Positions 1 to 64,000 of a DNA stretch of 64,000 bases are shown here, piece after piece (positions within the stretch are counted from its first letter, which is position 1; every line of letters begins with the position of its first letter). A program made the translations under genes and the position numbers. The stretch comes from a virus: positions 1-64,000 of the IMG/VR virus record IMGVR_UViG_3300048110_000147. The stretch is one strand, 5' to 3'. The notes under the pieces were generated by a model that did no database searches, was not told where the DNA came from, and worked only from the letters and a program-made list of their open reading frames with translations.

Positions 1-16
1 TATATAGCATTGTCTG

Positions 17-883
17 TCAAGTGATAAAATCAGATAGGTCGGACACAAAGGTTTGTTGATAGTGATCGCGACATAGGTCCATGACCCTGTTCCGACGTTT
101 CCAGTTGATCTGGGTATCGAGCAACAATGACTCGAACAGTTTGTCTATTTGAGAACCCAACTGTAAATTGATGTGAGGTTTTACATTACCAAAGAGTTTT
201 TCGATCTCGTACTCTTCGCGTATGATGTTCTTCTGGTGTGGCGTGTTCAGTTCTTGCCATGAGAACTGCATAAGATAGTCACGGACTCGTTGGTCACCCC
301 ACGGAGCAATATGGATCTTACCGTACATCTCCGCAACTTTGTTGTGGGTCGCAATACCAGCACAGTGTCCATTGAGATACGCTTCACGGAACTCATTCCA
401 GTTGACGCGTTTGTCTCCACTCTCTTTACACCACTTCACATAGTTACGCTTCTTTTTAAAAGAAGAGTACCGTTGGGTTGCTTTACGAGACGCACCAAAG
501 TATGCATCTGCGACCCATCCAGTGACCGAATACTTTTCGACCATGGCGTCATAAACATAAAGAAAAGGATATGCGGCTGCCTCGAACTCAGACTTTTTAC
601 GACAACCTAGTTCGACCAGTCGTTGGAAGTCTTGTTTGATGTTTGCGGTTGGTATGATGACCGGAGTGAATTCCCACCCCATAGTATCTGCTACGTCACG
701 TGCCTTGACAAAGTCATAGGACTCATGATTGTCCAGAGTGAAACTGTATGCGTGGACCTTGCGTCCAGCATCCTGTGCGCTGATACCTACAGATATAGAA
801 TCGACACCGCCGGACAGTAGTAGTCCGACAGTGTCGTCTGTTACGTGAGTATCGATGTGATCAGTAATAAAGTCTCGTATCAT
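17..883 (-). CDS. PP-loop adenylyltransferase, asparagine synthetase C-terminal-like (no glutaminase domain)
   Basis: LLLSGGVDS PP-loop; GWVADAYFG resembles the AsnB SGEGADELFG motif; C-terminal APWGD...KNIIRE. Confidence 0.7.
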   Translation of the reverse strand: MIRDFITDHIDTHVTDDTVGLLLSGGVDSISVGISAQDAGRKVHAYSFTLDNHESYDFVKARDVADTMGWEFTPVIIPTANIKQDFQRLVELGCRKKSEFEAAAYPFLYVYDAMVEKYSVTGWVADAYFGASRKATQRYSSFKKKRNYVKWCKESGDKRVNWNEFREAYLNGHCAGIATHNKVAEMYGKIHIAPWGDQRVRDYLMQFSWQELNTPHQKNIIREEYEIEKLFGNVKPHINLQLGSQIDKLFESLLLDTQINWKRRNRVMDLCRDHYQQTFVSDLSDFIT

Positions 884-891
884 GCATCTAC

Positions 892-2457
892 TTATGCGGC
901 GACTTCAAGTAACGTTTCACGTTCTGCGCGAAAGGACAGGTACTCATCAAAAGTGTACTTGTTAGACTTCTCATTGTTACATGAACCGCATAATATACGC
1001 AAGTTATCGGGAGTAGTAACACCACCCACATCGACTCCCCAAGAGTGAGGGATATCGTGGTCACCTTGAACTTCGTTTGCCTCTAAAGGAACTGAACAAG
1101 ATTCGCACTGACGATTGACTTCAACATAACGATTGTGGATATCTTGGTCACTGAACGTACGGAGACCATCTAATACCACAATACCGAACTCTTCGTAACG
1201 ACCAGCAAATCGTGTCATCATCTGAGAGATTGTGAATCGTGTCTTACTCAAGTGATTGTGCACACCCAAGTACTTACTGAATGCAGCAGAAATAGTCCAC
1301 TCATCGCTGCTGTCCTTGATCCACGCACCCAAGGTGTTGTCGCTCTTGATTTCCTCCAACATGTAAACCCACGCACGGGCGAATGCCTTTGGATCTCTCA
1401 CCACAAAGTTTTTTTGCTCTGATCGCAAAGCAGTGTCAATACTCATCAAGAATCGGGTGAGCGCAGTGAAGCTACCTTCGTTACGCTTTGCAGCCTTGAT
1501 CTTAGTCGATGGATACTCATCGTAAATACTTGCGATAATATCTAACATCTTTATACTCGACTTGAGTGCATTCTCAAACACGCGCTTCTCGCGGACGGTA
1601 TACTTACCTGAATCGATAATAGAACCTTGCTCAAACATTTCATCAAGCTCATCGTCGCCACACGCAGCTGCGGCATCACCGTTAATGTTCATCTTCAACA
1701 AGCGAGAGGTCACAATGTCATACTTCAAGCGACCCGGCGCGAAACCAATGAATTTCGAATCAAGAAACAATCGATGTGGAACAGTGTCTTGCTCATCGAT
1801 TAGGCGCGATGTGTTACGAACCGCCTCTGCGATAACATTCTCATCTAGTGTATTGCGATGCTCCGCACGTGAGTGGTTTGAACCAGCATTACGGTTACGC
1901 GTCTCAATCGCATCCATGTTTGGTGTAGAGTTGTGATAAACAGTGAATAGCAGTTCTTCCTCTAACCAACGGTTAAACGCAGCAGGATACGCCTCCAGAA
2001 TTTCTTCAGCAGTCATACTAGCGATAGTTGTCTCACCACCGTGGTCATTGACAAAGTATGCCTGATTAGACAACACGAACTGGTTACTCACGAACTCAGA
2101 GAAAGTTCGGCTGCGGTGACCACCGTCAGTAACACGTATTTGTAAACGCAGTTCACCGTCAGGTGTTGAGTAAACAGATACCGCAAGATTAGGTAAGTCA
2201 TTACCCGTGAAGAAGGTCTCTGTGATACCTTGCTTCTTAGTCACCTTGTTCACATCTGGGCGATTAGTCTTAATAGACTTTATCACATATCCAAAGTGAA
2301 TCAGTGCAAGGTACTCACGCACTGTAAGGATACGGCGTTCGCGAATACGGATACCGTTCTCATACTTGAATTGGTTGTTCGGTGAGATGTCGGTGAATTT
2401 TGTTAAAACCGCACCAACATCAACTTCTCTGACTAAACTATCAAATAAAATGGTCAT
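892..2457 (-). CDS. DUF262/ParB-like (GmrS-type) domain fused to C-terminal HNH endonuclease
   Basis: TDGGHRSRT resembles the DUF262 DGQQR motif; C-terminal CESC...DHDIPHSWG...TTPDNLRILCGSCNNEKSN is an HNH signature. Confidence 0.7.
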   Translation of the reverse strand: MTILFDSLVREVDVGAVLTKFTDISPNNQFKYENGIRIRERRILTVREYLALIHFGYVIKSIKTNRPDVNKVTKKQGITETFFTGNDLPNLAVSVYSTPDGELRLQIRVTDGGHRSRTFSEFVSNQFVLSNQAYFVNDHGGETTIASMTAEEILEAYPAAFNRWLEEELLFTVYHNSTPNMDAIETRNRNAGSNHSRAEHRNTLDENVIAEAVRNTSRLIDEQDTVPHRLFLDSKFIGFAPGRLKYDIVTSRLLKMNINGDAAAACGDDELDEMFEQGSIIDSGKYTVREKRVFENALKSSIKMLDIIASIYDEYPSTKIKAAKRNEGSFTALTRFLMSIDTALRSEQKNFVVRDPKAFARAWVYMLEEIKSDNTLGAWIKDSSDEWTISAAFSKYLGVHNHLSKTRFTISQMMTRFAGRYEEFGIVVLDGLRTFSDQDIHNRYVEVNRQCESCSVPLEANEVQGDHDIPHSWGVDVGGVTTPDNLRILCGSCNNEKSNKYTFDEYLSFRAERETLLEVAA

Positions 2458-2491
2458 AATAAATAATCTCTTACTATTAATTTATGTAGCT

Positions 2492-2521
2492 ATAGTAACA
2501 CATGTTTCTATAACATGTCAA
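2492..2521 (-). promoter_or_regulatory. sigma70-type early promoter with palindromic spacer
   Basis: TTGACA-N18-TACTAT with TGn extended -10; ACATGTT-N5-AACATGT in spacer. Confidence 0.8.
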
Positions 2522-2766
2522 GTGTTTTGCTCAATTATTTCCTTAATTTGTTTCTTGTTTAATTTCTTAAACTTACGTCCTTTAGTAGACCAAGATTTCT
2601 TAGGCGTATTAAAGAGCTGGAAAACTCCAGTACGACGTGGTACGTAACCGACAAGGTCTGTACCTTTACTCACGTAGATGTGGTTGGTGATATTCTCCTC
2701 ACCCCAATCGGTTATCTCTTCGCGCCACAGGAAACGACACGCTTCTTCAAGACTTATGATATTCAT
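2518..2766 (-). CDS. hypothetical protein
   Basis: 82 aa ORF in tightly packed minus-strand run. Confidence 0.6.
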   Translation of the reverse strand: MNIISLEEACRFLWREEITDWGEENITNHIYVSKGTDLVGYVPRRTGVFQLFNTPKKSWSTKGRKFKKLNKKQIKEIIEQNT

Positions 2767-2767
2767 A

Positions 2768-3148
2768 TTAAAACTCCATCGCGAGTTGTTGACCAGCAGA
2801 AATGTTGACGACCTTCATCATCTTCATCATGTTGCTGTTAAGATAGTGACGGTCCATTGGATTAGGACCAGTCGCAATGCTGTAGTAGTCAGCGTTACGT
2901 AGTGGATCGCCCGTAGGCAAGTCACGGTGAACAAACATCACCTCACCTTCTTGAACACCTTTACCATTTGTAAACTGGATGGTCTCGCCTACTTCAGCGT
3001 AGTCAGAACGATTAGTGAACTCACGCGCACTAGAAACATACAAAGCAGATGGGTTTGGATATGACTCCATATGGTCATATGCATCTTGGCGAGTCTCGAA
3101 CGGACCTGCCGCTCTCATGTTTTTGTAGTTTTTCATAACGTAGTACAT
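2768..3148 (-). CDS. hypothetical early protein
   Basis: Start MYYVMK after GAGAG RBS and promoter. Confidence 0.65.
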   Translation of the reverse strand: MYYVMKNYKNMRAAGPFETRQDAYDHMESYPNPSALYVSSAREFTNRSDYAEVGETIQFTNGKGVQEGEVMFVHRDLPTGDPLRNADYYSIATGPNPMDRHYLNSNMMKMMKVVNISAGQQLAMEF

Positions 3149-3181
3149 AATCAACTCTCTCTTTATCAATTCAATGTAAAC

Positions 3182-3211
3182 ATTATACCACATGTTTTTA
3201 CAACATGTCAA
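3182..3211 (-). promoter_or_regulatory. early promoter
   Basis: TTGACA-N18-TATAAT; same palindromic spacer. Confidence 0.85.
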
Positions 3212-3230
3212 GGCATTATGCTAAATTAAT

Positions 3231-3476
3231 TTACCAAACTTCATCGCCAGTGGTGCGGAATCGCAAAAGGGGGCGTAACTCTTGACCCAACTCACGAGTA
3301 GTCATGTTGTCTGCTTGACACAAACAAGTTTGGCTGCTGTGGAAGTCACGGAAAAACTGTTCATCGAGATCAGACTCGACGCAATCTTCAAGACTCCAGT
3401 CTGCGAACAAATCGTCTAGTAACATCTGGTTATCTTCGCTCATGTATCGTGTGTGGGAGTTGTATTCCAGTTCCAT
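3231..3476 (-). CDS. hypothetical acidic early protein
   Basis: 81 aa ORF, AGGAG RBS, own promoter. Confidence 0.6.
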   Translation of the reverse strand: MELEYNSHTRYMSEDNQMLLDDLFADWSLEDCVESDLDEQFFRDFHSSQTCLCQADNMTTRELGQELRPLLRFRTTGDEVW

Positions 3477-3510
3477 CTCTATCTCCTTGTTAACTCGACT
3501 TTATGTAGCT

Positions 3511-3573
3511 ATTATACCAAATTTTAAAAGAAAGTCAACACTTAATCGTGACTAATTTTAGGTAATAAGTCAC
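3511..3573 (-). promoter_or_regulatory. early promoter with upstream GTGACT-N14-AGTCAC palindrome
   Basis: TTGACT-N16-TATAAT; palindrome at 3548-3573. Confidence 0.7.
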
Positions 3574-4004
3574 ATTACCACTAGGGTGTCTACTAGGTTC
3601 ATTAGTACTGCTGTACCTGAGATAGCACTCCCTATCATGATTGCTTTGTCATTCCAACAATGACCAACATAAACCCATGCAGTAGCAGCAGACGCATAGC
3701 ATATCTGTCCCGCGATACTGAATCCTGCACTCATGGTGAACACTCCAACCACACCAAGTACAGTAGCACCCCACTTGACATAACTATCAATGGTACCCGT
3801 CGGTGTTGCTGGTTTCAGATCTTCGACTTCTAGTTGCAGTTCTTCCATCTCTTGTTTGAGACGTTTACGCTCGACATTAAGTTCCATAGCAAGTCTTCCT
3901 GCTTTGGACATCGTACTACCGGCAAACTCCTGTTTGACTTCCGGACTGATTTGACTTTCAACCTTTGCTACGCGCTGGTCTTCTTCAATAGAACTTTTAC
4001 TCAT
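3570..4004 (-). CDS. coiled-coil plus 3-TM membrane protein (related to 46547..46834)
   Basis: DSYVKWGAT...WVYVGHCWNDKAIMI similar to DWYLKWVAS...WTWVSVIWKDRALIM. Confidence 0.6.
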   Translation of the reverse strand: MSKSSIEEDQRVAKVESQISPEVKQEFAGSTMSKAGRLAMELNVERKRLKQEMEELQLEVEDLKPATPTGTIDSYVKWGATVLGVVGVFTMSAGFSIAGQICYASAATAWVYVGHCWNDKAIMIGSAISGTAVLMNLVDTLVVM

Positions 4005-4300
4005 TATCTTCGCATACTCGCAAGGTCTTTCATCTGTTGTTCATCAATCACGGGGATTGCATTGGACTTGTGCATAGTGCCGATACCCTTGACTAGGGTT
4101 CCGGTGTAGTTCATTATTTCTTTCTTTTCGGTACTGAAAGTACCCGAATCGTGAGATTTATAAACTGGAGTCTCCCTTCGATAAGGTTCACTCTTTACTT
4201 CCATAGGCTGGAATGTGGGGGTAGGTTTCTTCTTGGTAGACCAAGCATTGTACGTCTTCTTTCTACCAGTAGTAGTATGTCGCATTGAACCGTGTATCAT
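4004..4300 (-). CDS. conserved T4-like hypothetical protein
   Basis: YTGTLVKGIGTMHKSNAIPV motif. Confidence 0.65.
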   Translation of the reverse strand: MIHGSMRHTTTGRKKTYNAWSTKKKPTPTFQPMEVKSEPYRRETPVYKSHDSGTFSTEKKEIMNYTGTLVKGIGTMHKSNAIPVIDEQQMKDLASMRR

Positions 4301-4632
4301 AATAACTCTGCCGCTATTTCATTTTCTTTTAAAAAGTTATTCAACGCTCGTTTCGCTTTCTTATCACCATAGATGATGGAATCAGGGATGCGTACATTGT
4401 AACGATAGGAATATAACTTACAAGCACTTTCCCAAGGGGTTTTGCTAGTACGCAATATCTTCTCTTCATCAAGTAGAGAATCGAGCTTCTCCCAAGGAGA
4501 GTAAGAACTCTCTGGTAGACGATGTTTACTTACACTTTCTAAGATCGAGTTGATCACACCCTCATCATCATCGAAAGGGGTTTCTTTGGCAAAGGACAAA
4601 GCATATCCTAGTCCTTGTTCATAATCCATCAT
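4297..4632 (-). CDS. hypothetical early protein
   Basis: ORF downstream of promoter at 4673-4702 (TTGACA-N18-TATAAT). Confidence 0.6.
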   Translation of the reverse strand: MMDYEQGLGYALSFAKETPFDDDEGVINSILESVSKHRLPESSYSPWEKLDSLLDEEKILRTSKTPWESACKLYSYRYNVRIPDSIIYGDKKAKRALNNFLKENEIAAELL

Positions 4633-4824
4633 AATATAACTCTCAAGTTGTTTCATTAAATATACAATGTGTATTATACGACACATTCTAGGGTGCTGTC
4701 AAGTGTACAATCCTTTTACATTCATCAAATCTTCGAATACTAGTAAGTACACCGAACAGGTCATCATCTGCCTTCTGGGCAAACCCTAACCAAAGTATCA
4801 ATAAGATACGTAGTACCCAAACAC

Positions 4825-5373
4825 TTATCTCTCTAGGAACCACTCAGGAACCTCGCGGTTAGTCCACTTGGCAAAGTACTTTTTCTCTTCACGGTAATAC
4901 TTGCGGTACCCTTCGGTAACGACAGTCTCCTTACAGTGGTCTGGCATACATTGTGGCATGACCGTCTCTGGTCCTACCTGATTGATATTACGTGGAGAGA
5001 ACCACAGAAGTCCAGACAACTTCTCATAGGTAGCATGGATGCGCCCGTATCGGTGAGTGTACTCTTTTGCACATGCGACAAAGTGATCGTACAACCATCG
5101 GTAATTCTTGTTGTTCTCACGACACCATATAGCAGATGGGTGGTTTTTGTGTGCAACTTTGTATAGCATATTCTCACGTGCTTCGCCATCGACTATATAA
5201 TGGTCTACCATACGTTTTCCGGACTTGGAAGGTCGACGTTCGACAGACCCGTCAAGAACCCGATGCGCAGTCGAGAGTAGCTGACCGTACTCGGTAACCA
5301 TCTTGACTACATGCTTGTCACACATCATCTGTGCAGATATCACTGGATCATCATCTAATCTAAAAATATTCAT
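4825..5373 (-). CDS. pyrimidine-dimer DNA glycosylase/endonuclease V-like protein
   Basis: MNIF.LD.DP..SA...CDKHVVKM..E..QLLSTAH; HKNHPSAIWCR; YR.YYR.EK. Confidence 0.7.
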   Translation of the reverse strand: MNIFRLDDDPVISAQMMCDKHVVKMVTEYGQLLSTAHRVLDGSVERRPSKSGKRMVDHYIVDGEARENMLYKVAHKNHPSAIWCRENNKNYRWLYDHFVACAKEYTHRYGRIHATYEKLSGLLWFSPRNINQVGPETVMPQCMPDHCKETVVTEGYRKYYREEKKYFAKWTNREVPEWFLER

Positions 5374-5425
5374 ATAGTATATCCCCTATTGAGTTAAGAT
5401 ATTATATACGAAAAAACGGCATCTG

Positions 5426-5872
5426 TCAATCTTTTTTAGAAATTAATTGTTTTCTCTGTAGCAGTGATGATTTTGACATCTTCCAGATAACAAGTAGCGG
5501 GTCATACATCCACAGAAACTTCTTGTGTCCTGCTCTTTCCATAGTTTCCCACGGTACGAATGCCTTGGACCAATTGTCAATGTACAGGTTTCCTATCCGT
5601 AGAACAACGTGACCTTCGCCTTTCTTGGTGATGACTCTACGCAACTGTACTTGCATTGTGATGACATTGATCCAGAAGTTGATCATTGATTTACCACTCA
5701 TCAACCATAGTAGCGTAATGGCGTAGTCTTCACAGTCTCCCTCGTACGGTGGTTCCTTTAGGATGACCCATCGATCAAACCCATGTCTTTCACTATCGTA
5801 TACATACTTCCACGTCTCGTTCAAATGAGCGACGTGCTCTTCCTTGTTTAATAAGTCTAACATATTTTTCAT
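5426..5872 (-). CDS. transglutaminase-like cysteine peptidase (BTLCP/C93, LapG-like)
   Basis: GDCEDYA (Cys), GEGHVVL (His), YIDN (Asp) triad; late promoter at 5893-5900. Confidence 0.75.
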   Translation of the reverse strand: MKNMLDLLNKEEHVAHLNETWKYVYDSERHGFDRWVILKEPPYEGDCEDYAITLLWLMSGKSMINFWINVITMQVQLRRVITKKGEGHVVLRIGNLYIDNWSKAFVPWETMERAGHKKFLWMYDPLLVIWKMSKSSLLQRKQLISKKD

Positions 5873-5892
5873 CCATTGAATAATACTTTTTT

Positions 5893-5924
5893 TATTTATA
5901 TGGAGAGTCAAAAGAGTATAAATA
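5893..5924. promoter_or_regulatory. back-to-back T4 late promoters (TATAAATA on both strands)
   Basis: tatttata 5893-5900 (minus) and tataaata 5917-5924 (plus). Confidence 0.75.
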
Positions 5925-5929
5925 ACTGT

Positions 5930-6181
5930 ATGAAAGAACTATTTGATTTCGGTTTCACCGCAGTAGACGAATCAGAACTCGATGCTGTTCAACAGCTAGA
6001 GAATGCATCTGATGCTGTGGATGACTACCTAACACGCCTTGATAATTTGTACAATGCGATACAACCACTCTTGACTAACCTCAAGATGAATCCTGAGAAG
6101 GAGTACATACTGTGGCCAAATCGTTTGGAGAAGATCGAGGAATTCGAAACACACATTCAAAACATCTATAAGGGATCCTAA
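5930..6181 (+). CDS. conserved T4-like hypothetical protein
   Basis: FDFGFTAVDE...PLL.NLK.NPEKEYILWPNR; ATG 5 nt after late promoter. Confidence 0.7.
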   Translation: MKELFDFGFTAVDESELDAVQQLENASDAVDDYLTRLDNLYNAIQPLLTNLKMNPEKEYILWPNRLEKIEEFETHIQNIYKGS

Positions 6182-6184
6182 CCA

Positions 6185-7027
6185 ATGTTTTTTAATCCAA
6201 AATTAGAAACCATCCTACTGAGTGATGGTACACAAACTCACGTTACTGCCGAAGAGAAAGAGGATTTTGCACGTTCGTTAAACGCTGTTTTCAATAGGGT
6301 AACTGTTGGAAGCGGTAAGTATCTACGACACAAGTCTTCAGAACTAAACGTATCCGAAGAGATGATCTCTCGCGGACCAATGTTCTGTAATGCTCTAATG
6401 TCACGTGGATATAAGAACATCCTATTTGTCGGTCATTTTAACTCTGGCCAGTCTAACTGGATGCTTGACGAATTCGCTGGTCGCATGATTGATTTGATGC
6501 CACCAGAACGTAATGGGATGAGTACTTTTCCAGACCTGAACATTGTAGCTCAGTCTATTCCGACTATGATGTCCATGTTTGACTATGATTGTGAATTCAC
6601 AGTCGCCCGACCACCAGAAAATAAGCATAAAGGCGCAATGCACCAGATGTATAATGTCTTTAATAGTCAGTTTGTTTCTTTATGCTCGCATCAATACAAG
6701 CACGGACAAACCTCTTGGACTCTAGAAGGTGAACACGAGAAATTCGACGCAGTCGTATTCCTTGGCGTACCTATGCAAGATCAAGAAGTTGGGTTCGAAG
6801 AAGATCAAGTCCGTGAGATATTTGCACCTATGTGCACCCCAGAATTTGATATGGTTGACATTTACTACGGTGCACCTTCCGCAGTTAAATGGTTTAATGG
6901 TGAAGAAAAAGACAGCAAGACAATGGTCGACACTGCGTTTGCTCTACGTTCAACGTGGGATAACCAAATGTCATCAGGCCGCCCGGAAGAATGCGACATC
7001 ATGCACAGCATGGTTAAAGTATTCTAA
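6185..7027 (+). CDS. hypothetical protein
   Basis: 280 aa ORF followed by terminator. Confidence 0.7.
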   Translation: MFFNPKLETILLSDGTQTHVTAEEKEDFARSLNAVFNRVTVGSGKYLRHKSSELNVSEEMISRGPMFCNALMSRGYKNILFVGHFNSGQSNWMLDEFAGRMIDLMPPERNGMSTFPDLNIVAQSIPTMMSMFDYDCEFTVARPPENKHKGAMHQMYNVFNSQFVSLCSHQYKHGQTSWTLEGEHEKFDAVVFLGVPMQDQEVGFEEDQVREIFAPMCTPEFDMVDIYYGAPSAVKWFNGEEKDSKTMVDTAFALRSTWDNQMSSGRPEECDIMHSMVKVF

Positions 7028-7056
7028 GGAACTTACCCGACAGTAAGAAAACGAAG

Positions 7057-7082
7057 AAGGGACCGAAAGGTCCCTTTTTTTA
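7057..7082 (+). terminator. rho-independent terminator, possibly bidirectional
   Basis: aagggaccgaaaggtcccttttttt hairpin with GAAA loop between convergent genes. Confidence 0.85.
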
Positions 7083-7226
7083 TATCCAGTAAAGTATCAA
7101 TCCGAAGATTGCACACCATATTAACACGTTGGGCCTATACCCCCATACGATTTTAAAATCAATTGCGGTGTCCGCTACGAACTCTTTTACTGTTTGTGCG
7201 CAATTCAATAGAAACTCTTTAATCAT
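7080..7226 (-). CDS. small membrane protein (48 aa, not in ORF track)
   Basis: MIKEFLLNCAQ...VLIWCAIFGLILYWI; overlaps the upstream stop. Confidence 0.5.
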   Translation of the reverse strand: MIKEFLLNCAQTVKEFVADTAIDFKIVWGYRPNVLIWCAIFGLILYWI

Positions 7227-7860
7227 CAATTACCGATCCCACTTCGACAGATGCATTTTCAGGCAGGATGAACTTAATCCCTGCATGGTTGTGATGTATT
7301 ACAAATTTGGTATTACTGAACTCTCTAAAGAAGAATGACCAGATAGGTCTCCAGTTACTTGCCATGCGGTGTACGTTCAGAGCAGACCTGTTAGACTTTA
7401 TGAAGTTGTCTGTGAAACTGTCTATGGTCATATCGAACATCGCATCAAAACCATACATATGGATTTCAGTTGCTTTCATTACACGACATGCATAGTCCAC
7501 TGCCATGTGACCACAAGAATAGTTTGATGCTGCTTCCGATAGTTTATGGCCAGGTAGTTGTGCATATGGGGGAACGTGTGTATGGAACCCACGGATATTC
7601 GGAGAGTATTTTAGATAGAAGGTAGGACTCTTTTCCATCCATCGACGTGGTCGCGTACCTAGAATCCAGTCGTATTGGTCTAGTGAGACCTCCCCTTTCT
7701 CTAGTGCCTCCATCATTTTGAAGTCAACCATACATGAAGCATAGACTTCATTTTTAGGTAAATTCATGGGTGGCATGTTGCAGACGACAAGTTCGCCTGG
7801 CGTTCCTCTTTCAAAGAGGTCGGCATTCTCACCGTTACCCAATACATTAACTCTTCTCAT
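7219..7860 (-). CDS. GT29/DUF115(Maf)-like glycosyltransferase-fold protein
   Basis: VLGNG N-terminal motif; SCGHMAVDYA...EIHMYGFD. Confidence 0.5.
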   Translation of the reverse strand: MRRVNVLGNGENADLFERGTPGELVVCNMPPMNLPKNEVYASCMVDFKMMEALEKGEVSLDQYDWILGTRPRRWMEKSPTFYLKYSPNIRGFHTHVPPYAQLPGHKLSEAASNYSCGHMAVDYACRVMKATEIHMYGFDAMFDMTIDSFTDNFIKSNRSALNVHRMASNWRPIWSFFFREFSNTKFVIHHNHAGIKFILPENASVEVGSVIDD

Positions 7861-8234
7861 TTTACTTTTGCGCCAACTGGTTCTCTGTGGTATCTTCCAT
7901 ATACACAATGCGCAAGTTCATGACCCCAAGTATCCATATGATCATCATCGATACTATTAGGTACAACGACATAGATTTCGCATCTAGACATTTCACCCGA
8001 TTCTTTGCTTTTCCACCAGCGAGAATATCCTAGTGAAGGTTCGTTGTGAGTCTTGATGTCCTTTACCGCTTTGTCATATTCTCTTTGAGTCTGGAACGTA
8101 TACACCGTCACAGGGAATTGAACTCCGCTGTTATCCATTGTTCCTGATATTTTCTTATTAGGCGATGGTTCGCATGATACTAATAATAGTACCGTGAAAC
8201 CGATTATGATTTTAGCTAGGGTATCTCGTAGCAT
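7857..8234 (-). CDS. lipoprotein with HExxH metallopeptidase motif
   Basis: LLLVSC lipobox; GHELAHC. Confidence 0.6.
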   Translation of the reverse strand: MLRDTLAKIIIGFTVLLLVSCEPSPNKKISGTMDNSGVQFPVTVYTFQTQREYDKAVKDIKTHNEPSLGYSRWWKSKESGEMSRCEIYVVVPNSIDDDHMDTWGHELAHCVYGRYHREPVGAKVK

Positions 8235-8562
8235 GACCTTCCTCCGTTAGTAATGTATTTATACATTTCCACTCATTGTAACCAGTTTCAATAAATACTT
8301 CTGCGAGGATACGACCATACTTACCTTCTTTGTGGGTAATGACCGTTACCTTGGTACCTACCGGAGCCATCTTATTGACATAATCTGTTGCTGCAAGACC
8401 CTTTTTCTTTTCATCAAGGTCTCTAGTACGTGACTCGTAAGCATCAATACCAAAAAGGCGCAGGCGCTGGTTAGCGTAAATGAGACCAAAACCAAGGTCA
8501 ATATCAACGTCGACGGTATCGCCGTCCACCCATCTACGTATTGTTGCTTCATAGTTATACAT
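8212..8562 (-). CDS. thermonuclease (SNase-like)
   Basis: DGDTVDVDIDLGF...RLRLFGIDAYE...GKYGRILA. Confidence 0.85.
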   Translation of the reverse strand: MYNYEATIRRWVDGDTVDVDIDLGFGLIYANQRLRLFGIDAYESRTRDLDEKKKGLAATDYVNKMAPVGTKVTVITHKEGKYGRILAEVFIETGYNEWKCINTLLTEEGHATRYPS

Positions 8563-8572
8563 CACCCACCTT

Positions 8573-8779
8573 CTATCTAGGAATATTCTGCGCGACATCA
8601 AGAATGTCCTGATATTCCGCAATCTCTTTCATTTCAGAAACAAGCGACTCCATGACATCGGGGTGTTCTCCGATACCAGCTGGATTGGTTAAATAAATCT
8701 CAACATTCGCTTTATGGTAAGCAATCTTACCCTGCACGTGTGCGATGGTCGCATCAATCATTCTTTCTCGTAAATTCAT
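8573..8779 (-). CDS. conserved phage hypothetical protein
   Basis: YLTNPAGIGEHPD motif. Confidence 0.65.
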   Translation of the reverse strand: MNLRERMIDATIAHVQGKIAYHKANVEIYLTNPAGIGEHPDVMESLVSEMKEIAEYQDILDVAQNIPR

Positions 8780-9246
8780 CCTTTAGTTCCTACTCTTGCC
8801 TTTTCTACTGCACGAGAACCAAACCAGAATGCCATTATGGCTGCAAAGATTGCTTTGGTATCATCGTCCCACAATGTATTTAATGCCTCTGATAGAGGTG
8901 TACCATTACTTAGTGCATCCTGTAATAGAGAAAACTCTATCATCGCAAACAGGAAAAAGAAGCAATAGGTAATCACGGGCCTCACAGACTTTTGTAGTCC
9001 GGATATGAACCCTGTCCCTTGTGCTATTGTTGTATCATGTTCCAGTAGTGCCTTCTGTTCTTCATGAAGACCCATTTCCTGAAACCGTTTTATTTCATGG
9101 TCATAACCCGCCGAAGTGAGTTCTGCCATCTTTTCCATTTTCTTTAGTTCGAATTCTTGATTACGTTTGGACTGAAAGTGATCAGTGATTGCCGGTACAA
9201 CCGAACTACCAAACCCTAGAAGCGAACCTAATATCCCACTCAACAT
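8776..9246 (-). CDS. 3TM holin-like membrane protein
   Basis: SVRPVITY...FWFGSR motifs. Confidence 0.55.
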   Translation of the reverse strand: MLSGILGSLLGFGSSVVPAITDHFQSKRNQEFELKKMEKMAELTSAGYDHEIKRFQEMGLHEEQKALLEHDTTIAQGTGFISGLQKSVRPVITYCFFFLFAMIEFSLLQDALSNGTPLSEALNTLWDDDTKAIFAAIMAFWFGSRAVEKARVGTKG

Positions 9247-9258
9247 ATCTCATCCTCC

Positions 9259-9294
9259 AAAAAAAAAGACGGGAAAGTTTCCTGTCCCGTCTTT
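9259..9294 (-). terminator. rho-independent terminator
   Basis: AAAGACGGGA...TCCCGTCTTTTTTTTT on minus strand. Confidence 0.8.
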
Positions 9295-9318
9295 ATATAT
9301 CATTAAACTAAGTGCGTA

Positions 9319-10032
9319 TTACAAGCTTGCAATAAACTCGTTTACTTCTTCGATTTCTTCTGGCGCCAAGAATTGCTTGTGTACGCCAACAGAATCTAGA
9401 AGACCTTCGCTTACTCCGTCACGTAGACTACGGACTTCAGAATTATCTACAACCATATCGATACAACCTAGAGAAATTTCTCTCTTTGGCTCACCAAAAC
9501 TTTCTAGTTCTTGATTATCTTGACGTGGTAATAGGTGGTTAACTAATTCAGTCAATTGAGTGTGAGGTGATTGAACTAGCTCTTCGTATGACATTTCTAC
9601 ATCATATACGAACTTAGATGAATCTGCTTCGTATGCTGAAATCAATTCGAAACCTAGAGGACCGTCACGGAATTCATCCCATGATGATTCTGGTTCCCAA
9701 GTTTTCCATAGAGATACTAATACATCTTTGTAGTCTCTAGTAATTTTTAGAAGTTGGTTTGTTGCAACCGCCGCAGTCTCTTGACCTTCTATAATAAGAT
9801 CAGCAGTCAGTGTATCTCCGTCTGGTTTGTGACCCAGAGAAGTATGTATCAGTGGCTTGAAGATATGCTCATAGGCAGAGTTTGAAATTGAAAGGTTTGA
9901 GTCGTGGGTTTTTAGTTCTTGCTCATAACGAATGTACATACCGTACATATTTTGAACAAAGTCATGACCGGATGCAGCACTACCGACCATATAATGATCG
10001 TTTAGCGTTACAATACTAATTGGGTTTGGCAT
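9319..10032 (-). CDS. degenerate sulfotransferase-like protein
   Basis: ITRDYKDVLVSLW and SYEELVQSP resemble sulfotransferase motifs; PAPS loop not evident. Confidence 0.4.
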   Translation of the reverse strand: MPNPISIVTLNDHYMVGSAASGHDFVQNMYGMYIRYEQELKTHDSNLSISNSAYEHIFKPLIHTSLGHKPDGDTLTADLIIEGQETAAVATNQLLKITRDYKDVLVSLWKTWEPESSWDEFRDGPLGFELISAYEADSSKFVYDVEMSYEELVQSPHTQLTELVNHLLPRQDNQELESFGEPKREISLGCIDMVVDNSEVRSLRDGVSEGLLDSVGVHKQFLAPEEIEEVNEFIASL

Positions 10033-10065
10033 TTTATTATTCCTTATGGATTCTTTAGAATTATC

Positions 10066-10122
10066 CTTATCCGCACGTGCGAAGAGTAAATCGCTGGACT
10101 GGCCAGTCAAATACGGAATAAG
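10066..10122 (-). promoter_or_regulatory. structured 5' leader (three-way junction) after late promoter at 10129-10136
   Basis: CUUAUUCCGUA/UGCGGAUAAG stem enclosing GACU-GGCC-AGUC and GCGA/UCGC hairpins. Confidence 0.45.
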
Positions 10123-10170
10123 TCCTATTATTTATAAATTCCGACTCTCTAAAGAGTCGGTTTATTTAAA

Positions 10171-10374
10171 TTATTTTTGTTGTTGCCACATTGTCCATAG
10201 GCCGTACAGAACACCAGCGTATGCACCTAGAGTAATGATTGAATCAAATAGAATATAACTGGCACAAAGTGCAACGATAATCACACCGTCGTACGTGGTT
10301 CTTTCGCCTAATCGCGCTTGCAACCAAGTCTTTGCCATCATTACATAAAAAGATAGTTTTGAGAAATTGAACAT
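10171..10374 (-). CDS. small 2-TM membrane protein
   Basis: ERTTYDG followed by hydrophobic helices. Confidence 0.6.
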   Translation of the reverse strand: MFNFSKLSFYVMMAKTWLQARLGERTTYDGVIIVALCASYILFDSIITLGAYAGVLYGLWTMWQQQK

Positions 10375-10376
10375 AG

Positions 10377-11366
10377 TTAGTCCCTATAATCGTTAAGTGT
10401 AAAATTAGTTCCGTGCATCTTCATAAGATCACGTTCGTGGTTTGTATATACTAATACTTCAGGATCATCTACCAAAAAGTCACAGCTCTTACAGAAATCT
10501 GGGTAGTCTTCGGTACGGTGTTGCTCACGTAAAGTCTCATACTCTTCTCCAAAGAATATATCTAGTATGTTGTTCTCTGAGGCGTGACCTAATACTGCTT
10601 CTTCGTCCCGTCCTAAAACTTGACAACATGGGTGCACTGCACCCGTTTTCTTGTCTAGACCACCAGCACGTATCACTACGTCTGGAGAGAACGGTCGTCC
10701 ACAAGTCTTTTTCTTACCTTCACGTACACCAGATTCGGTGATATCTTGAACACCGGACCAGTTGTGCATTTTCCATATTTCAGTCTTGACGCCTAACTCA
10801 TCAACCAATGTCTTATACTTGTCTAGTTCTTGGTCGATATTGTCGTTGTCTGTTATTAGGTGATAGGTTGATATCACGCATTCTGAACCAGACTCTTTTA
10901 CATACGCAACCATCTCTTCGATGTTACGTCTAATCTGTGCGTAGTGTCCACCCACAGCATTGTACATCCACTTGGTGTAGTCTTGTTCGTCTGCACCAAT
11001 GAATGAAAACCGATAGAAGTCCAGGCCAGCATCGACACAGTCGCGCATGTATTTGCCCTGCATCTTGAATCCGTTAGAGAAGATGAAACATTTTGCTCCA
11101 TACTTCTTCACTACCTTGATATATTCAGGTAGGTTTTTTGCCATCGTCGCCTCACCAGAACCGTCTAGGTTGACAACATTTAATCCGTACTGAGCACAGT
11201 CCGCAACGTATCCTTCGAACTCATCGAGTTTCATGATACGACGGAACCCTTTATGTCGCCCACCTTCTCGTAAGTCTTGTGGACACATGGAACACGAGTA
11301 GTTACATCCCCCCGCTACCTCAATTACTGCACGGTCAATTTGAAATGTTTCTCTAGTCATTTCCAT
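10377..11366 (-). CDS. radical SAM/SPASM(twitch) domain protein
   Basis: CNYSCSMC; GSGEA; C-terminal CGRPF...PCC...LG...CKSC. Confidence 0.9.
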   Translation of the reverse strand: MEMTRETFQIDRAVIEVAGGCNYSCSMCPQDLREGGRHKGFRRIMKLDEFEGYVADCAQYGLNVVNLDGSGEATMAKNLPEYIKVVKKYGAKCFIFSNGFKMQGKYMRDCVDAGLDFYRFSFIGADEQDYTKWMYNAVGGHYAQIRRNIEEMVAYVKESGSECVISTYHLITDNDNIDQELDKYKTLVDELGVKTEIWKMHNWSGVQDITESGVREGKKKTCGRPFSPDVVIRAGGLDKKTGAVHPCCQVLGRDEEAVLGHASENNILDIFFGEEYETLREQHRTEDYPDFCKSCDFLVDDPEVLVYTNHERDLMKMHGTNFTLNDYRD

Positions 11367-12234
11367 AATAAGTCTTCATCCTCTCTTCATACTCTACTGA
11401 TTTTCGTTTAGTTTGATGTAGCAATTCTTCTATATTTTCTATCCACCACCAGACTCCCATTTCTTCTTTTGATACTTCTGGATTGAGTCTTAACGCATTC
11501 GGTGTATGGTATTTAGTCACGCCTTCACCACTGATTACTGCAAGTGGTCGGGCAAAGTTCTTCGCGACATAATGCCAAATACCGTCGTAACAAATCACCA
11601 TCCGTGATGTGGATATTAGATGCATTGCCTCAGACGCAGGCGTACGATATGATAACTCGTGCATGTTGAAACCAAGACTTCTGAAGTGGTTGATTAAATG
11701 GTCCCAGTCAGAGTTGTCAAAGATTCGTTTCCACGTCCTAGGTTTCTCTGCATTCCATGTAGGACGCCAGAATACGATTCGATCTGGGTCATAGTCTTGA
11801 AATGCGTCCTGTCGGAATATCCAATCATTACATGGAGCATCCCCTCCAACAGCATCGGTATAATGTCCCGACTCAAACTCAAAACGAGCCTTGTGTCCGT
11901 GTGCATTTATCGCTGCAATCCTACGTTCACCGTTTGATTCTAAAACAACATCATCATTAAACTTCCAGTGTTTGTATCGACCTTGAGCATTGAAGATGTG
12001 ATGTATTTCTACACGTTCTTTCTGGTGATAGAAGTTGTGTATATAGTCACATCGCTCGATGATCGTTTCTGGATCTTCGAAGTGATGAAGATATTTTGGT
12101 CCATGTTCCCAATGTAGTTCCAGATTAATCTTATCGATATCGTGGTCGGCTGCATATCTGTGACACGAATTAAGTGCCCACATAAAATCACCGACGCCTG
12201 GGGTACCGCGCCAGGTCACGAGTTCGGATGCCAT
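11353..12234 (-). CDS. GT-B glycosyltransferase (GT9-like)
   Basis: GVGDFMWAL; ISTSRMVICYDGIWHYVA resembles GT9 DSG..H.A. Confidence 0.55.
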   Translation of the reverse strand: MASELVTWRGTPGVGDFMWALNSCHRYAADHDIDKINLELHWEHGPKYLHHFEDPETIIERCDYIHNFYHQKERVEIHHIFNAQGRYKHWKFNDDVVLESNGERRIAAINAHGHKARFEFESGHYTDAVGGDAPCNDWIFRQDAFQDYDPDRIVFWRPTWNAEKPRTWKRIFDNSDWDHLINHFRSLGFNMHELSYRTPASEAMHLISTSRMVICYDGIWHYVAKNFARPLAVISGEGVTKYHTPNALRLNPEVSKEEMGVWWWIENIEELLHQTKRKSVEYEERMKTYYGND

Positions 12235-13169
12235 TACTTTATCTCAGGACCTTGGTAGTCTTCATTTAAGAATACCCAAAAGTTTTCGTCTGAGTTAGTG
12301 ACGAATGAGTTTAACCAATCATCAACATCACCTTGAAACGTTGAATACATACTTTGCCTTGAATTATGTTCGAACCAGTAAACCTCTGAGTCGCTGGTGA
12401 CGCCGGTACCGATATTTCCTTCGTAACTTCCACCTAAACTTGAGGCATATTCTAACCATTCACCACACACCTTTTCTATGGCGTCACGATGTTTTCGAGG
12501 GATATCAATAGTACACGTATCTTTTTTCCAATCGGAACAGTCTACGAGTTGTTTGTATCCGCCTCCGTCTCCGTAAATTCCTTGTATAGAATTGATGTCA
12601 TAAGTTCCGTTAGTTATCCTAAACTGACAATAACCCTCCACTTCAAAATCTACTGCCTTCTCGACAAATGCTGGACACTTAATACCTTCATCATGTTGTA
12701 ATGTGGCATTATGATATTTTAAGTCAGTGTCCGGTGTTACTTTCCAAGCTTGACAGAAAGTATCGTTTCCTTTTGATTTAAGGAATGTTTTATAAGGGAA
12801 GTAAACCATTTCATCTAGGTTACATTCCAAGACTACTGGTGGAAAAAGAAAATCAAAACCCAAGGCCTCTGCTTGTTGTCGGGTCTCCCACTTCTGCATC
12901 TCTAACCTTGAACTCGCAATCGTGTTTCCAAAATAAGTGTAACTATTAGACGGGGGTAGTAAAAGTCCAGCCATATTGTTTACCACTACGTCCGGTGCAA
13001 ATTTTCTTATTTCTTCTTGTACCCACCTTACTACTCCCTTTCCTCCATAATACACGTTGCGGTCAGGGCAACTGTGTTGAGTTATTAATTTATACTCATA
13101 GTTCTTTTCTTTTATCGCAGGCAAAAGAGTCTCATATGTCTCAGTTAATGCAATTAATAAAATTTTCAT
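12234..13169 (-). CDS. ATP-grasp-fold ligase-like protein
   Basis: SRLEMQKWE (PurD-like), FVEKAV, YWFEHNSR resembles ExNxR. Confidence 0.5.
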   Translation of the reverse strand: MKILLIALTETYETLLPAIKEKNYEYKLITQHSCPDRNVYYGGKGVVRWVQEEIRKFAPDVVVNNMAGLLLPPSNSYTYFGNTIASSRLEMQKWETRQQAEALGFDFLFPPVVLECNLDEMVYFPYKTFLKSKGNDTFCQAWKVTPDTDLKYHNATLQHDEGIKCPAFVEKAVDFEVEGYCQFRITNGTYDINSIQGIYGDGGGYKQLVDCSDWKKDTCTIDIPRKHRDAIEKVCGEWLEYASSLGGSYEGNIGTGVTSDSEVYWFEHNSRQSMYSTFQGDVDDWLNSFVTNSDENFWVFLNEDYQGPEIK

Positions 13170-13522
13170 TAACTAGTCTTAATACTCTTGACTTTACGTG
13201 CCGAACCTGTAGATGTGTATAGACCGAACCATGCAGCACCCGCACCAACCACTACAGATATAAGACCTGCCTGTGATGCATTTGGTTCAGGTATCGTCAT
13301 GAACCACTGAGTGACTTCGATGAGTAGGTACAGATAGGTACCAATGAATGCTCGCGGGAAAAGTCGATATGCATCGATTACATCCGCGAACTGTAACAAC
13401 CCTTCAAACTTACTTGCTTTGACTTCTTTGTTCGACGTATCGAATTCTACTTCAAGCTCAATCTTCTGTTTGAATGGTTTTGCTTCTGGAGTTGGTGTGA
13501 CTACTGTTTGTTCTGAAAACAT
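13169..13522 (-). CDS. 2-TM membrane protein (holin-like)
   Basis: RLFPRAF...AAWFGLY hydrophobic segments. Confidence 0.55.
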   Translation of the reverse strand: MFSEQTVVTPTPEAKPFKQKIELEVEFDTSNKEVKASKFEGLLQFADVIDAYRLFPRAFIGTYLYLLIEVTQWFMTIPEPNASQAGLISVVVGAGAAWFGLYTSTGSARKVKSIKTS

Positions 13523-13527
13523 GTTAA

Positions 13528-13842
13528 TTACCTAAACCTCTTTTGTAACCATTTAAATATTGCATATATGGTCAATCCATAAAATGCTAATACGCTCATT
13601 GGTAATGCTATATATGCAAGTTCCCAAGGAGATAGAAATAGAACCTGCCATGTAAATTCGGCAACCGCCTGTGCATCACTTTGTCGTGCGACTGTGTTAT
13701 TTACGGAATCCCATGCTAACTGGTTTTCATCTACTAAACTTTCCCATGTTTCCATAGGAATGCATACAAGGTCGGGTGGACATATGTCGTCCTCATATAC
13801 TGTTCCAATAGGGTTACCATATATGTCTAGGTCTGCCATCAC
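13528..13842 (-). CDS. hypothetical membrane protein
   Basis: C-terminal TM helix. Confidence 0.55.
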   Translation of the reverse strand: MMADLDIYGNPIGTVYEDDICPPDLVCIPMETWESLVDENQLAWDSVNNTVARQSDAQAVAEFTWQVLFLSPWELAYIALPMSVLAFYGLTIYAIFKWLQKRFR

Positions 13843-14000
13843 TTCACCTTGAAATCTTGCGGGTCACCATTTATTATATCTTTTGCCTTGTGTTCCCAAA
13901 TATTAGGAAATAGGCCATGAACTATGCAAACGAACGCAAGTGACCACGCTCTGTACAAATGTTCAAAATAATTCAGACCTATCTCCCGTAGATGTCCCAT
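13839..14000 (-). CDS. small membrane protein (53 aa, not in ORF track)
   Basis: MGHLREIGLNYFEH...IVHGLFP; fills gap exactly. Confidence 0.55.
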   Translation of the reverse strand: MGHLREIGLNYFEHLYRAWSLAFVCIVHGLFPNIWEHKAKDIINGDPQDFKVK

Positions 14001-14001
14001 A

Positions 14002-15510
14002 TCAGAACACTTTCACTTCGTACTTTTGCTCCCATAATTGGGCGTCTAGTTCGTCATTAACCATTGGCCGCCCTCTTATGTTGAGACTGGTATTTAGTAA
14101 CATCGGAACACCAGTTCTATCATGGTATTCTTCAATTACCTTTCGAAAGATTGATTCGCAATCCTTCTTCACGATTTGAACACGTGCAGTTCCGTCTACG
14201 TGTGTTACTGGGGCATAGTCATGCTTTGCCCATGAGGTGAACTGCATATGCTCATTCATTGGTCCGTCGAAGTATTCCTCCGCATATTCCTCTAGGATAG
14301 CAGGTGCGAACGGACGATACTTCTGTCGTCTTTTAATTGTGTTAACAGTGTCTTGTACGTCGTATCTTACATCAGCAATAAGGGAGCGGTTGCCAAGAGC
14401 ACGAGGACCGAACTCAGCCCGTCCACTAGCAATTCCACAATAGCGATGTTCAAGTAAATGATCGACGATACTGCTAGGATTAACATCCCTTTCGATATTA
14501 TGCCCCGCATAAGGACTCCATATTAATTTGTCTTTTCCGGTTGCCTTTGCCCATGATCGGGCTGCTGTCCCCAAACCAGACCCCGCGTCGGTCGGAGATA
14601 CTGCAATATGTACCTCATCAAACAGTTCAAATAATCTGGAGTTGATCACAACGTTTTGTGCACACCCGCCAGAATAACATAACTTATTACCGTATTTAGA
14701 CGCTTCGCGCATTATACCCATGATCGCATAATCAGCAAAGTCTTGGGTTGCTCGTGCAGCGACTTTATCTTCTACAGATAGAATACGTCGTTTGAATTCT
14801 CGCCGGAACTTTTTACGATCTTGTTCACGTTTAGATTCTGGGGCGCCTACTGCAATACCTAGAGAAACTTCCGGAGCGATGTCAGACAGGTTTTCGTACC
14901 ATCGAATCAACCAATCGGTGATTGCGCTTGACTTAGGACACGTTTCATGGTACGCAGACAACCCCATTACCACGTACTCATCTTCGAGTGGACGTAGACC
15001 TAGGAACTTAGTTGTGAGGGTATAGACTAGACCTACCGACTTAGGGTAGTGCCATTCTTTGATTAGATTGAACTTGTGATCCATGATGCAGGCGGTCTGC
15101 AACTCACCAACACCATCGATAGAGACTAGGACAGTATCTTCAGATGAATCCCACGGACGCGTGTAGAACGCAGAGGCGCAGTGTGACTCGTGGTGTAGAT
15201 GGTGTGCGTCGTAGACTGACGCTTCTGGATAAGGAAACTTCTCGAATGCCTCAGATTTTTGAATCGTCTCTGGAGTTCTACCCGTTGCATCAACTCCGCC
15301 ACGCATATCAAACTTGATACCGTGATCTTCATAAAAAGACACATGGTCATCATCATTTATCATGTCCCAGAGTACATCGGGAATATTCGGGTCGTTTTTC
15401 TTTTTGGAGTAACGTTCGCCATGAGTCGCGAACTCTACTGTACCATCTTCATTGATGATAGCAAATCCTGAGTCGTGATAAAATTCACTGTAACCTACAT
15501 ATCTCATCAT
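14002..15510 (-). CDS. carbamoyltransferase (NodU/CmcH/TobZ family)
   Basis: HDSG, ERYSKKK, HHESH, DGVGE, SGGCAQN, GRAEFGPRALGNRS, LNTSLN. Confidence 0.93.
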   Translation of the reverse strand: MMRYVGYSEFYHDSGFAIINEDGTVEFATHGERYSKKKNDPNIPDVLWDMINDDDHVSFYEDHGIKFDMRGGVDATGRTPETIQKSEAFEKFPYPEASVYDAHHLHHESHCASAFYTRPWDSSEDTVLVSIDGVGELQTACIMDHKFNLIKEWHYPKSVGLVYTLTTKFLGLRPLEDEYVVMGLSAYHETCPKSSAITDWLIRWYENLSDIAPEVSLGIAVGAPESKREQDRKKFRREFKRRILSVEDKVAARATQDFADYAIMGIMREASKYGNKLCYSGGCAQNVVINSRLFELFDEVHIAVSPTDAGSGLGTAARSWAKATGKDKLIWSPYAGHNIERDVNPSSIVDHLLEHRYCGIASGRAEFGPRALGNRSLIADVRYDVQDTVNTIKRRQKYRPFAPAILEEYAEEYFDGPMNEHMQFTSWAKHDYAPVTHVDGTARVQIVKKDCESIFRKVIEEYHDRTGVPMLLNTSLNIRGRPMVNDELDAQLWEQKYEVKVF

Positions 15511-15536
15511 TCACCTGTATTGTCAGATTAAATAGT

Positions 15537-15572
15537 TATTTATATAAAAAAAAGGGGGACCGAAGTCCCCCG
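15537..15572 (-). terminator. cUUCGg terminator followed by late promoter TATAAATA
   Basis: GGGGGACTTCGGTCCCCCTTTTTTT then TATAAATA at 15537-15544. Confidence 0.85.
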
Positions 15573-15592
15573 ACATGCTACCTTGAGCGGGA

Positions 15593-16168
15593 TTAAATTC
15601 CTGTTATGTACTCGTATATATCTTTCCAGTTACGCATACGTGGGAAGTCACAATCGGTGTTATAGTCATGTTCGATCACAAGTGACTCAAGACCAACCTT
15701 TGCACCAGCGATGGCGTTCTCTACTTTATCTTCTATCCAGATACATCCAGTACCGTGATAGAATTCTAGCTCTTCGTCTTTGTCTGCGCCTGTATCGAGA
15801 TAGACGTACTTCTCAAACACAGTCGGACCAAACATCTCACACAGATTCTTGGTACGTAGGTGTTGTGCGTATTCATCGTTACTTAAAGAAGTGATTGCGT
15901 GGAATACGTAACCTTGTTCTTCGTGTAACTTTCGAACATACTTGATGGCATCTCGCAATGGAGGCAGTTTACGAATAGTTGCACTCTCATTGAACATGCG
16001 ACAGAGTCGTCGCTTCTCATTACGTTCTAGACCGTACATGACACCTACGTCGTATACGTCTGGATTCTTCATGATGTACCCGTGGCGTTTCATCCACTGC
16101 TTAAATCCGTACATCCAGTCTAGTAGAACACCATCACAATCTACTAGTATGACTTTATCTCTCATCAC
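15593..16168 (-). CDS. HAD-family 5'(3')-nucleotidase-like phosphatase
   Basis: DCDGVLLDW motif I; WIEDK motif IV; YN. Confidence 0.8.
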   Translation of the reverse strand: MMRDKVILVDCDGVLLDWMYGFKQWMKRHGYIMKNPDVYDVGVMYGLERNEKRRLCRMFNESATIRKLPPLRDAIKYVRKLHEEQGYVFHAITSLSNDEYAQHLRTKNLCEMFGPTVFEKYVYLDTGADKDEELEFYHGTGCIWIEDKVENAIAGAKVGLESLVIEHDYNTDCDFPRMRNWKDIYEYITGI

Positions 16169-16359
16169 CCCTCCGTTAGAAACTGGACATCTCCAGTTCC
16201 ACCTTGCCTAATATCATTTAAAATCTCAAACACTTGACCTGAAGTAAACCCATAATCAGCAAGGGCGACTTGAATACCTCCCCAATCTGGATTGCCAGAA
16301 GGGTGTTGATAGATGTAATGATAAACTAAATCTTCTACTAACTGTTTACTTGCTCGCAT
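16165..16359 (-). CDS. hypothetical early protein
   Basis: GGAGG RBS; promoter at 16386-16414. Confidence 0.55.
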   Translation of the reverse strand: MRASKQLVEDLVYHYIYQHPSGNPDWGGIQVALADYGFTSGQVFEILNDIRQGGTGDVQFLTEG

Positions 16360-16432
16360 AAAAAAACCTCCCACATTGAATAGATATTATAACAATATAT
16401 GAGAGGTCTGTCAATACTTATTTTGAAAATAT

Positions 16433-17278
16433 TTACGGAAATAGTGCTCTTGTGAATTTGGAAGTCTTATAACGATTGTCATTCCAATGCTTTACCATAT
16501 CGACTTTCCACTCACCACCAGTGTAGTGACAGAACTTTGCGTTATCAAAGAACTCTTGTTCGGTCTCATAGTGAGGAGAATCATTCCAAGTGGTGTCGAT
16601 AGTCTCTACATCAAACTCATGTTTCATCAACTGTGCAGAGATGTAAGGCTGATCGTTCATGATAGACATATGGAAGTCACCAGTGTAGCACCAGTCTTCC
16701 CACGCCATGAACAGTTCACGTGCACGTAGACGCGCCTCCTTGGACCACAGGACCACCCCTGTATTCATAATGGTTAGTTTAGATGGTCGGTTAGGTGGCA
16801 TTACAGGGACGATAGGACAGTCATGCATCTCGAACTTGCGACAGAAGTCTCGATAGTTATCGTCTTTGTAATCCCATGAATTGTACCCACCACCATTGGC
16901 GGTAACGAAGTCTGACTCTAGGACACCGTAGACTTCGGCACCAGACTCCATCTGATCAAAGATATTTTCTTCAGTGTTGACTACAATGTCTGTGTCAACG
17001 AATAATAGGTTGTCGTATTGATCGAACATAGGATCTAGCCATACACGTGCGCATTCATGCAGCAACGATGTAGAACAACCATGACCTTTGGTTGCAACTC
17101 GTTCATCTGAGTAAACGTGTTCTGCACCAATCTTCTTTGCGTATTGTTCGAATGATGTACGGGATATATCCGCAACTTCTTTATAGAGGGAAGAACGCGA
17201 ACCGTCCCAGCCCGGAATATCACCGCGAGCATCTACTGCGTCACTCACGATCATATATTGAAAAATCACATTAGACAT
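16433..17278 (-). CDS. GT-A glycosyltransferase (GT8/GT34-like)
   Basis: FVDTD (DxD), NTGV, NDQ, HYTG. Confidence 0.75.
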   Translation of the reverse strand: MSNVIFQYMIVSDAVDARGDIPGWDGSRSSLYKEVADISRTSFEQYAKKIGAEHVYSDERVATKGHGCSTSLLHECARVWLDPMFDQYDNLLFVDTDIVVNTEENIFDQMESGAEVYGVLESDFVTANGGGYNSWDYKDDNYRDFCRKFEMHDCPIVPVMPPNRPSKLTIMNTGVVLWSKEARLRARELFMAWEDWCYTGDFHMSIMNDQPYISAQLMKHEFDVETIDTTWNDSPHYETEQEFFDNAKFCHYTGGEWKVDMVKHWNDNRYKTSKFTRALFP

Positions 17279-17765
17279 TCTCTAACCTTGTCATCAAGCG
17301 TTCTGCTCGATTTGTCACTTGTCGATACCATTTCGAATCACGGCCTTCAACTGCCGCGTTCACCCAATCCTCATTTTGTAAATGAAGATACATGTTCTTG
17401 AACTTACTTAGTCTTGGTCTACCTAGGTTAAACATCATGTTAACCAAGATTTGCTGTACCTCATCTGGCCAACAGTGGAACCCGTCTCCGTATAGTACAG
17501 CACATTCGTAGATTGCGACGTTGAGGTCGTGGTCGAATGCCTCGCTAACTCTTTCGGGGGAAATTTTCGTTCCGACTGAAGCGCCGTACTCGCCGTCACT
17601 TTCCTTGATGAGATGCCCAACACCGAACGTGGGATAGTTGAGATGGTCGAGGTAAATCTCATAGACGACTCCTTCGTCAATCTTTAATTGTTCGAATACT
17701 GCTTCTCTGTTCATAATCGGTTTCACTTTAGGTTTGCACCATAGTTTACGAATTAGTTCTATCAT
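17271..17765 (-). CDS. e: T4-type lysozyme (GH24)
   Basis: DEG...YLDHLNYPTFGVGHL; NMMFNLG; SKWYRQV.NRA.RL. Confidence 0.9.
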   Translation of the reverse strand: MIELIRKLWCKPKVKPIMNREAVFEQLKIDEGVVYEIYLDHLNYPTFGVGHLIKESDGEYGASVGTKISPERVSEAFDHDLNVAIYECAVLYGDGFHCWPDEVQQILVNMMFNLGRPRLSKFKNMYLHLQNEDWVNAAVEGRDSKWYRQVTNRAERLMTRLENV

Positions 17766-17956
17766 AACTTGATGGCAAGTACCACCAAGATAGCTGCCAA
17801 CAAAATATTAGTTGTCAAAATTTCAATAGCAAGTATAGTATGATACCATACCCACCTTGTTTTATATGCATTTGCTACAGTTACTTCGTCAGGATTTGGG
17901 TCTCCAACTGGGTCGGCCGACGATGGACCTGAACCCAACCATTTAAAAAAATTCAT
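17762..17956 (-). CDS. small membrane protein
   Basis: C-terminal TM; ATGA overlap with lysozyme. Confidence 0.55.
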   Translation of the reverse strand: MNFFKWLGSGPSSADPVGDPNPDEVTVANAYKTRWVWYHTILAIEILTTNILLAAILVVLAIKL

Positions 17957-17960
17957 ACTA

Positions 17961-18203
17961 CTAAACCTTTATTGTGCTTTGTACCCCTGCATTCTTCTTG
18001 ATTGCAGTTAGTTTATTCTCCCATTCCTTTCCTGCTATTCGCATGGTTGACTTAACACCCGTCACCATTTTAGGTGCTGATGAAGGTGGAAAGTAACGCA
18101 CCCATTCGGGATTGTCAATTAACCATTGGTCGTACTCAGAAATCCGGAGAGACAATTCCTTGCACTCTCCGGTTTCCTTATTCTTGAAATCATACTGTGG
18201 CAT
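17961..18203 (-). CDS. FmdB-like (degenerate zinc-ribbon) T4-like protein
   Basis: MPQYDFKNKETGE...YDQW..DNP. Confidence 0.55.
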   Translation of the reverse strand: MPQYDFKNKETGECKELSLRISEYDQWLIDNPEWVRYFPPSSAPKMVTGVKSTMRIAGKEWENKLTAIKKNAGVQSTIKV

Positions 18204-18489
18204 AATATATCCATTCCAAATCTTTTTCAATCACTACGACAGGCATCTCACAAAATGCACCTGAAGAGATAATCACCCCCTTATCGAGAAAGTTGTTGAG
18301 TAGACGCATTTAGTATCGTATAATACTGATTAAGACTTTTCGTTTGATAATTCGAATTGCCTTGAGAATATATTGCTTGGCGTCTGGTATCGTGCACGAA
18401 CTTTTGTAATTCGTTAATTTGGTTCAACTGCTTTTCTTGACTCGACATTGTGAATTCTCCTTAGAAGTTATAGTTAATTGTCGAAAAGA

Positions 18490-18921
18490 TTACTCGCTTA
18501 TCAGATTTGGAAATGCCTCCTGTACTAGTTTTTTGGTTATGTAACGACAAGGTGGTTTCTTTGCCACCATTTTCAGAACGTACTCAGCATCCTCCGGATG
18601 AACGGATTCTAGAAGCTGGACGAATTGATTCTCGCGTTTAAACGCTGGGGTATTTTCACCCTTACCTCCCTTCACGAAGTTTCCAAATTGCTTGTGCTGC
18701 TTCGTTAGGGTAGAGGGTGCCGACTCCGGTCTGTTCGGAGTGAAAGGTGGGCGTCCTGCTGGAAGTAAAAATTCCAAAGAATCGTCGAAGGAACCCCGAA
18801 GGATATCTTTGAACGCCCAGTTGTCTTCATATTTTTTCAAAACATCTAATCGGGCTTCACGGGAATCTGCTTCTTTGTATTCCTCGAACACCTCAAAGAC
18901 TTCTTTACGAAACGTAATCAT
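18490..18921 (-). CDS. conserved T4-like hypothetical protein
   Basis: FD....FLLP.G.PPF...KRE..F.QLLE.VHP.DAE. Confidence 0.75.
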   Translation of the reverse strand: MITFRKEVFEVFEEYKEADSREARLDVLKKYEDNWAFKDILRGSFDDSLEFLLPAGRPPFTPNRPESAPSTLTKQHKQFGNFVKGGKGENTPAFKRENQFVQLLESVHPEDAEYVLKMVAKKPPCRYITKKLVQEAFPNLISE

Positions 18922-18924
18922 TAC

Positions 18925-19194
18925 TTACACCTTATCAATTTTGTAACACACATAAGTTTTTTTCATTATGATGATGTCTTCTTTGAACTGACATCTCCAA
19001 ACAAGATCTCTTAATACTTGCTCATGGTTGTTTATCTTAATTCTACTTCTTCTGAGCTCGTTATCTTTCTGACTGATTTGGAACTCTTTTATTTGTACTA
19101 CCTTTATATATTCATCAATTATAACTGCTGTGCTGCCAATCCAGAGTAAAGAGCACAGCAGGGCGGTTATCGCCACTGAGTGAAAGGTACTCAT
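18925..19194 (-). CDS. hypothetical membrane-anchored protein
   Basis: N-terminal TM plus coiled coil; late promoter at 19218-19225. Confidence 0.55.
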   Translation of the reverse strand: MSTFHSVAITALLCSLLWIGSTAVIIDEYIKVVQIKEFQISQKDNELRRSRIKINNHEQVLRDLVWRCQFKEDIIIMKKTYVCYKIDKV

Positions 19195-19249
19195 TAGATT
19201 CTCCCTTATGTCAAGGGTATTTATAAATGGGGAGAACCCAATGAGTAAA

Positions 19250-19552
19250 TTATCTTAAACTATTCCACTCTTCTGGAGTAACGTCGTTTAATCTGCCGCG
19301 TTGGTCATTTGGTAGGTTTGGTTCTGGGGGAGTGAGTTCTTCGATACAATCACCAAATGTATCAAACAACCTATTAAATTTCATGCCATACACATGGCAG
19401 AGACCCATGAGAATATTAGCAAGGTCATCGGTATCACTGGGAGACAATGAATCATATTTCCCTTCATCGACTAATCTTAACAACAACTGGAGATCGTCCG
19501 TGATCCCCCAGCAGTTCATGATGTCTTGTTCTAGATCAAATCGATCTTTCAT
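19250..19552 (-). CDS. conserved phage hypothetical protein
   Basis: DRFDLEQDIMNCW. Confidence 0.65.
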   Translation of the reverse strand: MKDRFDLEQDIMNCWGITDDLQLLLRLVDEGKYDSLSPSDTDDLANILMGLCHVYGMKFNRLFDTFGDCIEELTPPEPNLPNDQRGRLNDVTPEEWNSLR

Positions 19553-20508
19553 GCCGCCACCGCCATTTCGACGGCAAGTTCAGCAGCTTTCTTCTTCTTG
19601 ACTTGGTTTGCACCGTACCATGCAGAAGTCATTCGACCGTCGGCAGTACGACCCAACTGGTGATCAGTAAGGTAAGTCACAGAGTTGAATGCCTGCCACC
19701 ATGAACCACGACCGAAGTTTGCGCCTGGTTGAGTCTCTAACAACTCGTATGCTTTCTTTGCATTAGGTGCGAGGTCTTTGTAACCACGTACTTCTGCGGC
19801 AGGTGCCTGTGAAGGGAACAGAGAGTTGTAGTACTGAATCAGAGTGTCAGCAGTGAACTGTCGCTTAGACAACAACTGTGCCATCTCTTTATACTGGTCA
19901 AACTTCTCGTGTGCAAGACCTAGGTGCTCTTTAACCATCTGTGGGTCAAACGCACGTCGGTGGTTTACTTTGATACCGTTGGTTGCAGAACCTTTTAGAG
20001 CGAGGGACAGAGTGTTCATGCAAGTCACACGAACTGGAGTGAATCGAATGTCGATCGACTTACCATACTCGTGTGGGTTAGAGAACAGAAGGTATGAATC
20101 GACTTGATCACCCTTCAGGATGTCGAACGACTCTTTGATGCGAGCCATTGCGTATACGATCTTACCGTCTTTGAGTGAACCCGCAGAGTTCATCTCCATG
20201 TCACCCGCAGAGCAGTAGTCATTGAAGAAAGTAAATGCCTCTTCATTCTGGCATGGTGACCATGCACCACCCACCTGAGTAAGTACAGAGTTGTCGGATG
20301 AACGCACAAGTGCCTCCATACCAGTGGCGATTTTCTCACCGTTGTAATCAGCGTAAGTAGGAACTTTCTCGACCGACCAGTCGACACCAGCTTTCTGCAT
20401 CATCTGTACGGGAGTTAGGTCATTGTTGACTTCGGTACCAATACCCCAAGGGCATTTACCGACAGTCGCAGAAGTTTCGATTTGTAGTACATTGTTCATG
20501 GAAGACAT
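19549..20508 (-). CDS. DUF932/TIGR03299 family protein
   Basis: PW.G.G; QN.EAF.FF; YLLFSN.H; TPVRV.CMNTL; W.AFN.VT.Y.DH. Confidence 0.85.
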   Translation of the reverse strand: MSSMNNVLQIETSATVGKCPWGIGTEVNNDLTPVQMMQKAGVDWSVEKVPTYADYNGEKIATGMEALVRSSDNSVLTQVGGAWSPCQNEEAFTFFNDYCSAGDMEMNSAGSLKDGKIVYAMARIKESFDILKGDQVDSYLLFSNPHEYGKSIDIRFTPVRVTCMNTLSLALKGSATNGIKVNHRRAFDPQMVKEHLGLAHEKFDQYKEMAQLLSKRQFTADTLIQYYNSLFPSQAPAAEVRGYKDLAPNAKKAYELLETQPGANFGRGSWWQAFNSVTYLTDHQLGRTADGRMTSAWYGANQVKKKKAAELAVEMAVAA

Positions 20509-20585
20509 AATATAGATTCCTTATTCAATTGAGTAGCCATTGTATCATATGTTTTGATTACTTGTCAAGGCGTTTTTAAAATAAA

Positions 20586-20786
20586 TTACAAATGATCTGG
20601 GCGGTATTTATTTTGCAGTTCTAACGACTCATCTTCGAGCCCCATCTTTTTGAGACGACCCATCATGACGCGAATCTTTTGAGCCTCATCGCGCCCTCTA
20701 ACATATGCACGATGGTCATCACTGAAGTGATAGGTCCAATCATGACTTTGAAGCATATGTTCTAGCAATTCCATTTCTGGTCTCAT
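20586..20786 (-). CDS. hypothetical early protein
   Basis: HDWTYHFSDDHR.Y.RG. Confidence 0.65.
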   Translation of the reverse strand: MRPEMELLEHMLQSHDWTYHFSDDHRAYVRGRDEAQKIRVMMGRLKKMGLEDESLELQNKYRPDHL

Positions 20787-21085
20787 GCTACAAACTCCGA
20801 CTTGGGTGAGAATCTAGGGTAGAGTCGGAAGTGTGCCAACTCAGTAAGAGTCTGAGTGTACATGATGGGTTCTTGTAAGAACTTCGCATCAAGGGCATCA
20901 TAGAACAGAGAAGCATCATTGTTCATCTCTAACCAGAAGAAGTCATCATTGAAGAATGAATTCTCAGAGATTTTATTGATCTCTACGTTCAGATTGTTGA
21001 TAACACGAACGGGAACCTTCAGGAATGACGCTGAAGGATCAGTGATGTACGTAACTGCGTTGGCAGGGTTAGTATTGAAGCTCAT
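20783..21085 (-). CDS. hypothetical early protein
   Basis: 100 aa ORF, coupled overlaps. Confidence 0.6.
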   Translation of the reverse strand: MSFNTNPANAVTYITDPSASFLKVPVRVINNLNVEINKISENSFFNDDFFWLEMNNDASLFYDALDAKFLQEPIMYTQTLTELAHFRLYPRFSPKSEFVA

Positions 21086-21357
21086 TACACTGACTCCTTT
21101 ACTTTGAGGTTTTGAGAAGACGTATCGATGATAAGGTCACGAACACGTTCACGATCGAGAGAGTCGCCTTGACCCCAAGTTTCATGACGGATAGTACTAG
21201 AGCAGATTTCTAGGTACTGCATAATTGCACGTTCTACAACGGAGACTGACAAACCTTCTACAGGGTAGAGGCCGTCGTAGGCATAAAAGGATAACACGTA
21301 GTTTCGGAATCGAACTAGGTCGGGGTTAGAACGTAATGCAATATAGTTAGTAGTCAT
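21085..21357 (-). CDS. hypothetical early protein
   Basis: FY...GLYP...GDSLDRERVR; first gene of promoter cassette. Confidence 0.65.
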   Translation of the reverse strand: MTTNYIALRSNPDLVRFRNYVLSFYAYDGLYPVEGLSVSVVERAIMQYLEICSSTIRHETWGQGDSLDRERVRDLIIDTSSQNLKVKESV

Positions 21358-21420
21358 AATCAAATCTCTCTTTTCATTAATTTATGTAGCCATTATACAT
21401 CTTTTGGAAACATCTGTCAA
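21355..21420 (-). repeat. 66-bp direct repeat copy 1 (early promoter + leader + RBS + ATG)
   Basis: Identical to 22173..22238 by eye. Confidence 0.9.
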
Positions 21421-21438
21421 GGCATTTAGCTAAATAAT

Positions 21439-21654
21439 TTAGCTTATTTCTTCTACCGTGATTCGGTACTGTTTACCATTGAAGTCAACAACTTCTAATC
21501 GCTTGGCGGTAGATAACATATAACCTTCTTTAGGTTCCAAGTCCATCTTCACGTGACCGACTTGTCGAATGATGCCACCATCATCTTTACCATCCGCAAC
21601 CATTGCGGGTCTAACGATTGTGTGTGCGATATAATCGCAGTATGCCATACTCAT
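21439..21654 (-). CDS. hypothetical early protein
   Basis: 71 aa ORF. Confidence 0.6.
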   Translation of the reverse strand: MSMAYCDYIAHTIVRPAMVADGKDDGGIIRQVGHVKMDLEPKEGYMLSTAKRLEVVDFNGKQYRITVEEIS

Positions 21655-22175
21655 TATACAACTCCTAATAGTGATTCTAATTCATCGAACTGTTCTTCGA
21701 TACCATACATACCCGCCTCTTTCTGGACACGCCAGTCCTCACTGACAGCCTCGTCAAGGTTGGTAAGCGAACATGCGTCTTTACCCATAGAGTCCTGCTC
21801 CCAGCGACGGACACCGACAACCTCGTTTTCGAAATTGAGAACTTTGTTCTCACAGTACAACTTACCGGAGTCTACCGACGCGTAGATCGCGGACTCCCAG
21901 AAATCGATGTGGTCTTCCTCACGGAAGTCAATCATGTCGATAATCGACTCAGAGATGATGTACTCTTCAGCGTACGCAGATGAGTGCTCAATAGATTGCT
22001 TAACATCGGCCCACCACTTAGTGCTGGCGATATCCGCCGCAGAGGCGTTGATGAAATAGGTGTCACCCCCTTTAGGCTTCCAGGCCTGAGGACAGTAACC
22101 CGTGCCGTCCCAATCGTGGGCACCATAGTTCTCACGAAACTGAGTGGAAACAACAACAATAATTGAATTAGACAT
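21654..22175 (-). CDS. hypothetical early protein
   Basis: TQFRENYGAHDWDG.G.CPQ.WK.KGG motif. Confidence 0.7.
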   Translation of the reverse strand: MSNSIIVVVSTQFRENYGAHDWDGTGYCPQAWKPKGGDTYFINASAADIASTKWWADVKQSIEHSSAYAEEYIISESIIDMIDFREEDHIDFWESAIYASVDSGKLYCENKVLNFENEVVGVRRWEQDSMGKDACSLTNLDEAVSEDWRVQKEAGMYGIEEQFDELESLLGVV

Positions 22176-22238
22176 AATCAAATCTCTCTTTTCATTAATT
22201 TATGTAGCCATTATACATCTTTTGGAAACATCTGTCAA
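22173..22238 (-). repeat. 66-bp direct repeat copy 2
   Basis: Identical to 21355..21420. Confidence 0.9.
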
Positions 22239-22269
22239 CGACTAAGCGTGACTTATTTTTGGTAATTAG

Positions 22270-22440
22270 TCACACCTCTCGAACCTTACAGTACGAGTCT
22301 GTGAGGCGGATTACCTCAAGTGTTGCGGTACCACCTGAGTTACTTGATGCGGGAACGTCCCGCACTACGACAGCGGTGCCCACTGCCATGCCAGCACATG
22401 TAGGAAAGTTTTGTAAAACGCATTCGTAAGATAAAGTCAT
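22270..22440 (-). CDS. small early protein (56 aa, not in ORF track)
   Basis: GAGG RBS; promoter at 22468-22495. Confidence 0.5.
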   Translation of the reverse strand: MTLSYECVLQNFPTCAGMAVGTAVVVRDVPASSNSGGTATLEVIRLTDSYCKVREV

Positions 22441-22560
22441 TAGGTAACCTCATTAATTTATGTAGCTATTATACCTGTTTTTAAAATAAAGTCAACACTT
22501 TTCTTAGAACATTTTGGCATAAGAACTTTTTGTATATGCTAAAATAATCTAACCATGCCC

Positions 22561-22589
22561 TTTACATCTGTTTCAAAAACATGTACAAT
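22561..22589 (+). promoter_or_regulatory. divergent early promoter of the same family
   Basis: TTTACA-N17-TACAAT followed by GGCTACATAAATTAAT. Confidence 0.75.
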
Positions 22590-22619
22590 GGCTACATAAA
22601 TTAATAAAGGTATCAATAT

Positions 22620-22928
22620 ATGAAAGTTGCTGTTATCCACACCGCGTTTGAAGATTCGCCTCGAACTGTTGCCTTTGTTGCCGTCGGCAATCGTACTGGT
22701 GATGAAGCCCTTGAGTATGCATATCACCGCACCCAGAACCTTGGTGGTTCATGGAGTCGTGATGACATCGAAAATAACCCAGACTATTCAGAAGATGTGA
22801 CTGTGATGGCAGACCTTCCGGTTCACGAAGGTGTGACGTATGGTTTGCGGTCTACCTCGATGGGTGACCAGATGCTTCTTGGTAATGAGAAGTACAAAGT
22901 TGCAATGTGCGGTTTCGACCGCATCTAA
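22620..22928 (+). CDS. hypothetical early protein
   Basis: LEYAY..TQN..GSW...RSTSMGD. Confidence 0.7.
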   Translation: MKVAVIHTAFEDSPRTVAFVAVGNRTGDEALEYAYHRTQNLGGSWSRDDIENNPDYSEDVTVMADLPVHEGVTYGLRSTSMGDQMLLGNEKYKVAMCGFDRI

Positions 22929-23341
22929 TCTTTGGGTAGATGCTTCGCGTGGATCTTGCATCCAATGAACGCGTTGTAGAAATCATCCCTGAGTAGAACG
23001 TCGTACTCGAACTGTAGTTTTGCTTCGTAGTACGAACACTCCCCTTTGGTGCGGCAGAGTTTCAGAATCTCTCTTTTGAAATTCTCTGCACCTTTCTCTT
23101 CAACTAGGGATTTTACTTCCTGACTTGAACCAAAATATTTCTTCCAGTCTGACACTACTCGCGTCTTAACTTTGCGCTTTCGTGTCTTGGTCACTGGCAG
23201 TGTTTTAGGCTTCCAAAAGAACTTCTTACCGATATACTTTTTACCAGTACTAAGTTCAGTGATGAGGTAGACGAACCCTTGATAGTCTTCTAAAAAGGAT
23301 TCTTCGGGATCGAACAATGTGTCTTCAAATAGCCATTCCAT
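22925..23341 (-). CDS. GIY-YIG-like nuclease
   Basis: GFVYLIT...GKKYIGKK; SDWKKYFGS; YYEAK. Confidence 0.75.
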   Translation of the reverse strand: MEWLFEDTLFDPEESFLEDYQGFVYLITELSTGKKYIGKKFFWKPKTLPVTKTRKRKVKTRVVSDWKKYFGSSQEVKSLVEEKGAENFKREILKLCRTKGECSYYEAKLQFEYDVLLRDDFYNAFIGCKIHAKHLPKD

Positions 23342-23345
23342 GCAC

Positions 23346-23903
23346 CTACTTATAGGTCATGTAAGTCCGTATGAAATATGGTTCACCTTGGGATACTGTC
23401 TTGGACCATTCTTGTGCTGCTTCATCATCCGCTTGGTCACTGACATATTTGTAACAATGAAATTCTACATCTGCATCCTGACAGACTTTTGCGATAGCAT
23501 ATGCTTCCATCTCTACTAGGTCAGCAGGAATCTCAAGATTTGGATCTGCAACAAAGTTGTCTCCCGTACTGCAAATCTTTCCGGTTTCCCACTCTATATC
23601 ATGAACGTGACCTAAGATGACTCCGTCCTCGAATGGTGTCTGGCCAGGACTGTATCCTAGACCCGCACATGACATATCGCGTTGCACGAACTTGTCTACT
23701 CTATGCAGACCACCGTCTATTGTGATACCTCCGGCAGTACCGAAGTTGAATACCCTCTCTGGTTTATGTCTCTCGATTAGTTTTGCAGCAGTCATCGCTG
23801 CATTTACTTTACCGACTCCAGTGAAGAATACATTGTTCCACTTAGACATCCTAGGTGCTTCTAGTTCTAGGGCGATGAGAATAAGGTCCTTAATTTCAGT
23901 CAT
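23346..23903 (-). CDS. mtnN: MTA/SAH nucleosidase (PNP_UDP_1 family)
   Basis: GVGKVNAA, NFGTAGG, TGDNF, VEMEAYAIA, VSD.AD. Confidence 0.85.
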   Translation of the reverse strand: MTEIKDLILIALELEAPRMSKWNNVFFTGVGKVNAAMTAAKLIERHKPERVFNFGTAGGITIDGGLHRVDKFVQRDMSCAGLGYSPGQTPFEDGVILGHVHDIEWETGKICSTGDNFVADPNLEIPADLVEMEAYAIAKVCQDADVEFHCYKYVSDQADDEAAQEWSKTVSQGEPYFIRTYMTYK

Positions 23904-24411
23904 AGGTTACTACACTAAAAGTGTCCATATCTAATTTTGATGACCCACCAAGAAAGGCAAGGTCGATAACAGACGCATAACACATGTTTTCAACACCAAA
24001 GGTTTTCAACAACTCAGAGACTGCAAGTGCTGTACCTCCGGTCGCATTGACATCATCGATGATACATACGTTACTATTAGAGTTGAGTTTTGCGTCAGCT
24101 TTAATTTGTAACACCCCGCTAGCGTACTCGTAGTCGTACGACTTAGACTTTCGTGGGGGTGGTAGTTTGTTTGGTTTGCGTATCATATGGAGCGGTACCC
24201 CCAGTAGAAACGCTATAGGAGAACTCCAAAGGAATCCCCTGGCGTCCGGTGACACTATATCGGTGATACCTCGTGTAGTACAGAATTTCATCAGACTTTC
24301 TATACTATATTCAAACGCACGAGGGTTCACCAATATACCGCTTATATCTTTATACTGAACACCCTTGATAGGATAGTCCGGTACATTTCTAATCACATCT
24401 TTAAGATCCAT
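23896..24411 (-). CDS. apt: adenine phosphoribosyltransferase
   Basis: VPDYPIKGVQYKDI; DARGF; RKPNKLP; IIDDVNATGGT. Confidence 0.9.
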   Translation of the reverse strand: MDLKDVIRNVPDYPIKGVQYKDISGILVNPRAFEYSIESLMKFCTTRGITDIVSPDARGFLWSSPIAFLLGVPLHMIRKPNKLPPPRKSKSYDYEYASGVLQIKADAKLNSNSNVCIIDDVNATGGTALAVSELLKTFGVENMCYASVIDLAFLGGSSKLDMDTFSVVTYD

Positions 24412-24413
24412 AA

Positions 24414-24551
24414 TTAATATTCATCTTCCTGTACTGCGTCTGCATCTGCGCCACACATAGGACAATGACGGGGCACCTCATCTTCATAAGGTACCCGTAT
24501 CACAGTTTCAATATCGCAGATAGGACACTCAATGGTGTACTCTTTATCCAC
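24414..24551 (-). CDS. small zinc-ribbon protein (45 aa, GTG start)
   Basis: CPIC...CPMC. Confidence 0.55.
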   Translation of the reverse strand: MDKEYTIECPICDIETVIRVPYEDEVPRHCPMCGADADAVQEDEY

Positions 24552-25526
24552 CTATGCTACCTCTGCTTCCAACTCTTCCCATCCGTAGTCTTCACCTTCC
24601 ATACCGGCTACTGAATATTCGGTTACACGTTTCTCAAAGAAGTTGTCGTGTGATGCTCCATTCAGTACCCAATCCAACCACGGTAGAGGATTTGTTTTTT
24701 GTTTGAACAATGGCTTCAGACCTAACTGAAGTAGTCGACGGTCAGCAATGTGACGTATGTAGTCGCGTACTTCCTTCTTGGTTAGACCCTGTACATTGTT
24801 ACCTTTAAACGCAAGTTGAATGAACTTGTCTTCTAGTGCGACAGCATTCTCTGCCATCTGATATATCTTTGACTTGAGTTCATCATTGATGATACGTGGG
24901 TGTTCATCCGTAAACTCACGGAACAACTTTGCGTTACCCTGTACGTGGATAGTTTCATCACGGATGGACCATTCCACGATTGTCGCCATACCCTTCATCT
25001 TTCCAAAACGTTGGAAGTTTAGTAGCATGACAAACGATGCGAATACTGACATACCTTCGTTGAACACAGACTGTGCCAACGCAAGTGCAAGACCCATATG
25101 ACTAGAGACGTTACCGTCTTTCATGAAATTGATCTTGTCTGCCATCTCAGTATATTCTAAGAATGCATGGTACTCTTCATCTGGTAGACCTAGAGTATCA
25201 TTAAGAAGAGCATACGCACGTTGGTGTACCCCTTCACGGTTTGCGAACGAGGACAGCATGTTACGCACCTCGTTATTCTTGAACTTTGGTATTAATAGTT
25301 CGTGGTAGTTCTCACCTACCTGTACGTCTGACTGCGTGAACAATCGTAGTACATGTGTGATGAATACTTTCTCATCTTCAGACAGTTTGGTTTTCCAATC
25401 CTGTACGTCTTCGGACAATTCTGCTTCATCTTCGATCCAATGGATCTCTTCGTGTTTCTTTGTTAGTTCAACCGCCCAAGGATATAGGAACGGTTTATAT
25501 GTTTCTGAAAATTTAAGTAACGACAT
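24552..25526 (-). CDS. nrdB: class Ia ribonucleotide reductase beta subunit
   Basis: FTQSD, E.VH..AY, EG..F.SF, RDETIH, NFFEKRVTEY. Confidence 0.96.
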   Translation of the reverse strand: MSLLKFSETYKPFLYPWAVELTKKHEEIHWIEDEAELSEDVQDWKTKLSEDEKVFITHVLRLFTQSDVQVGENYHELLIPKFKNNEVRNMLSSFANREGVHQRAYALLNDTLGLPDEEYHAFLEYTEMADKINFMKDGNVSSHMGLALALAQSVFNEGMSVFASFVMLLNFQRFGKMKGMATIVEWSIRDETIHVQGNAKLFREFTDEHPRIINDELKSKIYQMAENAVALEDKFIQLAFKGNNVQGLTKKEVRDYIRHIADRRLLQLGLKPLFKQKTNPLPWLDWVLNGASHDNFFEKRVTEYSVAGMEGEDYGWEELEAEVA

Positions 25527-25566
25527 AATAGACCTGTATTATAAGTTGTATGTAAGGCATCTGCCC

Positions 25567-27561
25567 CTATCCTTCACAAGCTCGACATTCGTCTCCATCA
25601 TCTACAGACAGTGTGATGTCCGTTTTCAATTGGAGCATAAGATCTTCATAACCACCAATGTATCTTCCTTCTATGTAAATCTGAGGGACCGTCGTAACAT
25701 CTTTTCGACCAGTGACCTCTGAGGCCGTCTTCTTGATGACCTCAAGGTCTATGTAATCGAATGGTACTCCCTGTAAGAGTAACTCTTCTTTGGCTTTGGT
25801 ACACCAAGGACAGTTAGCCTTTCCATAGATTATCGTCCGGTTGTCATCCATTAATGCAACCCGTTCGACTTTGTCTGATACCGTCTCCGCACGAGAACTT
25901 GCCTCTGTGCGCAAATAGTATAGACCTTTCAACCCTTTTCTCCACGCGTTAAAATGCACCTTATTGACGTATCGCTTAGGGGCACCGGAAGGGAAAAAGA
26001 GATTGACTGACTGACCCTGACAAATAAATGGTTGTCGGTCTGCCGCGTGTGTCACCACCCAATTCTGGTCTAGTTCTTGTGCGGTCTTGTAGATTGCCTT
26101 CTCACCTTCGTTAAGGAAAGGTAGGTGTTGCACCGACCCTTTCTTGGTGATAATGCTGGACCACGTAGATTCGTTATCATGACCCTTCTCTTTGAGGAGT
26201 TGGGTCAGATAAACATTCTTCACTAGGAAAGAACCAGCACGAGTTCTATGCGTATAAGCACATGCCTTCAGTGGTTCAATCGATGGTGACGTTGATAAAA
26301 TGACTCCCGACGACGCGTTTGGTGCTATTGCTATTAGATGCGCATTACGCATTCCTGAACCTAAACCGTCTGAGTATTCACCTCGCTCTTTCGCAAGGAG
26401 CCGTGACTCTTCTGTTGCTTGTTTGTTGATATTCTGAAAGACAACCTTATTTATCTCTCGTGCTTTATCAGACTCCCAAGCGACAGAGTGTTTCTGTAAG
26501 AGTGAATGGAATCCCATTGCACCCAATCCAATCGAGCGTTCACGAGCAGCAGAGTATCTTGCACGTGAAATGCTGTCTGGTGCGTTCTCGATAAAGTACT
26601 CAAGAACATTATCCAACATGCGAATAAGGTCTCGCACGATGTTGGTATCTTTCCACTCATCATAGTATTCTAGATTGAGTGATGAGAGACAACATACCGC
26701 AGTCCTGTCTGGACCTGTCGGCAAGTGAATCTCGTTACATAAGTTTGACCCGTGAATCTTGAGACCCTTTTCCTTCAGTGGCATCGGGAGTGCACGATTC
26801 GCAGTGTCAATGAAATTCAAGTACGGTTCACCCGTACGGAAACGTACCTCAAGGATTCGTTCCCACAACTTACGTGCATTGATGGATTCTTTTACTATGC
26901 CATCTTTCGGATCACGCAAGTCAAAATTTGTGTTGTTTAAGACCGCAGCCATAAACTCATCTGTGATATTTATAGCATTGTGAATGTTCAGAGCTTTCCG
27001 TTGAACGTCACCTGTCGGTATACGGATATTTAGGAATTCTACAATGTCTGGATGATGCACATCTAAGTATGCCGCATAAGACCCCTTACGTGTCTTACCC
27101 TGACGATACGCAATCATGTCCGCATCTACAGTGTGCATGAATGGAATGGGTCCAGGCGCGATGTCAGAGACCGTACGCACGTCTCCCCAGTGTCCACCGA
27201 CACCACCACCCATCACAGATAACCATCTTAGTTCGGATGAATGCTCAATGAGTCCTTCTAGAGTATCTGGTACATAGGTAAGAAAACATGAGATGGGTAG
27301 TCCCTTCGATTTACCTTCATCGGAAGGAGCATTAGACAGTACAGGAGAAGCAAACATAAACCACTTCTTAGAAACATAATCATAAAGTCGTCGTGCAAGT
27401 ACTTCGTCTAGTTGCCCTTTGTACATTGACCATGCGGTTGATGCTCTCGCATATGCATCTTGTGGTGAGTCTTCACCATCGGTCATGTAAAAATCTTTTA
27501 ACATTCCTACTGCATAGTCAGTAAGCAGTTCGTCTCTATCATAATCTACATCAACTGTCAT
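25567..27561 (-). CDS. nrdA: class Ia ribonucleotide reductase alpha subunit with internal glutaredoxin domain
   Basis: ISCF, SNLCNEI, APNASS, LYYLR; CPWC...TVPQIYI Grx domain before terminal CRACEG. Confidence 0.96.
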   Translation of the reverse strand: MTVDVDYDRDELLTDYAVGMLKDFYMTDGEDSPQDAYARASTAWSMYKGQLDEVLARRLYDYVSKKWFMFASPVLSNAPSDEGKSKGLPISCFLTYVPDTLEGLIEHSSELRWLSVMGGGVGGHWGDVRTVSDIAPGPIPFMHTVDADMIAYRQGKTRKGSYAAYLDVHHPDIVEFLNIRIPTGDVQRKALNIHNAINITDEFMAAVLNNTNFDLRDPKDGIVKESINARKLWERILEVRFRTGEPYLNFIDTANRALPMPLKEKGLKIHGSNLCNEIHLPTGPDRTAVCCLSSLNLEYYDEWKDTNIVRDLIRMLDNVLEYFIENAPDSISRARYSAARERSIGLGAMGFHSLLQKHSVAWESDKAREINKVVFQNINKQATEESRLLAKERGEYSDGLGSGMRNAHLIAIAPNASSGVILSTSPSIEPLKACAYTHRTRAGSFLVKNVYLTQLLKEKGHDNESTWSSIITKKGSVQHLPFLNEGEKAIYKTAQELDQNWVVTHAADRQPFICQGQSVNLFFPSGAPKRYVNKVHFNAWRKGLKGLYYLRTEASSRAETVSDKVERVALMDDNRTIIYGKANCPWCTKAKEELLLQGVPFDYIDLEVIKKTASEVTGRKDVTTVPQIYIEGRYIGGYEDLMLQLKTDITLSVDDGDECRACEG

Positions 27562-27896
27562 TAGTATTCCAAAAGTTTGGGCCCATCCTCGTTCAGGGAG
27601 AAGAAACCGCTTTCAAGTAATTTATGTTCTGGGAAAAAATCATGGACCCAGTTATTATATTCATCTTCAGTAAAGATAGAAAACTCTAAGACGACACCCT
27701 TATCTATACAATGTTCTTTTGCAAGATTCCAGTCATTTCTTGTCTTTTCGCTATCACCTATAATGATGAAGAAAACTATATTGCTTTCATATGTGCAATA
27801 CGGTACATTATACTCTGTATAGACCCTTTTGTCAATACCTGACAGAGCATCATACAAAACTTTATTGTTCTTTAAGTGAGAAGGAAGAGTGTTCAC
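27561..27896 (-). CDS. hypothetical protein
   Basis: 111 aa ORF coupled to nrdA. Confidence 0.55.
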   Translation of the reverse strand: MNTLPSHLKNNKVLYDALSGIDKRVYTEYNVPYCTYESNIVFFIIIGDSEKTRNDWNLAKEHCIDKGVVLEFSIFTEDEYNNWVHDFFPEHKLLESGFFSLNEDGPKLLEY

Positions 27897-28231
27897 TTGC
27901 TATAGTCGTAGAACGGTTCGTCTTCCTGATAGTCGTAATCTTCTATTATCATCTGCTTTCCGGTCTCCCAGAACTTCTTACAGCACCTTTCAAGGTACAG
28001 TGACTGTTCTTCGGGGTCAAAGAGACCCTCCCATAATAGATGATTTCTAAATGAGCTCTGAGGATTTTTTACTAGGAATCTTTCGGGATTAAGTTGGGAT
28101 GTAGACTCACCGTCCATTGGGACGTAGATGCACTTGTCCTCATCAAACATGCTTTGCAGCCTGTCGTAATCAGTGTCAAGAAGGTCTTCTAGCAAGACTA
28201 TGAAATAGTCAACTTGGTCTATTACCAACAT
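27893..28231 (-). CDS. hypothetical protein
   Basis: 112 aa ORF, AGGA RBS. Confidence 0.6.
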   Translation of the reverse strand: MLVIDQVDYFIVLLEDLLDTDYDRLQSMFDEDKCIYVPMDGESTSQLNPERFLVKNPQSSFRNHLLWEGLFDPEEQSLYLERCCKKFWETGKQMIIEDYDYQEDEPFYDYSK

Positions 28232-28305
28232 AATACAATCCTTAATTTAAGTGTAGAATTATATAGTATTATGTTGGGTTTGTAAAGGGGTAAATCGAAC
28301 TTTTT

Positions 28306-28485
28306 TTAAAATTTATTTGGAAACACTCGTTTCAATACTGCGGCGGCATCCTTGCGCTTCTTTTTGCGGTCATGCTTTTTTCGTACGATTACAGTATCGG
28401 AATCTTCCCCTGTGCCTGCGACACCAGAAGTGTTGTTCGTTATCTCTTCTTGGAACTGCTTCATGAATTCTTTATATGTTTTCAT
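28306..28485 (-). CDS. small putative internal head protein (59 aa, not in ORF track)
   Basis: Starts MKTYKEFMKQFQEE (cf. T4 IP CTS MKTYQEFIAE); basic tail. Confidence 0.6.
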   Translation of the reverse strand: MKTYKEFMKQFQEEITNNTSGVAGTGEDSDTVIVRKKHDRKKKRKDAAAVLKRVFPNKF

Positions 28486-29075
28486 TTTCGTATCTCGTTT
28501 GATGAGAATAATATGCGTTTACCTGTGCGTAGGTGAGTACCCTCGAATACAGGTATACCTAGAATATCGTGACATAAATTGTCTTCGGTGACCCGTACTT
28601 GATCCCCTTTACGTACCATATCTTCTCCACCCGATAGTACAGAGTTTTCTGCCATACGGTACATACCTTGACCTAAGTTACCATTGTCCAGTACATACCA
28701 CTGAGAGTTTTCAAGTAGCACATCCATGATATCGACACCAGTCTCTTCATGAATCTTTTGAATCTGTTTATCAGACAGATCACCGTCTTCTTTGATTAGT
28801 GCAAGTGCAGCACCATACCGTGCGACAATAGAGGAACCGCCTGGGACCTTAGCCATAAGTTTCTTTAGATTAAACACGAGACGATGGAACGAGGTGTAGT
28901 GAGTACGGTATGCATCGCGCTTATCCATATCCCCCATGTCATAATCTTTGACTTTATTTCCGTCTGCATCGATGATCCCTGCCTTGAATGCACCAGTATC
29001 TTCTATCTTGGTGACCAGCAGTTTCAGAAAACGAATTGTATAGACTACATCTGCAGCCGACTTTAGGATGCCCAT
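28482..29075 (-). CDS. conserved T4-like hypothetical (late) protein
   Basis: YTIRFLKLL...AFKAGIID..G...FHRLVFNLK. Confidence 0.75.
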   Translation of the reverse strand: MGILKSAADVVYTIRFLKLLVTKIEDTGAFKAGIIDADGNKVKDYDMGDMDKRDAYRTHYTSFHRLVFNLKKLMAKVPGGSSIVARYGAALALIKEDGDLSDKQIQKIHEETGVDIMDVLLENSQWYVLDNGNLGQGMYRMAENSVLSGGEDMVRKGDQVRVTEDNLCHDILGIPVFEGTHLRTGKRILFSSNEIRK

Positions 29076-29431
29076 CTTATTTCTCTCAATTTATCTATTA
29101 CGTATTTATCCATTTCGATACCTGTAATGTCATCATTTCTTATTGCTTGGAGAAAAACAAGGAAGGGTTTGATAGTCGGCCACTGTTCTAACGGTATTTT
29201 TACTGCCAACATCTCCACACCTGCTTCATTTCCAAACACATTAAAGATGACGATCAAATGGTTTAGGATAAGTCTTTCTGCAAGGTCTCCGTTCTGGTGG
29301 TATCGATTCACCAATCTCTTCACATACTTGAACCTCTTCAGATCGTCGAAGAATTCTTCTCCGTCGATGTGGGTGGGATTATAGTAGTGCTTTGCAGCAT
29401 AGACGACAAGATTATTTTTATTCAACTTCAT
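29063..29431 (-). CDS. conserved T4-like hypothetical protein
   Basis: YYNP...EF.DDLKRFKY...ERLILNHLI..FNVFG. Confidence 0.8.
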   Translation of the reverse strand: MKLNKNNLVVYAAKHYYNPTHIDGEEFFDDLKRFKYVKRLVNRYHQNGDLAERLILNHLIVIFNVFGNEAGVEMLAVKIPLEQWPTIKPFLVFLQAIRNDDITGIEMDKYVIDKLREIRWAS

Positions 29432-30371
29432 AATATGGATCTTTGAATCTCCTTAACCTGTATCCGCTTGGATACATTTCAATCTTATTTAGGTGGTCAA
29501 TAAGATCTGCTATCCAGTATAGGTCAAGGTTACCACTCCGTGTTGTACTGGCAGAATCTTGCATATACAGATAGGAGTACTTGGGCCTCTCGTCGCGCAC
29601 TTGCATATCCAGAACCCCATCATATGAGAGTTTCTTTAACTTGTAGTACTGTAGAACATCCTCACCTATCCTGTGGTCGGGGTCAAATCTAGTATGCTGT
29701 GCACCCTTACGTGAGTAAAACACCAGTCTATTCAGAGTGTTCATCATATCGCCATAGTCCACAGTATATTCCTCCAAAACCTTTCGGTTCGACATCCACT
29801 CTCTTGCGATGTCTTCGGGAATATTGTGTCTCATAAGTTTACGTATTTCCTGCTCATTGACTTTAGGAACATGGGTATTACGAGTTCTTTTATTTAAATC
29901 ATGGGTCCAGTGAGCAGTATGTTTTACGGGTATAAAGAAATGATCTTTCTTCACGCTCCTGCTATCTACCTGTTTTGAAAACAGATCAAAGAACCCGTCT
30001 TGAGGAGTCTGGACTGAGAGTTGATTTGCGAGACATATGATGTCTGGGGGAGAGTCGCCTAGCGCAACTGTGCGGTAAAGGTTTCTACCGTAGGGAGTGA
30101 TATAATCATCACCGTCGACTTGGACCATATACTCGTTATCGCTTTCTAAGAACTTATCGAGTAACGAGTTTTTACCTGTCGATGGTGTGCCGTCTGATTC
30201 TGTGACGTAGTGCTCTATATCATTGGACACACAAAAACGCGTGGCGATTTCAGAGTACTCTTCATTTAGAGTATTGATAACAACCACGGTCTCATTAGGT
30301 TTCAGAGCAATAAACTGACGTTCTAGTGTCTTTATATTACCACTAGTTAATACGTAGTATTTGAAAGACAT
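29418..30371 (-). CDS. GT-A glycosyltransferase-like protein (GT2-like)
   Basis: GKNSLL, VDGDD (DxDD), GED. Confidence 0.6.
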   Translation of the reverse strand: MSFKYYVLTSGNIKTLERQFIALKPNETVVVINTLNEEYSEIATRFCVSNDIEHYVTESDGTPSTGKNSLLDKFLESDNEYMVQVDGDDYITPYGRNLYRTVALGDSPPDIICLANQLSVQTPQDGFFDLFSKQVDSRSVKKDHFFIPVKHTAHWTHDLNKRTRNTHVPKVNEQEIRKLMRHNIPEDIAREWMSNRKVLEEYTVDYGDMMNTLNRLVFYSRKGAQHTRFDPDHRIGEDVLQYYKLKKLSYDGVLDMQVRDERPKYSYLYMQDSASTTRSGNLDLYWIADLIDHLNKIEMYPSGYRLRRFKDPYYEVE

Positions 30372-30374
30372 AAT

Positions 30375-30596
30375 CTATCCGTGATAGATTCCTGCTTCCT
30401 TTAATTTTGCAATCAGAACTTCTTTCTTACGTCTACGGTCCAATCTAACGCCGTTCTCTCGACCTAATGTATCCAACTCTTTCTTCGACATATCTTCGAT
30501 CATACGAGAAGATGTGCGAGGGTCTCCACAGACCACCCTATCTGGACGGTCCTGGCGAAAGAGATTTAGAATGTAATGAAATATATCCGAAAACAT
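30375..30596 (-). CDS. hypothetical protein
   Basis: MSKKEL..LGRE.GV.LDRR..K helix-extension-helix-like. Confidence 0.6.
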   Translation of the reverse strand: MFSDIFHYILNLFRQDRPDRVVCGDPRTSSRMIEDMSKKELDTLGRENGVRLDRRRKKEVLIAKLKEAGIYHG

Positions 30597-30613
30597 AATA
30601 TATCCTGTTTCAT

Positions 30614-31540
30614 TTATTTTGGAGACTTGTCTCCGTTCTTCAGATTATCAGCGCCACCACGAGCAGGAGACTGTTTCATATCCTTACCACCCGCTTTAAA
30701 AGTAACATCATGACTTTCTTCTTCAGCATCTTCAATCTTTTTATCAGACTTCTTATGCATTGCAATGACTTTCTTGTCATGTTCAGATGAATGGTCATCG
30801 TGTTTCTCACCAGAAGCTGCATCTTTCTTAGGTTCTACTGCTTCAACGATGTCTGACCACATCTTCTCAAATGCAGAACGTGTGTCTACACTTTCAATCT
30901 TAGAAATCTCTGCTTTCTTATCAGCAGTCTTAGGATTCTTTTTAATATCCGAATCTCCGTCTGCCTCTGGTTCTTCCCCATCGTCTTTCTTAGGCGGGAA
31001 AGGTTTCTTCTTCTTGTCCTTTGGTTCTTCGTCGGACTCTTCTTCGTCTTTCTCTTCCTTAACAGCAGGTTTCTTACCACCATCAATAGCGTCATCTGTA
31101 GCTTTACGCTTCTTGTGTAAGAACTCATCCGAAGAATCTACATCGCCATCATTATCGATGTCTTTGTCTTTACGATTCTTGAACTTCTTGTCGTTCTCTG
31201 CGTCGTCTACTGGGTCTAAACCTTCTTCAACTTCATTCTCGCAGTAGTCGCAACCTTTGTTTTCGCACTTAGGACAGTCTTCGCCTTCTTTGACTTTCTT
31301 GTACCCACATGCTTCTTCAAGGTCAGCCTCTTCGAACATCTTTGCTGCTTGCTTAAAACTAACTGTTTTGAAATCACCAAATTCGTTAGTTAATTTGAAA
31401 GATACCTTACCTTTATCTTGGTTCATCTGGACAGTATATCGCTTACCGTCCTTACCTTGAATACCTTTCTTATCACGAATTTTCGCTTCGGAGACCATTC
31501 CCAAATACGCCTCCATAATTTTATTGATATCTGACATCAT
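30614..31540 (-). CDS. acidic/lysine-rich putative prohead core/internal protein
   Basis: Low complexity E/K/D; DKDIDNDGDVDSSDEFLHKKRK motif. Confidence 0.65.
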   Translation of the reverse strand: MMSDINKIMEAYLGMVSEAKIRDKKGIQGKDGKRYTVQMNQDKGKVSFKLTNEFGDFKTVSFKQAAKMFEEADLEEACGYKKVKEGEDCPKCENKGCDYCENEVEEGLDPVDDAENDKKFKNRKDKDIDNDGDVDSSDEFLHKKRKATDDAIDGGKKPAVKEEKDEEESDEEPKDKKKKPFPPKKDDGEEPEADGDSDIKKNPKTADKKAEISKIESVDTRSAFEKMWSDIVEAVEPKKDAASGEKHDDHSSEHDKKVIAMHKKSDKKIEDAEEESHDVTFKAGGKDMKQSPARGGADNLKNGDKSPK

Positions 31541-31555
31541 AGTCTCCGTTAAATA

Positions 31556-31882
31556 TTATGCGTCAAAGAATACTTTGACAACTAAACCAGCAAAGATAGT
31601 AGCAGTTAGAGTAATGATGTACTGCATTACCTTGACGGTTTTACCTTGCTCTTGAACAACATCATCGATATCATCCATACGCATGGAGAATCGATTCATT
31701 CTTTCGAAATGTTGTGAATTCGCTTTTTCTATGTTAATGAGTTTTTCTTCTGCCCTGGCCAAATCGATCATTGCATCGGAAAGCTTGTCTATCTTGTCCT
31801 CGATTCTTGCGAGGCGTTGTTCTTCACGTTGCACATGATCTGTAATTATTTGGTTATTATCTGGCATTTTCGAGTAGCCCAT
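31556..31882 (-). CDS. coiled-coil protein with C-terminal TM
   Basis: RL.RIEDKIDKL; late promoter at 31973-31980. Confidence 0.65.
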   Translation of the reverse strand: MGYSKMPDNNQIITDHVQREEQRLARIEDKIDKLSDAMIDLARAEEKLINIEKANSQHFERMNRFSMRMDDIDDVVQEQGKTVKVMQYIITLTATIFAGLVVKVFFDA

Positions 31883-31988
31883 AAATGTTTATAATATAAG
31901 TCGTATTTGATATAATTAATATAAGTTGATATAATTATTCTGTGTTGACTTATTAATTGAGTTTACGTGGTCTATTTATAATTTTAAA

Positions 31989-32306
31989 TTACCACGCCCT
32001 ACATGACCAATAACGTGCTTTCCATTTAGGGCCAGGATTTGCACAATTATGCCTTGCCCTAAAACTTTTACGACGAGCCGGGTTGTCTTTCTTGATTTCC
32101 ATATTCGGATCACCGAATGAAACCTTGACTACATTACCCGATTCGTTCTTTGTATATACGTAAAACTTCTTAGAACCACCACGTACAGGTTTGTTCAAAG
32201 TAACTTTTCTACCTTGATGTTCTGCTTCGGTGATCTCTAATTCTTCGTCGAGAGACTTACACGCCTCACAACAACCTTCTTCTATGTACTGTTTAAACTT
32301 TTTCAT
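31989..32306 (-). CDS. putative internal head protein
   Basis: MKKFKQYIEE start; KKFYVY...VSFGD...RRKSFRARHNC...RYWSC. Confidence 0.7.
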   Translation of the reverse strand: MKKFKQYIEEGCCEACKSLDEELEITEAEHQGRKVTLNKPVRGGSKKFYVYTKNESGNVVKVSFGDPNMEIKKDNPARRKSFRARHNCANPGPKWKARYWSCRAW

Positions 32307-33181
32307 TTTGCAAGTAATGCTTTTGCCTTGGCGCTATCGTGGAAAGAGAATGTATAAGACTTACCGTCTTTTTCGTCCTTGACCACATAACCAGATTTGG
32401 TCATCTTAGTGATCTTGCCCATTCTCTTATCGCCATTCTTAGGTTCGTAGAAATCAACACCTCTTCCAACGTTGATTGAGTTCTTTGTCTCTGCGCCCAT
32501 GCCTTTAGTTGCAAGAGTTCGGTAATTTTCATCAAGCGATTCTACTGAGTCCTCTAACCCTTCACGCATAAGTTTACCACCTTTTACCCTGAATCCGTTA
32601 TCTTTTAGGATTTTAGTAATAGTGGTTCTCTTTACCAAGTCGTCCATATCCTTGAGCAACTTAGTTAAACCCATGAATGCTTTGTCCTGTACCCTTAAAG
32701 AAGAATTCATAAACATAACACGTGCGAATGCCGCGGCCTTCTCGAACTCAATACCCTTACTCTTATGTTTCAAGAGTTCATTAGATATCTTTTCAAAATC
32801 TGCGGCTTCGTCAAGTTCGACCGACTCATTAGTACCTAAAATCTTATATGATTTGATACTCGCAGCCATATTACCTAGTGCAAGAGTCGCGTCCTTACCA
32901 TTACGACTGTATAGATGGTACTTACCTTTACCATCAATGGTCATATTAATCTTGTCGACATTGTACTTTGCACTACGGGATGTACTCTTTACAGTGAAAA
33001 CTCGCTTCTGACTAGAACTAATAGAAGAACCGAAATCAATCTCAATTCGCATTCCCTTCTTTAACTTCTCAAAGTCAGACCGTGATACTGTTGCCTCTGT
33101 TAGACCAAGCTGTACCGACTCTTCGACAGACTCAAGCGCAGCAGTGACCTTACCTTCTCTTAATTCCTGAAATGTTTTCAC
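32303..33181 (-). CDS. putative modular internal head polyprotein
   Basis: MKTFQELRE start; repeated ESVELDE-type linkers. Confidence 0.65.
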   Translation of the reverse strand: MKTFQELREGKVTAALESVEESVQLGLTEATVSRSDFEKLKKGMRIEIDFGSSISSSQKRVFTVKSTSRSAKYNVDKINMTIDGKGKYHLYSRNGKDATLALGNMAASIKSYKILGTNESVELDEAADFEKISNELLKHKSKGIEFEKAAAFARVMFMNSSLRVQDKAFMGLTKLLKDMDDLVKRTTITKILKDNGFRVKGGKLMREGLEDSVESLDENYRTLATKGMGAETKNSINVGRGVDFYEPKNGDKRMGKITKMTKSGYVVKDEKDGKSYTFSFHDSAKAKALLAK

Positions 33182-33182
33182 T

Positions 33183-33365
33183 TTAACTTCCTCTGGATGC
33201 GCCTCGAAATACCTTAGACGGAGCGCGGTTTGTATTATTTAATTTGAGACTGGGGCCTTGCGACCCCGTCATGTTAAACTTATTATTTTCAGAACTAGTA
33301 GACTGCAACCTTTCTCGTTTCTCTTGAGACATCTTTTTGTTGCGAGGTTTCTTAGTCTTACTCAT
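33183..33365 (-). CDS. small basic protein
   Basis: 60 aa, AAGGA RBS. Confidence 0.5.
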   Translation of the reverse strand: MSKTKKPRNKKMSQEKRERLQSTSSENNKFNMTGSQGPSLKLNNTNRAPSKVFRGASRGS

Positions 33366-33388
33366 ATTTATTCCTTATGATACCTTAG

Positions 33389-35359
33389 TTAGAATGGATG
33401 ATCACTGTCTGGTGTAATATTGACTGGTGTTGCCGTAGTTAACGTTTCTTTGTTCAGAGTTAACAGTTCAGTGTCAGCGTCTGATATGAAAGCTGCAGCT
33501 GGCGGAGTAAAGTCTGCACTATAACGCGCAGCAGAACTTATACGGAAGTCAAACAACATTCCACCGAAGAATGCACCAATCTTGTGAGTTCCGGTAGTGC
33601 CGTAGTTCCTATCGTGTCCGTAACTTCCACCATATCCGCCTTGCTTAACACCATTCAGGTATAAGTCTACGGAAGCTGTTGGGTTTCCATTGACCGTAAT
33701 CGCTGGAGACTTAACGATAGCCCAGTGGTTCCACCCTGCTTCTTGCCATATTTGTCCGTCCCACGTCATGTTGACGTCTCCACTGCCGCCATCACGGAAC
33801 ATTATTTCAGTTCCGCCATCCCAACCACTTATAGCGATAGTGTGTCCGTTAGAGAATTCTATCAGATTATCGTTGCCTGGGTTAACACCATCGGTGTTCG
33901 CCCAGAATTCAATCGTCCATCCAGCATCACCGTTGCTGTGAGATAGAGAACCACCTTCATAAGTTGCATATGAAGATCCATTATCACCGAACTGCCATGC
34001 GAAAGATGGAGCTGGTGGAGCTGGCGGTGGTGGGAATGGGAATTGAACCATATGTAATCTAGTGCTGAATTGTTGAACGTGTTCTGATCGGTCAACATTA
34101 GGTTCGTCAATTCTGTAAGGTGTCGCAGATAGGTCACTTAGGTCATATTTCCATATGTATGATCCTGCAGCATTCCATACCTGATAAACAGATCCTGCAC
34201 CTGCACTTCCTCTATCCGAAACATATAGATAATCTCCATCTGAGACCATCGATGCACCAAATCGATCGGAACCTTGATCAGTATTATTAGATAACGGTGC
34301 TGTTATTATCTGACTAGGGGAAGACAAGTTTGACTTATCATATACATAAACCCTACCCTGTTGATTGTCACTCCCTACTTTTTCAAGCATAGCACTTATG
34401 ATAAACTTATCATTAGTTTCTACTACTTGAGAGGCAAATGCAGACCAGTCATTATTTGGAGATGGATAGTTTATAGTAGATACAAGGTTTCCGGTTGTTA
34501 TATCTCGTATCTGCATCTGACCATAATGATTAGTCGAATTATCAGGATTGTACGACGCATTTACGCCCACATAGATCTGACTTCCATCATTTGAAATACG
34601 TAGACCCATATAATCACAATTTCCTTGAAGATCTTGATCAGTTAGGTGTATTGGTGATGATAGGTCGGATAAATCATATATAGAAACATTTCCATAATTA
34701 GAATTAGGACTGGAATTATCATTGTAGGCTTCGTCACCTATAACTAGATGATTGTCATTGGCAGACATATATCTACCAAAATCGTATTGTGTGTTGACTG
34801 TAGGCCTGGTGTCCGTAATAATTGTTGGTGCCGCAGATAAATCACTAACGTCATAAACATAAATTTGACGACGACCTCTTGCAGAAACAAACAGGTGTGT
34901 ATCATTGGCCGCTATAGAATTACCAAAATAACCATACTCTTGAGGTGATGGTTCTGTTAATGTTGCGACAGGAGTGGTTAAGTCGGACTTATCGTAAGCA
35001 TATACTACACCTTGATTGATAAATCCACCAAGATCCTCATAATCAGCTGAAATAAATAATTGAGTATGGTTGGATGCTACGACACTCTCCCCGAACCGAT
35101 CACTATATCCACCCCACGGGTCAGTATCGCTGCCGTTAGGGTTATGGATTATGATAGGGTCCGCATCGATGTCATATACGTCAAACAAGTACAGTCTTTC
35201 CAGATATTTGTTAGTACCAGAAGTTCTGTTACCTTCAGCCACTCGTGCCATCAAATAGGTCGGAATTGGTGGTCCTACGTATGGTGGGTTGTCTGCGTCT
35301 ACACCGGCAATTACTTGACCGGCATTAAACACCGCACCCGCTAAAATTTGATTTGCCAT
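33389..35359 (-). CDS. virion structural/adhesin protein: beta-propeller repeats + LamG/ConA-like domain
   Basis: Repeats FG.S.......L.IS...G.VYVYD.SDLS; Pro-rich linker; WTIEFW...WNHWAIV...LYLNG...FRISS.ARY. Confidence 0.75.
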   Translation of the reverse strand: MANQILAGAVFNAGQVIAGVDADNPPYVGPPIPTYLMARVAEGNRTSGTNKYLERLYLFDVYDIDADPIIIHNPNGSDTDPWGGYSDRFGESVVASNHTQLFISADYEDLGGFINQGVVYAYDKSDLTTPVATLTEPSPQEYGYFGNSIAANDTHLFVSARGRRQIYVYDVSDLSAAPTIITDTRPTVNTQYDFGRYMSANDNHLVIGDEAYNDNSSPNSNYGNVSIYDLSDLSSPIHLTDQDLQGNCDYMGLRISNDGSQIYVGVNASYNPDNSTNHYGQMQIRDITTGNLVSTINYPSPNNDWSAFASQVVETNDKFIISAMLEKVGSDNQQGRVYVYDKSNLSSPSQIITAPLSNNTDQGSDRFGASMVSDGDYLYVSDRGSAGAGSVYQVWNAAGSYIWKYDLSDLSATPYRIDEPNVDRSEHVQQFSTRLHMVQFPFPPPPAPPAPSFAWQFGDNGSSYATYEGGSLSHSNGDAGWTIEFWANTDGVNPGNDNLIEFSNGHTIAISGWDGGTEIMFRDGGSGDVNMTWDGQIWQEAGWNHWAIVKSPAITVNGNPTASVDLYLNGVKQGGYGGSYGHDRNYGTTGTHKIGAFFGGMLFDFRISSAARYSADFTPPAAAFISDADTELLTLNKETLTTATPVNITPDSDHPF

Positions 35360-35381
35360 TTGTTCTAAATTCCTTTAAGTT

Positions 35382-35654
35382 TTATGCTAAGTCTTTGTCA
35401 TGGTTGAGGCCGCCTTTCTTCTTCTTGACGATGAAAGCGTTAACCCTTGCCATTCCCCATTGTTGTGGTGTGGTGCCTGGGCGGTGACCCGTTTTCCATG
35501 CAGCAACCCCTCTATTATATACTTTACGCAAAGTGTCCGATGATATACCAGACTTCTTTGACTTCGCTGCGATACCATCTGGACCTTCATCAAGATCTAG
35601 GGTATCATACATTCCATATCTCTTTTCACTGAGATATTGTTTAAATTTTATCAT
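35382..35654 (-). CDS. putative internal head protein (DUF5824-like)
   Basis: MIKFKQYLSE start; VYNRGVAAWKTGHRPGTTPQQWGMARVN. Confidence 0.65.
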   Translation of the reverse strand: MIKFKQYLSEKRYGMYDTLDLDEGPDGIAAKSKKSGISSDTLRKVYNRGVAAWKTGHRPGTTPQQWGMARVNAFIVKKKKGGLNHDKDLA

Positions 35655-37351
35655 GCCAAATCTCCGATCATTTGTGCAAGTGCTTTGCGATCCATATCCA
35701 GTCCAAATTTACGAATTGCATTCGCGGCATGGAATTCATGAGACCTTCCGTCACCAGACTTCTTCAATTCTTTTTTGATATACTGTGCAACTTTAGTGTA
35801 TTTATTCTTATTAACAGTCTTGGCTCCGATCTTATGCATTAAATCAGTTACCCAGTTTTCTAGTATATCGTTTTCTTCTGCAACACAATTAGGGACCATC
35901 TTGTTCCCTTTCTTCTTCATACCAACTTCTTTGTACCCATCCCAACAATCTTCATCGTACATGTCTTTAAATGACTTGGTGTACTTGGATGGTTTAGTCT
36001 TAGCGGTCTTATCTCCAGGCGCTGGTTTATATGCAGATGAATCGTCGTCTGCTTTCTTACCATGTTTCTTGAAGTGTGCATCACGCTTTACCTTAGTAGA
36101 CTTTTCAAGTCCCTTGTGGTAGCGAGATGGTTGAGTACCCTCACGGTCTTTGATATCTGGATCCTGTGACTCATACCTGATTATAGGACCATCTGTCCTA
36201 TAATCTTTTTTACGCATGATACTTTTACCATATACTTGAAACTTACCGTCATCATATTTCACAACAACGGGGATGTTTATATCAGACTGTATATCTTTCA
36301 ATACTGGCTGGATATCGGTATCTCCATATTGCTTAATGCCTTTGCCCTTATTCTTTACAATTTTCTTAAGCAGACGTTGGAGTTCTGTTACCTTGATAGC
36401 AGGGTCATTTCTCTTATCGTTCATACGGTCTGCAAAGTGTGGTGTAAATTTAATGTCAATGTTGAACTTCTTCAACATACGATCACTGAACTTTTTTAAA
36501 TCGTTAAGTTGCGCTTGGGACACATTTTCGGAGATCAACTCCACAGCCTCTAGCCACTTGCGCATCTTCTTACCATCGTTGGTTTCAACGATAACGTAGT
36601 TTGCACCTAGGACGGATATAGTAGCAACCTCATCACTTTCTTTGATTACTACCATATCCCCTACCTCGAACAATTCACCTTGCACGAACTTCTCTCGTGT
36701 TTCGGATACTGTCTCTAGTTCTAGGTGATTACGGAATTCACTGGCTTCCTTTAATCCCATACCTCTACGCACGTCGTTGAATAGCTTACGTGTGTCTGGA
36801 TTGGACATGGATTTAGGAACACCCTGTGAGAAAGAAACGAAATCATTATTAGATGCGTTCTCTCTTTGTTTTGAAGCTGACATACCTTCAATACCAATAG
36901 AATCTGGATCTCTCTTACCGGCAGATACTATTCTGATATTCTTGAAATTATAAAAACCATGTCTTGCTTTCTGTCCGTTGTACTTGTTCAACAGGACTTC
37001 GAATTCTGTAATTCTGTCGTCACCGACAACCATAGTTACTGACTTATAACCTTGGTCATACAGTGCGACCATGGCGTTGATAGCGGTCTTAACAGACTTA
37101 TCTACCATGATATTCCGTGCATGTTTCGGAAACATCTTACGAGTGTGTTTGATTTTATCGGAGTACGATAGCGGATTCTTCTTTGCGTCCTGTGATTGTG
37201 ACGCAAATACTTTATAGTCTGATTTCCCAGACTTCATCGCTAACGCATCCATTACCTTGCCGTGTCCCACCGTAGGTGGATTCATACGACCAAACGTGAA
37301 ATATACTTCGCGTTCCTCTTCAACAAGGTATTGACTGAAATTTTTAATCAC
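35651..37351 (-). CDS. HxGH nucleotidyltransferase (phage 'cytidyltransferase') polyprotein with appended modules
   Basis: FGRMNPPTVGH, KNPL, VGDDR, GMSASKQR; CTS-like MIKNFSQYLVEE. Confidence 0.85.
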   Translation of the reverse strand: MIKNFSQYLVEEEREVYFTFGRMNPPTVGHGKVMDALAMKSGKSDYKVFASQSQDAKKNPLSYSDKIKHTRKMFPKHARNIMVDKSVKTAINAMVALYDQGYKSVTMVVGDDRITEFEVLLNKYNGQKARHGFYNFKNIRIVSAGKRDPDSIGIEGMSASKQRENASNNDFVSFSQGVPKSMSNPDTRKLFNDVRRGMGLKEASEFRNHLELETVSETREKFVQGELFEVGDMVVIKESDEVATISVLGANYVIVETNDGKKMRKWLEAVELISENVSQAQLNDLKKFSDRMLKKFNIDIKFTPHFADRMNDKRNDPAIKVTELQRLLKKIVKNKGKGIKQYGDTDIQPVLKDIQSDINIPVVVKYDDGKFQVYGKSIMRKKDYRTDGPIIRYESQDPDIKDREGTQPSRYHKGLEKSTKVKRDAHFKKHGKKADDDSSAYKPAPGDKTAKTKPSKYTKSFKDMYDEDCWDGYKEVGMKKKGNKMVPNCVAEENDILENWVTDLMHKIGAKTVNKNKYTKVAQYIKKELKKSGDGRSHEFHAANAIRKFGLDMDRKALAQMIGDLA

Positions 37352-37722
37352 TTTTTATCGCCTTTGCCTCGGTTGCGTTTACGTTCCATCTCTTGCTTTC
37401 GAACGACTTTTATAAGCTTACGAGCATTACGATCTATTCTTGCTTGTATGGCAGGCTTCTCCATTCTCTTCTCGATATCTTTCTTACGAGAGAATGACAT
37501 CTCACCCTTATCTTGACCTTTAGTAATCTTTGAGACTACTGCCTTACGTGCTTGTTTACGTGCACGTTTCTTCAAGGTGTCCATAGATGCAGTTTTTCTT
37601 TCTGCACGTTTTCGCGCCATGGCGATTCGTGCCTTATTCTTTTTCATTCGCATCGCGAGTTTTCGACGTTGTGCCATGTCGAGTACTTCCGATACCATAT
37701 CTTTAAATGACAACATAGTCAT
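37348..37722 (-). CDS. highly basic putative internal head protein
   Basis: MLSFKDMVSE start; K/R-rich. Confidence 0.7.
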   Translation of the reverse strand: MTMLSFKDMVSEVLDMAQRRKLAMRMKKNKARIAMARKRAERKTASMDTLKKRARKQARKAVVSKITKGQDKGEMSFSRKKDIEKRMEKPAIQARIDRNARKLIKVVRKQEMERKRNRGKGDKK

Positions 37723-37748
37723 CTATTCCTCTATTGGTTTATTCCATA

Positions 37749-38969
37749 TTATCTACGGGCTGAATCCCAACCCTTTAATATATCGGATGAAAAGTTGTTG
37801 TATGAAAATTCCATACGGTCAACCAATTTCACCGCGTCACCACCAAGCGTATCAATTGCAACGTATCCTTCTTCACCAGTCACTTTGTAACCATTAGAAG
37901 TTTTCACGAAAGTATCAATCGATTTAAGTTTGTCTAAACTATTTATAAGTTTTAATTTGACTAAAACAATTAATTTTTGCAATTCAAACATCTTAACTAG
38001 ATTAGCCTTGTTTGTATCGGAGAAAAACTCCATCTCATCCTTCATTTTGGCAATCCAATTGTCCTTACCACGTTGAGATTTCTTGCTTGCAATCTCTTTT
38101 TTGTAGTAAGCTTGTCTATTACTTATCAATCCCTTAACATGCTTTTTTGAGTCTGGGAGTAAGGACCCTGCACGAACGAACGAATTATTGTATGTTTCAA
38201 TCGCCTGTGCGATATCAGGATTATCTGCGAGGGTCTTAATAGTGGTAGCAGAAGTCTGCTTGAACAAACGACCTATCTGGGTTAGTAGATCATTGACCGC
38301 TTTGGTTTCACGTTCAGACATCGTAGCATTAGTTGCGTCTTTCAACATTGCATCCTGTGACCATACGTTTACAGAATTGCGAAATTTCGACACGTCAACC
38401 CCATATGTCGCTCGCATCGACTCAAACGTATCGCCAGTGTATGTTGTGTGCCATACGATACCGATCTTAGCAGCACGTACTTCTTTCGCCTGATCATAGG
38501 GAACTGCGTATGCGATTGTGTTCGGGTGGAACACACTATACTTCTGACCATCGATGGTCTTAGTAGTGACATCTCCGTCACCAAATAAAAAGTCGCCTTG
38601 CACAACACCATCGATTCCTAGTGACGGTAAATACTTGAGTGCGTCTTTCAACTTAGAGTTCAGATCACCTGACGTGTCCGCGTCGATGTCTGCGTCGGTC
38701 TTGTAGACCTTTGGGTTCTTGTTGAAGATACCTTTCTTAGCAACGAAGAACTTACCGTCGGATGGATCAATACCACAGAATACCGCAGGCGCACCGTCCC
38801 ATTTCACTGACACACGACCACTACCAGATCCAGCTAACAAATCCCGCAAACTACGCAGGGCATTGATCGCCTGACGTGTGCCGTCAACTCCACCGTAAAG
38901 AACTTTGTCCTCAATGTGAGTCATGTGAGTGTTCTTCTGTTCGGTGATAAACTCTGCAAACTTTTCCAT
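37749..38969 (-). CDS. ligase-like covalent nucleotidyltransferase (DUF6267-like), putative internal protein
   Basis: KWDG (motif I), QGDF (III), EGYV (IV), AVKL (V); MEKFAEFITE start. Confidence 0.7.
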   Translation of the reverse strand: MEKFAEFITEQKNTHMTHIEDKVLYGGVDGTRQAINALRSLRDLLAGSGSGRVSVKWDGAPAVFCGIDPSDGKFFVAKKGIFNKNPKVYKTDADIDADTSGDLNSKLKDALKYLPSLGIDGVVQGDFLFGDGDVTTKTIDGQKYSVFHPNTIAYAVPYDQAKEVRAAKIGIVWHTTYTGDTFESMRATYGVDVSKFRNSVNVWSQDAMLKDATNATMSERETKAVNDLLTQIGRLFKQTSATTIKTLADNPDIAQAIETYNNSFVRAGSLLPDSKKHVKGLISNRQAYYKKEIASKKSQRGKDNWIAKMKDEMEFFSDTNKANLVKMFELQKLIVLVKLKLINSLDKLKSIDTFVKTSNGYKVTGEEGYVAIDTLGGDAVKLVDRMEFSYNNFSSDILKGWDSARR

Positions 38970-39448
38970 TACCATGCGCCTGGCGCTCCTTTCCTCTTAA
39001 TGTACCAGATAGTACCGGACGAATCGGTGTCGGAATGTACTCTGTACTTGTTACCTACTGCTTTCTTAACAAGACGACCATACAGTCTTTCACGACCTTG
39101 CAGTCCGGTCTTCTTGACATTCTTGTCCTTGGCAGCGGATAAGTGCATATACTTGGGATTTTCCATTTTAATGAACTGAGTAATCATTTTCATAACAGTC
39201 GCCATGATACGTAATGCATCACCTTCACCCGTCACTTTTTGTTCACCGTTACGTTCGAAACTAATCTCCCAATCTATGTAATCATCGTCATCGATATGTT
39301 CATCACCTTCGATGTTTATATTTAATTTGCCACCATCATCAAGTTCAACTGTAGAACGATACCCTTGTCTTCCGTCCTTCTTTAATACAGCCGGATATGG
39401 GTTGTTGAGTGTTTCTTGAAGTTCTGTAAATTCTGTAAATTTTTTCAT
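38969..39448 (-). CDS. putative internal head protein
   Basis: MKKFTEFTELQE start; TG.GDA.RI.ATV...R.RLY. Confidence 0.65.
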   Translation of the reverse strand: MKKFTEFTELQETLNNPYPAVLKKDGRQGYRSTVELDDGGKLNINIEGDEHIDDDDYIDWEISFERNGEQKVTGEGDALRIMATVMKMITQFIKMENPKYMHLSAAKDKNVKKTGLQGRERLYGRLVKKAVGNKYRVHSDTDSSGTIWYIKRKGAPGAW

Positions 39449-39456
39449 TATTATTC

Positions 39457-40833
39457 CTAACTATACTTTAAAAAGACCGAACTTTTCGGGGTCGAAGATG
39501 ATGCTATACTTATCACTTGGGACATTACTTCATCCGATTTTCTTTTGGTCAACATAGTGTATATGAATTGCATACCTAAGAATTTACTGTATAACCACTC
39601 ATTGCTATAATCCGCTAAGAATAATGCCATGTCTTCTTCAGTCATGTCCACATCACCTAAGTAATTGTACATCTTGGTGAATTCAGTAATAGTCGTGTTA
39701 TTAGTAATTCTAGATTTTATCTTAAATTCGCTTTGATTGTGATACTCTCTATCGGCAATACCAGAGAACTGTAATGCTGTCTGCAAGTTACCACCACCAA
39801 TCTTACCGCCTGCGGCAGTCGTACCTTTAATCTCTCCCTGCCAACCAGACATTACCGAACTAAATGTTCGAATTTGCATATTATACTCTTTACTGCCAAG
39901 TTTATAGGTGACATACACGTCCTTACTCGCAGTCCCTGCACGAGGGTATGAAGTCGACCAATCTACGTTCTTACCCATACCAGAAATCGCATACTTAACA
40001 AACTTGGCTTCTGGTCTTGGAGTACCTCCGTTGAACTCTTCCTCGTAGCACGTCTTCGCATTACTTGCAAGTTTCTTCAGAGAGACTCCAATTAAATTCT
40101 TGTTCTTGTATTCCTGTAACAGTAGTTGGTTAAAATCGTCTAGATTATCTTGATCGGTGTTAAGAGAAAATCCTATTCTCATTGCCCACATGTCAGACGG
40201 GTTCCACTTGTTGACGTTAAGTGTTATACCAGCAGCTCTCTTCAACGTCTTATAGTTATTCTCTATACTAGTGACTACTGTACCACCTCGCAAAAACTTA
40301 TAGTTACCTGTCCCCAACTTACCTGACAATTTATTACTGATAACTACTGCTGAATTCTTCCATGCCTCATCTAATCCATCGAGACATTGCTTCAGAGTTC
40401 TATCACAATCGGTAAATCTGGATATAGTAGAAGCGTCCAATAAATCGATTGCCTCTAACCAACTGTTTAAACTACTTCCTTTCTTTTGACGGGCGGCAGA
40501 TACGTATGCGTGAAAACATTCACCTAGTGCGGTAATCTCATCACCGGCACCTGAACCACCTTGTCCACTGAATGGTGCCTTATCTATCTTGGTCCAAGAA
40601 TAACCATTAAATATAGGAAGAAACCTACTACCCATCTTAAAAGCACTATTGACTTTACTGATATCTCTTTTTTTAACAGCAGATATCCAAGAAACAACTT
40701 CGTCAGTCATGTTAACTACTTGCTTATTGGTTACACCTGCGAACTTGATCTCTTTACCGTTTTCGATCTCGATTGCTACCTTCTCTAGGTAACCTTTATC
40801 GAATTTAGCATCTGATCCAGTAAAATTTGCCAT
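39457..40833 (-). CDS. PD-(D/E)XK-like endonuclease (tentative)
   Basis: WNPSDMWA...IGVSLKK; late promoter at 40883-40890. Confidence 0.45.
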   Translation of the reverse strand: MANFTGSDAKFDKGYLEKVAIEIENGKEIKFAGVTNKQVVNMTDEVVSWISAVKKRDISKVNSAFKMGSRFLPIFNGYSWTKIDKAPFSGQGGSGAGDEITALGECFHAYVSAARQKKGSSLNSWLEAIDLLDASTISRFTDCDRTLKQCLDGLDEAWKNSAVVISNKLSGKLGTGNYKFLRGGTVVTSIENNYKTLKRAAGITLNVNKWNPSDMWAMRIGFSLNTDQDNLDDFNQLLLQEYKNKNLIGVSLKKLASNAKTCYEEEFNGGTPRPEAKFVKYAISGMGKNVDWSTSYPRAGTASKDVYVTYKLGSKEYNMQIRTFSSVMSGWQGEIKGTTAAGGKIGGGNLQTALQFSGIADREYHNQSEFKIKSRITNNTTITEFTKMYNYLGDVDMTEEDMALFLADYSNEWLYSKFLGMQFIYTMLTKRKSDEVMSQVISIASSSTPKSSVFLKYS

Positions 40834-40885
40834 CTCTAGAATCCTCTTTACTCTAAGTTAGTCCCTAGAGTATAACAGATACTAT

Positions 40886-41605
40886 TTATATGTCAAGAGC
40901 ATTTGTACTATTTTCTTCGTTATATTGGGCGATAGTATCTCGTAATGGACGCACCCAGTTGTCACGATGTTCGATAAACACCTGTGGTTCATGGTTGTCG
41001 ACAGAGATAATAGTCACAAGTTGGGTGATAGGCATACCCGTGCGTTCTTCCCACATAATAGAATATGCAGACTCTTGCATGAAGTAGTTCTTGATCCAGT
41101 CAAGACGTTTGGGTTTCATGGATGTCTTGTAGTCAATGATGGAAGGTTTGCCATCAAAGATGCCCACACAATCCACACGACCAGCGACACCTAGGTGCGT
41201 AGAGTAGAGTGGTGCTTCTTGAGCGTAGACTGTACCAAGACGTTCATCAAGGATGGGTTTGAGTTTCAGGAAAGACTCGATTAAATCGGGAGTACGTTTG
41301 GTCAACGTTTGTTCACCAGTGTCGATATTCATCGCCATGTACTTGTCATAGTCGGGGTCGTTGTTTACGTACTGTTCACAAATTTCGTGAACCGCAGTAC
41401 CACGCGTAGATGCGCGATAGGAGATACGGTTTGCTTCTTTCTCACCGACACGAGCACGCCACTTTGCAATGGAGTCACGGGACAGTATAGAAAGGACCGT
41501 AGTGATAGAAGGTAGTTGAATACCTTCGGGAGTTTTGTATTGACGGCCCATGTCTGTAGTAACAGCAGTCATTTCGGTCAAAGGGATAGGTTCGTGTGTA
41601 AACAT
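40886..41605 (-). CDS. PD-(D/E)XK exonuclease (RecB/Cas4-like)
   Basis: PSITTVL, RGTAVH, GRVDC, IIDYKTS, Q..AY. Confidence 0.85.
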   Translation of the reverse strand: MFTHEPIPLTEMTAVTTDMGRQYKTPEGIQLPSITTVLSILSRDSIAKWRARVGEKEANRISYRASTRGTAVHEICEQYVNNDPDYDKYMAMNIDTGEQTLTKRTPDLIESFLKLKPILDERLGTVYAQEAPLYSTHLGVAGRVDCVGIFDGKPSIIDYKTSMKPKRLDWIKNYFMQESAYSIMWEERTGMPITQLVTIISVDNHEPQVFIEHRDNWVRPLRDTIAQYNEENSTNALDI

Positions 41606-41636
41606 AATATAGTCCAGTTCAATTCAATATACCAGT

Positions 41637-41701
41637 ATTATAACATCTTTTAGAAACGTTTGTCAAGGGCAAACGGTGACTATTTTTACGGTATTGGTCA
41701 A
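41637..41701 (-). promoter_or_regulatory. early promoter with upstream GTGACT-N14-GGTCAA palindrome
   Basis: TTGACA-N18-TATAAT; palindrome 9 bp upstream of -35. Confidence 0.7.
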
Positions 41702-41708
41702 ATAAGAA

Positions 41709-41894
41709 TCCCCACGAATACAGGGGCTCAAGTGAATGGTACTTCATGTGTCGGAGAACCGTAACTTGTGGGATTGAGGTCTCCCATCTGCTCTGGCATT
41801 TTTAACATGCACGTTGTGAGAGATCGCAGTTATCAAGTTAGTGCGCTTGGTGCGCATCGTTCTTCTCTAGTACCGAGCCCCCGTATTGTGGGGA
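41709..41894 (-). ncRNA. candidate structured ncRNA (~186 nt) 3' of tRNA-Ala
   Basis: ~20-bp closing stem UCCCCAC/AAUAC/GGGGGCUC plus nested helices; no good ORF. Confidence 0.65.
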
Positions 41895-41907
41895 AATTCG
41901 TGAAAAG

Positions 41908-41983
41908 TGGTGGAGCCGATAGGGATCGAACCTACGACCTATTCCGTGCAAGGGAATCGCTCTCCCAACTGAGCTACGGCCCC
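41908..41983 (-). tRNA. tRNA-Ala(UGC)
   Basis: Cloverleaf, ATTCC-CT-TGC-AC-GGAAT, CCA end. Confidence 0.95.
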
Positions 41984-41998
41984 ACAATTCTTACTAAA

Positions 41999-42148
41999 CT
42001 ACTTTTCCTTATTTATACTCTTTTCTTTCTTGACAGATTCCTCTGTCTTTTTGTCTTTACCGAAGATTTTATCCCAGTTATCTCTACCTTGTTTTGATAA
42101 CGTCTTAGACTGTATTGCGTCTCCGGTTATGTCGTTTCTACTTACCAT
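41999..42148 (-). CDS. small conserved phage protein
   Basis: RNDITGD.I.SK...NWDKIFGK. Confidence 0.55.
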   Translation of the reverse strand: MVSRNDITGDAIQSKTLSKQGRDNWDKIFGKDKKTEESVKKEKSINKEK

Positions 42149-42273
42149 CTTCTTTCGCTTTGCTCCACCAATCTTTGGTAACTTTATCGGTGTACTTGTG
42201 TGAGTATATGAGAGTGATGCCACCAAAAACCATCGGACATAACATCACTCCAAGTATTCCTATTAAACCAAAA

Positions 42274-42507
42274 TCAAACATTTTCAATCTGGCTCTTTAC
42301 CCAATCTAGTTCTTGAATGATTCTGTTATACCATGCGACATCAATTTCAGAATTGTTAGGATTGTTTGCTTCCATCCTAAGTTGTTCCATTCGTATGTCT
42401 ATGTAGTCACACCTTATAAATTCTTTTTTAGACACTCTATCTAAGAATGCTTTTTTCGCTAAGGTCAAGCATTCTACATTACTATTACTATTACTCATTG
42501 GACACAC
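42274..42507 (-). CDS. hypothetical protein
   Basis: DYI..RM.QL...WYNRIIQEL.WV. Confidence 0.55.
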   Translation of the reverse strand: MCPMSNSNSNVECLTLAKKAFLDRVSKKEFIRCDYIDIRMEQLRMEANNPNNSEIDVAWYNRIIQELDWVKSQIENV

Positions 42508-43913
42508 CCTAATTCTCTGCGCGAATCTTCGTCGTTGTTAGTTACACAGAGACCAGTAGGCAACTCTGTAGGTACATATCTCATCAAGTCTGGGTCATAT
42601 AAACTATTTTCTAAGAATGATACCAGATTAGATATCTCTTCCTCAGACAGATCTAGGGGAGTGAATCTATAGTCTATATCTATAAGATCTACATCTGGGT
42701 GTTGTGGTGTTGCCGCAACTTTGTATCGTACCACTTCTTCAACACTAGTGAATGATGCACCGTGACCGAATACTTCTGTGTCTGTCAGATTATATAGAGG
42801 CGGTACCTTAAATGCATACTTCTCCATATCGTCACCAGTAAAACCAGCGCGGCCTTCTCTAACACCTTCACCGACTTCACCGATGATATCGTCCCACATG
42901 TCTAGATCGTGGAATCCAAGTGTCATAAACACTTCACTTGCAAGAGAACCGACAGGAGATGAAAGAGCGGGACCGTTGTGACACGAGTGACAGTTACCTT
43001 TACCGAAGAACACTTTCGCGCCTTCGACTTCTTCTAAAGTCATCGCGTCTTCGTCACCACGTAAGAAGTCTTGAAATGGTGCTTGGTTTGCGAGAATGGT
43101 TCTCTCGTATGCGGCAATCGCAAAAGATGCTGCTTCTAACATATCATTAGGTTGTGAGGTACCGTATGCCGCTTCGAACATCATCCGATACTTCTCATTA
43201 GTAGTGAGCACAGAACCTTCTTCTACATTCATGCGATGTACACCTAGACCAGCAACTGCTTGAGTCTCTAGACCAGCAAGATTACGTAGGTTAGCCTCTT
43301 TAGGAGTGCCTTCAGTGAAGTGCCTTTCAGGGTCAATACCAATGTTAACTATACCTCCGATCACATTGCCGAACTGTCCGTTCCACAACATGACTTCTTG
43401 ATATGCAGTATTAAGTACTGTGGGTGATGTCACAGGTTGTACATCAACTGTTGAAGGGTCAACTCCAGCAGCAACTGTACGATGGTCAAACCCTACACCG
43501 CCTTCACCAATACCTTGACGAATACCGGACTTGAAACCATTCTGTCCGTTGTGACATGAAGCACAGGACCACGTGTTATCCATATCTGTCTGGTTGGTTT
43601 CAGTAGACGTGATTCCCGTCTCGTGATAAATGAACTTACCCAACTCTACTTTTTCAGCAGTAATAGGGTTACTTGGATCTTGAGGGATGTTTAGAAAGTC
43701 ATCACTCTCAGGTAAGATATACCCTTCGTAAGAACCTGTCGGGGATGTAGTACTCATCACAGTTTTTAGTTCTTCAACGGCAATCTCAAGTGCTGTTAAG
43801 GTAGGTGCTGGGGGTGGTGCGATGGTAACAGGTTCTGGTGCAGATTCTGAACCACCTCCAGAACATGCGCTAAGAACAGTAGTACATAATACTACGGATA
43901 ATAGTTGTTTCAT
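42495..43913 (-). CDS. di-heme cytochrome c peroxidase/MauG-family lipoprotein
   Basis: LSAC lipobox; NPIT.EKVELGK; CASCH and CHSCH; WNGQ; FKVPPL.N; FL..L. Confidence 0.9.
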   Translation of the reverse strand: MKQLLSVVLCTTVLSACSGGGSESAPEPVTIAPPPAPTLTALEIAVEELKTVMSTTSPTGSYEGYILPESDDFLNIPQDPSNPITAEKVELGKFIYHETGITSTETNQTDMDNTWSCASCHNGQNGFKSGIRQGIGEGGVGFDHRTVAAGVDPSTVDVQPVTSPTVLNTAYQEVMLWNGQFGNVIGGIVNIGIDPERHFTEGTPKEANLRNLAGLETQAVAGLGVHRMNVEEGSVLTTNEKYRMMFEAAYGTSQPNDMLEAASFAIAAYERTILANQAPFQDFLRGDEDAMTLEEVEGAKVFFGKGNCHSCHNGPALSSPVGSLASEVFMTLGFHDLDMWDDIIGEVGEGVREGRAGFTGDDMEKYAFKVPPLYNLTDTEVFGHGASFTSVEEVVRYKVAATPQHPDVDLIDIDYRFTPLDLSEEEISNLVSFLENSLYDPDLMRYVPTELPTGLCVTNNDEDSRRELGCVQ

Positions 43914-43943
43914 TGTTTCGATCTCTCACTTCTAATAATAAAA

Positions 43944-44034
43944 TGGCCGAGGGATAGGGATTCGAACCCTAGATACGCTATTAACGTATGCCAGTTTTCA
44001 AGACTGGTGCATTCAACCGCTCTGCCATCCCTCG
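43944..44034 (-). tRNA. tRNA-Ser(UGA)
   Basis: CCAGT-CT-TGA-AA-ACTGG, long variable arm, CCA. Confidence 0.93.
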
Positions 44035-44093
44035 ATTTATTTAAACATGATACACTAATTGACAGGAGTTGTCAACCCCACTTTCATATTTTC

Positions 44094-44170
<77 letters not shown>

Positions 44171-44180
44171 GTAGAAAAGT

Positions 44181-44255
44181 TGGCTGGGGTGGAAGGATTC
44201 GAACCTACGAATGACGGGATCAAAACCCGTTGCCTTACCACTTGGCGACACCCCA
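44181..44255 (-). tRNA. tRNA-Gln(UUG)
   Basis: ACGGG-TT-TTG-AT-CCCGT, CCA. Confidence 0.95.
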
Positions 44256-44314
44256 AACCTGTTTGCTCTACTGGGCACCACTGATTCAGTTATTTTAAAA
44301 GGGGAATCAGACCC

Positions 44315-44674
44315 TTAGTTTTTTCTCAATCCTTCTTTGCCTTTGTGAAATCTTCCCCAGATACAGTGTGCCACTTCATGACCAATAAGTTCCGGTTCGT
44401 ATTTCCATTCAGGGTCCTTTATGTATATCTTACAAGTTCCCTTAGATTCGTTCCAAAGAGTGAAGGCGCTAATATTGTTCCACTTAACGCCTAAGTACTG
44501 TTTACGTACAGAATCATATTCCATTTGGTTCTTTAGTAAAACAAACTCGACCTTTGGTGTAAGATTTTCTCCTTCCTTAACAAGGAATTTAAAATTATCT
44601 TTAGCATACCTTCCCAGTCTCTGAGCATCTGCTGAAACCGATAAGACTAATAGGAATATTAATAGTTTTCGCAT
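44315..44674 (-). CDS. secreted HExxH protein, paralog of 7857..8234
   Basis: Signal peptide; C.IY...GHEVAHCIWGRFH. Confidence 0.65.
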   Translation of the reverse strand: MRKLLIFLLVLSVSADAQRLGRYAKDNFKFLVKEGENLTPKVEFVLLKNQMEYDSVRKQYLGVKWNNISAFTLWNESKGTCKIYIKDPEWKYEPELIGHEVAHCIWGRFHKGKEGLRKN

Positions 44675-44692
44675 AATTGTAAACAGTAAAAA

Positions 44693-44769
44693 TGGTCGGA
44701 GATGTAGGATTTGAACCTACGACCCCTGCACCCCAAATGCAGTGCACTACCAGACTGTGCTAATCTCCG
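44693..44769 (-). tRNA. tRNA-Pro(UGG)
   Basis: CTGCA-TT-TGG-GG-TGCAG, CCA. Confidence 0.95.
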
Positions 44770-44982
44770 TTAATTGTTTGAAACAAATTCGTTGATGACT
44801 TTTACCCTTTCCATGATATCTTGCATATTAGGGTATGTCGGAAACTCTGGGATGGTATCAACGCCACCAGTTTCAATCAAGACTTCTCGGCGATTTACTT
44901 GAGCCCAGTACTCATCTGTTAGGACATTTCTTGCTTCGTTAAAGATTTGGAACCGAAGTTCGTATGGGTTTGGATTAGACAT
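44770..44982 (-). CDS. conserved T4-like hypothetical protein
   Basis: NPYELR..I...A...P.YP...I......N.FVS; AGGAG RBS. Confidence 0.7.
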   Translation of the reverse strand: MSNPNPYELRFQIFNEARNVLTDEYWAQVNRREVLIETGGVDTIPEFPTYPNMQDIMERVKVINEFVSNN

Positions 44983-45013
44983 AATTGTCTCCTTTTGTGT
45001 GTGTTTGTGTGTT

Positions 45014-45082
45014 GAGCAGTTTTCCACATACTCAGGTGACGGGCGTAACGACCAGTGCAAGTTTAAAGTCATTCCGAGACTA
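45014..45082 (-). ncRNA. candidate structured RNA (hairpin + H-type pseudoknot) 3' of tRNA-Tyr
   Basis: AGUC-UCGGAAU-GACU hairpin; CAC/GUG with loop GAGUA pairing UGCUC. Confidence 0.45.
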
Positions 45083-45084
45083 AT

Positions 45085-45168
45085 TGGTGGGGAGAGGTGG
45101 ATTCGAACCACCGAAGCTCTCGCGTCAGATTTACAGTCTGATCCCTTTGGCCGCTCGGGAACCTCCCC
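45085..45168 (-). tRNA. tRNA-Tyr(GUA)
   Basis: TCAGA-CT-GTA-AA-TCTGA, CCA. Confidence 0.95.
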
Positions 45169-45174
45169 TAGTGG

Positions 45175-45327
45175 TTATTTGAGTTGATCTTTTGAACTGG
45201 ATGAACTATTTGATCCAGTCCCTGTACCACTACTTTTACCGTGACCTAGTCCACGCTTACCTTGTCGGAACCGATTGACAAAGTAAATGACCACTGCTAC
45301 TAGAAAAACTACCGCTAATACTTCCAT
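45175..45327 (-). CDS. small membrane protein
   Basis: AGGAG RBS; N-terminal TM, Ser/Gly tail. Confidence 0.5.
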   Translation of the reverse strand: MEVLAVVFLVAVVIYFVNRFRQGKRGLGHGKSSGTGTGSNSSSSSKDQLK

Positions 45328-45337
45328 ATCTTTCTCC

Positions 45338-45550
45338 TTAGTCGAGGATAATTTCCTCGCGCTTCTTCTTAGCAGGTTGGCGAATTCCAAGGTAAGTTTC
45401 GAGAATCTCGATCTCCTTGTCCTTACGCTTCTGCCACTGTTGCTCCGTTCGAGCAACCCCTTTCTTGCTGTTCTTCTCAAAGAACTTTGACTCTGTGAGT
45501 CTCTCTAATGCACCTTCACGGCGACGACGATCTTCTAACTTACCTCTCAT
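45338..45550 (-). CDS. basic hypothetical protein
   Basis: AGGAG RBS; RRREGALERL. Confidence 0.55.
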   Translation of the reverse strand: MRGKLEDRRRREGALERLTESKFFEKNSKKGVARTEQQWQKRKDKEIEILETYLGIRQPAKKKREEIILD

Positions 45551-45893
45551 AAACGCTCCTAGTTTCTTTATTAAGATCAATGGAATCTATATAAACTGAC
45601 TCGTTGACATAATCGCCTTTGGGTATGGTTCCTTGTTCAAAAGGTTTATCATCATACCTGTTAACCCAAAAACGTACGACCTTACCTTTATCATTAAGGG
45701 TATACCCACAAAGTTTTTCATTGGGATATGCATAATATGAACCATTAAAATTACCCTCTTTATCAAAGGGATTGCGCAGTCCATTTGACTCATGTTCCCT
45801 AGCAGTAATATAGGGGGATACCGAAATAAATTCTTTCTCTACCATACTTGGTCTAGTAGACACTTTTGATGGCATTCCAAGTGCATCTCTCAT
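45540..45893 (-). CDS. hypothetical protein
   Basis: 117 aa, GAGG RBS. Confidence 0.55.
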   Translation of the reverse strand: MRDALGMPSKVSTRPSMVEKEFISVSPYITAREHESNGLRNPFDKEGNFNGSYYAYPNEKLCGYTLNDKGKVVRFWVNRYDDKPFEQGTIPKGDYVNESVYIDSIDLNKETRSVYER

Positions 45894-45922
45894 AAACTAT
45901 CCTCATTTCCTCATTATAAAAT

Positions 45923-45999
45923 TGGCGGAGCGGACGGGACTCGAACCCGCGACCCCCGGCGTGACAGGCCGGTATTCTAACCAACTGAACTACCGCTCC
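45923..45999 (-). tRNA. tRNA-Asp(GUC)
   Basis: CCGGC-CT-GTC-AC-GCCGG, CCA. Confidence 0.95.
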
Positions 46000-46168
46000 A
46001 GATTCTTCTTAAATATGTATGCTCGGTATCCGATGACTCCAAAACAAAAATGTCGCCTTCCTTGAATGAGGATATAGATAAATCTAATTTCTCCTCATCT
46101 TTGTTCAACAACTTGACCCCATTGATGTCTTCTTCGAATTTATAACCTAAGTAAAACATTGAACTCAC
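45977..46168 (-). CDS. hypothetical protein (3' end overlaps tRNA-Asp)
   Basis: 63 aa ORF. Confidence 0.45.
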   Translation of the reverse strand: MSSMFYLGYKFEEDINGVKLLNKDEEKLDLSISSFKEGDIFVLESSDTEHTYLRRIWSGSSVG

Positions 46169-46545
46169 GAGTTCTCCAAATCATGTACATGTAACTGGAT
46201 CAATGCATAATGGAGAACCTTCATTAGGTCTTTACGAGCATCATCCTCAGTACCTTTCTTACCATACCGTTGTGCATACTTCAACACGTTTCCAATACAA
46301 AACCCTGTACCATGACCACCGTCAACAATAAATTCAGTCGCCTGAAACTTGTCTTTGGCATAATGCTGATTGTATGTCGCATCGATATATTGTTTGAACT
46401 CATCAATCAACTTACCTTCACTAAACTTATAGTCCACAGTACTAATATCAGCAGCTTCTCGCATTGTTACACCGTTCGAGTATCTCTCAAACTCTACCGT
46501 CTCATTAGTATAAGGTGGAGTGTGTGCATAAATCGTTTTACTCAT
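46165..46545 (-). CDS. DUF3310-like protein
   Basis: HY...GFCIGNVLKYAQRYGKK...DLMK..HY. Confidence 0.8.
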   Translation of the reverse strand: MSKTIYAHTPPYTNETVEFERYSNGVTMREAADISTVDYKFSEGKLIDEFKQYIDATYNQHYAKDKFQATEFIVDGGHGTGFCIGNVLKYAQRYGKKGTEDDARKDLMKVLHYALIQLHVHDLENS

Positions 46546-46546
46546 A

Positions 46547-46834
46547 TTACCATTCTCTCAATATAGTTGTGCCTAACATAAACAATGAAACCGTGTTCAA
46601 CATAATCAACGCACGGTCTTTCCATATAACAGATACCCAAGTCCATAGTATAATGCCTGCGAACCCGATTGTCAAGTCATACATGCGATAGTCTGGTCCG
46701 GCAGATCGCATCGCCATTGAAATTAAAATCAAAATAGAAGCGACCCACTTGAGATACCAATCGAAGTCATCGGGGTACCACGAACGATCCGGTTTAGTTC
46801 GACCATCTGCTCTTACTTGAGGGTCTCCGTTCAC
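46547..46834 (-). CDS. 3-TM membrane protein (DUF6552-like)
   Basis: DWYLKWVAS...W.DRALI.LN. Confidence 0.65.
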   Translation of the reverse strand: MNGDPQVRADGRTKPDRSWYPDDFDWYLKWVASILILISMAMRSAGPDYRMYDLTIGFAGIILWTWVSVIWKDRALIMLNTVSLFMLGTTILREW

Positions 46835-47184
46835 GATTTACTTCCGATAGTACGACGAACGATATCGTTGTGATTGAACTCTGCCCAATACAACTCAAAT
46901 GCAACTCCGTCTTTGAGACCTTCGAACTGGTGAATCTTTCCTGGCTTGACTTGAGTGAACTCTCCCGCACGTAGAATGGTCTCATCGACAAGACCGTCTT
47001 GGTCATCTTGCCATACGCGCACGATCATCTCACCAGATTCTACGAAGAACCCGTTCCACTTATATTCATGGAGATGTTCGGAGCACTTGAAACCTTTCTT
47101 GTATTCGATACGATGAAACTCTAGAACGCCATTCGCATGAATGAGTTCTGTCTGTCCCCAAATCTTTCCTGCCTTCATAGTCAT
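46831..47184 (-). CDS. cupin domain protein
   Basis: K.WG; CSEH.H..K...F.V..G; PG..HQF. Confidence 0.8.
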   Translation of the reverse strand: MTMKAGKIWGQTELIHANGVLEFHRIEYKKGFKCSEHLHEYKWNGFFVESGEMIVRVWQDDQDGLVDETILRAGEFTQVKPGKIHQFEGLKDGVAFELYWAEFNHNDIVRRTIGSKS

Positions 47185-47209
47185 ACTACTCTCACTGGAT
47201 CATAATTAT

Positions 47210-47294
47210 TGGTGCGAAAGGAGAGACTCGAACTCTCACGCCGTGAAGCACTGGTACCTAAAACCAGCGTGTCTACCAATTCCACCACTCTCGC
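47210..47294 (-). tRNA. tRNA-Leu(UAG)
   Basis: CTGGT-TT-TAG-GT-ACCAG, variable arm, CCA. Confidence 0.95.
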
Positions 47295-47298
47295 ATAT

Positions 47299-47374
47299 TG
47301 GCTGGCAAGGCAGGGCTCGAACCTGCGACCAGATGATTAACAGTCATCGGCTCTACCAACTGAGCTACTTGCCA
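47299..47374 (-). tRNA. tRNA-Asn(GUU)
   Basis: GATGA-CT-GTT-AA-TCATC, CCA. Confidence 0.95.
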
Positions 47375-47443
47375 ATAAAAACTTCACTATTTGATAAACA
47401 TTGTATCATAGTAATACCTGTCTGTCAATAGCGAATGAAATAT

Positions 47444-47662
47444 TTATTCTCCTACCGCTGCTCTTGCAACTAATTCTTCTTGTGTCACCTTACGACTCAC
47501 AAGTTCGTTACGAAACTTTTGCTTCAACTTTGGGGTGCGACACGACAAGAACTCTTTCCACAGATTGTCTGAAGACAAATTCTTTACGTAGAACCTTTGG
47601 GTTGTTGTCTTTCCAGTCATCCGATCTTTGTTGACTGTATCTTCTTTATACTTAATTGGCAT
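47444..47662 (-). CDS. hypothetical protein
   Basis: GAGG RBS; PK.KQK.RNELV.R. Confidence 0.55.
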   Translation of the reverse strand: MPIKYKEDTVNKDRMTGKTTTQRFYVKNLSSDNLWKEFLSCRTPKLKQKFRNELVSRKVTQEELVARAAVGE

Positions 47663-47669
47663 TCTTACC

Positions 47670-47894
47670 TCACATTTTAAAATAGGGTAACGCAACATTT
47701 TCTACGTTAACTTCGCTTTCTTCTTCAGCGCCACACCAAGAACATTCCTGTCCTCTGGCAACGTAGATATGACCATCGTGCATACAATGATGACTCCACA
47801 TGACCGTGCGCATGTTCATATAGAAGCATTCGTTGAACACTTCGTCCCACACTTTATTGCCTGTTTTGGAAATAGGTGACTGTGCAATATCCAT
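47670..47894 (-). CDS. hypothetical zinc-binding protein
   Basis: W.H.C...CSWCG. Confidence 0.5.
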   Translation of the reverse strand: MDIAQSPISKTGNKVWDEVFNECFYMNMRTVMWSHHCMHDGHIYVARGQECSWCGAEEESEVNVENVALPYFKM

Positions 47895-47910
47895 TTCTCT
47901 CTCCAACTAA

Positions 47911-47985
47911 TGGTATCCCGTAGGGGACTCGAACCCCTGTTACCGCCGTGAAAGGGCGGTGTCCTAACCTCTAGACGAACGGGAC
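47911..47985 (-). tRNA. tRNA-Glu(UUC)
   Basis: CCGCC-CT-TTC-AC-GGCGG, CCA. Confidence 0.95.
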
Positions 47986-47990
47986 ACTGT

Positions 47991-48248
47991 TCACTGTATC
48001 CTTTCTATTAGAATCGTGACTTCTCCTAGAAGCCCTCTTACTGTAATTACCCAATCAAAGACATCAACGTGTACTGTATCATATTGATAGTCTTTAGTCA
48101 CTTCATCAGCAGCGCGGTCTATTGCTCTTTCTGCGTCACCGTACACACATATAAGTCCACCTGTGTGATCGTACAATATATATGCATTATTTACCTCTAC
48201 TTCTTCCGGAAACAATCCTGTTGGAAGAGATGCATAATCGATTGACAT
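47991..48248 (-). CDS. hypothetical protein
   Basis: 85 aa ORF. Confidence 0.55.
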   Translation of the reverse strand: MSIDYASLPTGLFPEEVEVNNAYILYDHTGGLICVYGDAERAIDRAADEVTKDYQYDTVHVDVFDWVITVRGLLGEVTILIERIQ

Positions 48249-48250
48249 TT

Positions 48251-48778
48251 TTATCCCTCTTTGTAGAAAATATGGTCTCCTATTCTACCTACTAATCGCA
48301 TCCTTTCATGAGTGCTCCACGAAGGATTTACATAATTGGCATGATAATGAGTAGACCCCTCTGTTATACCATTGTACTTACGGAAGAAAATCATATCTCT
48401 TGCTACATCTTTTGCACGTAACCACGAGTATGTTTCTAACGGTTCATCTGCAAGACCGTCACAATACCAACTAAACTGACACATATTGCGCCTTGGTATC
48501 TCTAGTCCTCTATCAAGTCCCCATTGACTCAGTACTGCCTGTTTAACTACTCCACAGATAGTCGATGGGTAACGTCGGTCTTGTACACGGTTTAGAGTAA
48601 CATCCGCAACTGCGTACTGTCCCGCAACACTTTCACTTCTTGCCTCATGGTATATATTCAAAGCTAAACACTCAACTTCGTCATTATCTTGCATCCGTGG
48701 TGTTTCGGCATGTGCAAGTGTAATATATCCTATAAAACCAAGAATAGATAGTGCTATTGACAAACGTATCATAAACAT
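48251..48778 (-). CDS. cell wall hydrolase (SleB/Hydrolase_2)
   Basis: CLALNIYHEARSE, V.LNRV, CQFSWYCDG, THYHA.YV.P.W, IG.HIFY. Confidence 0.92.
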   Translation of the reverse strand: MFMIRLSIALSILGFIGYITLAHAETPRMQDNDEVECLALNIYHEARSESVAGQYAVADVTLNRVQDRRYPSTICGVVKQAVLSQWGLDRGLEIPRRNMCQFSWYCDGLADEPLETYSWLRAKDVARDMIFFRKYNGITEGSTHYHANYVNPSWSTHERMRLVGRIGDHIFYKEG

Positions 48779-49165
48779 CTCCAGCTGAATTTATAGAACC
48801 ATTATACACTTCTTTTGAGAAGATGTCAAACAGTTTTCCGTAAAAGTTTTAGATATTTTGCTAACTGCTTCTTCTGTTTAGGACTAGGGTTATCTCCCGC
48901 CTTCGCCAAAAGAACAGCATACTCTCTTGCAATGTTTGATTGATAACTCAAGATACACCTTCCACGCTAAAGTAACCACATACCGTCTTGATAGCAGATA
49001 TGATTTCTTCATCTTCTTTGGGGCACAAATGGGGGATTGTATCTGATAAATTTCTGACCATCAATCGATCAAGACTTTCATCATCAACTTCTAACTGAAC
49101 TAGCATAAACACCTCAGTGGTTCTTTGTAATGTGAGAGTAATTATACTATATTATGATGGGTGTG

Positions 49166-49843
49166 TCAACTACCTTTTAGATTTTTTCGTTCTGCTGCTA
49201 TCCACTTTTCTGCTTTCTTAGAGACAGGTTTGTCAGTGAATTTCTTTGCATCGCGGTATGCAGTCAAAGTTTCTTTCTCGTAGTTCTTACCTTGAGAGTT
49301 ATCGACCACCAAGAAGTTAGGTTTACCGAACATGCGCTGGAATTTACCAATGTTACGTTGCACTAACTTCCAATATTCAGTTACACCCTTCTCTCCTAGA
49401 GTACGTGGTCGCATTGCGTCACGAGCGATAGCAGTTTCGAGATCGGTGTTAACGAAAATCATTGCGACATCATAACCCATCTCTTTTAGTTTCTTTGCTT
49501 GAGTTGCGACCTTGTCTGGATCTTTACCAGTACCATCGATCACTAATCCAAGACGACCTTTTAAGTATCTTGCTTCTTTGGTACCAGTAAGTTTTTTAGC
49601 CTTACCACGAACCTCTTGTCCCTTTGGTGAGAAGATGTTGTCTGGAGTCATGTCCATACCAATCTTCTTCATTCCAGCCTCGAACGCATCGTCGGAGTTT
49701 ACAACCTTATAACCAAAGGACTGTAATCCAGTTTTACCGACAATGAAAGATTTACCAGAGCCAGGACCACCCGCAAGGAAGATCGCCTTGAAGATTGCTG
49801 GATCATTTACACCTTCGTCGAGAAAGGACTTAAAAGATATCAT
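49166..49843 (-). CDS. P-loop kinase (zeta toxin/AAA_33/Pnk-like), putative internal protein
   Basis: AGGPGSGKS, NSDD, LVIDGTG, AIARD..R.R lid; MISFKSFLDE start. Confidence 0.85.
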   Translation of the reverse strand: MISFKSFLDEGVNDPAIFKAIFLAGGPGSGKSFIVGKTGLQSFGYKVVNSDDAFEAGMKKIGMDMTPDNIFSPKGQEVRGKAKKLTGTKEARYLKGRLGLVIDGTGKDPDKVATQAKKLKEMGYDVAMIFVNTDLETAIARDAMRPRTLGEKGVTEYWKLVQRNIGKFQRMFGKPNFLVVDNSQGKNYEKETLTAYRDAKKFTDKPVSKKAEKWIAAERKNLKGS

Positions 49844-49844
49844 C

Positions 49845-50120
49845 TTACTTATTCCAGATTTCCATTGAAGCTTCGATTAGGTCAGCCTTTCTTGTAGGGA
49901 TACGACCTTTCGAATCTTTTAATTTGGTTTTGTTTTCTTTGACATATGTCTTTAGTTTAGGCACTGTCATTCTTGAAAACTCTTCTCTTTGCTCTTCTAC
50001 AGTAGGACCGCTTGTATTTTTTACTGGTTTAGAAGGTTCTATATCCTTCTTTCTAGCAACATAAAAAAATGATGCGATTACTACTAAAAAAATAATTCCA
50101 ACTATTGCATTATTATCCAT
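49845..50120 (-). CDS. membrane-anchored protein with HeH/Rho-N-like tail
   Basis: N-terminal TM; MTVPKLK...RKADLI; late promoter at 50157-50164. Confidence 0.55.
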   Translation of the reverse strand: MDNNAIVGIIFLVVIASFFYVARKKDIEPSKPVKNTSGPTVEEQREEFSRMTVPKLKTYVKENKTKLKDSKGRIPTRKADLIEASMEIWNK

Positions 50121-50168
50121 TTCTTACTCCAAATATTTCAGTTGATTTTACAATGTTATTTATATAAT

Positions 50169-50963
50169 TTATTGACTAGACTTAGCGAAGATTTCGTGTA
50201 ACTGGTTTGCGAACACTTTTTGTGTTCTTTCGCCTGGATGTCCATGCTCTTTAATATTATTTAAAGAGATACCTATACTGTACAGATCCTCACCGTGACC
50301 CATACCAATACGACTAGTCTTTTTCAGATTAGTTATAGATTGTGTCAACCACTCTTTGTAGTCTGGAATAGATTCTATACGTCTTTCTTTATTTTGTATT
50401 TTGCCTGAAGCATCATCTGGACATTTATCTGACAATATAGACATTATGTTAGACCAGTTTCGTTTATGGAAAACTCCCTGAACTAGAGTTATTCCTTTAG
50501 CCTCACATATAACCTCTAGAGCTTTCATTTTGCTGAGAGTATGCATGATGTCGGTCTTAGAGTCATATGCCTCATCAAACATATATTTGTAAGCACGTCT
50601 CCATTCTTTATCATAAATGGTTTCAGTACGAAGCTGTGAAAACTGCGTGACATTATTCTGACGACCAATATCCTTATCACGTTCCTTCGGCATATACTCT
50701 ACAACTTCTTTGCGTTGCCATGCGGACCATATTACAACTACATGAGTGACCTCATCTTTGTAAGGGTGAGAATGCAAAAAGTCCGTAATTTCACGAAATA
50801 TTTTATCGTTACATGCACCGCAAAAACCACGGTTAGAATACTCGATACCAAGTTTCTTAGCAAGCAGGTGAGTAAAAGTATATTCCCAATGGGTAGGTGG
50901 AGACTCATCCCAACCTTTAAGTTCGTCTCCCCAGACGAAACTACATCCAGCTGTTACCAACAT
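50169..50963 (-). CDS. SGNH hydrolase-like protein
   Basis: GCSFVWG, N.G..G..N, GHP. Confidence 0.65.
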   Translation of the reverse strand: MLVTAGCSFVWGDELKGWDESPPTHWEYTFTHLLAKKLGIEYSNRGFCGACNDKIFREITDFLHSHPYKDEVTHVVVIWSAWQRKEVVEYMPKERDKDIGRQNNVTQFSQLRTETIYDKEWRRAYKYMFDEAYDSKTDIMHTLSKMKALEVICEAKGITLVQGVFHKRNWSNIMSILSDKCPDDASGKIQNKERRIESIPDYKEWLTQSITNLKKTSRIGMGHGEDLYSIGISLNNIKEHGHPGERTQKVFANQLHEIFAKSSQ

Positions 50964-51337
50964 TAATTCTTCTCTTTATAGTCTTTGATAGCAGCTTTAA
51001 TCGCATCTTCTGCGAGTACACTGCAATGAATTTTTACGGGCGGAAGTGCGAGTTCTTTGGCGATGTCTGTATTACGGATATTCCCGGCGTCTTCAATATC
51101 TTTGCCTTTGACCCACTCTGTGAGTAGAGAACTAGAAGCAATAGCACTACCACAACCATAAGTTTTGAATTTAGCATCTTGAATAATTCCATCATCACCG
51201 ACAAGGATCTGGAGTTGCATAACGTCACCACACGCGGGTGCACCGACCATGCCAGTACCGACGTTGTCGTCTTCTTTATCCATCTTCCCCACGTTGCGTG
51301 GGTTCTCGTAATGGTCTAGAACCTTGTCGGAATACAT
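50963..51337 (-). CDS. iscU: Fe-S cluster scaffold IscU
   Basis: DHYENPRNVG, GAPACGD, GCGSAIASS, LPPVKIHCS. Confidence 0.96.
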   Translation of the reverse strand: MYSDKVLDHYENPRNVGKMDKEDDNVGTGMVGAPACGDVMQLQILVGDDGIIQDAKFKTYGCGSAIASSSLLTEWVKGKDIEDAGNIRNTDIAKELALPPVKIHCSVLAEDAIKAAIKDYKEKN

Positions 51338-51579
51338 TACTGAAATAGTTCCTCATACAACTCATAAACTTCATTAGCCTCTGTGCGAGACTCTTCCATG
51401 TTTTGTTTATGGTAGATAGTCGCAAGTTTACGGAAGTGCTTCTTATCAACACCGTACTTCTCGTTAGTGACATCTACGATATCTTTCATCAATTCTTTCT
51501 CAGCATCGATACGCAACATGCTGTCAGACATCTCTCTAATCGCGTCTGCGACTTTCTTTTTATCTTCCGGACCTATCAT
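51337..51579 (-). CDS. dsbA: T4 DsbA-like dsDNA-binding protein
   Basis: E.SDS..RI.AE......I......FRKLA.IYHKQN...LYE. Confidence 0.75.
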   Translation of the reverse strand: MIGPEDKKKVADAIREMSDSMLRIDAEKELMKDIVDVTNEKYGVDKKHFRKLATIYHKQNMEESRTEANEVYELYEELFQ

Positions 51580-51860
51580 ATTAATCTTACTCCACTTGTT
51601 GCTTCCGTCCATGCGGCGGAAAAATCATCATTAGTTAGTGTGCATAGAACATACTGTTGGAAACAAACCTTCTCAGGATTTTCCTTACTTGTCATACACA
51701 CACCACGTGCAAAACCGATACCTTGATCACCATGAATCAACATACGAGGATCTTTGAGCGTAACTGTACCATCACTATTCATGCCGCCCAAATTACTTTC
51801 CAAACGACCTACGTATTCTCCACTTACTGTGACAACCGTCACCACATCATTATTCTTCAT
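51576..51860 (-). CDS. Sm-like hypothetical protein
   Basis: VVTVVT.SGEYVG.L...TL..PR; W.EATSG. Confidence 0.6.
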   Translation of the reverse strand: MKNNDVVTVVTVSGEYVGRLESNLGGMNSDGTVTLKDPRMLIHGDQGIGFARGVCMTSKENPEKVCFQQYVLCTLTNDDFSAAWTEATSGVRLI

Positions 51861-52533
51861 TTTCAATCTCTTCAATTAACATATCACGCATTTGTTGTGC
51901 TTTCGCATCTTCGGGATTATCCACACTACCATTATTCACAAATTTATATGCGAGAGTAATGCGCTGACAGCCTGCATACGCAGCGTGCCAACAGTGTAGG
52001 TCTTCTTCATGACCCGCACCGAAATAATAGTGACGACACTGCCAGCCAGGTACATCCTGAATCTTTACAATCTCATCTGTCTTCTTATCGTAGTACTCAA
52101 AGAAACCTTCTCCGGTCTCTGACCACGTGAATAAGACTTGGTATGCATTGGCATCATAGTTAGTGTGCCATCCTACAAAACCGCCTGGCGGGTAATAGGA
52201 GAGTAAAGCGGACGTATGCGCACCTAGGTGAGAAGCAAAATCATACTTCACCTTCTGCATAAATCCACCCCACATCTCCTTGTCTTCACGCACCATTTTG
52301 GAGATTGGTTGTGCGAAGTATCTATCGGGCGGGCCAACCAGACCATCACGACCACGAGACAAACAGTCTTCTAGATATTCACGAGAAGTGTAATAATCCC
52401 CTTTGTGAACATCTTCTGGTTCGTGATAGGTCCAATACTTTTCGTCGTTGTACGACGGTTTAGACAGCATCTCATCTGAGAAACTGTTTAGAGTCTCTAA
52501 CAACTCTTTATTACGAATAACTACCTCAGTCAT
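51850..52533 (-). CDS. 2OG-Fe(II) oxygenase-like protein
   Basis: YPPGGFVGWHTN (HxN variant), WH, RITLAY. Confidence 0.65.
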   Translation of the reverse strand: MTEVVIRNKELLETLNSFSDEMLSKPSYNDEKYWTYHEPEDVHKGDYYTSREYLEDCLSRGRDGLVGPPDRYFAQPISKMVREDKEMWGGFMQKVKYDFASHLGAHTSALLSYYPPGGFVGWHTNYDANAYQVLFTWSETGEGFFEYYDKKTDEIVKIQDVPGWQCRHYYFGAGHEEDLHCWHAAYAGCQRITLAYKFVNNGSVDNPEDAKAQQMRDMLIEEIENEE

Positions 52534-52535
52534 TA

Positions 52536-52733
52536 TTAAAAATCATCCTCATCATCAAGTACATTTTTAAATCTTTCATTCGCTTTCTTTAAGTCGTTCT
52601 CAGTGACAGCTCCCATCTCAAGTAAGTATGAGACTGCGGCATTAATACCCTCTTGTCTGCCAGCTCTCTTGGCGAACCAAGTGGCGGCCGCCATAAGCAT
52701 TATCGTGAAAACGGTTTGCGTAATCGGATCCAT
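52536..52733 (-). CDS. small membrane protein
   Basis: N-terminal TM. Confidence 0.55.
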   Translation of the reverse strand: MDPITQTVFTIMLMAAATWFAKRAGRQEGINAAVSYLLEMGAVTENDLKKANERFKNVLDDEDDF

Positions 52734-52742
52734 AGTGATTCC

Positions 52743-54137
52743 CTAAAATTTAAAGTTTTCGAATTTCTCTGAGTCAATTCTCTGACCAGAGTTTGAGTTA
52801 TCAAAGGCTGGACCATTATCTACTTCTTTATTTAGGGGCGAATCGTTTTGATCTACATCAAATAAACGCATTTTACTTCTATCAATACCAACGACAAATC
52901 TTTGGTTTACACCTAGGTCGTTGTACCTATTCTTCAATTGTTTAACTAATATTTGACCATTTGCATTCAACTCATCATTACTGATCAGAGCAAACATCAA
53001 ATCTGCTGTGGCAGGGAGACCGAACGATTCAGAGGTGTCCTCAAGACTCACATCATCGTTGCTGTAACCCGAGCGAGTAGTCTGGGTTGCAGATACTACC
53101 GGAACGTCAAACTCAACAGCAAGTCCACGCAGTTCTTCAGCAATGGATTTGATATATGTATAAGAGTTGATAGCACCACCCATCGACTTCATTCTAGCAG
53201 AAGAACATATGTTAAGATAATCGATGAAGATGATATCGGGTAGGAACTTCTTCTTCAGTTTCAACTCATTAAGAAGTGCACGGAAGTGATTTGCATGTGC
53301 ACTGCCAGTCGGGTATTCTTTAATGATCAGTTTACCAGTAGTCTTGTCTGCGACAGTCTTAACACGATTTGTAAACATGTCTTTACTAAGATGTTCCAAT
53401 TGGTCAATAGGCACGTTCAGTAAATTAGCATCGATACGTTCTGCAATACGTTCTTCGGACATCTCCATAGTGACATACAAAACGTTCTTGTTCTGACTGA
53501 GTGCTGCAGCTGCAGCATGACACATAAACAGAGACTTACCTACACCAGTACCAGCAAGAGCGATATTGAGAGTTTTGTTAGGTAACCCGCCTTTGGTTAT
53601 ACGGTTGAAGTAGTCTAGATCCCAAGGGAGACGTTCTTCGTCCATATGGTAGAAGTCCCACCGAGCATCGATATTTTCTAAGTAGTCGTGACCGATGTTA
53701 GTGTCAAATGACACAGACAGTGCCTTAGACAATACGTCAGGTATCGCATTCTTAGATAACTCTTGGTGCTTACCATCAATGATGGAAATAGACTCCATCA
53801 CTGCATTGAATACTGCACGGTCTTGACACCACTTCTCAGTGCGTTCTACCAACCACGATAAGTCTTCCTCAGCATACTTGAAGATGTCTGGAAGGATATC
53901 CATAGTGTGACGATAATGTTCGTCAGACATACGGTCCTCAGAATCAATCTCAATCTTGAGTGCTTCCTTAGATGGGAGATTGTTGTACTTTGCGATGTAG
54001 GCAGTGAACTCTTTGAAGACACTTTTATAAGTACCTTCAAAGTATTCGGGAGAGAGGAAGGGGGCGACCTTCCTCATGTAGGAATCGTTAGTCAGTAGAT
54101 TCCGGAGAATCGTCTGCTGTAGATTGATGTCCGTCAT
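52743..54137 (-). CDS. 41: replicative DNA helicase gp41
   Basis: LAGTGVGKSLFMC, EMSEE.IAERIDAN, DYLNIC, SATQTTR, SESFGLPATAD. Confidence 0.97.
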   Translation of the reverse strand: MTDINLQQTILRNLLTNDSYMRKVAPFLSPEYFEGTYKSVFKEFTAYIAKYNNLPSKEALKIEIDSEDRMSDEHYRHTMDILPDIFKYAEEDLSWLVERTEKWCQDRAVFNAVMESISIIDGKHQELSKNAIPDVLSKALSVSFDTNIGHDYLENIDARWDFYHMDEERLPWDLDYFNRITKGGLPNKTLNIALAGTGVGKSLFMCHAAAAALSQNKNVLYVTMEMSEERIAERIDANLLNVPIDQLEHLSKDMFTNRVKTVADKTTGKLIIKEYPTGSAHANHFRALLNELKLKKKFLPDIIFIDYLNICSSARMKSMGGAINSYTYIKSIAEELRGLAVEFDVPVVSATQTTRSGYSNDDVSLEDTSESFGLPATADLMFALISNDELNANGQILVKQLKNRYNDLGVNQRFVVGIDRSKMRLFDVDQNDSPLNKEVDNGPAFDNSNSGQRIDSEKFENFKF

Positions 54138-54450
54138 TTGAGTCCTTCTTCTGTAGTGAACCAGTTTCGATTGCCGATTCTAGAATGTCTCCTAGTACCT
54201 CACCGGCAAACCCTTGTAGCTGTGTATTGTCTGTATTATACACGCTTGGGTCTAATGTGTCAACCACGTCGAAGGTAAAACTAATATTTTGCTCTTCCCC
54301 ATTAATACGAACGTTATTAAAACGAATTGTAACATCTTCGTACGGTTCTCGTTTGAGATTCACATTCCATGTTTCTGCACCATCAACTACAGCTGGTTCT
54401 AATGTATAGTCGATGTTTTCAGACGGTTTATCTAGATCTAGGTCTTTCAC
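54088..54450 (-). CDS. acidic protein in gp40 position
   Basis: Between uvsX and 41; F...GEVLGDIL. Confidence 0.5.
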   Translation of the reverse strand: MKDLDLDKPSENIDYTLEPAVVDGAETWNVNLKREPYEDVTIRFNNVRINGEEQNISFTFDVVDTLDPSVYNTDNTQLQGFAGEVLGDILESAIETGSLQKKDSNDGHQSTADDSPESTD

Positions 54451-55502
54451 ACCAGTTCCTCTTCAATCAATGTTTCAGGGTTAATCTCGCTCTTGTATCC
54501 TATCTGATACGTCTTCTTCAAGAACTCTGCAAAGTCAGTTGACTCAAAAATAGGTTCCCAGAAGTCAGCGGTCATGGTTTCTTTCAATCGCAATTTAGAA
54601 CCAAGTACTTCACCTGTAGTCAAGTCAACACGTTGATACCAACCATTGGATGGTTTGTCGACATACCCACCCGCAAGGGCAACATCAAGAAGACCAGAGT
54701 ACTTCTGCACCCCACCTTCCCAAGATACGCCAATCGGAATCTTAGATTGTTCTTTCACGAATCGAGACTTCTCGACTTTAATAACAAAGTCATAACCAAC
54801 AATTTCAGTACCCTGCTTCTCTTGACGACGACCGATGATCCAGATGTTGTCGGCAGAGTAATAGATACCAGTACCACCACTCACGATATCTTTTGGAAAC
54901 AAACCAATCTCTTTATAAGTGTGATTGATTGCAAGCATCGGAATGTTCTTCATCGCAAGGTATGGTGTTGACATACGGAACAGACCTTTCAGTGCCTTCG
55001 CACGTGACATGTCTGCAACACCCTTTTCAGCCAACGCATCTTCTAGTTCTTTCTTAGACGCAAGGTTACCGATAGAGTCAATCACGATAATGACATCGTC
55101 GTTGCGGTCCAACTCTTCTAGTTGGCTGATCAAGTCAAACTTTAACTCTTCGACGTTTGCAATAGGTGTGTGCAATACTCGACTAGTATCAATACCAAAT
55201 TGTTCAAAGTAAGACTGTGGCGAACCAAACTCTGAGTCATAGAACAACATGACCGCATCTGGTTTCGCGTTAAGGTATGCACCTGCCATGAGTAAGGCAA
55301 ATGATGTCTTAAAGTGTTTCGATGGTCCAGCGAGGACAGTAAGTCCTGGCGAGATACCACCGTCGACTGACCCCGACAACGCAACGTTCACCATCGGAAC
55401 GTCGGTCGGAACCATATCTTTTTCAGTGAAGAACTTACTAGTGGAGAGTGTCGCCGTCTCCTTTATCTTCGAGTTCTTCTTCAGTTTGTCCATTATCGAC
55501 AT
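54447..55502 (-). CDS. uvsX: UvsX RecA-like recombinase
   Basis: AGPSKHFKT, YDSEFG, DSIGNLASKKE, SGGTGIYYSAD. Confidence 0.97.
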   Translation of the reverse strand: MSIMDKLKKNSKIKETATLSTSKFFTEKDMVPTDVPMVNVALSGSVDGGISPGLTVLAGPSKHFKTSFALLMAGAYLNAKPDAVMLFYDSEFGSPQSYFEQFGIDTSRVLHTPIANVEELKFDLISQLEELDRNDDVIIVIDSIGNLASKKELEDALAEKGVADMSRAKALKGLFRMSTPYLAMKNIPMLAINHTYKEIGLFPKDIVSGGTGIYYSADNIWIIGRRQEKQGTEIVGYDFVIKVEKSRFVKEQSKIPIGVSWEGGVQKYSGLLDVALAGGYVDKPSNGWYQRVDLTTGEVLGSKLRLKETMTADFWEPIFESTDFAEFLKKTYQIGYKSEINPETLIEEELV

Positions 55503-56427
55503 TTTTGCCTCCAAAATCTACAAATGTAATGTTGTTTACTTTTTCACGTTCATCGAGGTCATATTGTACACGATAAGCACTATTGATGTCAAGTACTTTC
55601 TCCAATAAATCGAAACTAGTTCCAGTTCCGTCCTCAAACTCATGTGTAGAGAAATCCAGAAAAGCACGTGTGTCTTTAGGGAGACATGCACCACCGAATC
55701 CACGTTTACCATCGAAGCCAGGAACACGAGTGTGACCTAGTCCTACACGGTCATCTGCACCCACGGCGCGGACGATAGTGTTGAAGTTACACCCATATAA
55801 ATTTACTAGATCATACAATTGATTAAAGAATGTAATCTTAGTAGATAAGAATGAGTTGATTGAATACTTGACAAAGGATGCCTCGTACGCAGTCATACGA
55901 TGATAATTGTTAGACTCACATGATCCGAAGATTTCATAAATGTCAATAAGGTCTTGACATGCTTCTGGCATACCACCCATGACATGAAACTTCGCAGTAA
56001 CGAAGTCTGCCTTTGCATTCTTCTCTGTGAGAAATTCTGGATTATAACAAAATCGATTCACCTGTTCTCTGTTCATCGCAGAGTATAGACGGTCGACAGA
56101 CTCCGGAGTGATGGTCGATTTAACAACTACTAGTGCATCGGTATAAACCAGACAGTTAGCAACTGCCGCTTCAACTATAGTAGAGTCAACTGAACCATCG
56201 TCATTCGACGGAGTAGGAGCGCACACGAAGAAACACTGTGGATGATTCTCTCGCGGTATGTGTTGTAAATTTTCAACAGCAGTATCATACTTTGGATCAT
56301 AGAAATTAAAGTCTACGAGAGGATGCGTGAATGCATACTCGACCGCTTGACCTACAAACCCATGACCAACAATTCCAATTCTGAATCGTGATACTTCACC
56401 ATCAGGCATTGTTCTATCTTCAGACAT
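55438..56427 (-). CDS. ugd: UDP-glucose/GDP-mannose 6-dehydrogenase
   Basis: GHGFVG, CAPTP, KSTI, YNPEFL, KY..N.FL..K, GFGGACLPKD. Confidence 0.9.
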   Translation of the reverse strand: MSEDRTMPDGEVSRFRIGIVGHGFVGQAVEYAFTHPLVDFNFYDPKYDTAVENLQHIPRENHPQCFFVCAPTPSNDDGSVDSTIVEAAVANCLVYTDALVVVKSTITPESVDRLYSAMNREQVNRFCYNPEFLTEKNAKADFVTAKFHVMGGMPEACQDLIDIYEIFGSCESNNYHRMTAYEASFVKYSINSFLSTKITFFNQLYDLVNLYGCNFNTIVRAVGADDRVGLGHTRVPGFDGKRGFGGACLPKDTRAFLDFSTHEFEDGTGTSFDLLEKVLDINSAYRVQYDLDEREKVNNITFVDFGGKNVDNGQTEEELEDKGDGDTLH

Positions 56428-57368
56428 TATTCAATCCCATTGTAGTCTTTATACCATTCATAAAACCGTTCAACACCTTCTGCAATACTTACTTTTGGTT
56501 CGTATCCCAGTGCTTCTAACTTGGTGGTATCAGACCAAGTCTCTAGTGTGTCTGCTGGATGTTTTGGAGCAAGATTCTTGATAGCATCTTTCCCCGTATT
56601 CTTTTCAATCTCGCTGATGAAGTCCATCAATGCGACCTGTTCACCACGACCAATGTTAAATATCTCACCTGCCTCGATGTCGGTATTACCTAAAACGATT
56701 TCAATACCATCTAGGATATCATCCACGTAGGTAAAATCCCGTTTCATATCACCATAATTATACACGGTAATTTCCTTTTCGTCAAGTATGTTCTTGGTAA
56801 AATCAAACAATGCCATGTCTGGTCGTCCCCAAGGACCATATACTGTAAAGAATCGTAGACCGACTGTGTTCAGACTAGATGACTGCATCTGACATTCGTT
56901 GGCCCACTTGGTGTAACCATACGCGTTCAACTGCTTGCCATGTTCTTTACCTTCCACCCACGGTACCGGAGAACCAGCATAAACGCAAGATGTTGACGCA
57001 TAGACAATACGAGTGTCTGGAAGATGTGTCTTACACACGTCGATTATGTTCTGAGTTGCGTCGATGTTGTTCTGGTGATAACTCTTCTCTTTACCTAGAG
57101 AGTCTCGCACACCTGCCATTGCAGCAAGGTGAACGATAGTATCTGGTTGAAAGTCTCGAAGTAGTGCCTCGACCTTTAATTCGTCGCGAAGGTCACATCC
57201 CCAGATATCAATATCGAAATGAACCATTCGGTCTCTTTTCAGTGATGGGGTGTACAGATGATTATTAAAGTTGTCCAGACCCTTAACCTCTAGACCCTGT
57301 CTTTGTAATCTGTCACATAATTGCGAACCGATAAATCCGGCCGCACCTGTTACTAAAACTTTTTTCAT
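56427..57368 (-). CDS. NAD-dependent nucleotide-sugar epimerase (UDP-glucuronate 4-epimerase-like)
   Basis: TGAAGFIG, HLAAMAGVR, YGYTK, RFFTVYGPWGRPDMA, RDFTY. Confidence 0.92.
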   Translation of the reverse strand: MKKVLVTGAAGFIGSQLCDRLQRQGLEVKGLDNFNNHLYTPSLKRDRMVHFDIDIWGCDLRDELKVEALLRDFQPDTIVHLAAMAGVRDSLGKEKSYHQNNIDATQNIIDVCKTHLPDTRIVYASTSCVYAGSPVPWVEGKEHGKQLNAYGYTKWANECQMQSSSLNTVGLRFFTVYGPWGRPDMALFDFTKNILDEKEITVYNYGDMKRDFTYVDDILDGIEIVLGNTDIEAGEIFNIGRGEQVALMDFISEIEKNTGKDAIKNLAPKHPADTLETWSDTTKLEALGYEPKVSIAEGVERFYEWYKDYNGIE

Positions 57369-57369
57369 A

Positions 57370-58311
57370 TCAACTATTCCTGTAAATAAATTCTAATGCC
57401 CTGTCCGCCTCTACGGTCAATGGACGGTTCTCATACCAGTTACCTGTTTCACTATCAAACTCACGACACATGTCTGCAATCTGGGATGCGGTGATAGGAT
57501 AACCTTTGGCATATGCATTGCCTGCAATAGAAATCATTATCTTATACATCTTAGAATACCAACCAGTTTCACTAATAGTTTGATACTCCACCGCCAGACG
57601 TTTGGGCCAGAACGGACAGTCGCGGTATGACGACCATCTGTAGTCGGTGTTATTTAGACTATCTTTACGGTGTTGTATTATCGCCTGTTGCATCGCTGTA
57701 GGTAATCGGTCAAGAAAAGAGTTACCTGTTCTCTCATGGTATGGGTGTCTTGCCATTAACTCAGATGTGTTTAGAGAGATCCCATCGTTGTGAAAGAAGA
57801 AAGATTCTGCATCCGGATATACTGCTGGGACATAATACATGCGAGCAAGGTCTTTGGTCTGAGGGTCACCCATCTCACCAAGTTCGGTATTGAGTGCATA
57901 CCAGAATGACTTGATGCGTTCGTTTTCGATATGTTCATCGAGTTCAAACACGATACGAAACTTGAGGTGGTTCTTACGAGAGCTTGCAGTGCTGTAAACG
58001 ATATAATTATACTGACCGAATCGTTCATATAGGTTTTGTTTTATTTCATCAATTCCCACGCCAACCATAAAATCATCCACATCGACAGCACACCAACCAC
58101 CCCAATGTAAAGTAGATTTATTACTGCGTGTACTGCTTTCCTGAAAACAAGCAGGAGTAATAAGAGGAGAACTATTTCCACCGCCTTTCTGTCCTTTCTG
58201 TTTGCTTAGTTGAAATAATAAATCACGAAAAGACTCCCAAGATTGTAATACTACTTTCCTGTGAGTCTTATTATCGAACTGATTTTTGAATATAGTAATT
58301 TCATAATTCAT
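57370..58311 (-). CDS. primase-polymerase-like (AEP/prim-pol) protein
   Basis: VDVDD, YSTASS...KFRIVF, D.QTKDLARMYY.P; helical C-terminal domain. Confidence 0.65.
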   Translation of the reverse strand: MNYEITIFKNQFDNKTHRKVVLQSWESFRDLLFQLSKQKGQKGGGNSSPLITPACFQESSTRSNKSTLHWGGWCAVDVDDFMVGVGIDEIKQNLYERFGQYNYIVYSTASSRKNHLKFRIVFELDEHIENERIKSFWYALNTELGEMGDPQTKDLARMYYVPAVYPDAESFFFHNDGISLNTSELMARHPYHERTGNSFLDRLPTAMQQAIIQHRKDSLNNTDYRWSSYRDCPFWPKRLAVEYQTISETGWYSKMYKIMISIAGNAYAKGYPITASQIADMCREFDSETGNWYENRPLTVEADRALEFIYRNS

Positions 58312-58317
58312 GCAAGC

Positions 58318-58346
58318 ATTATACCATAATATAGGGGACGTGTCAA
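58318..58346 (-). promoter_or_regulatory. sigma70 promoter giving a leaderless transcript
   Basis: TTGACA-N17-TATAAT-GCTTGC-ATG. Confidence 0.75.
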
Positions 58347-60817
58347 CCGAAGAAATCCTCAAGTGATGCCTGTGGTTCTGCCACCCAACCGACTGCGTCA
58401 AGAATTGGTTCCAGTGGGTCTAGGAAAGTCTTCTCAAACATGAGGTCATAATCCACATACTTATGGAGACCCAGTTCTTCGGGTAAATTAAGTGGATAAG
58501 AAACGACATTCTGTCCCAGACGATTAGGCATCTTGAGGTAAATGAACTTTATCTTCTCACCCTGTTTGACAAACTCATATCGTCGGGAGATGTCGTTCTC
58601 GATAATCGCATTGTTATAACATAGGGCGCCACGCACATGGATGGGAGTTCCCTTCTTGAAGATGGTTTTGCGGTCTTCCCACTTGGATAGATTAGATATG
58701 CCACGGGGAAATGAAACCTCTTCGGGAGGCAGAGACTTGAACAATATCTTGAAGTCACGGATGAAGCCCTGAGTAGTGTCTTCAGTCCCCTCAATCAGAA
58801 CACGGAAGATCTCTTTCATCTTGTCACGGACGACCGAAGGAGTCGACGACTTGATTGCCTCGATACCCATCATCTTGAGTTTAGGTTCTGCGTACTGGAC
58901 ACCCTCGTTGTTGTGCACGTTCAGGATGTATCGTTTCTTCGCCATCCAGATACCACGGTCTGCGATGACCTCACGTCCCATCTCCATACGGTTTTCGTAT
59001 GCGCCAGTAACATCTGCCATAATTTTATAAGAGTCAGACAGAACTTTCTCGAAGTGGTCTGCGCAAATCTTATCTAGGAACTTGACGGGATTGTTTGGCG
59101 CAAACTTCTCGACCAGATCACCCATGCGAATATACACGGAGTCAGTATCGATTGCGACGACGTAGTCCTCATCTGTTTTGAGAACATCTTGCATCGCACT
59201 ATTGACCGCACGTTCTGCCCACTTGATTGCAAGTTGACCAGCAAGAGTAATAGACTCTGCGACACGTTGGTCAAAGTAACGAAAGTATCGATTACCCAGC
59301 GCACCATAGAGAGAGTTCATAAGAATCTTGATCGCCATCTGTTGGTTATCTAGAGATGATATCCGATAAGCAAGAGAGTTAGACGGAGTCTTCTGGTATT
59401 CTTGCTGGAGTTTAATCATCTCACTCTTTATGATACGCCGTTCGGTATAGTATTGTTTAATCACCGTAGGAATAACACCCTCACGATCATGAGAGAATCG
59501 AACACCAGTGGGAGCAAGAGAGAATTCAGAATCGTTGATAGTTGTCCCATTCAAGAAACTGTCGACCGAAACATTAGGAGTAATACCATCAATCACAGTC
59601 TCAGGCGACATGTTATATTGAACAATCAAGTTTGGATATAGAGAGTTCAAGTCAAAAGAAGTGACCCAGTCATGCGCACCGACCTGTGGGTCTTTCACAT
59701 AACCGCCTGGGTATGAAGTCTTAGGTTTCTCAGTCTTAGGAGGCACCACGACCTTCATCTTGTTCAACATGCGATAGATGATGCTGTCCCAAATATTAGT
59801 GGTCCCCAGAGTGTCACCGTAATTCACACCACCACGATACGCCATAGTGAGAACCAAGGTAATGAGGTCTAGTTTCTCATCGATCTTGTGGACCAACTCC
59901 ACGTCTTTGATGTTGTAGTCAATAAACTTCTGGAAGTCATTCTCGTACAGAGAGTGAAGATTACCGTGTTCCTCATACGAAAGTTTACGTTCTTCTAAGA
60001 CGACGTGAGCGATATGGTCTAGTCGATAAGATTCTTGTTGACCAAGAGTGTTAAGGGTAAACTTCTTGAAGATTTCAATGTAGTCTAAATGTTCAATGCC
60101 TTCGATGATGTACTCTTGATTAGAGCGACCTTGAATATTGATATTGCGTTCACGCACAGCACCCCAAGGAGAGAGACGTTTTAGTAACGTGTCGTCGCCA
60201 AACAGTTTGTGACATCGGTTGACAATATATGGGATATCGAAGAAACGAGTGTTCCACCCAGTGATAATGTCAGGAGAGTAGTGAGACCAATGTTCGACAA
60301 ACTTACGGAGAAGATCCATCTCATTGTCGCACTTTATATAGAGCACGTCCTCACGAGTGACTTCATAGTCACCACAAGACCAGACCCAGTAGTTACCGTC
60401 GTTCTTGCGTATTGCAATAGAAGTAACTGGATATGCCGCCTCGCCTGGTTCTGGGAATCCGTCGGCAGAGTAAACCTCAATATCGATATTCATCACGCGG
60501 ACTAGGTCGCGGTCAAAGGGTATCTTGTTGGGGAATTCGTCAGCGAGGTACTGTGCAACATAGTTATTGTTACCGTACACCTTGAAGTTTGCTACGTCAG
60601 AGTATCTCTTGAGGAAGTCTGTCGCATCGGACATAGAATCCAAGACGCACTCAGCCACAGGAAGACCTTCCAGAGTTTTCCACTCTGACTCGTTTTCACT
60701 GGAGACGTATAGTTTAGGTTGATACGGAATACGTTTTTTGACCTGTTGGCCATTTTCGTAACCGCGATAAAGTATGTGTCTACCCATACGGATAGCAGAA
60801 GAGTAAAATTTTGTCAT
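58343..60817 (-). CDS. 43: family B DNA polymerase gp43
   Basis: [39 protein letters not shown]. Confidence 0.98.
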
Positions 60818-60823
60818 GCAGCC

Positions 60824-60852
60824 ATTATACAAAATTACGAGGGAGTTGTCAA
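60824..60852 (-). promoter_or_regulatory. sigma70 promoter giving a leaderless gp43 transcript
   Basis: TTGACA-N17-TATAAT-GGCTGC-ATG. Confidence 0.75.
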
Positions 60853-61649
60853 TCAATTACCTTAAAAAATTTGTGTCGAGTCCACGGTTGTTCTTGCTTC
60901 TTATCTGAGTACCCATGATGGTCCTGAGTTACCGCAAGACGTTTTGAAATCACCTGAGTAGTTGGCGTAGGTATCCCAGTGCGATGTCTATCTCTCTGAT
61001 TAAAGTATATCCCGATGTCACGACCAACACCTATTGTATCACATTCAGTCCAAGGATGCAAGGCAGTATTGCGAATTCCGTAATAATTTATATCTGGACG
61101 ATTTAGGAAGTCCGTCGTGTAAGTTCTGAAAAGACGCTGGAGAACACAGTAAGGTCCACAGTTGATAGGAAATTCATTGGTGGTCATCATATGATGCGCC
61201 CAGTGTGCGAACCCTCTGTCCATGCAGTACATACCCATGAACAATCCTATATTCGCATAGAGCGTATTATCTGCGTACTCAGCAAGTAGTTTGAATGCTT
61301 CGTAACGTTCTTCGATCAACCATGTGTCGTGTTCCATAATCCAGAACTTTTCGTCTGACTGTCCTTGCAGACGCATTAGTTCCCAGTGAGAACACATCCC
61401 TGCCTTTTCTGTGGGAGAGTGATCCTCTTTACCGTTACCAGACAATGTGTCTAGAGTCATGAGACTTTTAGACCAGTTATAACTAGACGCATGTTCTTCA
61501 AAGTTTGCAGAGGCCGGGGTAATTGCATCGAAGGTTTCGATAGAATCTATGAAACCCTCGTCGATGGCACGTTGGAAGGAATAACGGGAGAGCGAAGCAT
61601 ACTCTTCAGACCGTTCATCGCCCTTCATTACAATCTGTATTGCTTTCAT
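60849..61649 (-). CDS. GT25-like glycosyltransferase
   Basis: FDAITP, E.AG..SHW.L, IMEHD. Confidence 0.6.
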
Positions 61650-62236
61650 CGTGTAAACGGTTCTCTATAAAACCCATCTAAACTTATGGGTTTGTCTGCA
61701 TACACACAAGCGTATAGGCCTCTTGCATGTGGACTTTTGTTTGGGTAACTGCGATGCATAGTGTTTCCGTTAATCACTAATACATCACCTCTTTTCAAAA
61801 CAGGTGTGGACCATTTCCTGTTATCAATATTCTGTACTTCTAATGACCCGTTCGTTGCTGTTATGTCGTCTAGTATCCATGCAACGTTTATAGTATGAAT
61901 ACCAGAATTTTTATTAGGACCATACTGATTATCATAATGTGCTGGGAACTCTAAACTATCTCTAGGCATTTTCATAACCATTTGATCGTTGAACAAGTAT
62001 ACCACATCACCCAGTATCTGTCTAGTCAAATCATACATGACCTCTGAGGTATAAATGTTGAATAGCTCCTCACTGAATTTACCAGCACAGGATATACCTT
62101 TCCAGTCCGAATACTTAGGATAGTCCTTGCGGAGTTCAATACCGATCTTCTTGACCTTACTTATAATGTCATCATCTATCAAAGAAGGTAAATGCATCCA
62201 CCCCTTTGCCTCGTAATGTTCTATATCGTAGTTCAA
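61646..62236 (-). CDS. PhyH-family 2OG-Fe(II) dioxygenase
   Basis: HYD, WI.LDD.T..NG.L, GDVL......HRS.PN.S...R. Confidence 0.85.
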   Translation of the reverse strand: MNYDIEHYEAKGWMHLPSLIDDDIISKVKKIGIELRKDYPKYSDWKGISCAGKFSEELFNIYTSEVMYDLTRQILGDVVYLFNDQMVMKMPRDSLEFPAHYDNQYGPNKNSGIHTINVAWILDDITATNGSLEVQNIDNRKWSTPVLKRGDVLVINGNTMHRSYPNKSPHARGLYACVYADKPISLDGFYREPFTR

Positions 62237-62254
62237 TTGATTTCCTTAGGGCAT

Positions 62255-62280
62255 AAAAAAAGGGAGAATTAATCTCCCTT
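62255..62280 (-). terminator. rho-independent terminator
   Basis: AAGGGAGATTAATTCTCCCTTTTTT. Confidence 0.75.
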
Positions 62281-62379
62281 CCATCCTACATTATTGATGC
62301 TAAACACAGCATCACAGTCCATATACATGCAAGATTAATTCCGATTAGACCTAATACTTCTAGATCTGCGGCATCTCTC

Positions 62380-62865
62380 TTAGCCATGTAACGTTTTATC
62401 TGTTGCATTGATTGTCTCCTCGTTTAGAAGTTGTGGGTCATTGATAGTGTTAGACCCGTTAATTTCTACTTTACGAGGCCGCTGGTTTTCAGGTATTATG
62501 ACTTCCAATTTAATGGCAAGTAGTCCTTGTCTGAAATCAGCTCCCATTACTTCAACATACTCCGACAGCCTAAATTGCCGCTCGAACTTTTTCGTTGAAA
62601 TACCCTTATGGATATAGTCTCTTCCCGTATCGTTATGCTGCCCTCGAATGGTCAGTGTTCGGTTCTTTACTTCGATTTCTAATTCAGCCTCGCTGAAACC
62701 AGCGGTGGCGAGTTCGATTAGGTATTGATCCTCACCCGTCTTTAATATATTATGCGGAGGGAATGTGTCACCCGAATGCCGCGAGATACGGTCTAGTTCG
62801 TCGATCATTGTATCAAAACCGACAAACGCTGAGCGTGGAAATAGTTGTTTTGCTGTTAACGTCAT
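62380..62865 (-). CDS. hsp20: small heat shock protein (IbpA/Hsp20)
   Basis: FVGFD, FPPHNI, IELATAGF, HKGIS.K.F.RQF.L, GLL.I.L. Confidence 0.95.
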   Translation of the reverse strand: MTLTAKQLFPRSAFVGFDTMIDELDRISRHSGDTFPPHNILKTGEDQYLIELATAGFSEAELEIEVKNRTLTIRGQHNDTGRDYIHKGISTKKFERQFRLSEYVEVMGADFRQGLLAIKLEVIIPENQRPRKVEINGSNTINDPQLLNEETINATDKTLHG

Positions 62866-62924
62866 GTTGTGACTCCTAAATAATTAGCAAGTTTATTATG
62901 GATACCCGACCATTCGGCATATCC
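62866..62924 (-). promoter_or_regulatory. ROSE-like RNA thermometer in hsp20 leader
   Basis: 5' hairpin GGAUAUGCCGA/UCGGGUAUCC then CUUGCU...AGGAG hairpin occluding the SD. Confidence 0.65.
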
Positions 62925-62969
62925 GGTACTATATATACAAATTATGAGAATAAAAGTAACGAAATGTTA

Positions 62970-63212
62970 CTATTCTGGACTATCTTCGTCATCAATATTA
63001 ATTATAGGCAACGAAGCATCAACCAACACAACCTTCTCATTTTCAATCATGTTGATTATTTCTAACGTAAGATTTATGTCCATCTGAATATAGGACATTT
63101 TTCTCTCGCACATTTCGAGATGCTTACGATAAAATTCTAATTCTTGTTCTTTTTCTACTTTTCTTGCACTTATGTCGGCAAGAGAAATTATATTGTTCTT
63201 TTTGCCAGACAT
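62970..63212 (-). CDS. hypothetical coiled-coil protein
   Basis: 80 aa ORF. Confidence 0.6.
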   Translation of the reverse strand: MSGKKNNIISLADISARKVEKEQELEFYRKHLEMCERKMSYIQMDINLTLEIINMIENEKVVLVDASLPIINIDDEDSPE

Positions 63213-63221
63213 ACTTCGTCC

Positions 63222-63764
63222 TTAATAGTACATTGATGGGTCCGGAATTCCTTCTATTCCAAATGAAAAAGATACACGAGATTCTCTAGGGAATACTTGA
63301 TGATGAGTTTGTCTTGGTAAATAAACATACATACCAGGCTCAAAATCAAATTGCTCTTCGTTATTAATGCCTTCTACCTTTAGACCGACAGTACTTATAA
63401 CCTGAACTAAGAACACGTCCATAGCATCTTTGTGCCAAGGGTATGACCCACTTGCACGACCAAAACCACTAAACGCAATGTTAGTGATTTTGTTTTCATG
63501 CAGCGTGAACACATCCTGTAGTTCTGTATATATGTTCTTCGCAAACTCTGGTGAACTACCACGAGTATGGAAGTTGTTCAAACCTATACGCATCTTATCT
63601 GAATTTCTGTCGTATAGGTCATTTGGATGCGAGTCCATCATTTGCATGAACTCGTTCCAATTGTAAGTCTCTTTCATATCAAACGGAAGTTTGCCTACGA
63701 ACGGAGTCTTGGTGCGAATATTCTCTTCGCGATCTTCAAATATATCATAACAAGTATTTGACAT
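63222..63764 (-). CDS. cupin/JmjC-like oxygenase
   Basis: WHKD..DVFLVQV; PG..VYLP...HH.V; R.SFSF. Confidence 0.7.
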   Translation of the reverse strand: MSNTCYDIFEDREENIRTKTPFVGKLPFDMKETYNWNEFMQMMDSHPNDLYDRNSDKMRIGLNNFHTRGSSPEFAKNIYTELQDVFTLHENKITNIAFSGFGRASGSYPWHKDAMDVFLVQVISTVGLKVEGINNEEQFDFEPGMYVYLPRQTHHQVFPRESRVSFSFGIEGIPDPSMYY

Positions 63765-64000
63765 CAGCTATTCCCAATGTTATATTTTGGTTGCAGTGTC
63801 CATTGTGACTTATCCTTGTATGAGATTATTTTAATCTGTCTCATAGGAGCACAGTCTCGTGCAACTTCTTTATTGACTATGGCTACTAGACCCCAGTCTG
63901 CTAACAATGTAGCTATTGTGTTACGTCTCTCCATATCAGAGATTTCTAGGTTAGACTTTTTTCCGTCTAATAGAAACAACTCTTTGAAGTGGACGATGAA
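63764..64000 (-). CDS. regA: RegA translational repressor (5' part outside window)
   Basis: VHFKELFLLDG...RRNTIA.LL.DWGL...KYNIG. Confidence 0.92.
   Translation of the reverse strand, partial: FIVHFKELFLLDGKKSNLEISDMERRNTIATLLADWGLVAIVNKEVARDCAPMRQIKIISYKDKSQWTLQPKYNIGNS

What the first reader, a model, noticed from the sequence alone, without database searches (positions are those of the whole stretch)
17..2521. Phage-borne DUF262-HNH nuclease paired with a stand-alone PP-loop enzyme
Seen: a 521-aa DUF262/ParB-like (DGGHR) plus HNH protein under its own early promoter, followed 8 bp later by an AsnB-synthetase-like PP-loop protein with no glutaminase domain. Known: DUF262+HNH architectures are modification-sensing restriction enzymes (GmrSD, SspE), and PP-loop enzymes (DndC/SspD, QueC/QatC) partner defence and modification systems. 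Inference: a two-gene modify/restrict module for host DNA destruction or for excluding competing modified phages.
Basis: partly seen in the sequence, partly recalled or inferred. Interest (0 to 1): 0.7.

Follow-up and report, generated by a model that had tools for sequence, protein, structure and literature searches.

The report
Nuclease gene beside phage DNA-hypermodification ligase
The two genes are real, but the "PP-loop enzyme" is a relative of CmoY, the recently described phage enzyme that decorates carboxymethyl-cytosine in DNA, and the gene in front of it is a swappable GmrSD-like nuclease of unknown role; the rest of the modification cluster (cmoX, cmoA) is cut off by the end of the contig.

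Summary
A 521-aa ORF (892-2457, minus strand) lies behind a sigma-70-like promoter, and a 288-aa PP-loop ORF (17-883) follows 8 nt later.

The PP-loop protein is 39% identical over its full length (E 2e-64) to SpCmoY of Synechococcus phage S-B43. SpCmoY is an ATP-dependent ligase that joins glycine to 5-carboxymethylcytosine in DNA (Yang et al. 2025, PMC12783734). It is not DndC- or QueC-like.

The contig ends 16 nt after this gene. In relatives with 93-97% nucleotide identity in the flanks, cmoX and cmoA follow directly. The unit is therefore nuclease-cmoY-cmoX-cmoA, not a two-gene module.

The 521-aa protein has a ParB/DUF262 (GmrSD_N)-type fold plus a canonical HNH domain. This rests on structure. 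Pfam finds only the HNH.

Its family keeps the DGGHR motif and the HNH catalytic residues in 60 members. cmoY is the next gene in 17 of 18 linked loci. However, the nuclease is exchanged independently of cmoY (25% against 97% identity), and it is absent from most cmo clusters.

The same slot also holds a different nuclease family, GIY-YIG-like plus ParB-like.

Best guess: a nuclease that reads DNA modification state. A homing endonuclease is a serious rival. Function is untested.

The parts
17..883 (-). cmoY-like gene (P0002, 288 aa): a stand-alone Asn-synthetase-type PP-loop amide ligase.
   Evidence: Pfam Asn_synthase E 2.2e-13. 39% identity, E 2e-64, full length, to the characterised SpCmoY of phage S-B43. 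phrog_26038 E 6.8e-30.
797..814 (-). PP-loop motif SGGVDS (residues 24-29 of P0002).
   Evidence: Translation. The motif is invariant in the alignment of 13 CmoY-like proteins.
884..891 (-). 8-nt spacer (GTAGATGC) between the nuclease gene's stop codon and the cmoY start codon. The two genes are probably co-transcribed.
   Evidence: In relatives the same junction measures -32 to +24 nt, mostly a 4-nt overlap.
892..2457 (-). P0001 (521 aa): a ParB/DUF262-fold domain, a helical middle part and an HNH nuclease.
1858..2343 (-). ParB/Srx / DUF262 (GmrSD_N)-like N-terminal domain (residues about 39-200).
   Evidence: SspE Z 7.1 (146 aa, rmsd 3.9), PadC Z 6.4 and KorB Z 5.1. Atlas structural neighbours carry PF03235.
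2113..2127 (-). DGGHR motif (residues 111-115), the counterpart of DGQQR in DUF262 and DGQHR in DndB.
   Evidence: Invariant in 60 of 60 family members, as are R66, K74, R117, N190 and R214.
913..1152 (-). HNH (His-Me finger) nuclease domain (residues 436-515). The catalytic His467 lies at 1057-1059.
   Evidence: Pfam HNH E 8.9e-8. Cas9 HNH Z 8.1, rmsd 2.4, 73 aa. H467, G478 and G479 are invariant; N485 and N494 are present in 59 of 60.
2492..2521 (-). Sigma-70-like (early-type) promoter in front of P0001.
   Evidence: TTGACA, 18 nt, TACTAT with TG. The swapped cassette in relatives starts at window position 2508, inside this element.
1..16 (.). End of the contig, 16 nt past the cmoY stop codon. 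This is the assembly break that removes cmoX and cmoA.
   Evidence: The window is the first 64 kb of a 96.9-kb linear fragment with CheckV completeness of 56%. Window 1-889 aligns to L004 10883-9995 at 96.5%. In L004, cmoX starts 50 nt after cmoY.

Best explanation
The two genes are the first half of a four-gene unit, nuclease-cmoY-cmoX-cmoA, in an uncultured marine T4-like phage. The contig ends before cmoX and cmoA.

P0002 is a CmoY-type ATP-dependent amide ligase. CmoA makes carboxy-SAM. CmoX puts a carboxymethyl group on C5 of cytosine in DNA. CmoY then adenylates that carboxylate through its PP-loop and joins an amine to it. The amine is glycine in the characterised enzyme.

P0001 is a nuclease with the general build of the GmrSD/BrxU/SspE enzymes: a ParB/DUF262-fold nucleotide-binding domain, a helical linker and a His-Me-finger nuclease. 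Here the nuclease is a classical HNH rather than DUF1524.

P0001 is transcribed early with cmoY. It most likely uses the ParB-fold domain to read or bind DNA in a nucleotide-dependent way, and the HNH to nick or cut DNA that lacks the phage's own cytosine modification (host DNA or a co-infecting phage). The incoming, already modified phage genome would be spared.

Shown here: the gene structure, the homology of P0002 to CmoY, the cmoX/cmoA continuation in near-identical relatives, the fold of P0001, the conservation of its motifs, its recurrent adjacency to cmoY, and its cassette-like exchange.

Inferred: any enzymatic activity, the amine used, and above all the target and purpose of the nuclease.
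For: P0002 and the cmo cluster:
- P0002 against SpCmoY: 39% identity, E 2e-64, end to end. SpCmoY activity is published (PMC12783734).
- Five IMG/VR relatives share 82-97% nucleotide identity with the window. All have cmoX (64-65% to SpCmoX, with the SPPC motif and R350) and cmoA (52-53%) directly after cmoY.

P0001 fold and conservation:
- Fold matches: BrxU, SspE, ParB-like proteins and Cas9 HNH. Atlas structural neighbours carry GmrSD_N plus HNH.
- 60 non-redundant family members keep DGGHR, R66, K74, R117 and H467, and 59 of 60 keep N485 and N494.

Linkage to cmoY:
- 23 of 80 family loci carry cmoY. In 17 of 18 loci where both genes are intact, cmoY is the very next gene, at -32 to +24 nt, in four different orders of cmoX and cmoA.
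- Cmo-linked members fall in at least four clades.

Parallel case in the same slot:
- A second, unrelated occupant of the slot also combines a nuclease-like domain (GIY-YIG-like: I-TevI Z 5.7, 5hmC-specific PD-T4-3 Z 4.8) with a ParB/Srx-like domain (PadC Z 7.4; Foldseek ParB-CDP probability 0.97-0.99).
- This matches the unexplained ParBc association reported for CmoX contigs.
Against: - No activity was tested.
- The nuclease is dispensable for the pathway. S-B43 and S-B05 lack it, and SpCmoX plus SpCmoY suffice in E. coli and in vitro.
- Only about 11 of 63 cmoY-anchored loci have this family upstream.
- About 55 of 80 family loci show no cmo genes.
- The nuclease does not co-evolve with cmoY (Spearman 0.18; 25% against 97% identity in the window compared with L081).
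- One relative carries a frameshifted copy.
- CmoX acts after replication and would also modify host DNA. Telling self from host would therefore have to rely on timing.
- The fold Z-scores (7-8) lie in the range the tool calls common. Pfam GmrSD_N does not hit P0001 itself.
Confidence: 0.5

Rival explanations
1. P0001 is a free-standing homing endonuclease, a selfish mobile gene of the kind that T4 mob (HNH) and seg (GIY-YIG) genes represent. It happens to have the site in front of cmoY as its preferred insertion point. It would cut the nuclease-less allele in mixed infections and be copied in, with no role in DNA modification.
For: - Distribution among cmoY loci is sporadic, about 11 of 63.
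- The replacement is gene-sized, with boundaries at window 890 and 2508, between flanks that are 93-97% identical.
- L009 and L011 share only this gene (76% nt) and nothing around it.
- One relative has a frameshifted copy.
- The same slot holds members of both classical homing-nuclease classes, HNH and GIY-YIG-like.
- Some loci have the slot almost empty (L131-L133).
Against: - At 450-550 aa the proteins are large for such enzymes.
- They carry a ParB/DUF262-fold domain whose nucleotide-binding-type motif is invariant in 60 members. This domain is not a known homing-endonuclease module.
- The same fold recurs in the unrelated GIY-YIG-like occupant, and possibly in nuclease-less occupants. That points to a link with the modification genes rather than to mere mobility.
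- Close relatives carry a different allele rather than an empty site.
Confidence: 0.25
2. P0001 is a true Type IV (modification-dependent) enzyme like GmrSD or BrxU. It attacks DNA carrying other modifications (for example hydroxymethyl- or glycosyl-cytosine of competing phages) and serves superinfection exclusion. Its place next to cmoY is a matter of shared early expression.
For: - The best full-length structural analogues are BrxU, a DndI-system chain and SspE.
- Atlas neighbours are annotated GmrSD_N plus HNH.
- Allele exchange between near-identical phages fits an arms race.
- Many family members sit in phages without cmo genes.
Against: - There is no DUF1524 domain.
- Pfam GmrSD_N is not reached by P0001.
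- This reading does not explain the tight, often overlapping junction with cmoY in four gene orders and at least four clades.
Confidence: 0.1
3. P0001 is an accessory factor of the modification machinery, like DndB or DpdB. In this reading a ParB-fold NTPase binds or slides on DNA and helps or regulates CmoX and CmoY, and the HNH domain nicks DNA or merely binds it.
For: - 5 of 60 members give weak DndB hits (best E 0.009).
- DGGHR resembles the DGQHR motif of DndB (own knowledge).
- ParB domains are often fused to DNA methyltransferases, and ParBc proteins co-occur with CmoX (PMC12783734).
- Other occupants of the slot may be ParB-like without a nuclease (weak leads).
Against: - SpCmoX and SpCmoY work without such a factor.
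- An allele only 25% identical pairs with a 97% identical CmoY, which argues against a specific protein complex.
- The HNH catalytic His and Asn residues are kept throughout the family.
Confidence: 0.1

Closest known systems
CmoY (SpCmoY, A0A514ABJ0 / QDH50619.1) of the CmoA-CmoX-CmoY pathway of Synechococcus phage S-B43 (Yang et al., Nat Commun 2025, PMC12783734)
   Same: P0002 has the same length class and the same stand-alone Asn-synthetase PP-loop domain with SGGxDS. It is 39% identical end to end. In near-identical relatives the gene sits beside cmoX (SPPC motif and R350 present) and cmoA.
   Different: The amine substrate of P0002 is unknown. The gene order differs: nuclease-cmoY-cmoX-cmoA here, cmoA-cmoY-cmoX in S-B43. 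S-B43 has no nuclease gene in the cluster. cmoX and cmoA are not on this contig.
GmrSD-family Type IV restriction enzymes (BrxU, PDB 7P9K) and SspE (PDB 6JIV)
   Same: P0001 has the same overall build: an N-terminal ParB/DUF262-fold domain with a DGxxR-type motif, a helical linker and a C-terminal His-Me-finger nuclease. These are its best full-length structural analogues.
   Different: P0001 is encoded by a lytic phage, not by a bacterial defence island. Its nuclease is a classical HNH with a zinc-binding CxxC...CxxC, not DUF1524. Pfam GmrSD_N is not reached by P0001. No modification dependence is known. It sits inside a DNA-hypermodification cluster.
Free-standing homing endonucleases of T4-like phages (Mob HNH and Seg GIY-YIG enzymes)
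   Same: P0001 is a single nuclease gene wedged between conserved genes. It is sporadic, exchanged as a cassette, and found in a different context elsewhere.
   Different: P0001 is about twice as large. It carries a conserved ParB/DUF262-fold domain instead of the usual small DNA-binding modules. Alleles replace each other rather than alternating with an empty site in the closest relatives.
ParBc-domain proteins reported in CmoX contigs (1,660 sequences, function unknown; PMC12783734, Fig. 8c)
   Same: These are ParB-fold proteins encoded next to cmo genes.
   Different: Those proteins were found with PF02195. P0001 and the GIY-YIG-like/ParB-like slot protein do not reach PF02195 here. Whether they are the same proteins could not be checked.

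Membership tests
CmoY (5cxmC-DNA amide ligase) | Stand-alone Asn-synthetase-type PP-loop domain (SGGxDS) without a glutaminase domain. | tested here: met
   Pfam Asn_synthase E 2.2e-13 on residues 3-158. SGGVDS at residues 24-29. No GATase hit. 288 aa.
CmoY (5cxmC-DNA amide ligase) | Full-length sequence homology to the characterised SpCmoY. | tested here: met
   39% identity, E 2e-64, residues 1-274 against 1-261. 35 columns are invariant across 13 CmoY-like proteins.
CmoY (5cxmC-DNA amide ligase) | Encoded next to CmoX (C5-MTase fold with SPPC and R350) and CmoA. | tested here: inconclusive
   Not on this contig: tblastn found nothing, but the contig ends 16 nt after cmoY. All five relatives at 82-97% nucleotide identity have the feature.
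CmoY (5cxmC-DNA amide ligase) | ATP-dependent ligation of glycine (or another amine) to 5cxmC in DNA. | not testable with these tools
   Needs LC-MS of nucleosides after co-expression with CmoA and CmoX.
GmrSD / BrxU / SspE-type enzymes | N-terminal DUF262 (PF03235) domain with a DGQQR-type nucleotide-binding motif. | tested here: inconclusive
   PF03235 does not hit P0001. 8 of 60 family members do, best E 3.6e-4. Fold matches: BrxU Z 7.5, SspE Z 7.1, Atlas TM 0.71-0.77 to PF03235 clusters. DGGHR is invariant.
GmrSD / BrxU / SspE-type enzymes | C-terminal DUF1524 (GmrD) nuclease domain. | tested here: not met
   The C-terminus is Pfam HNH (PF01844), E 8.9e-8, with CxxC...CxxC. There is no DUF1524 hit. 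It belongs to the same His-Me-finger superfamily but is a different family.
GmrSD / BrxU / SspE-type enzymes | Cleavage that depends on, or senses, DNA modification; NTP dependence. | not testable with these tools
   Needs a biochemical assay.
Free-standing homing endonuclease | Sporadic presence and cassette-like mobility between otherwise collinear genomes. | tested here: met
   About 11 of 63 cmoY loci carry the family. There is an allele swap between flanks of 93-97% identity. The gene alone is shared by L009 and L011.
Free-standing homing endonuclease | Cleaves a specific site in the nuclease-less allele near its insertion point. | not testable with these tools
   Needs a cleavage assay or a mixed infection.
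DndB / DpdB (DGQHR ParB-like accessory proteins) | DndB-type domain (PF14072). | tested here: inconclusive
   No hit for P0001. 5 of 60 members hit weakly, best E 0.009.
   QueC E 8e-4 at 19.4 bits, below the 22-bit cut-off, and only over the PP-loop. TIGR00364 scores 21.8 bits against a cut-off of 150. There is no PADLOC hit.

The most novel reading that the evidence does not exclude
Marine T4-like phages pair their cytosine hypermodification (carboxymethyl-C and its amide) with their own restriction-like enzyme. This would be a family of ParB-fold nucleases, with either an HNH or a GIY-YIG cutting domain, that read whether DNA carries the phage's mark and destroy DNA that does not (host or rival phage). 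Because nuclease and modification genes are adjacent, the unit would behave as a selfish restriction-hypermodification cassette that spreads by recombination in mixed infections. That would also explain the unexplained ParB-domain association of cmo clusters.
Probability: 0.3. Interest if true: 0.8.

Novelty: new variant of a known kind. Interest (0 to 1): 0.55.

Why it matters
The CmoA/CmoX/CmoY pathway was described only in December 2025. Its authors noted that ParB-domain proteins accompany it for unknown reasons. This window and its relatives show three things:

- The place directly in front of cmoY is a variable slot.
- That slot repeatedly holds nucleases built on a ParB-type fold, from at least two unrelated nuclease classes.
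- These nucleases are exchanged between near-identical phages.

If they read the modification state of DNA, phages would carry their own restriction partner for a hypermodified base. Such enzymes could also become reagents that distinguish 5-carboxymethylcytosine derivatives. If they are homing enzymes, the finding is an ordinary case of selfish genes at a hot spot. A few simple E. coli experiments would separate the two.

Tried and rejected
- **Phage GenBank search.** Megablast of window 1-3500 and tblastn of P0001 against phage GenBank records found nothing. Only P0002 had relatives there.
- **DndC/SspD/QueC reading of P0002.** Rejected: the hits cover only the PP-loop and fall below the cut-offs. 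PADLOC found nothing for P0002 and only HNH-level hits for P0001.
- **cmoA/cmoX in the own contig.** None found. This is explained by truncation and is not evidence of absence.
- **PF03235 in the own genome.** Searched at E up to 10; no match.
- **Profile searches against PDB sequences.** Both family profiles find only the HNH domain.
- **The look-up of encoding contigs.** The contexts of the closest homologues, P0003-P0013, could therefore not be read. IMG/VR loci were used instead.
- **Other slot occupants.** hhalign against the P0001 family shows no relation, except for one 496-aa pair (97.7%) that lacks DGGHR. Pfam and PHROGs give nothing for them.
- **P0001 as a capsid-targeted protein.** Its N-terminus, MTILFDSLVRE, resembles this phage's head-loading tags. 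The stretch is not kept in homologues of 53% identity and is modelled as part of the fold, so the idea was dropped to a passing note.
- **A second copy of the family in the contig.** None found.
Full report
**Observation.** The window is the first 64 kb of a 96.9-kb linear viral fragment. CheckV estimates it at 56% complete. Nearly all genes are on the minus strand. Earlier notes of this scan describe it as an uncultured marine T4-like phage.

The two ORFs are as described. P0001 lies at 892-2457 (-) and has 521 aa. P0002 lies at 17-883 (-) and has 288 aa. They are 8 nt apart. A sigma-70-like element (TTGACA, 18 nt, TACTAT, TG-extended) sits at 2521-2492. Such matches are not enriched over shuffles in this region, so the promoter is plausible, not proven.

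**The PP-loop protein.** Pfam gives Asn_synthase (E 2.2e-13) over the N-terminal half, starting at residue 3. There is no glutaminase domain. The QueC and NAD-synthase hits are weak, cover only the PP-loop and fall below their cut-offs.

Its relatives in phage GenBank are annotated "asparagine synthase" in Synechococcus phages S-B05 and S-B43 and in Erwinia and Dickeya jumbo phages. In S-B05 and S-B43 the gene lies between a methyltransferase-domain gene and a DNA-cytosine methyltransferase.

That trio is the published CmoA-CmoY-CmoX pathway (PMC12783734):
- CmoA makes carboxy-SAM.
- CmoX carboxymethylates C5 of cytosine at GC sites.
- CmoY ligates glycine to the carboxyl group, using ATP. This was shown in E. 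coli and in vitro.

P0002 is 39% identical to the characterised SpCmoY over its whole length (E 2e-64). The PP-loop SGGVDS is conserved.

**The missing half of the cluster.** tblastn finds no cmoA or cmoX in the contig. However, the contig stops 16 nt after the cmoY stop codon.

Five IMG/VR contigs carry cmoY at 87-97% amino-acid identity and share 82-97% nucleotide identity with the first 12 kb of the window. In four of them cmoY is followed, after about 50 nt, by cmoX and then cmoA. In the fifth the order is cmoX-cmoA-methyltransferase-nuclease-cmoY-DNA polymerase.
- cmoX is 64-65% identical to SpCmoX and hits Pfam DNA_methylase at 7.7e-53. It carries the SPPC motif and the Arg350 equivalent that the paper uses as its signature.
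- cmoA is 52-53% identical to the phage CmoA.

I therefore read the window as the truncated start of nuclease-cmoY-cmoX-cmoA. I put the chance that this phage has cmoX and cmoA at about 0.9.

**The 521-aa protein.** By sequence only the HNH is detected (Pfam E 8.9e-8, residues 451-500). Pfam GmrSD_N/DUF262 is not reached.

An AlphaFold2 model built on 14 homologues is confident (pLDDT 86, pTM 0.73).
- The C-terminus (residues 436-515) matches Cas9 HNH domains: Z 8.1, rmsd 2.4, 73 aa.
- Residues 39-424 align to the GmrSD-family enzyme BrxU: Z 7.5, 281 aa, with a large rmsd because the domains are arranged differently.
- Residues 30-194 align to SspE (Z 7.1, 146 aa, rmsd 3.9) and to ParB-like proteins and sulfiredoxins (Z 4.7-6.4).
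- Foldseek ranks BrxU, a DndI-system chain, ParB-CDP and SspE at the top, all with weak E-values.
- The ESM Atlas's own model of this protein has neighbours at TM 0.71-0.77 in phage clusters. One cluster is 99% PF03235 and 95% PF01844.
- Scanning 60 family members, 40 hit HNH, 8 hit GmrSD_N (best E 3.6e-4) and 5 hit DndB (best E 0.009).

The nuclease is HNH, not the DUF1524 of true GmrSD.

**Family and conservation.** The big protein database holds only 11 relatives at E<=1e-3. A profile scan of IMG/VR gave at least 98 loci, of which 80 were kept.

In 60 non-redundant full-length members the following are invariant: R66, K74, D111-G-G-H-R115, R117, N190, R214, H467, G478 and G479. N485 and N494 are kept in 59 of 60. 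The zinc-binding cysteines occur only in the P0001 subclade. Both the ParB-type motif and the His-Me-finger catalytic core are thus under strong constraint, which speaks for an active, nucleotide-binding nuclease.

**Linkage to cmoY.**
- Of the 80 family loci, 23 have cmoY, 20 have cmoX and 19 have cmoA.
- Where both genes are intact, cmoY is the very next gene in 17 of 18 loci. The distances run from -32 to +24 nt and are mostly a 4-nt overlap.
- This holds in four different arrangements of cmoX and cmoA.
- On a maximum-likelihood tree the cmo-linked members fall into at least four well-supported clades, interleaved with unlinked ones: 5 changes, against a shuffled mean of 15.7, and 0 of 500 shuffles as low.
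- The unlinked members sit in the replication module, next to sliding-clamp, AAA_5, glycosyltransferase-like, epimerase and UDP-glucose-dehydrogenase genes.

**The nuclease is an exchangeable cassette.**
- Between the window and its closest relatives the flanks are 93-97% identical. The segment 890-2508, exactly the gene plus its -10 region, is replaced by a homologue only 21-25% identical.
- Identities of the nuclease and of CmoY are almost uncorrelated across loci (Spearman 0.18).
- L009 and L011 share this gene at 76% nucleotide identity and nothing else.
- One relative has the allele broken by two indels.
- Starting from cmoY instead (more than 416 loci, best 80 kept), only about 11 of 63 loci with enough upstream DNA have this family in front of cmoY.

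**What else occupies the slot**.
- The commonest other occupant has 472-565 aa and 15 members. Modelled at pLDDT 75, it shows a GIY-YIG-like N-terminal domain (I-TevI Z 5.7 over 82 of 92 residues; the 5hmC-specific enzyme PD-T4-3 Z 4.8). It also shows a ParB/Srx-like domain (PadC Z 7.4, sulfiredoxin Z 7.3, KorB Z 7.0; Foldseek ParB-CDP probability 0.97-0.99) and has a GGNHRxRA-like consensus.
- Another family has a DG...GR.R..A consensus.
- A third has only a weak Atlas lead to a ParB_N-containing cluster.
- The slot can also hold a glycosyltransferase-looking protein, a second Asn-synthetase-like ligase, or serine hydroxymethyltransferase. It can also be nearly empty.

So a ParB-type fold, often joined to a nuclease of one class or another, recurs in front of cmoY. 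This fits the ParBc association that the Cmo paper reported and left unexplained.

**Interpretation.** I am confident in the CmoY assignment (about 0.85 for the family). The amine substrate is open.

For P0001 the evidence supports an active nuclease with a nucleotide-binding ParB/DUF262-type domain, tied by position to a DNA-hypermodification cluster, yet dispensable, mobile and fast-swapping.

The reading I favour (about 0.4-0.45) is a nuclease that discriminates DNA by modification state and spares the phage's own modified genome. This would be analogous in logic to SspE with SspABCD, or to T4's cytosine-specific nucleases with hmC. Such a unit would also behave selfishly.

The main rival (about 0.25) is a plain homing endonuclease at a hot spot. 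A true Type IV exclusion enzyme and a DndB/DpdB-like accessory factor share the remainder. None of these can be separated without experiments.

**Verdict.** The PP-loop gene is a new member of a just-described family. The nuclease partner, and the variable ParB-fold nuclease slot it reveals, are a new variant of known kinds and have a clear experimental test.

Noticed in passing
L151:563-1708 (+), directly upstream of cmoY: A full-length serine hydroxymethyltransferase (Pfam SHMT, E 1e-148) occupies the slot in front of cmoY in one marine phage contig. SHMT makes glycine, the amine used by the characterised CmoY. This may be a supply gene.
   Followed up: no
L155:1092-1982 and L156:5114-6004 (+): A second, divergent Asn-synthetase-like PP-loop protein (296 aa, Pfam E 2.6e-9) lies in tandem just upstream of cmoY. 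This hints at two successive or alternative amide ligations.
   Followed up: no
L143:171-1595 and 13 relatives (alignment A4): This is the commonest other occupant of the slot before cmoY. It is a 472-565-aa protein modelled as a GIY-YIG-like domain, a ParB/Srx-like domain and a C-terminal alpha/beta domain. It has no Pfam or PHROG match.
   Followed up: partly
L006:8617-10004 (= L092): In this 137-kb relative the nuclease allele is 98.9% identical in nucleotides to that of L004, but it is split by two indels into ORFs of 179, 149 and 117 aa. It is either a decaying gene or an assembly error.
   Followed up: partly
L113:2386-3876 and L117:4518-6008: These 496-aa proteins in the same slot are distant homologues of the P0001 family (hhalign probability 97.7%). 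They lack the DGGHR motif.
   Followed up: partly
window 2425-2457 (-), N-terminus of P0001: The first 11 residues, MTILFDSLVRE, resemble the short head-loading tags at the start of this phage's late proteins (for example MTMLSFKDMVSE at 37722 and MISFKSFLDE at 49843). The stretch is not conserved in homologues of 53% identity, so this is probably chance.
   Followed up: partly
L036:4803-6565 and L043:9531-11293: In phages without cmo genes, the P0001-family gene is followed by an NAD-dependent epimerase and a UDP-glucose-dehydrogenase-like gene. The same kind of uronic-acid genes was noted earlier at 55-62 kb of this window's genome.
   Followed up: no
L002 and L003 (Erwinia and Dickeya jumbo phages), locus positions 876-5753: The CmoY-like gene of Alexandravirus jumbo phages sits next to a CmoA-like methyltransferase (about 29% identity to the marine CmoA) and a DUF1611 protein. 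No CmoX homologue was detected in the 10.7 kb read. This may be a different carboxylate-handle pathway.
   Followed up: no
window 4825-5373 (-) and 5426-5911 (-): The neighbouring early genes include a pyrimidine-dimer DNA glycosylase (denV-like, Pfam E 1.5e-6) and a transglutaminase-like cysteine protease (BTLCP, E 1.1e-6).
   Followed up: no

Follow-up and report, generated by a model that had tools for sequence, protein, structure and literature searches.

At least ten late proteins of a marine T4-like myovirus carry an N-terminal leader of about 10 residues of the type found on T4 internal proteins. We analysed the window, a 64,000-nucleotide stretch of an IMG/VR virus record (IMGVR_UViG_3300048110_000147), together with the rest of the 96.9-kb contig. 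Nine minus-strand ORFs of the window open with the leader, M-x-x-F/Y-x-x-hydrophobic-hydrophobic-x-E. Features are listed by window position unless stated otherwise.

28306..28485, minus strand: 59-aa leader protein with a basic tail
31973..31980, minus strand: TATAAATA motif heading the gene run that ends with the 59-aa leader ORF
31989..32306, minus strand: 105-aa Cys-rich leader protein, phrog_7595
32303..33181, minus strand: 292-aa leader protein, GTG start
33389..35359, minus strand: 656-aa FG-GAP/LamG protein without leader, within the main run
35382..35654, minus strand: 90-aa leader protein equivalent to the second half of DUF5824
35651..37351, minus strand: 566-aa leader protein with an (H/T)xGH nucleotidyltransferase domain, GTG start
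37348..37716, minus strand: 122-aa leader protein, very basic, internal-protein-like
37749..38969, minus strand: DUF6267 protein with leader; predicted RNA-ligase-fold covalent nucleotidyltransferase core and motifs
38969..39448, minus strand: 159-aa leader protein, family unassigned, weak DUF6934 match
39457..40833, minus strand: 458-aa protein without leader, first gene of the main run, phrog_1462
40883..40890, minus strand: TATAAATA motif heading the main gene run
41908..47985, minus strand: array of 10 tRNA genes separating the main run from the kinase gene (context only)
49166..49843, minus strand: 225-aa P-loop kinase with leader, Zeta_toxin/AAA_33
50157..50164, minus strand: TATAAATA motif preceding the kinase gene and a 91-aa membrane-type ORF
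contig 78992-79189 (beyond the window), minus strand: tenth leader ORF, 65 aa, GTG start

A shared leader on clustered genes

The original prediction had named nine ORFs with a shared N-terminus, and all nine are present with the starts (28485, 32306, 33181, 35654, 37351, 37716, 38969, 39448 and 49843) and N-termini quoted. Across the whole contig, 11 of 146 non-overlapping ORFs match the pattern used in that prediction, nine of them between 28 and 50 kb; of the two that lie elsewhere, one is the major capsid protein and one is an ORF at 2457, where the match is likely due to chance. Shuffling residues 2–25 gave a mean of 1.04 matches and a maximum of 6 (2000 shuffles), and only 2 of 612 internal methionine positions match the same pattern. 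The tenth leader ORF, missed by the original prediction, lies directly upstream of the prohead protease gene, in the position of gp67/gp68, with two copies of TATAAATA ahead of it. Our literature search found no published description of this leader on marine phage enzymes.

The leaders are encoded by differing codons while the residue pattern is kept, so what they have in common is protein sequence, not a repeat in the DNA. This bears on the possibility that the shared N-terminus is unrelated to the capsid and reflects translation initiation or another mRNA feature, a recombination linker between cassettes, or chance. Well-translated genes often have AAA-rich codons following the start, which would suit a translational explanation. 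A linker would fit the shuffling of cassettes at conserved sequences described for T4-type phages (PMC4122927). Neither the codon differences nor the 11 matches observed, where about 1 is expected, agree with such explanations. Furthermore, the hydrophobic-x-E end is kept at fusion junctions, where no translation start is required: 25 DUF6267 representatives begin directly at the core, and among the 111 N-extended ones [LIVMF]-x-E occurs within 12 residues before the core in 104 (94%, against 12% of background windows), even at internal junctions of fused proteins. Across homologues the leader behaves as a detachable module. Virion detection also tracks leader presence in cyanophage proteomes, and we regard an origin unrelated to the capsid as close to refuted.

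Late promoters and head-maturation genes

Twelve copies of the late-promoter motif lie in the window, where 3.8 would be expected (none of 100 shuffles reached 12), and 11 of them are on the coding strand. As predicted, late promoters lie upstream of the leader genes, with the copies at 40883-40890, 31973-31980 and 50157-50164 preceding three gene runs. A sigma-70-like site (TTGACA-16-TATACT, 40869-40896) overlaps the first of these, so expression of the main run may not be purely late. The predicted array of ten tRNAs was confirmed at 41908-47985, and the leader genes adjoin this cluster, as T4 ipI adjoins one.

Like T4, the phage encodes a T4-type protease, scaffold and capsid protein; the contig carries genes for a Peptidase_S77 prohead protease, a scaffold (T4_CASP), Gp23 and a portal. 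Its Gp23 retains F-L-A-E/A, aligned with the T4 cleavage site F-L-T-E/A (the slash marks the point of cleavage). The leader closely matches the N-termini of IPI, IPII and IPIII in the T4 record, which bears out its original description as a T4-like capsid-targeting N-terminus; with these proteins and Alt it shares a length of about 10 residues, the residue pattern and the hydrophobic-x-E end. Alt also provides a precedent for a head-carried enzyme (PMC3012670). The cargo differs: in T4 it is restriction inhibitors or an ADP-ribosyltransferase, whereas the predicted enzymes of the window phage are a P-loop kinase, an (H/T)xGH nucleotidyltransferase and a protein with an RNA-ligase fold.

We propose that the leader docks each protein into the prohead scaffolding core, that the S77 (gp21-type) protease would then remove it after the Glu of hydrophobic-x-E, and that the mature protein would remain alongside the DNA inside the head and most likely exit with it at infection. 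Since the tag is of the T4 head-loading type, leader-bearing proteins probably travel in the virion and are delivered together with the DNA. For the window phage, packaging is likely, leader cleavage is, by analogy with T4, expected with similar confidence, and ejection, on the same analogy, is somewhat favoured.

Leader-bearing homologues in purified virions

Mass spectrometry of purified virions has revealed homologues of both the nucleotidyltransferase and the kinase domain (PMC3037559, PMC9602691, PMC9146016, PMC6102473), and virion carriage of leader proteins is well supported. Leader-bearing nucleotidyltransferase homologues occur in virions of S-SM1 (25 counts), S-SCSM1 and S-SZBM1. Virions of Atu_ph07 contain gp53 (87.07 kDa; 31 peptides, 45% coverage), which has a leader of its own type and a kinase domain with 42% identity to the window kinase, and its leader-bearing paralogues gp54-58 were detected alongside. 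The DUF6267 homologues of S-SM1 and S-SZBM1, which are leaderless, are absent from the virion protein lists. As the leader-bearing nucleotidyltransferase is listed for these two phages and the leaderless DUF6267 is not, the enzymes are not always delivered as a set and need not work jointly at entry; of the predicted virion-delivered kit, carriage is documented for nucleotidyltransferase and kinase-domain homologues but not for these DUF6267 proteins.

The cyanomyovirus "cytidylyltransferase" or NMNAT-like protein (T4-GC190; S-SM1, S-SCSM1, S-SZBM1, S-CBWM1), the product of a cyanophage core gene, is homologous to 35651-37351, with 38% identity over ~270-290 residues. It has a leader of the same kind, is found in purified virions, and its gene adjoins DUF6267; the window protein, at 566 aa, exceeds it in length and contains additional modules. 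That the NMNAT-like protein is carried in virions has been published before and is not new, but neither the leader nor the ligase-like partner is reported in the cyanomyovirus papers we consulted. The 458-aa product of the first main-run gene also has cyanophage homologues, of which that of S-SCSM1 is annotated as a virion protein. The 656-aa FG-GAP/LamG protein is probably an external structural protein.

The leader could instead target proteins to the prohead core for a role in head assembly or inside the head, or for degradation like the scaffold, with the real work of the enzymes done in the producing cell. According to the T4 record annotation, gp21 destroys the core proteins gp22, gp67 and gp68, and the gp67/gp68 position of the tenth leader ORF would fit such a fate, as would the sigma-70-like promoter and the leaderless cyanophage DUF6267, which can work unpackaged. 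However, recovery of the S-SM1 and Atu_ph07 homologues from mature virions with many peptides indicates that cargo homologues are not degraded. The invariance of the DUF6267 catalytic residues across thousands of lineages also speaks against this alternative, as does the fact that, to our knowledge, a filled phage head contains no ATP. We consider it unlikely, and prefer packaged cargo that acts after delivery.

Three leader-bearing enzymes

The proposed cargo comprises small basic proteins and three enzymes, namely DUF6267, an (H/T)xGH enzyme of the NMNAT/cytidylyltransferase superfamily and a Pnk/PSTK/zeta-type kinase. The DUF6267 protein had been predicted to be a ligase-type nucleotidyltransferase, which is borne out for fold and motifs. 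It contains KWDG, QGD, EGYV and VKLV, with core residues K56 (in KWDG), D126, E367-G368 and K381; K56, D58, G59, D126, E367, G368 and K381 are invariant among 106 sequences. In the structure model (pLDDT 93.9), residues 1-9 are the only long stretch with pLDDT below 50. Nick-sealing RNA ligases (NgrRnl, REL1, T4 Rnl2; Z 7.3-8.6 over 175-191 residues, with a Z of about 8 being only moderate) take the first 17 places among its structural matches, and DNA ligases come next. Sequence-profile comparisons did not link DUF6267 to T4 Rnl2, to T4 DNA ligase or to any PDB chain, and a Foldseek search with it found nothing. The motif order KxDG...D...EG...K, each motif on a strand, is shared with T4 Rnl2, T. 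brucei REL1 and Naegleria NgrRnl/Rnl5. Unlike these ligases, DUF6267 has a 130-residue helical insert (about residues 219-346) between motifs IIIa and IV and a conserved N-terminal K-N-x-H-x-x-H-x-E-D outside the listed ligase motifs. From the model we assign DUF6267 a nick-sealing RNA-ligase fold with high confidence.

In the 566-aa protein, the nucleotidyltransferase domain spans about residues 15-210; other modules come after it, among them the first half of DUF5824. The protein had been described as an HxGH enzyme; the (H/T)xGH superfamily motif is present but reads T-V-G-H, not a literal HxGH. In Pfam and NCBIfam, no match to an NMNAT-type family exceeds its cut-off; one of these is a faint match to the TIGR01526 nadR NMN-adenylyltransferase (E 0.074).

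The kinase, predicted to be Pnk/zeta-like, has the P-loop GGPGSGKS, falls in the Zeta_toxin/AAA_33 family and has Pnk-type structural matches. The best include PSTK, Clostridium Pnk, a Trl1-type kinase and T4 Pnk, with which the stretch from P-loop to N-S-D-D can be aligned, although the modelled fold cannot separate polynucleotide kinases from adenylate kinase or zeta toxins. Residues 1-12 are the only long stretch of the model with pLDDT below 50. The strict leader pattern is present in 118 of 120 close homologues, and the remaining two end in hydrophobic-x-E.

Linkage of the three genes

Co-occurrence of the three genes, a consequence of the original prediction, was found for two of them. 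DUF6267 (468 phage records) and the nucleotidyltransferase (559) co-occur, adjacent and often fused (P0123, P0157, P0179, P0225, P0227, P0265 and BFVD entries), and phrog_455 covers both. The kinase, however, was found in only 9 phage records, and neither cyanophages nor the nearest record, C48C1, have it; its sole fusion with DUF6267 is a singleton on a 2.9-kb contig. In HTVC008M the gene order is DUF6267, a 170-aa gene, kinase and nucleotidyltransferase, of which the last two abut. The second half of DUF5824 forms the C-terminus of the HTVC008M nucleotidyltransferase protein and is a separate leader-bearing ORF in the window phage. A homologue of the 105-aa Cys-rich protein is fused to DUF6267 in P0125, and a family search with the 292-aa leader protein gave no match.

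This arrangement resembles the polyvalent and head-packaged effectors described for phages (Iyer et al. 2017, PMC5512222; PMC9503650), in which enzymes are loaded in myovirus heads and deployed at entry; relatives likewise fuse DUF6267-cluster domains into long multi-domain proteins. In contrast to those effectors, the domains of the window phage are mostly separate proteins with a leader each, and targeting relies on a T4-type leader instead of fusion to MuF or the portal. The trio was not found in the searched passages of the 2022 survey.

Possible functions of the cargo

One possibility is that the packaged enzymes supply a nucleotide cofactor, with the kinase and the NMNAT-like enzyme acting in the manner of NadR (riboside kinase plus adenylyltransferase) to make NAD+ or a related dinucleotide as infection begins. 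Such a product could offset host defences that deplete NAD, or it could serve the ligase-like enzyme in a step that uses NAD. The S-SCSM1 domain is annotated as NMNAT, and its authors propose that virion NMNAT-like proteins tune NAD. The faint nadR match and the abutting HTVC008M genes point the same way. NRK1 and the NAD kinase AvrRxo1 are also among the structural matches of the kinase (Z ~10), but are outranked by tRNA and polynucleotide kinases. The nucleotidyltransferase motif, G-R-x-N-P-P-T-x-G-H, is one that we take to resemble NadM/NadR-type enzymes; the NMNAT-type family matches, as noted, do not clear their cut-offs. Moreover, cofactor supply leaves unexplained the strongly conserved RNA-ligase-fold DUF6267, the commonest fusion partner of the nucleotidyltransferase, and a few dozen packaged enzyme molecules would be a poor means of refilling a metabolite pool. 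We therefore view cofactor supply as improbable.

The reading we favour is nucleic-acid repair. In T4 Pnk and Rnl1, bacterial Pnkp/Hen1 and fungal Trl1, as here, there is genetic linkage between a polynucleotide-kinase-like P-loop enzyme and one with a ligase fold, and Trl1, Pnkp1 and the kinase domain of Clostridium Pnk are among the structural matches of the DUF6267 and kinase models. Those systems differ in being made in the infected or stressed cell rather than carried in the virion, and in having no (H/T)xGH partner; we know of no role for (H/T)xGH enzymes in RNA repair. The DUF6267 cluster also differs from them in that no 3'-phosphatase or cyclic phosphodiesterase module, needed for a full healing pathway, was seen in it. 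A function in end healing and sealing is plausible, and we put it forward tentatively. Leader-targeted head cargo with such a role is our best explanation overall, albeit a provisional one: the kinase and the ligase-like enzyme would phosphorylate and seal broken nucleic-acid ends, in RNA or at nicks of the incoming genome, at the onset of infection, and the nucleotidyltransferase may supply or regenerate the nucleotidyl donor.

A T4-type N-terminal leader on candidate cargo proteins

Nine ORFs had been noted to start with a common pattern resembling the capsid-targeting sequence of T4, and all nine N-termini are present in the window. The original pattern matches 11 of 146 ORFs, compared to about one match for shuffled N-termini and 2 of 612 internal Met positions. 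The leader has the consensus M-x(1-3)-F/Y-x-x-hydrophobic-hydrophobic-x-E, and every copy ends in [LIVMF]-x-E or Q-E-E. Codon usage varies from leader to leader, so it is the peptide on which selection acts. Three leader ORFs encode the enzymes considered here, and a tenth leader ORF was found on the same contig:

35651-37351 (-): nucleotidyltransferase
37749-38969 (-): DUF6267 protein
49166-49843 (-): kinase
78992-79189 (-), contig numbering (G000:C1; L005:14992-15189), outside the window: tenth leader ORF, 65 aa, GTG start

The 65-aa ORF had no family match. It occupies the gp67/gp68 position, immediately 5' of the prohead protease gene and behind two copies of the late-promoter motif TATAAATA.

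As in T4 IPI-III, the leader is an N-terminal stretch of about 10 residues, here on nine window ORFs and one further contig ORF. Like that of the T4 internal proteins, it finishes with a gp21-type site (hydrophobic-x-Glu), and the phage encodes a protease of the gp21 type. In the T4 record (AF158101), the classical targeting sequence stands at the start of ipII and ipIII, and a close variant of it at the start of ipI; the starts of T4 Alt and gp24 are related to it. The T4 internal proteins have only the targeting sequence in common; it targets their loading into the scaffolding core and is able to bring foreign proteins into the head as well (PMC3012670). In our structural models of the DUF6267 protein and the kinase, the leader is the sole long disordered stretch and lies outside the fold. 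Packaging of the cargo via a T4-type leader is well supported and probable, with homologues in published virion proteomes as indirect support.

A possible eleventh cargo ORF was missed by the original pattern. It lies at 18490-18921 (-), downstream of TATAAATA at 19218-19225, and encodes 143 aa (phrog_461) starting M-I-T-F-R-K-E-V-F-E; it may be an additional cargo protein.

Candidate late promoters and head-maturation genes

As predicted, TATAAATA heads the three gene runs: the motif was found upstream of each and is enriched, with 12 copies compared to 3.8 expected, counted as motif matches only. A sigma-70-like promoter at 40869-40896 (-) (TTGACA, 16 nt, TATACT; 11/12 matches, with TG) overlaps one copy of TATAAATA, so the cargo operon may be expressed early as well as late.

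The window is the first 64 kb of a contig of 96.9 kb. Phage C48C1 (Kyanoviridae) is its closest phage record, with 78% identity across half of a 6-kb probe. On the contig beyond the window lies a T4-type head module consisting of portal, a weak gp67-like ORF, the 65-aa ORF, a Peptidase_S77 prohead protease (E 1.4e-39), a T4_CASP scaffold, and Gp23. The closest cultured relatives of the kinase are in Methylophilales phage Melnitz and Pelagibacter phage HTVC008M. The DUF6267, kinase, and nucleotidyltransferase genes of these two phages are similar to those of the window. Given these relatives and the head module, the phage is a marine T4-like myovirus, and its host is probably a heterotroph. Its Gp23 contains F-L-A-E then A, aligned with the T4 maturation site, F-L-T-E cleaved before A, so the specificity of the protease is probably conserved. 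Separately, an ORF inside the tRNA array (42495-43913 (-)) combines an N-terminal signal of lipoprotein-like type with two haem motifs (CxxCH), as in di-haem cytochrome c peroxidases, an unusual cargo for a phage.

DUF6267 is predicted to have an RNA-ligase fold

The DUF6267 protein had been described as a ligase-type nucleotidyltransferase, and both its motifs and its modelled fold agree with that description. K56-x-D58-G59, D126, E367-G368, and K381 do not vary across 106 sequences that are 35-57% identical to the query; these residues lie on strands and correspond, in order, to motifs I, III, IV, and V of ligases. The proposed comparison of the AF2 model (pLDDT 93.9) with ligases succeeded by one method only. 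Foldseek against PDB gave no match at E <= 0.001, with carbonic anhydrases heading the list, and the ligase fold surfaced only with VIA-align. In that exhaustive search, the top 17 rows were the RNA ligases NgrRnl, REL1, and T4 Rnl2, at moderate Z scores of 7.3-8.6 over 175-191 residues, followed by DNA ligases (Z ~6-6.7) and archaeal RNA ligases. Phmmer and profile searches of PDB sequences matched no characterised ligase family, and when the DUF6267 profile was compared by hhalign with T4 Rnl2 and T4 DNA ligase, the probabilities stayed below 3%. Since these comparisons show no sequence-profile relation to ligases, we class the protein as ligase-like, outside Rnl1-5; the model places it closest to nick-sealing RNA ligases. 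This gives DUF6267 its first structural assignment, a predicted RNA-ligase fold. In our DUF6267 search, scored candidates numbered 8000 at 90% clustering, and there were 2542 clusters at 50%.

The kinase and the nucleotidyltransferase

The prediction of a Pnk/zeta-like P-loop kinase stands in part. Zeta_toxin (PF06414; domain-level match of 41.2 bits compared to a cut-off of 22.3, E 1.6e-10) and AAA_33 both score above cut-off, but fold comparison does not separate Pnk, adenylate kinase, and zeta toxin, and cannot single out Pnk. The nearest structural neighbours of the model (pLDDT 79) are PSTK (Z 14.3), a putative kinase, Clostridium Pnk (13.3), and a Trl1-type kinase; adenylate kinases (Z ~12), zeta toxin (11.8), and T4 Pnk (11.6) follow. 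The stretch from the P-loop to N-S-D-D aligns with that from the T4 Pnk P-loop to N-R-D-D (35%, 40 residues, E 0.001). No antitoxin partner accompanies this zeta-type kinase. A search with the kinase gave more than 7000 matching clusters, and the ESM Atlas returned just its own viral family.

The nucleotidyltransferase, predicted to be of the HxGH type, does have a Rossmann-type (H/T)xGH domain, with strong matches to PHROG "cytidyltransferase" families (phrog_3041, E 5.6e-68; phrog_395, E 4.2e-67). However, its N-terminal motif is T-V-G-H, not H-x-G-H; the C-terminal motif is S-A-S-K-Q-R (S-x-S/T-x-x-R). The Pfam domain PF01467, with a cut-off of 21, reaches 20.2 bits here and exceeds the cut-off in the fused homologues P0123 and P0227. 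The gene is a core gene of cyanomyoviruses (PMC3037559). Sequence and profile searches of PDB chains with the domain and a fused homologue yielded no meaningful match. For NMN/NaMN specificity, the NCBIfam search gave a faint match to TIGR01526 (E 0.074, 12 bits compared to a cut-off of 341) and nothing else usable. Rather than nucleic-acid repair, the packaged enzymes could serve a NadR-like supply of NAD, which we regard as unlikely.

The leader and its probable cleavage site are conserved in homologues

The strict leader pattern is present in 118 of the 120 closest kinase clusters, and the other two have hydrophobic-x-E directly before the conserved G-V-N-D-P domain start. For DUF6267, the core begins within 60 residues of the start in 124 of 150 representatives (50% identity); 25 of these 124 start at the core itself (K-N-x-H-x-x-H-x-E-D), and the others are extended. 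Among all 111 representatives with at least 9 residues ahead of the core, 104 have [LIVMF]-x-E in the 12 residues that precede it, compared to 12% of other windows. Seven representatives (P0148, P0175, P0189, P0206, P0235, P0239, and P0240) have 30-250 additional N-terminal residues and begin M-K/R-I/V-x-E/D-I/L/V, which may be the leader of a different phage lineage.

The hydrophobic-x-E site is also kept where domains of fused proteins meet internally, and some of these proteins retain the entire leader including Met. This fits protease processing of multi-domain precursors. A natural split of DUF5824 points the same way: profile positions 1-55 lie inside the 566-aa nucleotidyltransferase protein (35651-37351) and positions 63-125 in the next ORF (35382-35654). 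In HTVC008M (where the second half forms the C-terminus of the nucleotidyltransferase protein) and P0123 it is in a single protein, while in the window phage and C48C1 the second half is a separate ORF with its own leader. We also considered the leader as a DNA repeat or translation signal, and rejected this because of codon diversity and the sites at internal junctions.

The annotated start of the C48C1 cytidyltransferase (L001, 12364-13707) is too far downstream. By tblastn, the leader and first 215 residues of the window nucleotidyltransferase align with C48C1 (89% identity); that phage therefore conserves the leader, which is missing from the deposited protein.

Relatives with the leader are found in virions

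In S-SM1 virions, the T4-GC190 "cytidylyltransferase" was detected with 25 counts, together with adjoining gene products 1453, 1454, 1455, 425, and 426 (PMC3037559 Table S8); GC190 and GC1455 begin with the leader. The NMNAT-like protein of S-SCSM1 is a virion protein, and its authors noted that such proteins are repeatedly detected in cyanophage virions (PMC9602691). The S-SZBM1 virion list includes a cytidylyltransferase (PMC9146016). Both proteins carry the leader. The DUF6267 homologues of S-SM1 and S-SZBM1 are leaderless and absent from both published virion lists.

A second, lineage-specific version of the leader, M-K/R-W-x-x-L-x-E, starts six consecutive paralogous genes of the jumbo Agrobacterium phage Atu_ph07 (L007, 677-7611). 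Exact molecular-weight matching identified them as gp53-58, all of which were detected in virions, gp53 with 31 peptides (PMC6102473 Table S5). The kinase domain of gp53 is 42% identical to the window kinase. Across the few cases examined, leader presence tracks virion presence.

The window ORF at 30614-31540 (-) encodes a highly charged protein of 308 aa with an EF-hand-like loop, D-x-D-N-D-G-D; loops of this kind are also present in two proteins detected in virions, S-SM1 GC1454 and S-SCSM1 gp280.

By analogy with T4, ejection of the cargo with the DNA is somewhat favoured. The enzymes could instead have a role limited to head assembly or to the producing cell, which we consider improbable.

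Linkage of the three enzymes and possible function

The original prediction that the three genes co-occur holds for two of them. Among phage records, DUF6267 is found in 468 and the nucleotidyltransferase in 559, with near-identical counts in cyanophages (Synechococcus 368/375, "Cyanophage" 61/61, Prochlorococcus 24/24). They lie next to each other, are both covered by a single PHROG profile, and are fused in many proteins. In contrast, the kinase is present in only nine records. In HTVC008M it lies between DUF6267 and the nucleotidyltransferase, and a kinase-DUF6267 fusion was found in one metagenomic protein, P0121, to which we give little weight because it is a singleton on a single short contig. 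In another protein, P0125, DUF6267 is joined to a homologue of the leader protein of 105 aa.

Linkage of a ligase fold to a Pnk-like kinase is the hallmark of RNA repair enzymes. Because this linkage is seen here, and both models match Trl1/Pnkp components, we tentatively favour a function at entry in which broken nucleic acid is phosphorylated at its ends and sealed; this remains short of an even chance. Against it, we found no phosphatase for end healing, the kinase is frequently missing, and DUF6267 is unpackaged in cyanophages. Furthermore, to our knowledge the (H/T)xGH partner has no role in repair. In its fullest form, repair at entry would mean that abundant ocean myoviruses inject a ready-made repair set along with the genome. 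The set would pair a polynucleotide kinase with an RNA-ligase-like enzyme that seals nicks, might already be pre-adenylylated in the head, and would be recharged by the NMNAT-like enzyme. Repair of broken tRNAs, mRNAs, or sunlight-nicked phage DNA would then precede any phage gene expression. This complete scheme is doubtful.

Capsid targeting in T4, head-borne enzymes such as Alt, and the virion NMNAT-like proteins of cyanophages are already known. In the literature searched, we found no prior description of the leader on these marine phage enzymes, of the RNA-ligase fold of DUF6267, of the processing site before its core, or of the linkage of the three enzymes. These enzyme families are very common in the sea, and the leader accounts for an "auxiliary metabolic" enzyme that recurs in virion proteomes. 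It also provides a simple sequence test for head-borne proteins in uncultured T4-like phages, and cultured systems exist in HTVC008M, Melnitz, S-SM1, and S-SZBM1. If the injected repair set is real, it would be the first virion-delivered repair system, and the T4-type leader would be a sequence rule by which ejected proteins of uncultured marine phages could be predicted. The known roles of ejected phage proteins would grow to include nucleic-acid repair or cofactor supply, should the enzymes act at entry.

Follow-up and report, generated by a model that had tools for sequence, protein, structure and literature searches.

A conserved structured RNA at the 3' end of a tRNA-containing transcription unit in marine T4-like phages: a possible riboregulator of early messages

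That the tRNA clusters of phages harbour additional stable RNAs, none with an assigned function, has been clear since the T4 era. In T4 itself, the small stable RNAs RNA C (species 1, rnaC) and RNA D (species 2, rnaD) are encoded directly after the last tRNA and on the tRNA strand; their roles are still unassigned (PMC3014915). Other points of comparison are 6S RNA (RF00013), whose 5' and 3' ends are paired in a long stem and which has a large central bubble between two arms, and the T4 repressor RegA (PF01818), a protein that controls the translation of early messages at their ribosome-binding sites. Small RNAs are also cut from the 3' ends of longer transcripts, including the 3' trailers of tRNAs (e.g., 3'ETS-leuZ of E. 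coli), and small RNAs with C/U-rich loop seeds bind to Shine-Dalgarno regions.

Like RNA C and RNA D, with which it had been compared in a preliminary description of this DNA, the RNA described here is encoded at the 3' end of a tRNA cluster. It is located on the minus strand at positions 41709-41894 (186 nt), directly 3' of a tRNA-Ala(UGC), in a window of 64,000 nt (the whole stretch of DNA that was analysed) from a 96.9-kb IMG/VR viral contig with a G+C content of 42%. A search of the T4 tRNA region, including rnaC and rnaD, with the family model R1 and all filters off gave a best score of about 4-4.9 bits (E > 1), which is at the level of noise and reveals no homology. Moreover, T4 RNA C has a T-arm-like 3' hairpin, whereas the marine RNA has none and is instead closed by a 20-bp stem. 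From 5' to 3', the unit comprises the following features (window coordinates):

43914-43940, minus strand: leader of the CCP_MauG gene, with an 11-nt complement of the apical loop that ends 5 nt before the AUG
42495-43913, minus strand: gene of a di-haem CCP_MauG lipoprotein (Pfam CCP_MauG, 5e-23; lipobox-like N-terminus)
42010-42017, minus strand: TATAAATA box (T4-type late promoter consensus), ~26 nt 5' of the tRNA-Ala
41908-41983, minus strand: tRNA-Ala(UGC), last of a ten-tRNA minus-strand cluster (ARAGORN; Rfam tRNA, 67.3 bits)
41895-41907, minus strand: single-stranded, A/U-rich spacer that separates the CCA of the tRNA from the RNA (read from the sequence), presumed to be a processing site
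41709-41894, minus strand: structured RNA, 186 nt (fold and family model)
41875-41894, minus strand: 5' arm of P1, starting with UCCCC, pairs with 41709-41728
41869-41874, minus strand: 5' strand of P2, pairs with 41738-41743
41859-41863, minus strand: 5' strand of P3, pairs with 41755-41759 (4 of 5 pairs compensatory)
41842-41856, minus strand: P4 hairpin on the three-way junction, with a nearly invariant GCGC stem and a loop of 3-13 nt
41834-41840, minus strand: 5' strand of P5, pairs with 41762-41768 (7 of 7 pairs compensatory)
41826-41829, minus strand: 5' strand of P6, pairs with 41788-41791 (4 of 4 pairs compensatory)
41811-41825, minus strand: invariant pyrimidine-rich apical loop with the core UCUCUCA, the proposed functional site
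41795-41810, minus strand: P7 hairpin, with an invariant GCAU/AUGC stem and an A-rich loop of 6-9 nt
41769-41786, minus strand: P5a hairpin, an optional variable insert found in some subfamilies only
41709-41728, minus strand: 3' arm of P1, ending with GGGGA, the GC clamp of the terminator-like end
41700-41708, minus strand: U-rich tract after P1, terminator-like 3' end
41637-41666, minus strand: sigma70-type promoter with an extended TG (perfect at 12 of 12 positions), which drives the downstream PD-(D/E)XK exonuclease gene

The minimum free energy of the 186-nt stretch is -69.8 kcal/mol, as compared with -45.4 ± 4.0 kcal/mol in 200 dinucleotide shuffles (z = -6.16), none of which folded as well. 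In this fold, a closing stem formed by P1, P2, and P3 opens into a three-way junction, from which a side hairpin branches off, and the rod formed by P5 and P6 continues to the apical loop beside a small hairpin. The coordinates, the strand, and the helices given in the preliminary description were borne out, and the same is true of the 13-nt gap between tRNA-Ala and RNA and of the position of the late-promoter box. The terminal stem of ~20 bp and the helices GGUAC/GUACC, AGAAC/GUUCU, UGCGC/GCGCA, UAACUUG/CAAGUUA, CUGC/GCAG, and GCAU/AUGC were also recovered in relatives; the helix UGGGA/UCCCA is present in the window but proved to be a variable insert that only some members have. All recovered helices show compensatory changes except GCAU/AUGC, which is invariant, and UGCGC/GCGCA, which is nearly so.

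Relatives were gathered by scanning viral and metagenome contigs for the conserved core, from loci anchored on the downstream exonuclease gene, and with the covariance models R1 and R2, which were searched across all fetched loci. The resulting family comprises at least 41 distinct sequences of 144-189 nt from viral and marine metagenome contigs and falls into several subfamilies; in divergent members, nothing but the rod, the core loop, and the hairpin beside it is retained. Covariation among homologs, which the preliminary description had proposed as a check, is abundant. Standard pairs occupy 93.8% of the cells in the 48 modelled pairs of the 41 distinct rows, as compared with 79.8% after column shuffling and 30-49% with slid partners. 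Changes on both sides are present in 35 of the 48 pairs (291 cells), and the observed covariation score was reached by none of 500 shuffles.

The covarying helices are P1 (changes on both sides in 15 of 18 modelled pairs), P2 (3 of 5 pairs compensatory, 99% of cells paired), P3, P5, and P6. By contrast, P7 is constant throughout, as is, with few exceptions, the GCGC stem of P4; P4 is absent from the most divergent members. An analysis of mutual information for tertiary or pseudoknot covariation revealed nothing beyond the helices and the signal of the subfamilies. A pairing of the purines in J2/3 with the apical loop was rejected because it is not conserved in divergent members.

The family does not correspond to any known class of RNA in Rfam 15. 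Searches at the gathering score and at E ≤ 10 on 601 nt, another of the proposed checks, detected only tRNAs and sub-threshold noise in the window, the locus, and 12 relatives. A standard or permuted tmRNA was dismissed, since ARAGORN found none and the permuted-tmRNA hits are weak (15-22 bits; cut-off 47) and fall on the T arm and acceptor of an ordinary tRNA-Ala. The same applies to Y RNA/YrlA, whose sole weak hit (22 bits; cut-off 69) is on the neighbouring tRNAs and outside the element. Among about 185,000 cellular genomes, all 41 exact hits of the core were due to chance and none matched the model. The element is absent from the model cyanomyoviruses S-PM2, S-RSM4, and P-SSM3, and a blastn search of GenBank phages with three variants found Phage C48C1 as the only carrier. 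C48C1 has its homologous element, which folds with a z of -5.4, after its own tRNA-Ala.

There is also no indication that the element encodes a protein. The longest open reading frames in the family have 1-37 codons and differ in frame and strand, which agrees with the earlier observation that the locus has no convincing ORF; a coding function was rejected because no ORF is conserved across the family. For the same reason, the 31-aa hypothetical protein annotated within the RNA in the record of C48C1 (OQ984149.1, 59600-59695; L001:3170-3265) is probably spurious. The preliminary description of an unannotated, multi-branched, non-coding RNA that might represent a new class is thus upheld, and the element is almost certainly a real, conserved, and structured RNA gene of a new family.

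The direction of transcription is evident from the alignment, where 78 G-U pairs are opposed by 39 A-C cells on the tRNA strand (12 of the latter being artefacts caused by truncated hits), and from the U tract, which is present on the tRNA strand only; both place the RNA on that strand. These observations also bear on the possibility of an element that acts at the level of DNA, such as an inverted-repeat recombination or homing site or an origin of replication. The plus strand of the same stretch folds well too (z = -4.7), and a duplication scar in one relative breaks the second copy exactly in the apical core, as might be expected of such a site. However, G-U pairs exceed A-C cells two- to threefold on the tRNA strand, the U tract and the promoter context are strand-specific, the nested helices covary independently, and there are no repeats or iterons, which renders a DNA-level element extremely improbable.

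The size and the closed rod of the RNA had suggested a resemblance to 6S RNA. Both RNAs are of similar length, have their ends paired in a long stem, and may be linked to a switch in the transcription programme, but the architecture of the marine RNA is different. No match to the 6S model was obtained in the window or in 12 relatives, even at E ≤ 10, and the fold backed by covariation lacks the two long arms with a large central bubble: it is a rod that branches at a three-way junction and bears an invariant loop at its apex, and its largest internal loop measures about 5 x 11 nt. The 6S reading is therefore not supported. A possible role of the RNA in the early-to-late switch would involve RNA-RNA pairing and not the capture of RNA polymerase.

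More generally, the RNA might act as a decoy or scaffold for a protein that recognises the invariant loop and the GCGC and GCAU stems on a long rod, with a 6S-like trap for the sigma70 holoenzyme as a special case. The invariance of the loop and of two stems that do not covary (P7 and, nearly so, P4) fits recognition by a protein, the length of 155-190 nt and the closed rod are reminiscent of 6S RNA, and a late promoter would suit a switch away from sigma70-dependent transcription. Set against this are the failure of the 6S searches, the apical position of the conserved sequence, the loss of P4 in divergent members, and a gene context that indicates no partner protein beyond the CCP_MauG gene. 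A protein-binding function is therefore unlikely, and its 6S-like version very improbable.

The association of the RNA with a tRNA holds throughout the family. In 39 of the 41 members, the RNA follows a tRNA-Ala(UGC) on the same strand; the tRNA is a tRNA-Asp in one member and a damaged tRNA-Ala in another, and the spacer between tRNA and RNA ranges from 3 to 22 nt across the family. In the divergent lineage (L231-L233; 1180-1423), the RNA is located after a tRNA-Asp(GUC), with a spacer of 22 nt, suggesting that the link is to the 3' end of a tRNA and not strictly to tRNA-Ala. At locus L033 (3860-3950), the upstream tRNA-Ala is short of about 5 nt in the T arm and goes undetected by ARAGORN, and the RNA is intact; this represents either an assembly error or a decaying tRNA.

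The best explanation is that the RNA gene is the last element of a tRNA-containing transcription unit of the phage and encodes a stable non-coding RNA. In 33 of 40 members, a box resembling the late promoter is found no more than 60 nt 5' of the tRNA, and its motif suggests a late timing of the RNA. The upstream region contains, in this order, a sigma70-like promoter (read by eye), a tRNA-Ser, the CCP_MauG gene, and two small ORFs. At the 3' end, a terminator scan identified a terminator-like site at 41725-41710 plus tail, and a GC-rich stem followed by a U tract on the transcribed strand, typical of intrinsic terminators, is present in 31 of the 41 members; the other 10 have no clear U-rich tail. 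The end of the unit is marked by the sigma70-type promoter of the exonuclease gene.

Transcript data come from contigs of RNA sequencing runs, whose depth and ends are weak evidence. The most informative is a single contig of low depth (3x) from an oligo-dT marine RNA library (run X15), which does not by itself prove a single molecule, a discrete species, or its ends; it has a length of 321 nt and spans positions 41686-41983 with 100% identity. Its 5' end coincides with nucleotide 1 of the tRNA and is preceded by 23 extra letters, which we take to be a SMART-type template-switch oligonucleotide that marks the 5' end of the RNA. The contig crosses the tRNA, the spacer, and the whole element and ends 23 nt beyond the U tract at a run of A in the genome, where priming was probably internal, so that termination at the U tract is at best partial. 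It fits a precursor that was already cut by RNase P and still carried the element, not a mature species. Runs X16, X18, and X20 contain relatives only (90-95% identity), on long contigs that reach across neighbouring genes and are silent on transcript ends. The DNA runs in which the stretch was encountered come from marine, seawater, and viral metagenomes.

The same features could reflect nothing more than the end of an operon acting in cis, i.e., an elaborate terminator with 3' protection. Such a structure would shield the tRNA/CCP unit from the early exonuclease promoter, lend stability to the tRNA precursor, and lack any role in trans. The GC clamp and the U tract are on the strand of the RNA, which lies exactly between two transcription units, and in some loci a different gene follows straight after the U tract. 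A terminator, however, requires neither 120-150 nt of covarying internal helices nor an invariant apical loop; moreover, the X15 contig reads through the U tract, and a clear tail is lacking in the 10 members mentioned above. Such a purely cis-acting role is thus decidedly unlikely.

The RNA seems to belong to an accessory module of the phage genomes. Of 80 loci anchored on the exonuclease gene, 33 have both the RNA and the CCP_MauG gene and 43 have neither, and the CCP_MauG gene never occurs alone; in the remaining four, the RNA occurs alone, and the flank is too short or interrupted. The RNA is absent from relatives without a tRNA beside the exonuclease gene, the loci that lack the RNA being equally devoid of tRNAs in their vicinity, and both RNA and CCP_MauG gene are absent from two complete relatives with only 1-2 tRNAs. 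This pattern of co-presence and co-absence indicates that CCP_MauG gene, tRNA-Ala, and RNA act as one accessory module. The gene of the CCP_MauG peroxidase represents phage cargo.

The carriers of this module show hallmarks of T4-like phages. The window contains 12 TATAAATA boxes, as compared with 3.8 expected, 11 of which are on the minus strand, and the contig encodes a homologue of RegA. The nearest GenBank phage is C48C1, which is filed under Kyanoviridae and whose exonuclease is 73% identical; the exonucleases of true cyanomyoviruses are only about 41% identical. psbA (PF00124) is absent from five genomes of the clade (G000, G006, C48C1, G003, and G004), for which reason an identity as cyanophages was rejected and the host is probably not a cyanobacterium. 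Despite the filing of C48C1, the clade is therefore probably a non-cyanobacterial marine lineage of T4-like phages. All five genomes possess regA (PF01818). The possibility that the RNA replaces RegA was rejected because regA is present in relatives with and without the RNA, which implies that the RNA is an addition to RegA.

The apical loop UCUCUCAA is pyrimidine-rich and invariant across subfamilies with diverged stems, and its mean unpaired probability is about 0.5-0.64, providing the conserved and accessible single-stranded seed expected of a base-pairing small RNA. A mimicry of an anticodon loop by the adjacent P7 hairpin was discounted because the length of its loop varies from 6 to 9 nt.

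Potential partners of the loop were sought among all leaders of six genomes that carry a family member; two of these genomes are complete or almost so, the others being partial contigs. The CCP_MauG leader ranked first of 140 in the genome of the window (G000), with an uninterrupted run of 11 pairs that stops 5 nt short of the AUG (z = -4.5), first of 116 in G008, first of 36 in G007, and third of 189 in C48C1, all of which are related genomes, so that these ranks are not independent; in G006 and G010, it is a poor partner. At least 7 contiguous complementary nucleotides, located 2-11 nt before the AUG, are present in 21 of 30 distinct pairs of loop and leader, and the summed complementary run is 221 as compared with 154 ± 5.7 for shuffled loops. 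In the commonest type of leader, the complement lies within the loop of a small hairpin. The other nine of the 30 leader variants, which include those from the lineage of the 151-kb relative G006 and from the tRNA-Asp lineage, have a complementarity of 6 nt or less. The complementary runs of cognate and non-cognate pairs are similar (7.37 vs 7.17 nt; permutation p = 0.14), i.e., complementarity is conserved without covariation. An 8-nt match to a conserved coding gene located 4-5 kb downstream was attributed to protein-coding constraint and dismissed as a target.

The complementary motif is not restricted to the CCP_MauG leader. Among the 65,536 possible 8-mers, TTGAGAGA shares rank 8 in the regions before the start codons of three genomes, in the company of promoter and Shine-Dalgarno words. 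Leaders with the motif are enriched in sigma70-type promoters (9 of 45 vs 59 of 965; p = 0.002, related genomes pooled). The motif also occurs in relatives that lack the RNA and may therefore be a mere variant of the ribosome-binding site that matches any CU-rich loop.

The RNA might also be directed against the host and not against phage messages, either as a repressor of host mRNAs with an anti-Shine-Dalgarno-like seed or as a sponge for a host small RNA. Such an RNA would use the same exposed CU-rich loop, and the lack of lineage specificity in the complementarity to phage leaders and the presence of the motif in relatives without the RNA are points in its favour. By contrast, no copy or look-alike of the element was encountered in the cellular genomes, which is nevertheless silent on targets. 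A host-directed function appears improbable.

The reading that we favour, with a probability of roughly 40%, is that of a riboregulator that is released by tRNA processing and pairs with the ribosome-binding regions of early messages. The RNA would be co-transcribed with tRNA-Ala from the TATAAATA late promoter, with read-through from the early tRNA-Ser/CCP promoter as a second source. Processing of the tRNA 3' end at the A/U-rich spacer, where cleavage is presumed, would free the 5' end of the RNA, and the P1 stem and U tract would set and protect its 3' end. The exposed loop UCUCUCAA could then pair with ribosome-binding regions rich in purines (UUGAGAG[A/G]). The location of the complement in a hairpin loop of the CCP_MauG leader would permit a loop-loop kiss, and a class of genes with early promoters, whose short leaders contain the same motif, may represent further partners. 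The pairing would alter the translation or stability of these messages during infection, in either direction.

Such a riboregulator would share with the small RNAs from tRNA trailers and those with C/U-rich seeds its location at the 3' end of an operon, the use of the operon's terminator, a probably processed 5' end, and a pyrimidine-rich loop complementary to ribosome-binding regions. It would differ from them in being much larger, more structured, and encoded by a phage, and its targets are candidates only. With RegA, it would have in common the proposed outcome, namely translational control of early messages at their ribosome-binding sites, but RegA is a protein. It is tempting, if rather doubtful, to regard the RNA as the first trans-acting riboregulator of a T4-type phage, which is boosted late in infection, uses its invariant loop to kiss the ribosome-binding hairpins of a regulon of early messages, including that of the haem peroxidase, and, together with RegA, contributes to the early-to-late switch through translation.

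With its defined fold, abundant covariation, and a single invariant loop, the family offers a tractable case for the old question of the extra RNAs in phage tRNA clusters. It comes with a concrete candidate target, whose complementary site is located in a leader hairpin, with natural relatives that possess or lack the module, and with a carrier, C48C1, that has a complete-genome record in GenBank (no host is named there). The family further lends itself well to a new Rfam entry, and it corrects the record of C48C1 with respect to the probably spurious 31-aa CDS.

Several minor observations concern the leaders and the RNA itself. The UUGAGAGA early leaders are candidate partners of the loop besides the CCP_MauG leader. 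The word (A)AUUGAGAGA recurs 4-10 nt before the starts of genes such as those at 28482-29075 and 46165-46545 (both minus strand), which have early promoters, and pairs poorly with the canonical anti-Shine-Dalgarno sequence; many genes share the start context UAUAUUAUG. Each arm of P1 (41710-41725 and 41878-41893, minus strand) is self-complementary, consisting of a C run, a spacer, and a G run. Two local hairpins, the 3' one being the pick of the terminator scan, could thus replace the long-range P1 stem, and a co-transcriptional folding switch is possible.

The duplication scar mentioned above is located at L222:1021-1500, on the contig of L003/G006. Its first part comprises the RNA in full length, the promoter, and the exonuclease gene up to about nucleotide 60, followed by an inserted unit that consists of a TTGACT-N17-TATAAT promoter of its own, a folded stretch of ~100 nt, and a strong hairpin with a U-run terminator; this unit looks like a small RNA gene. 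After the insert follow the second copy of the RNA, of which only the 3' half is present, and an intact promoter with the exonuclease gene.
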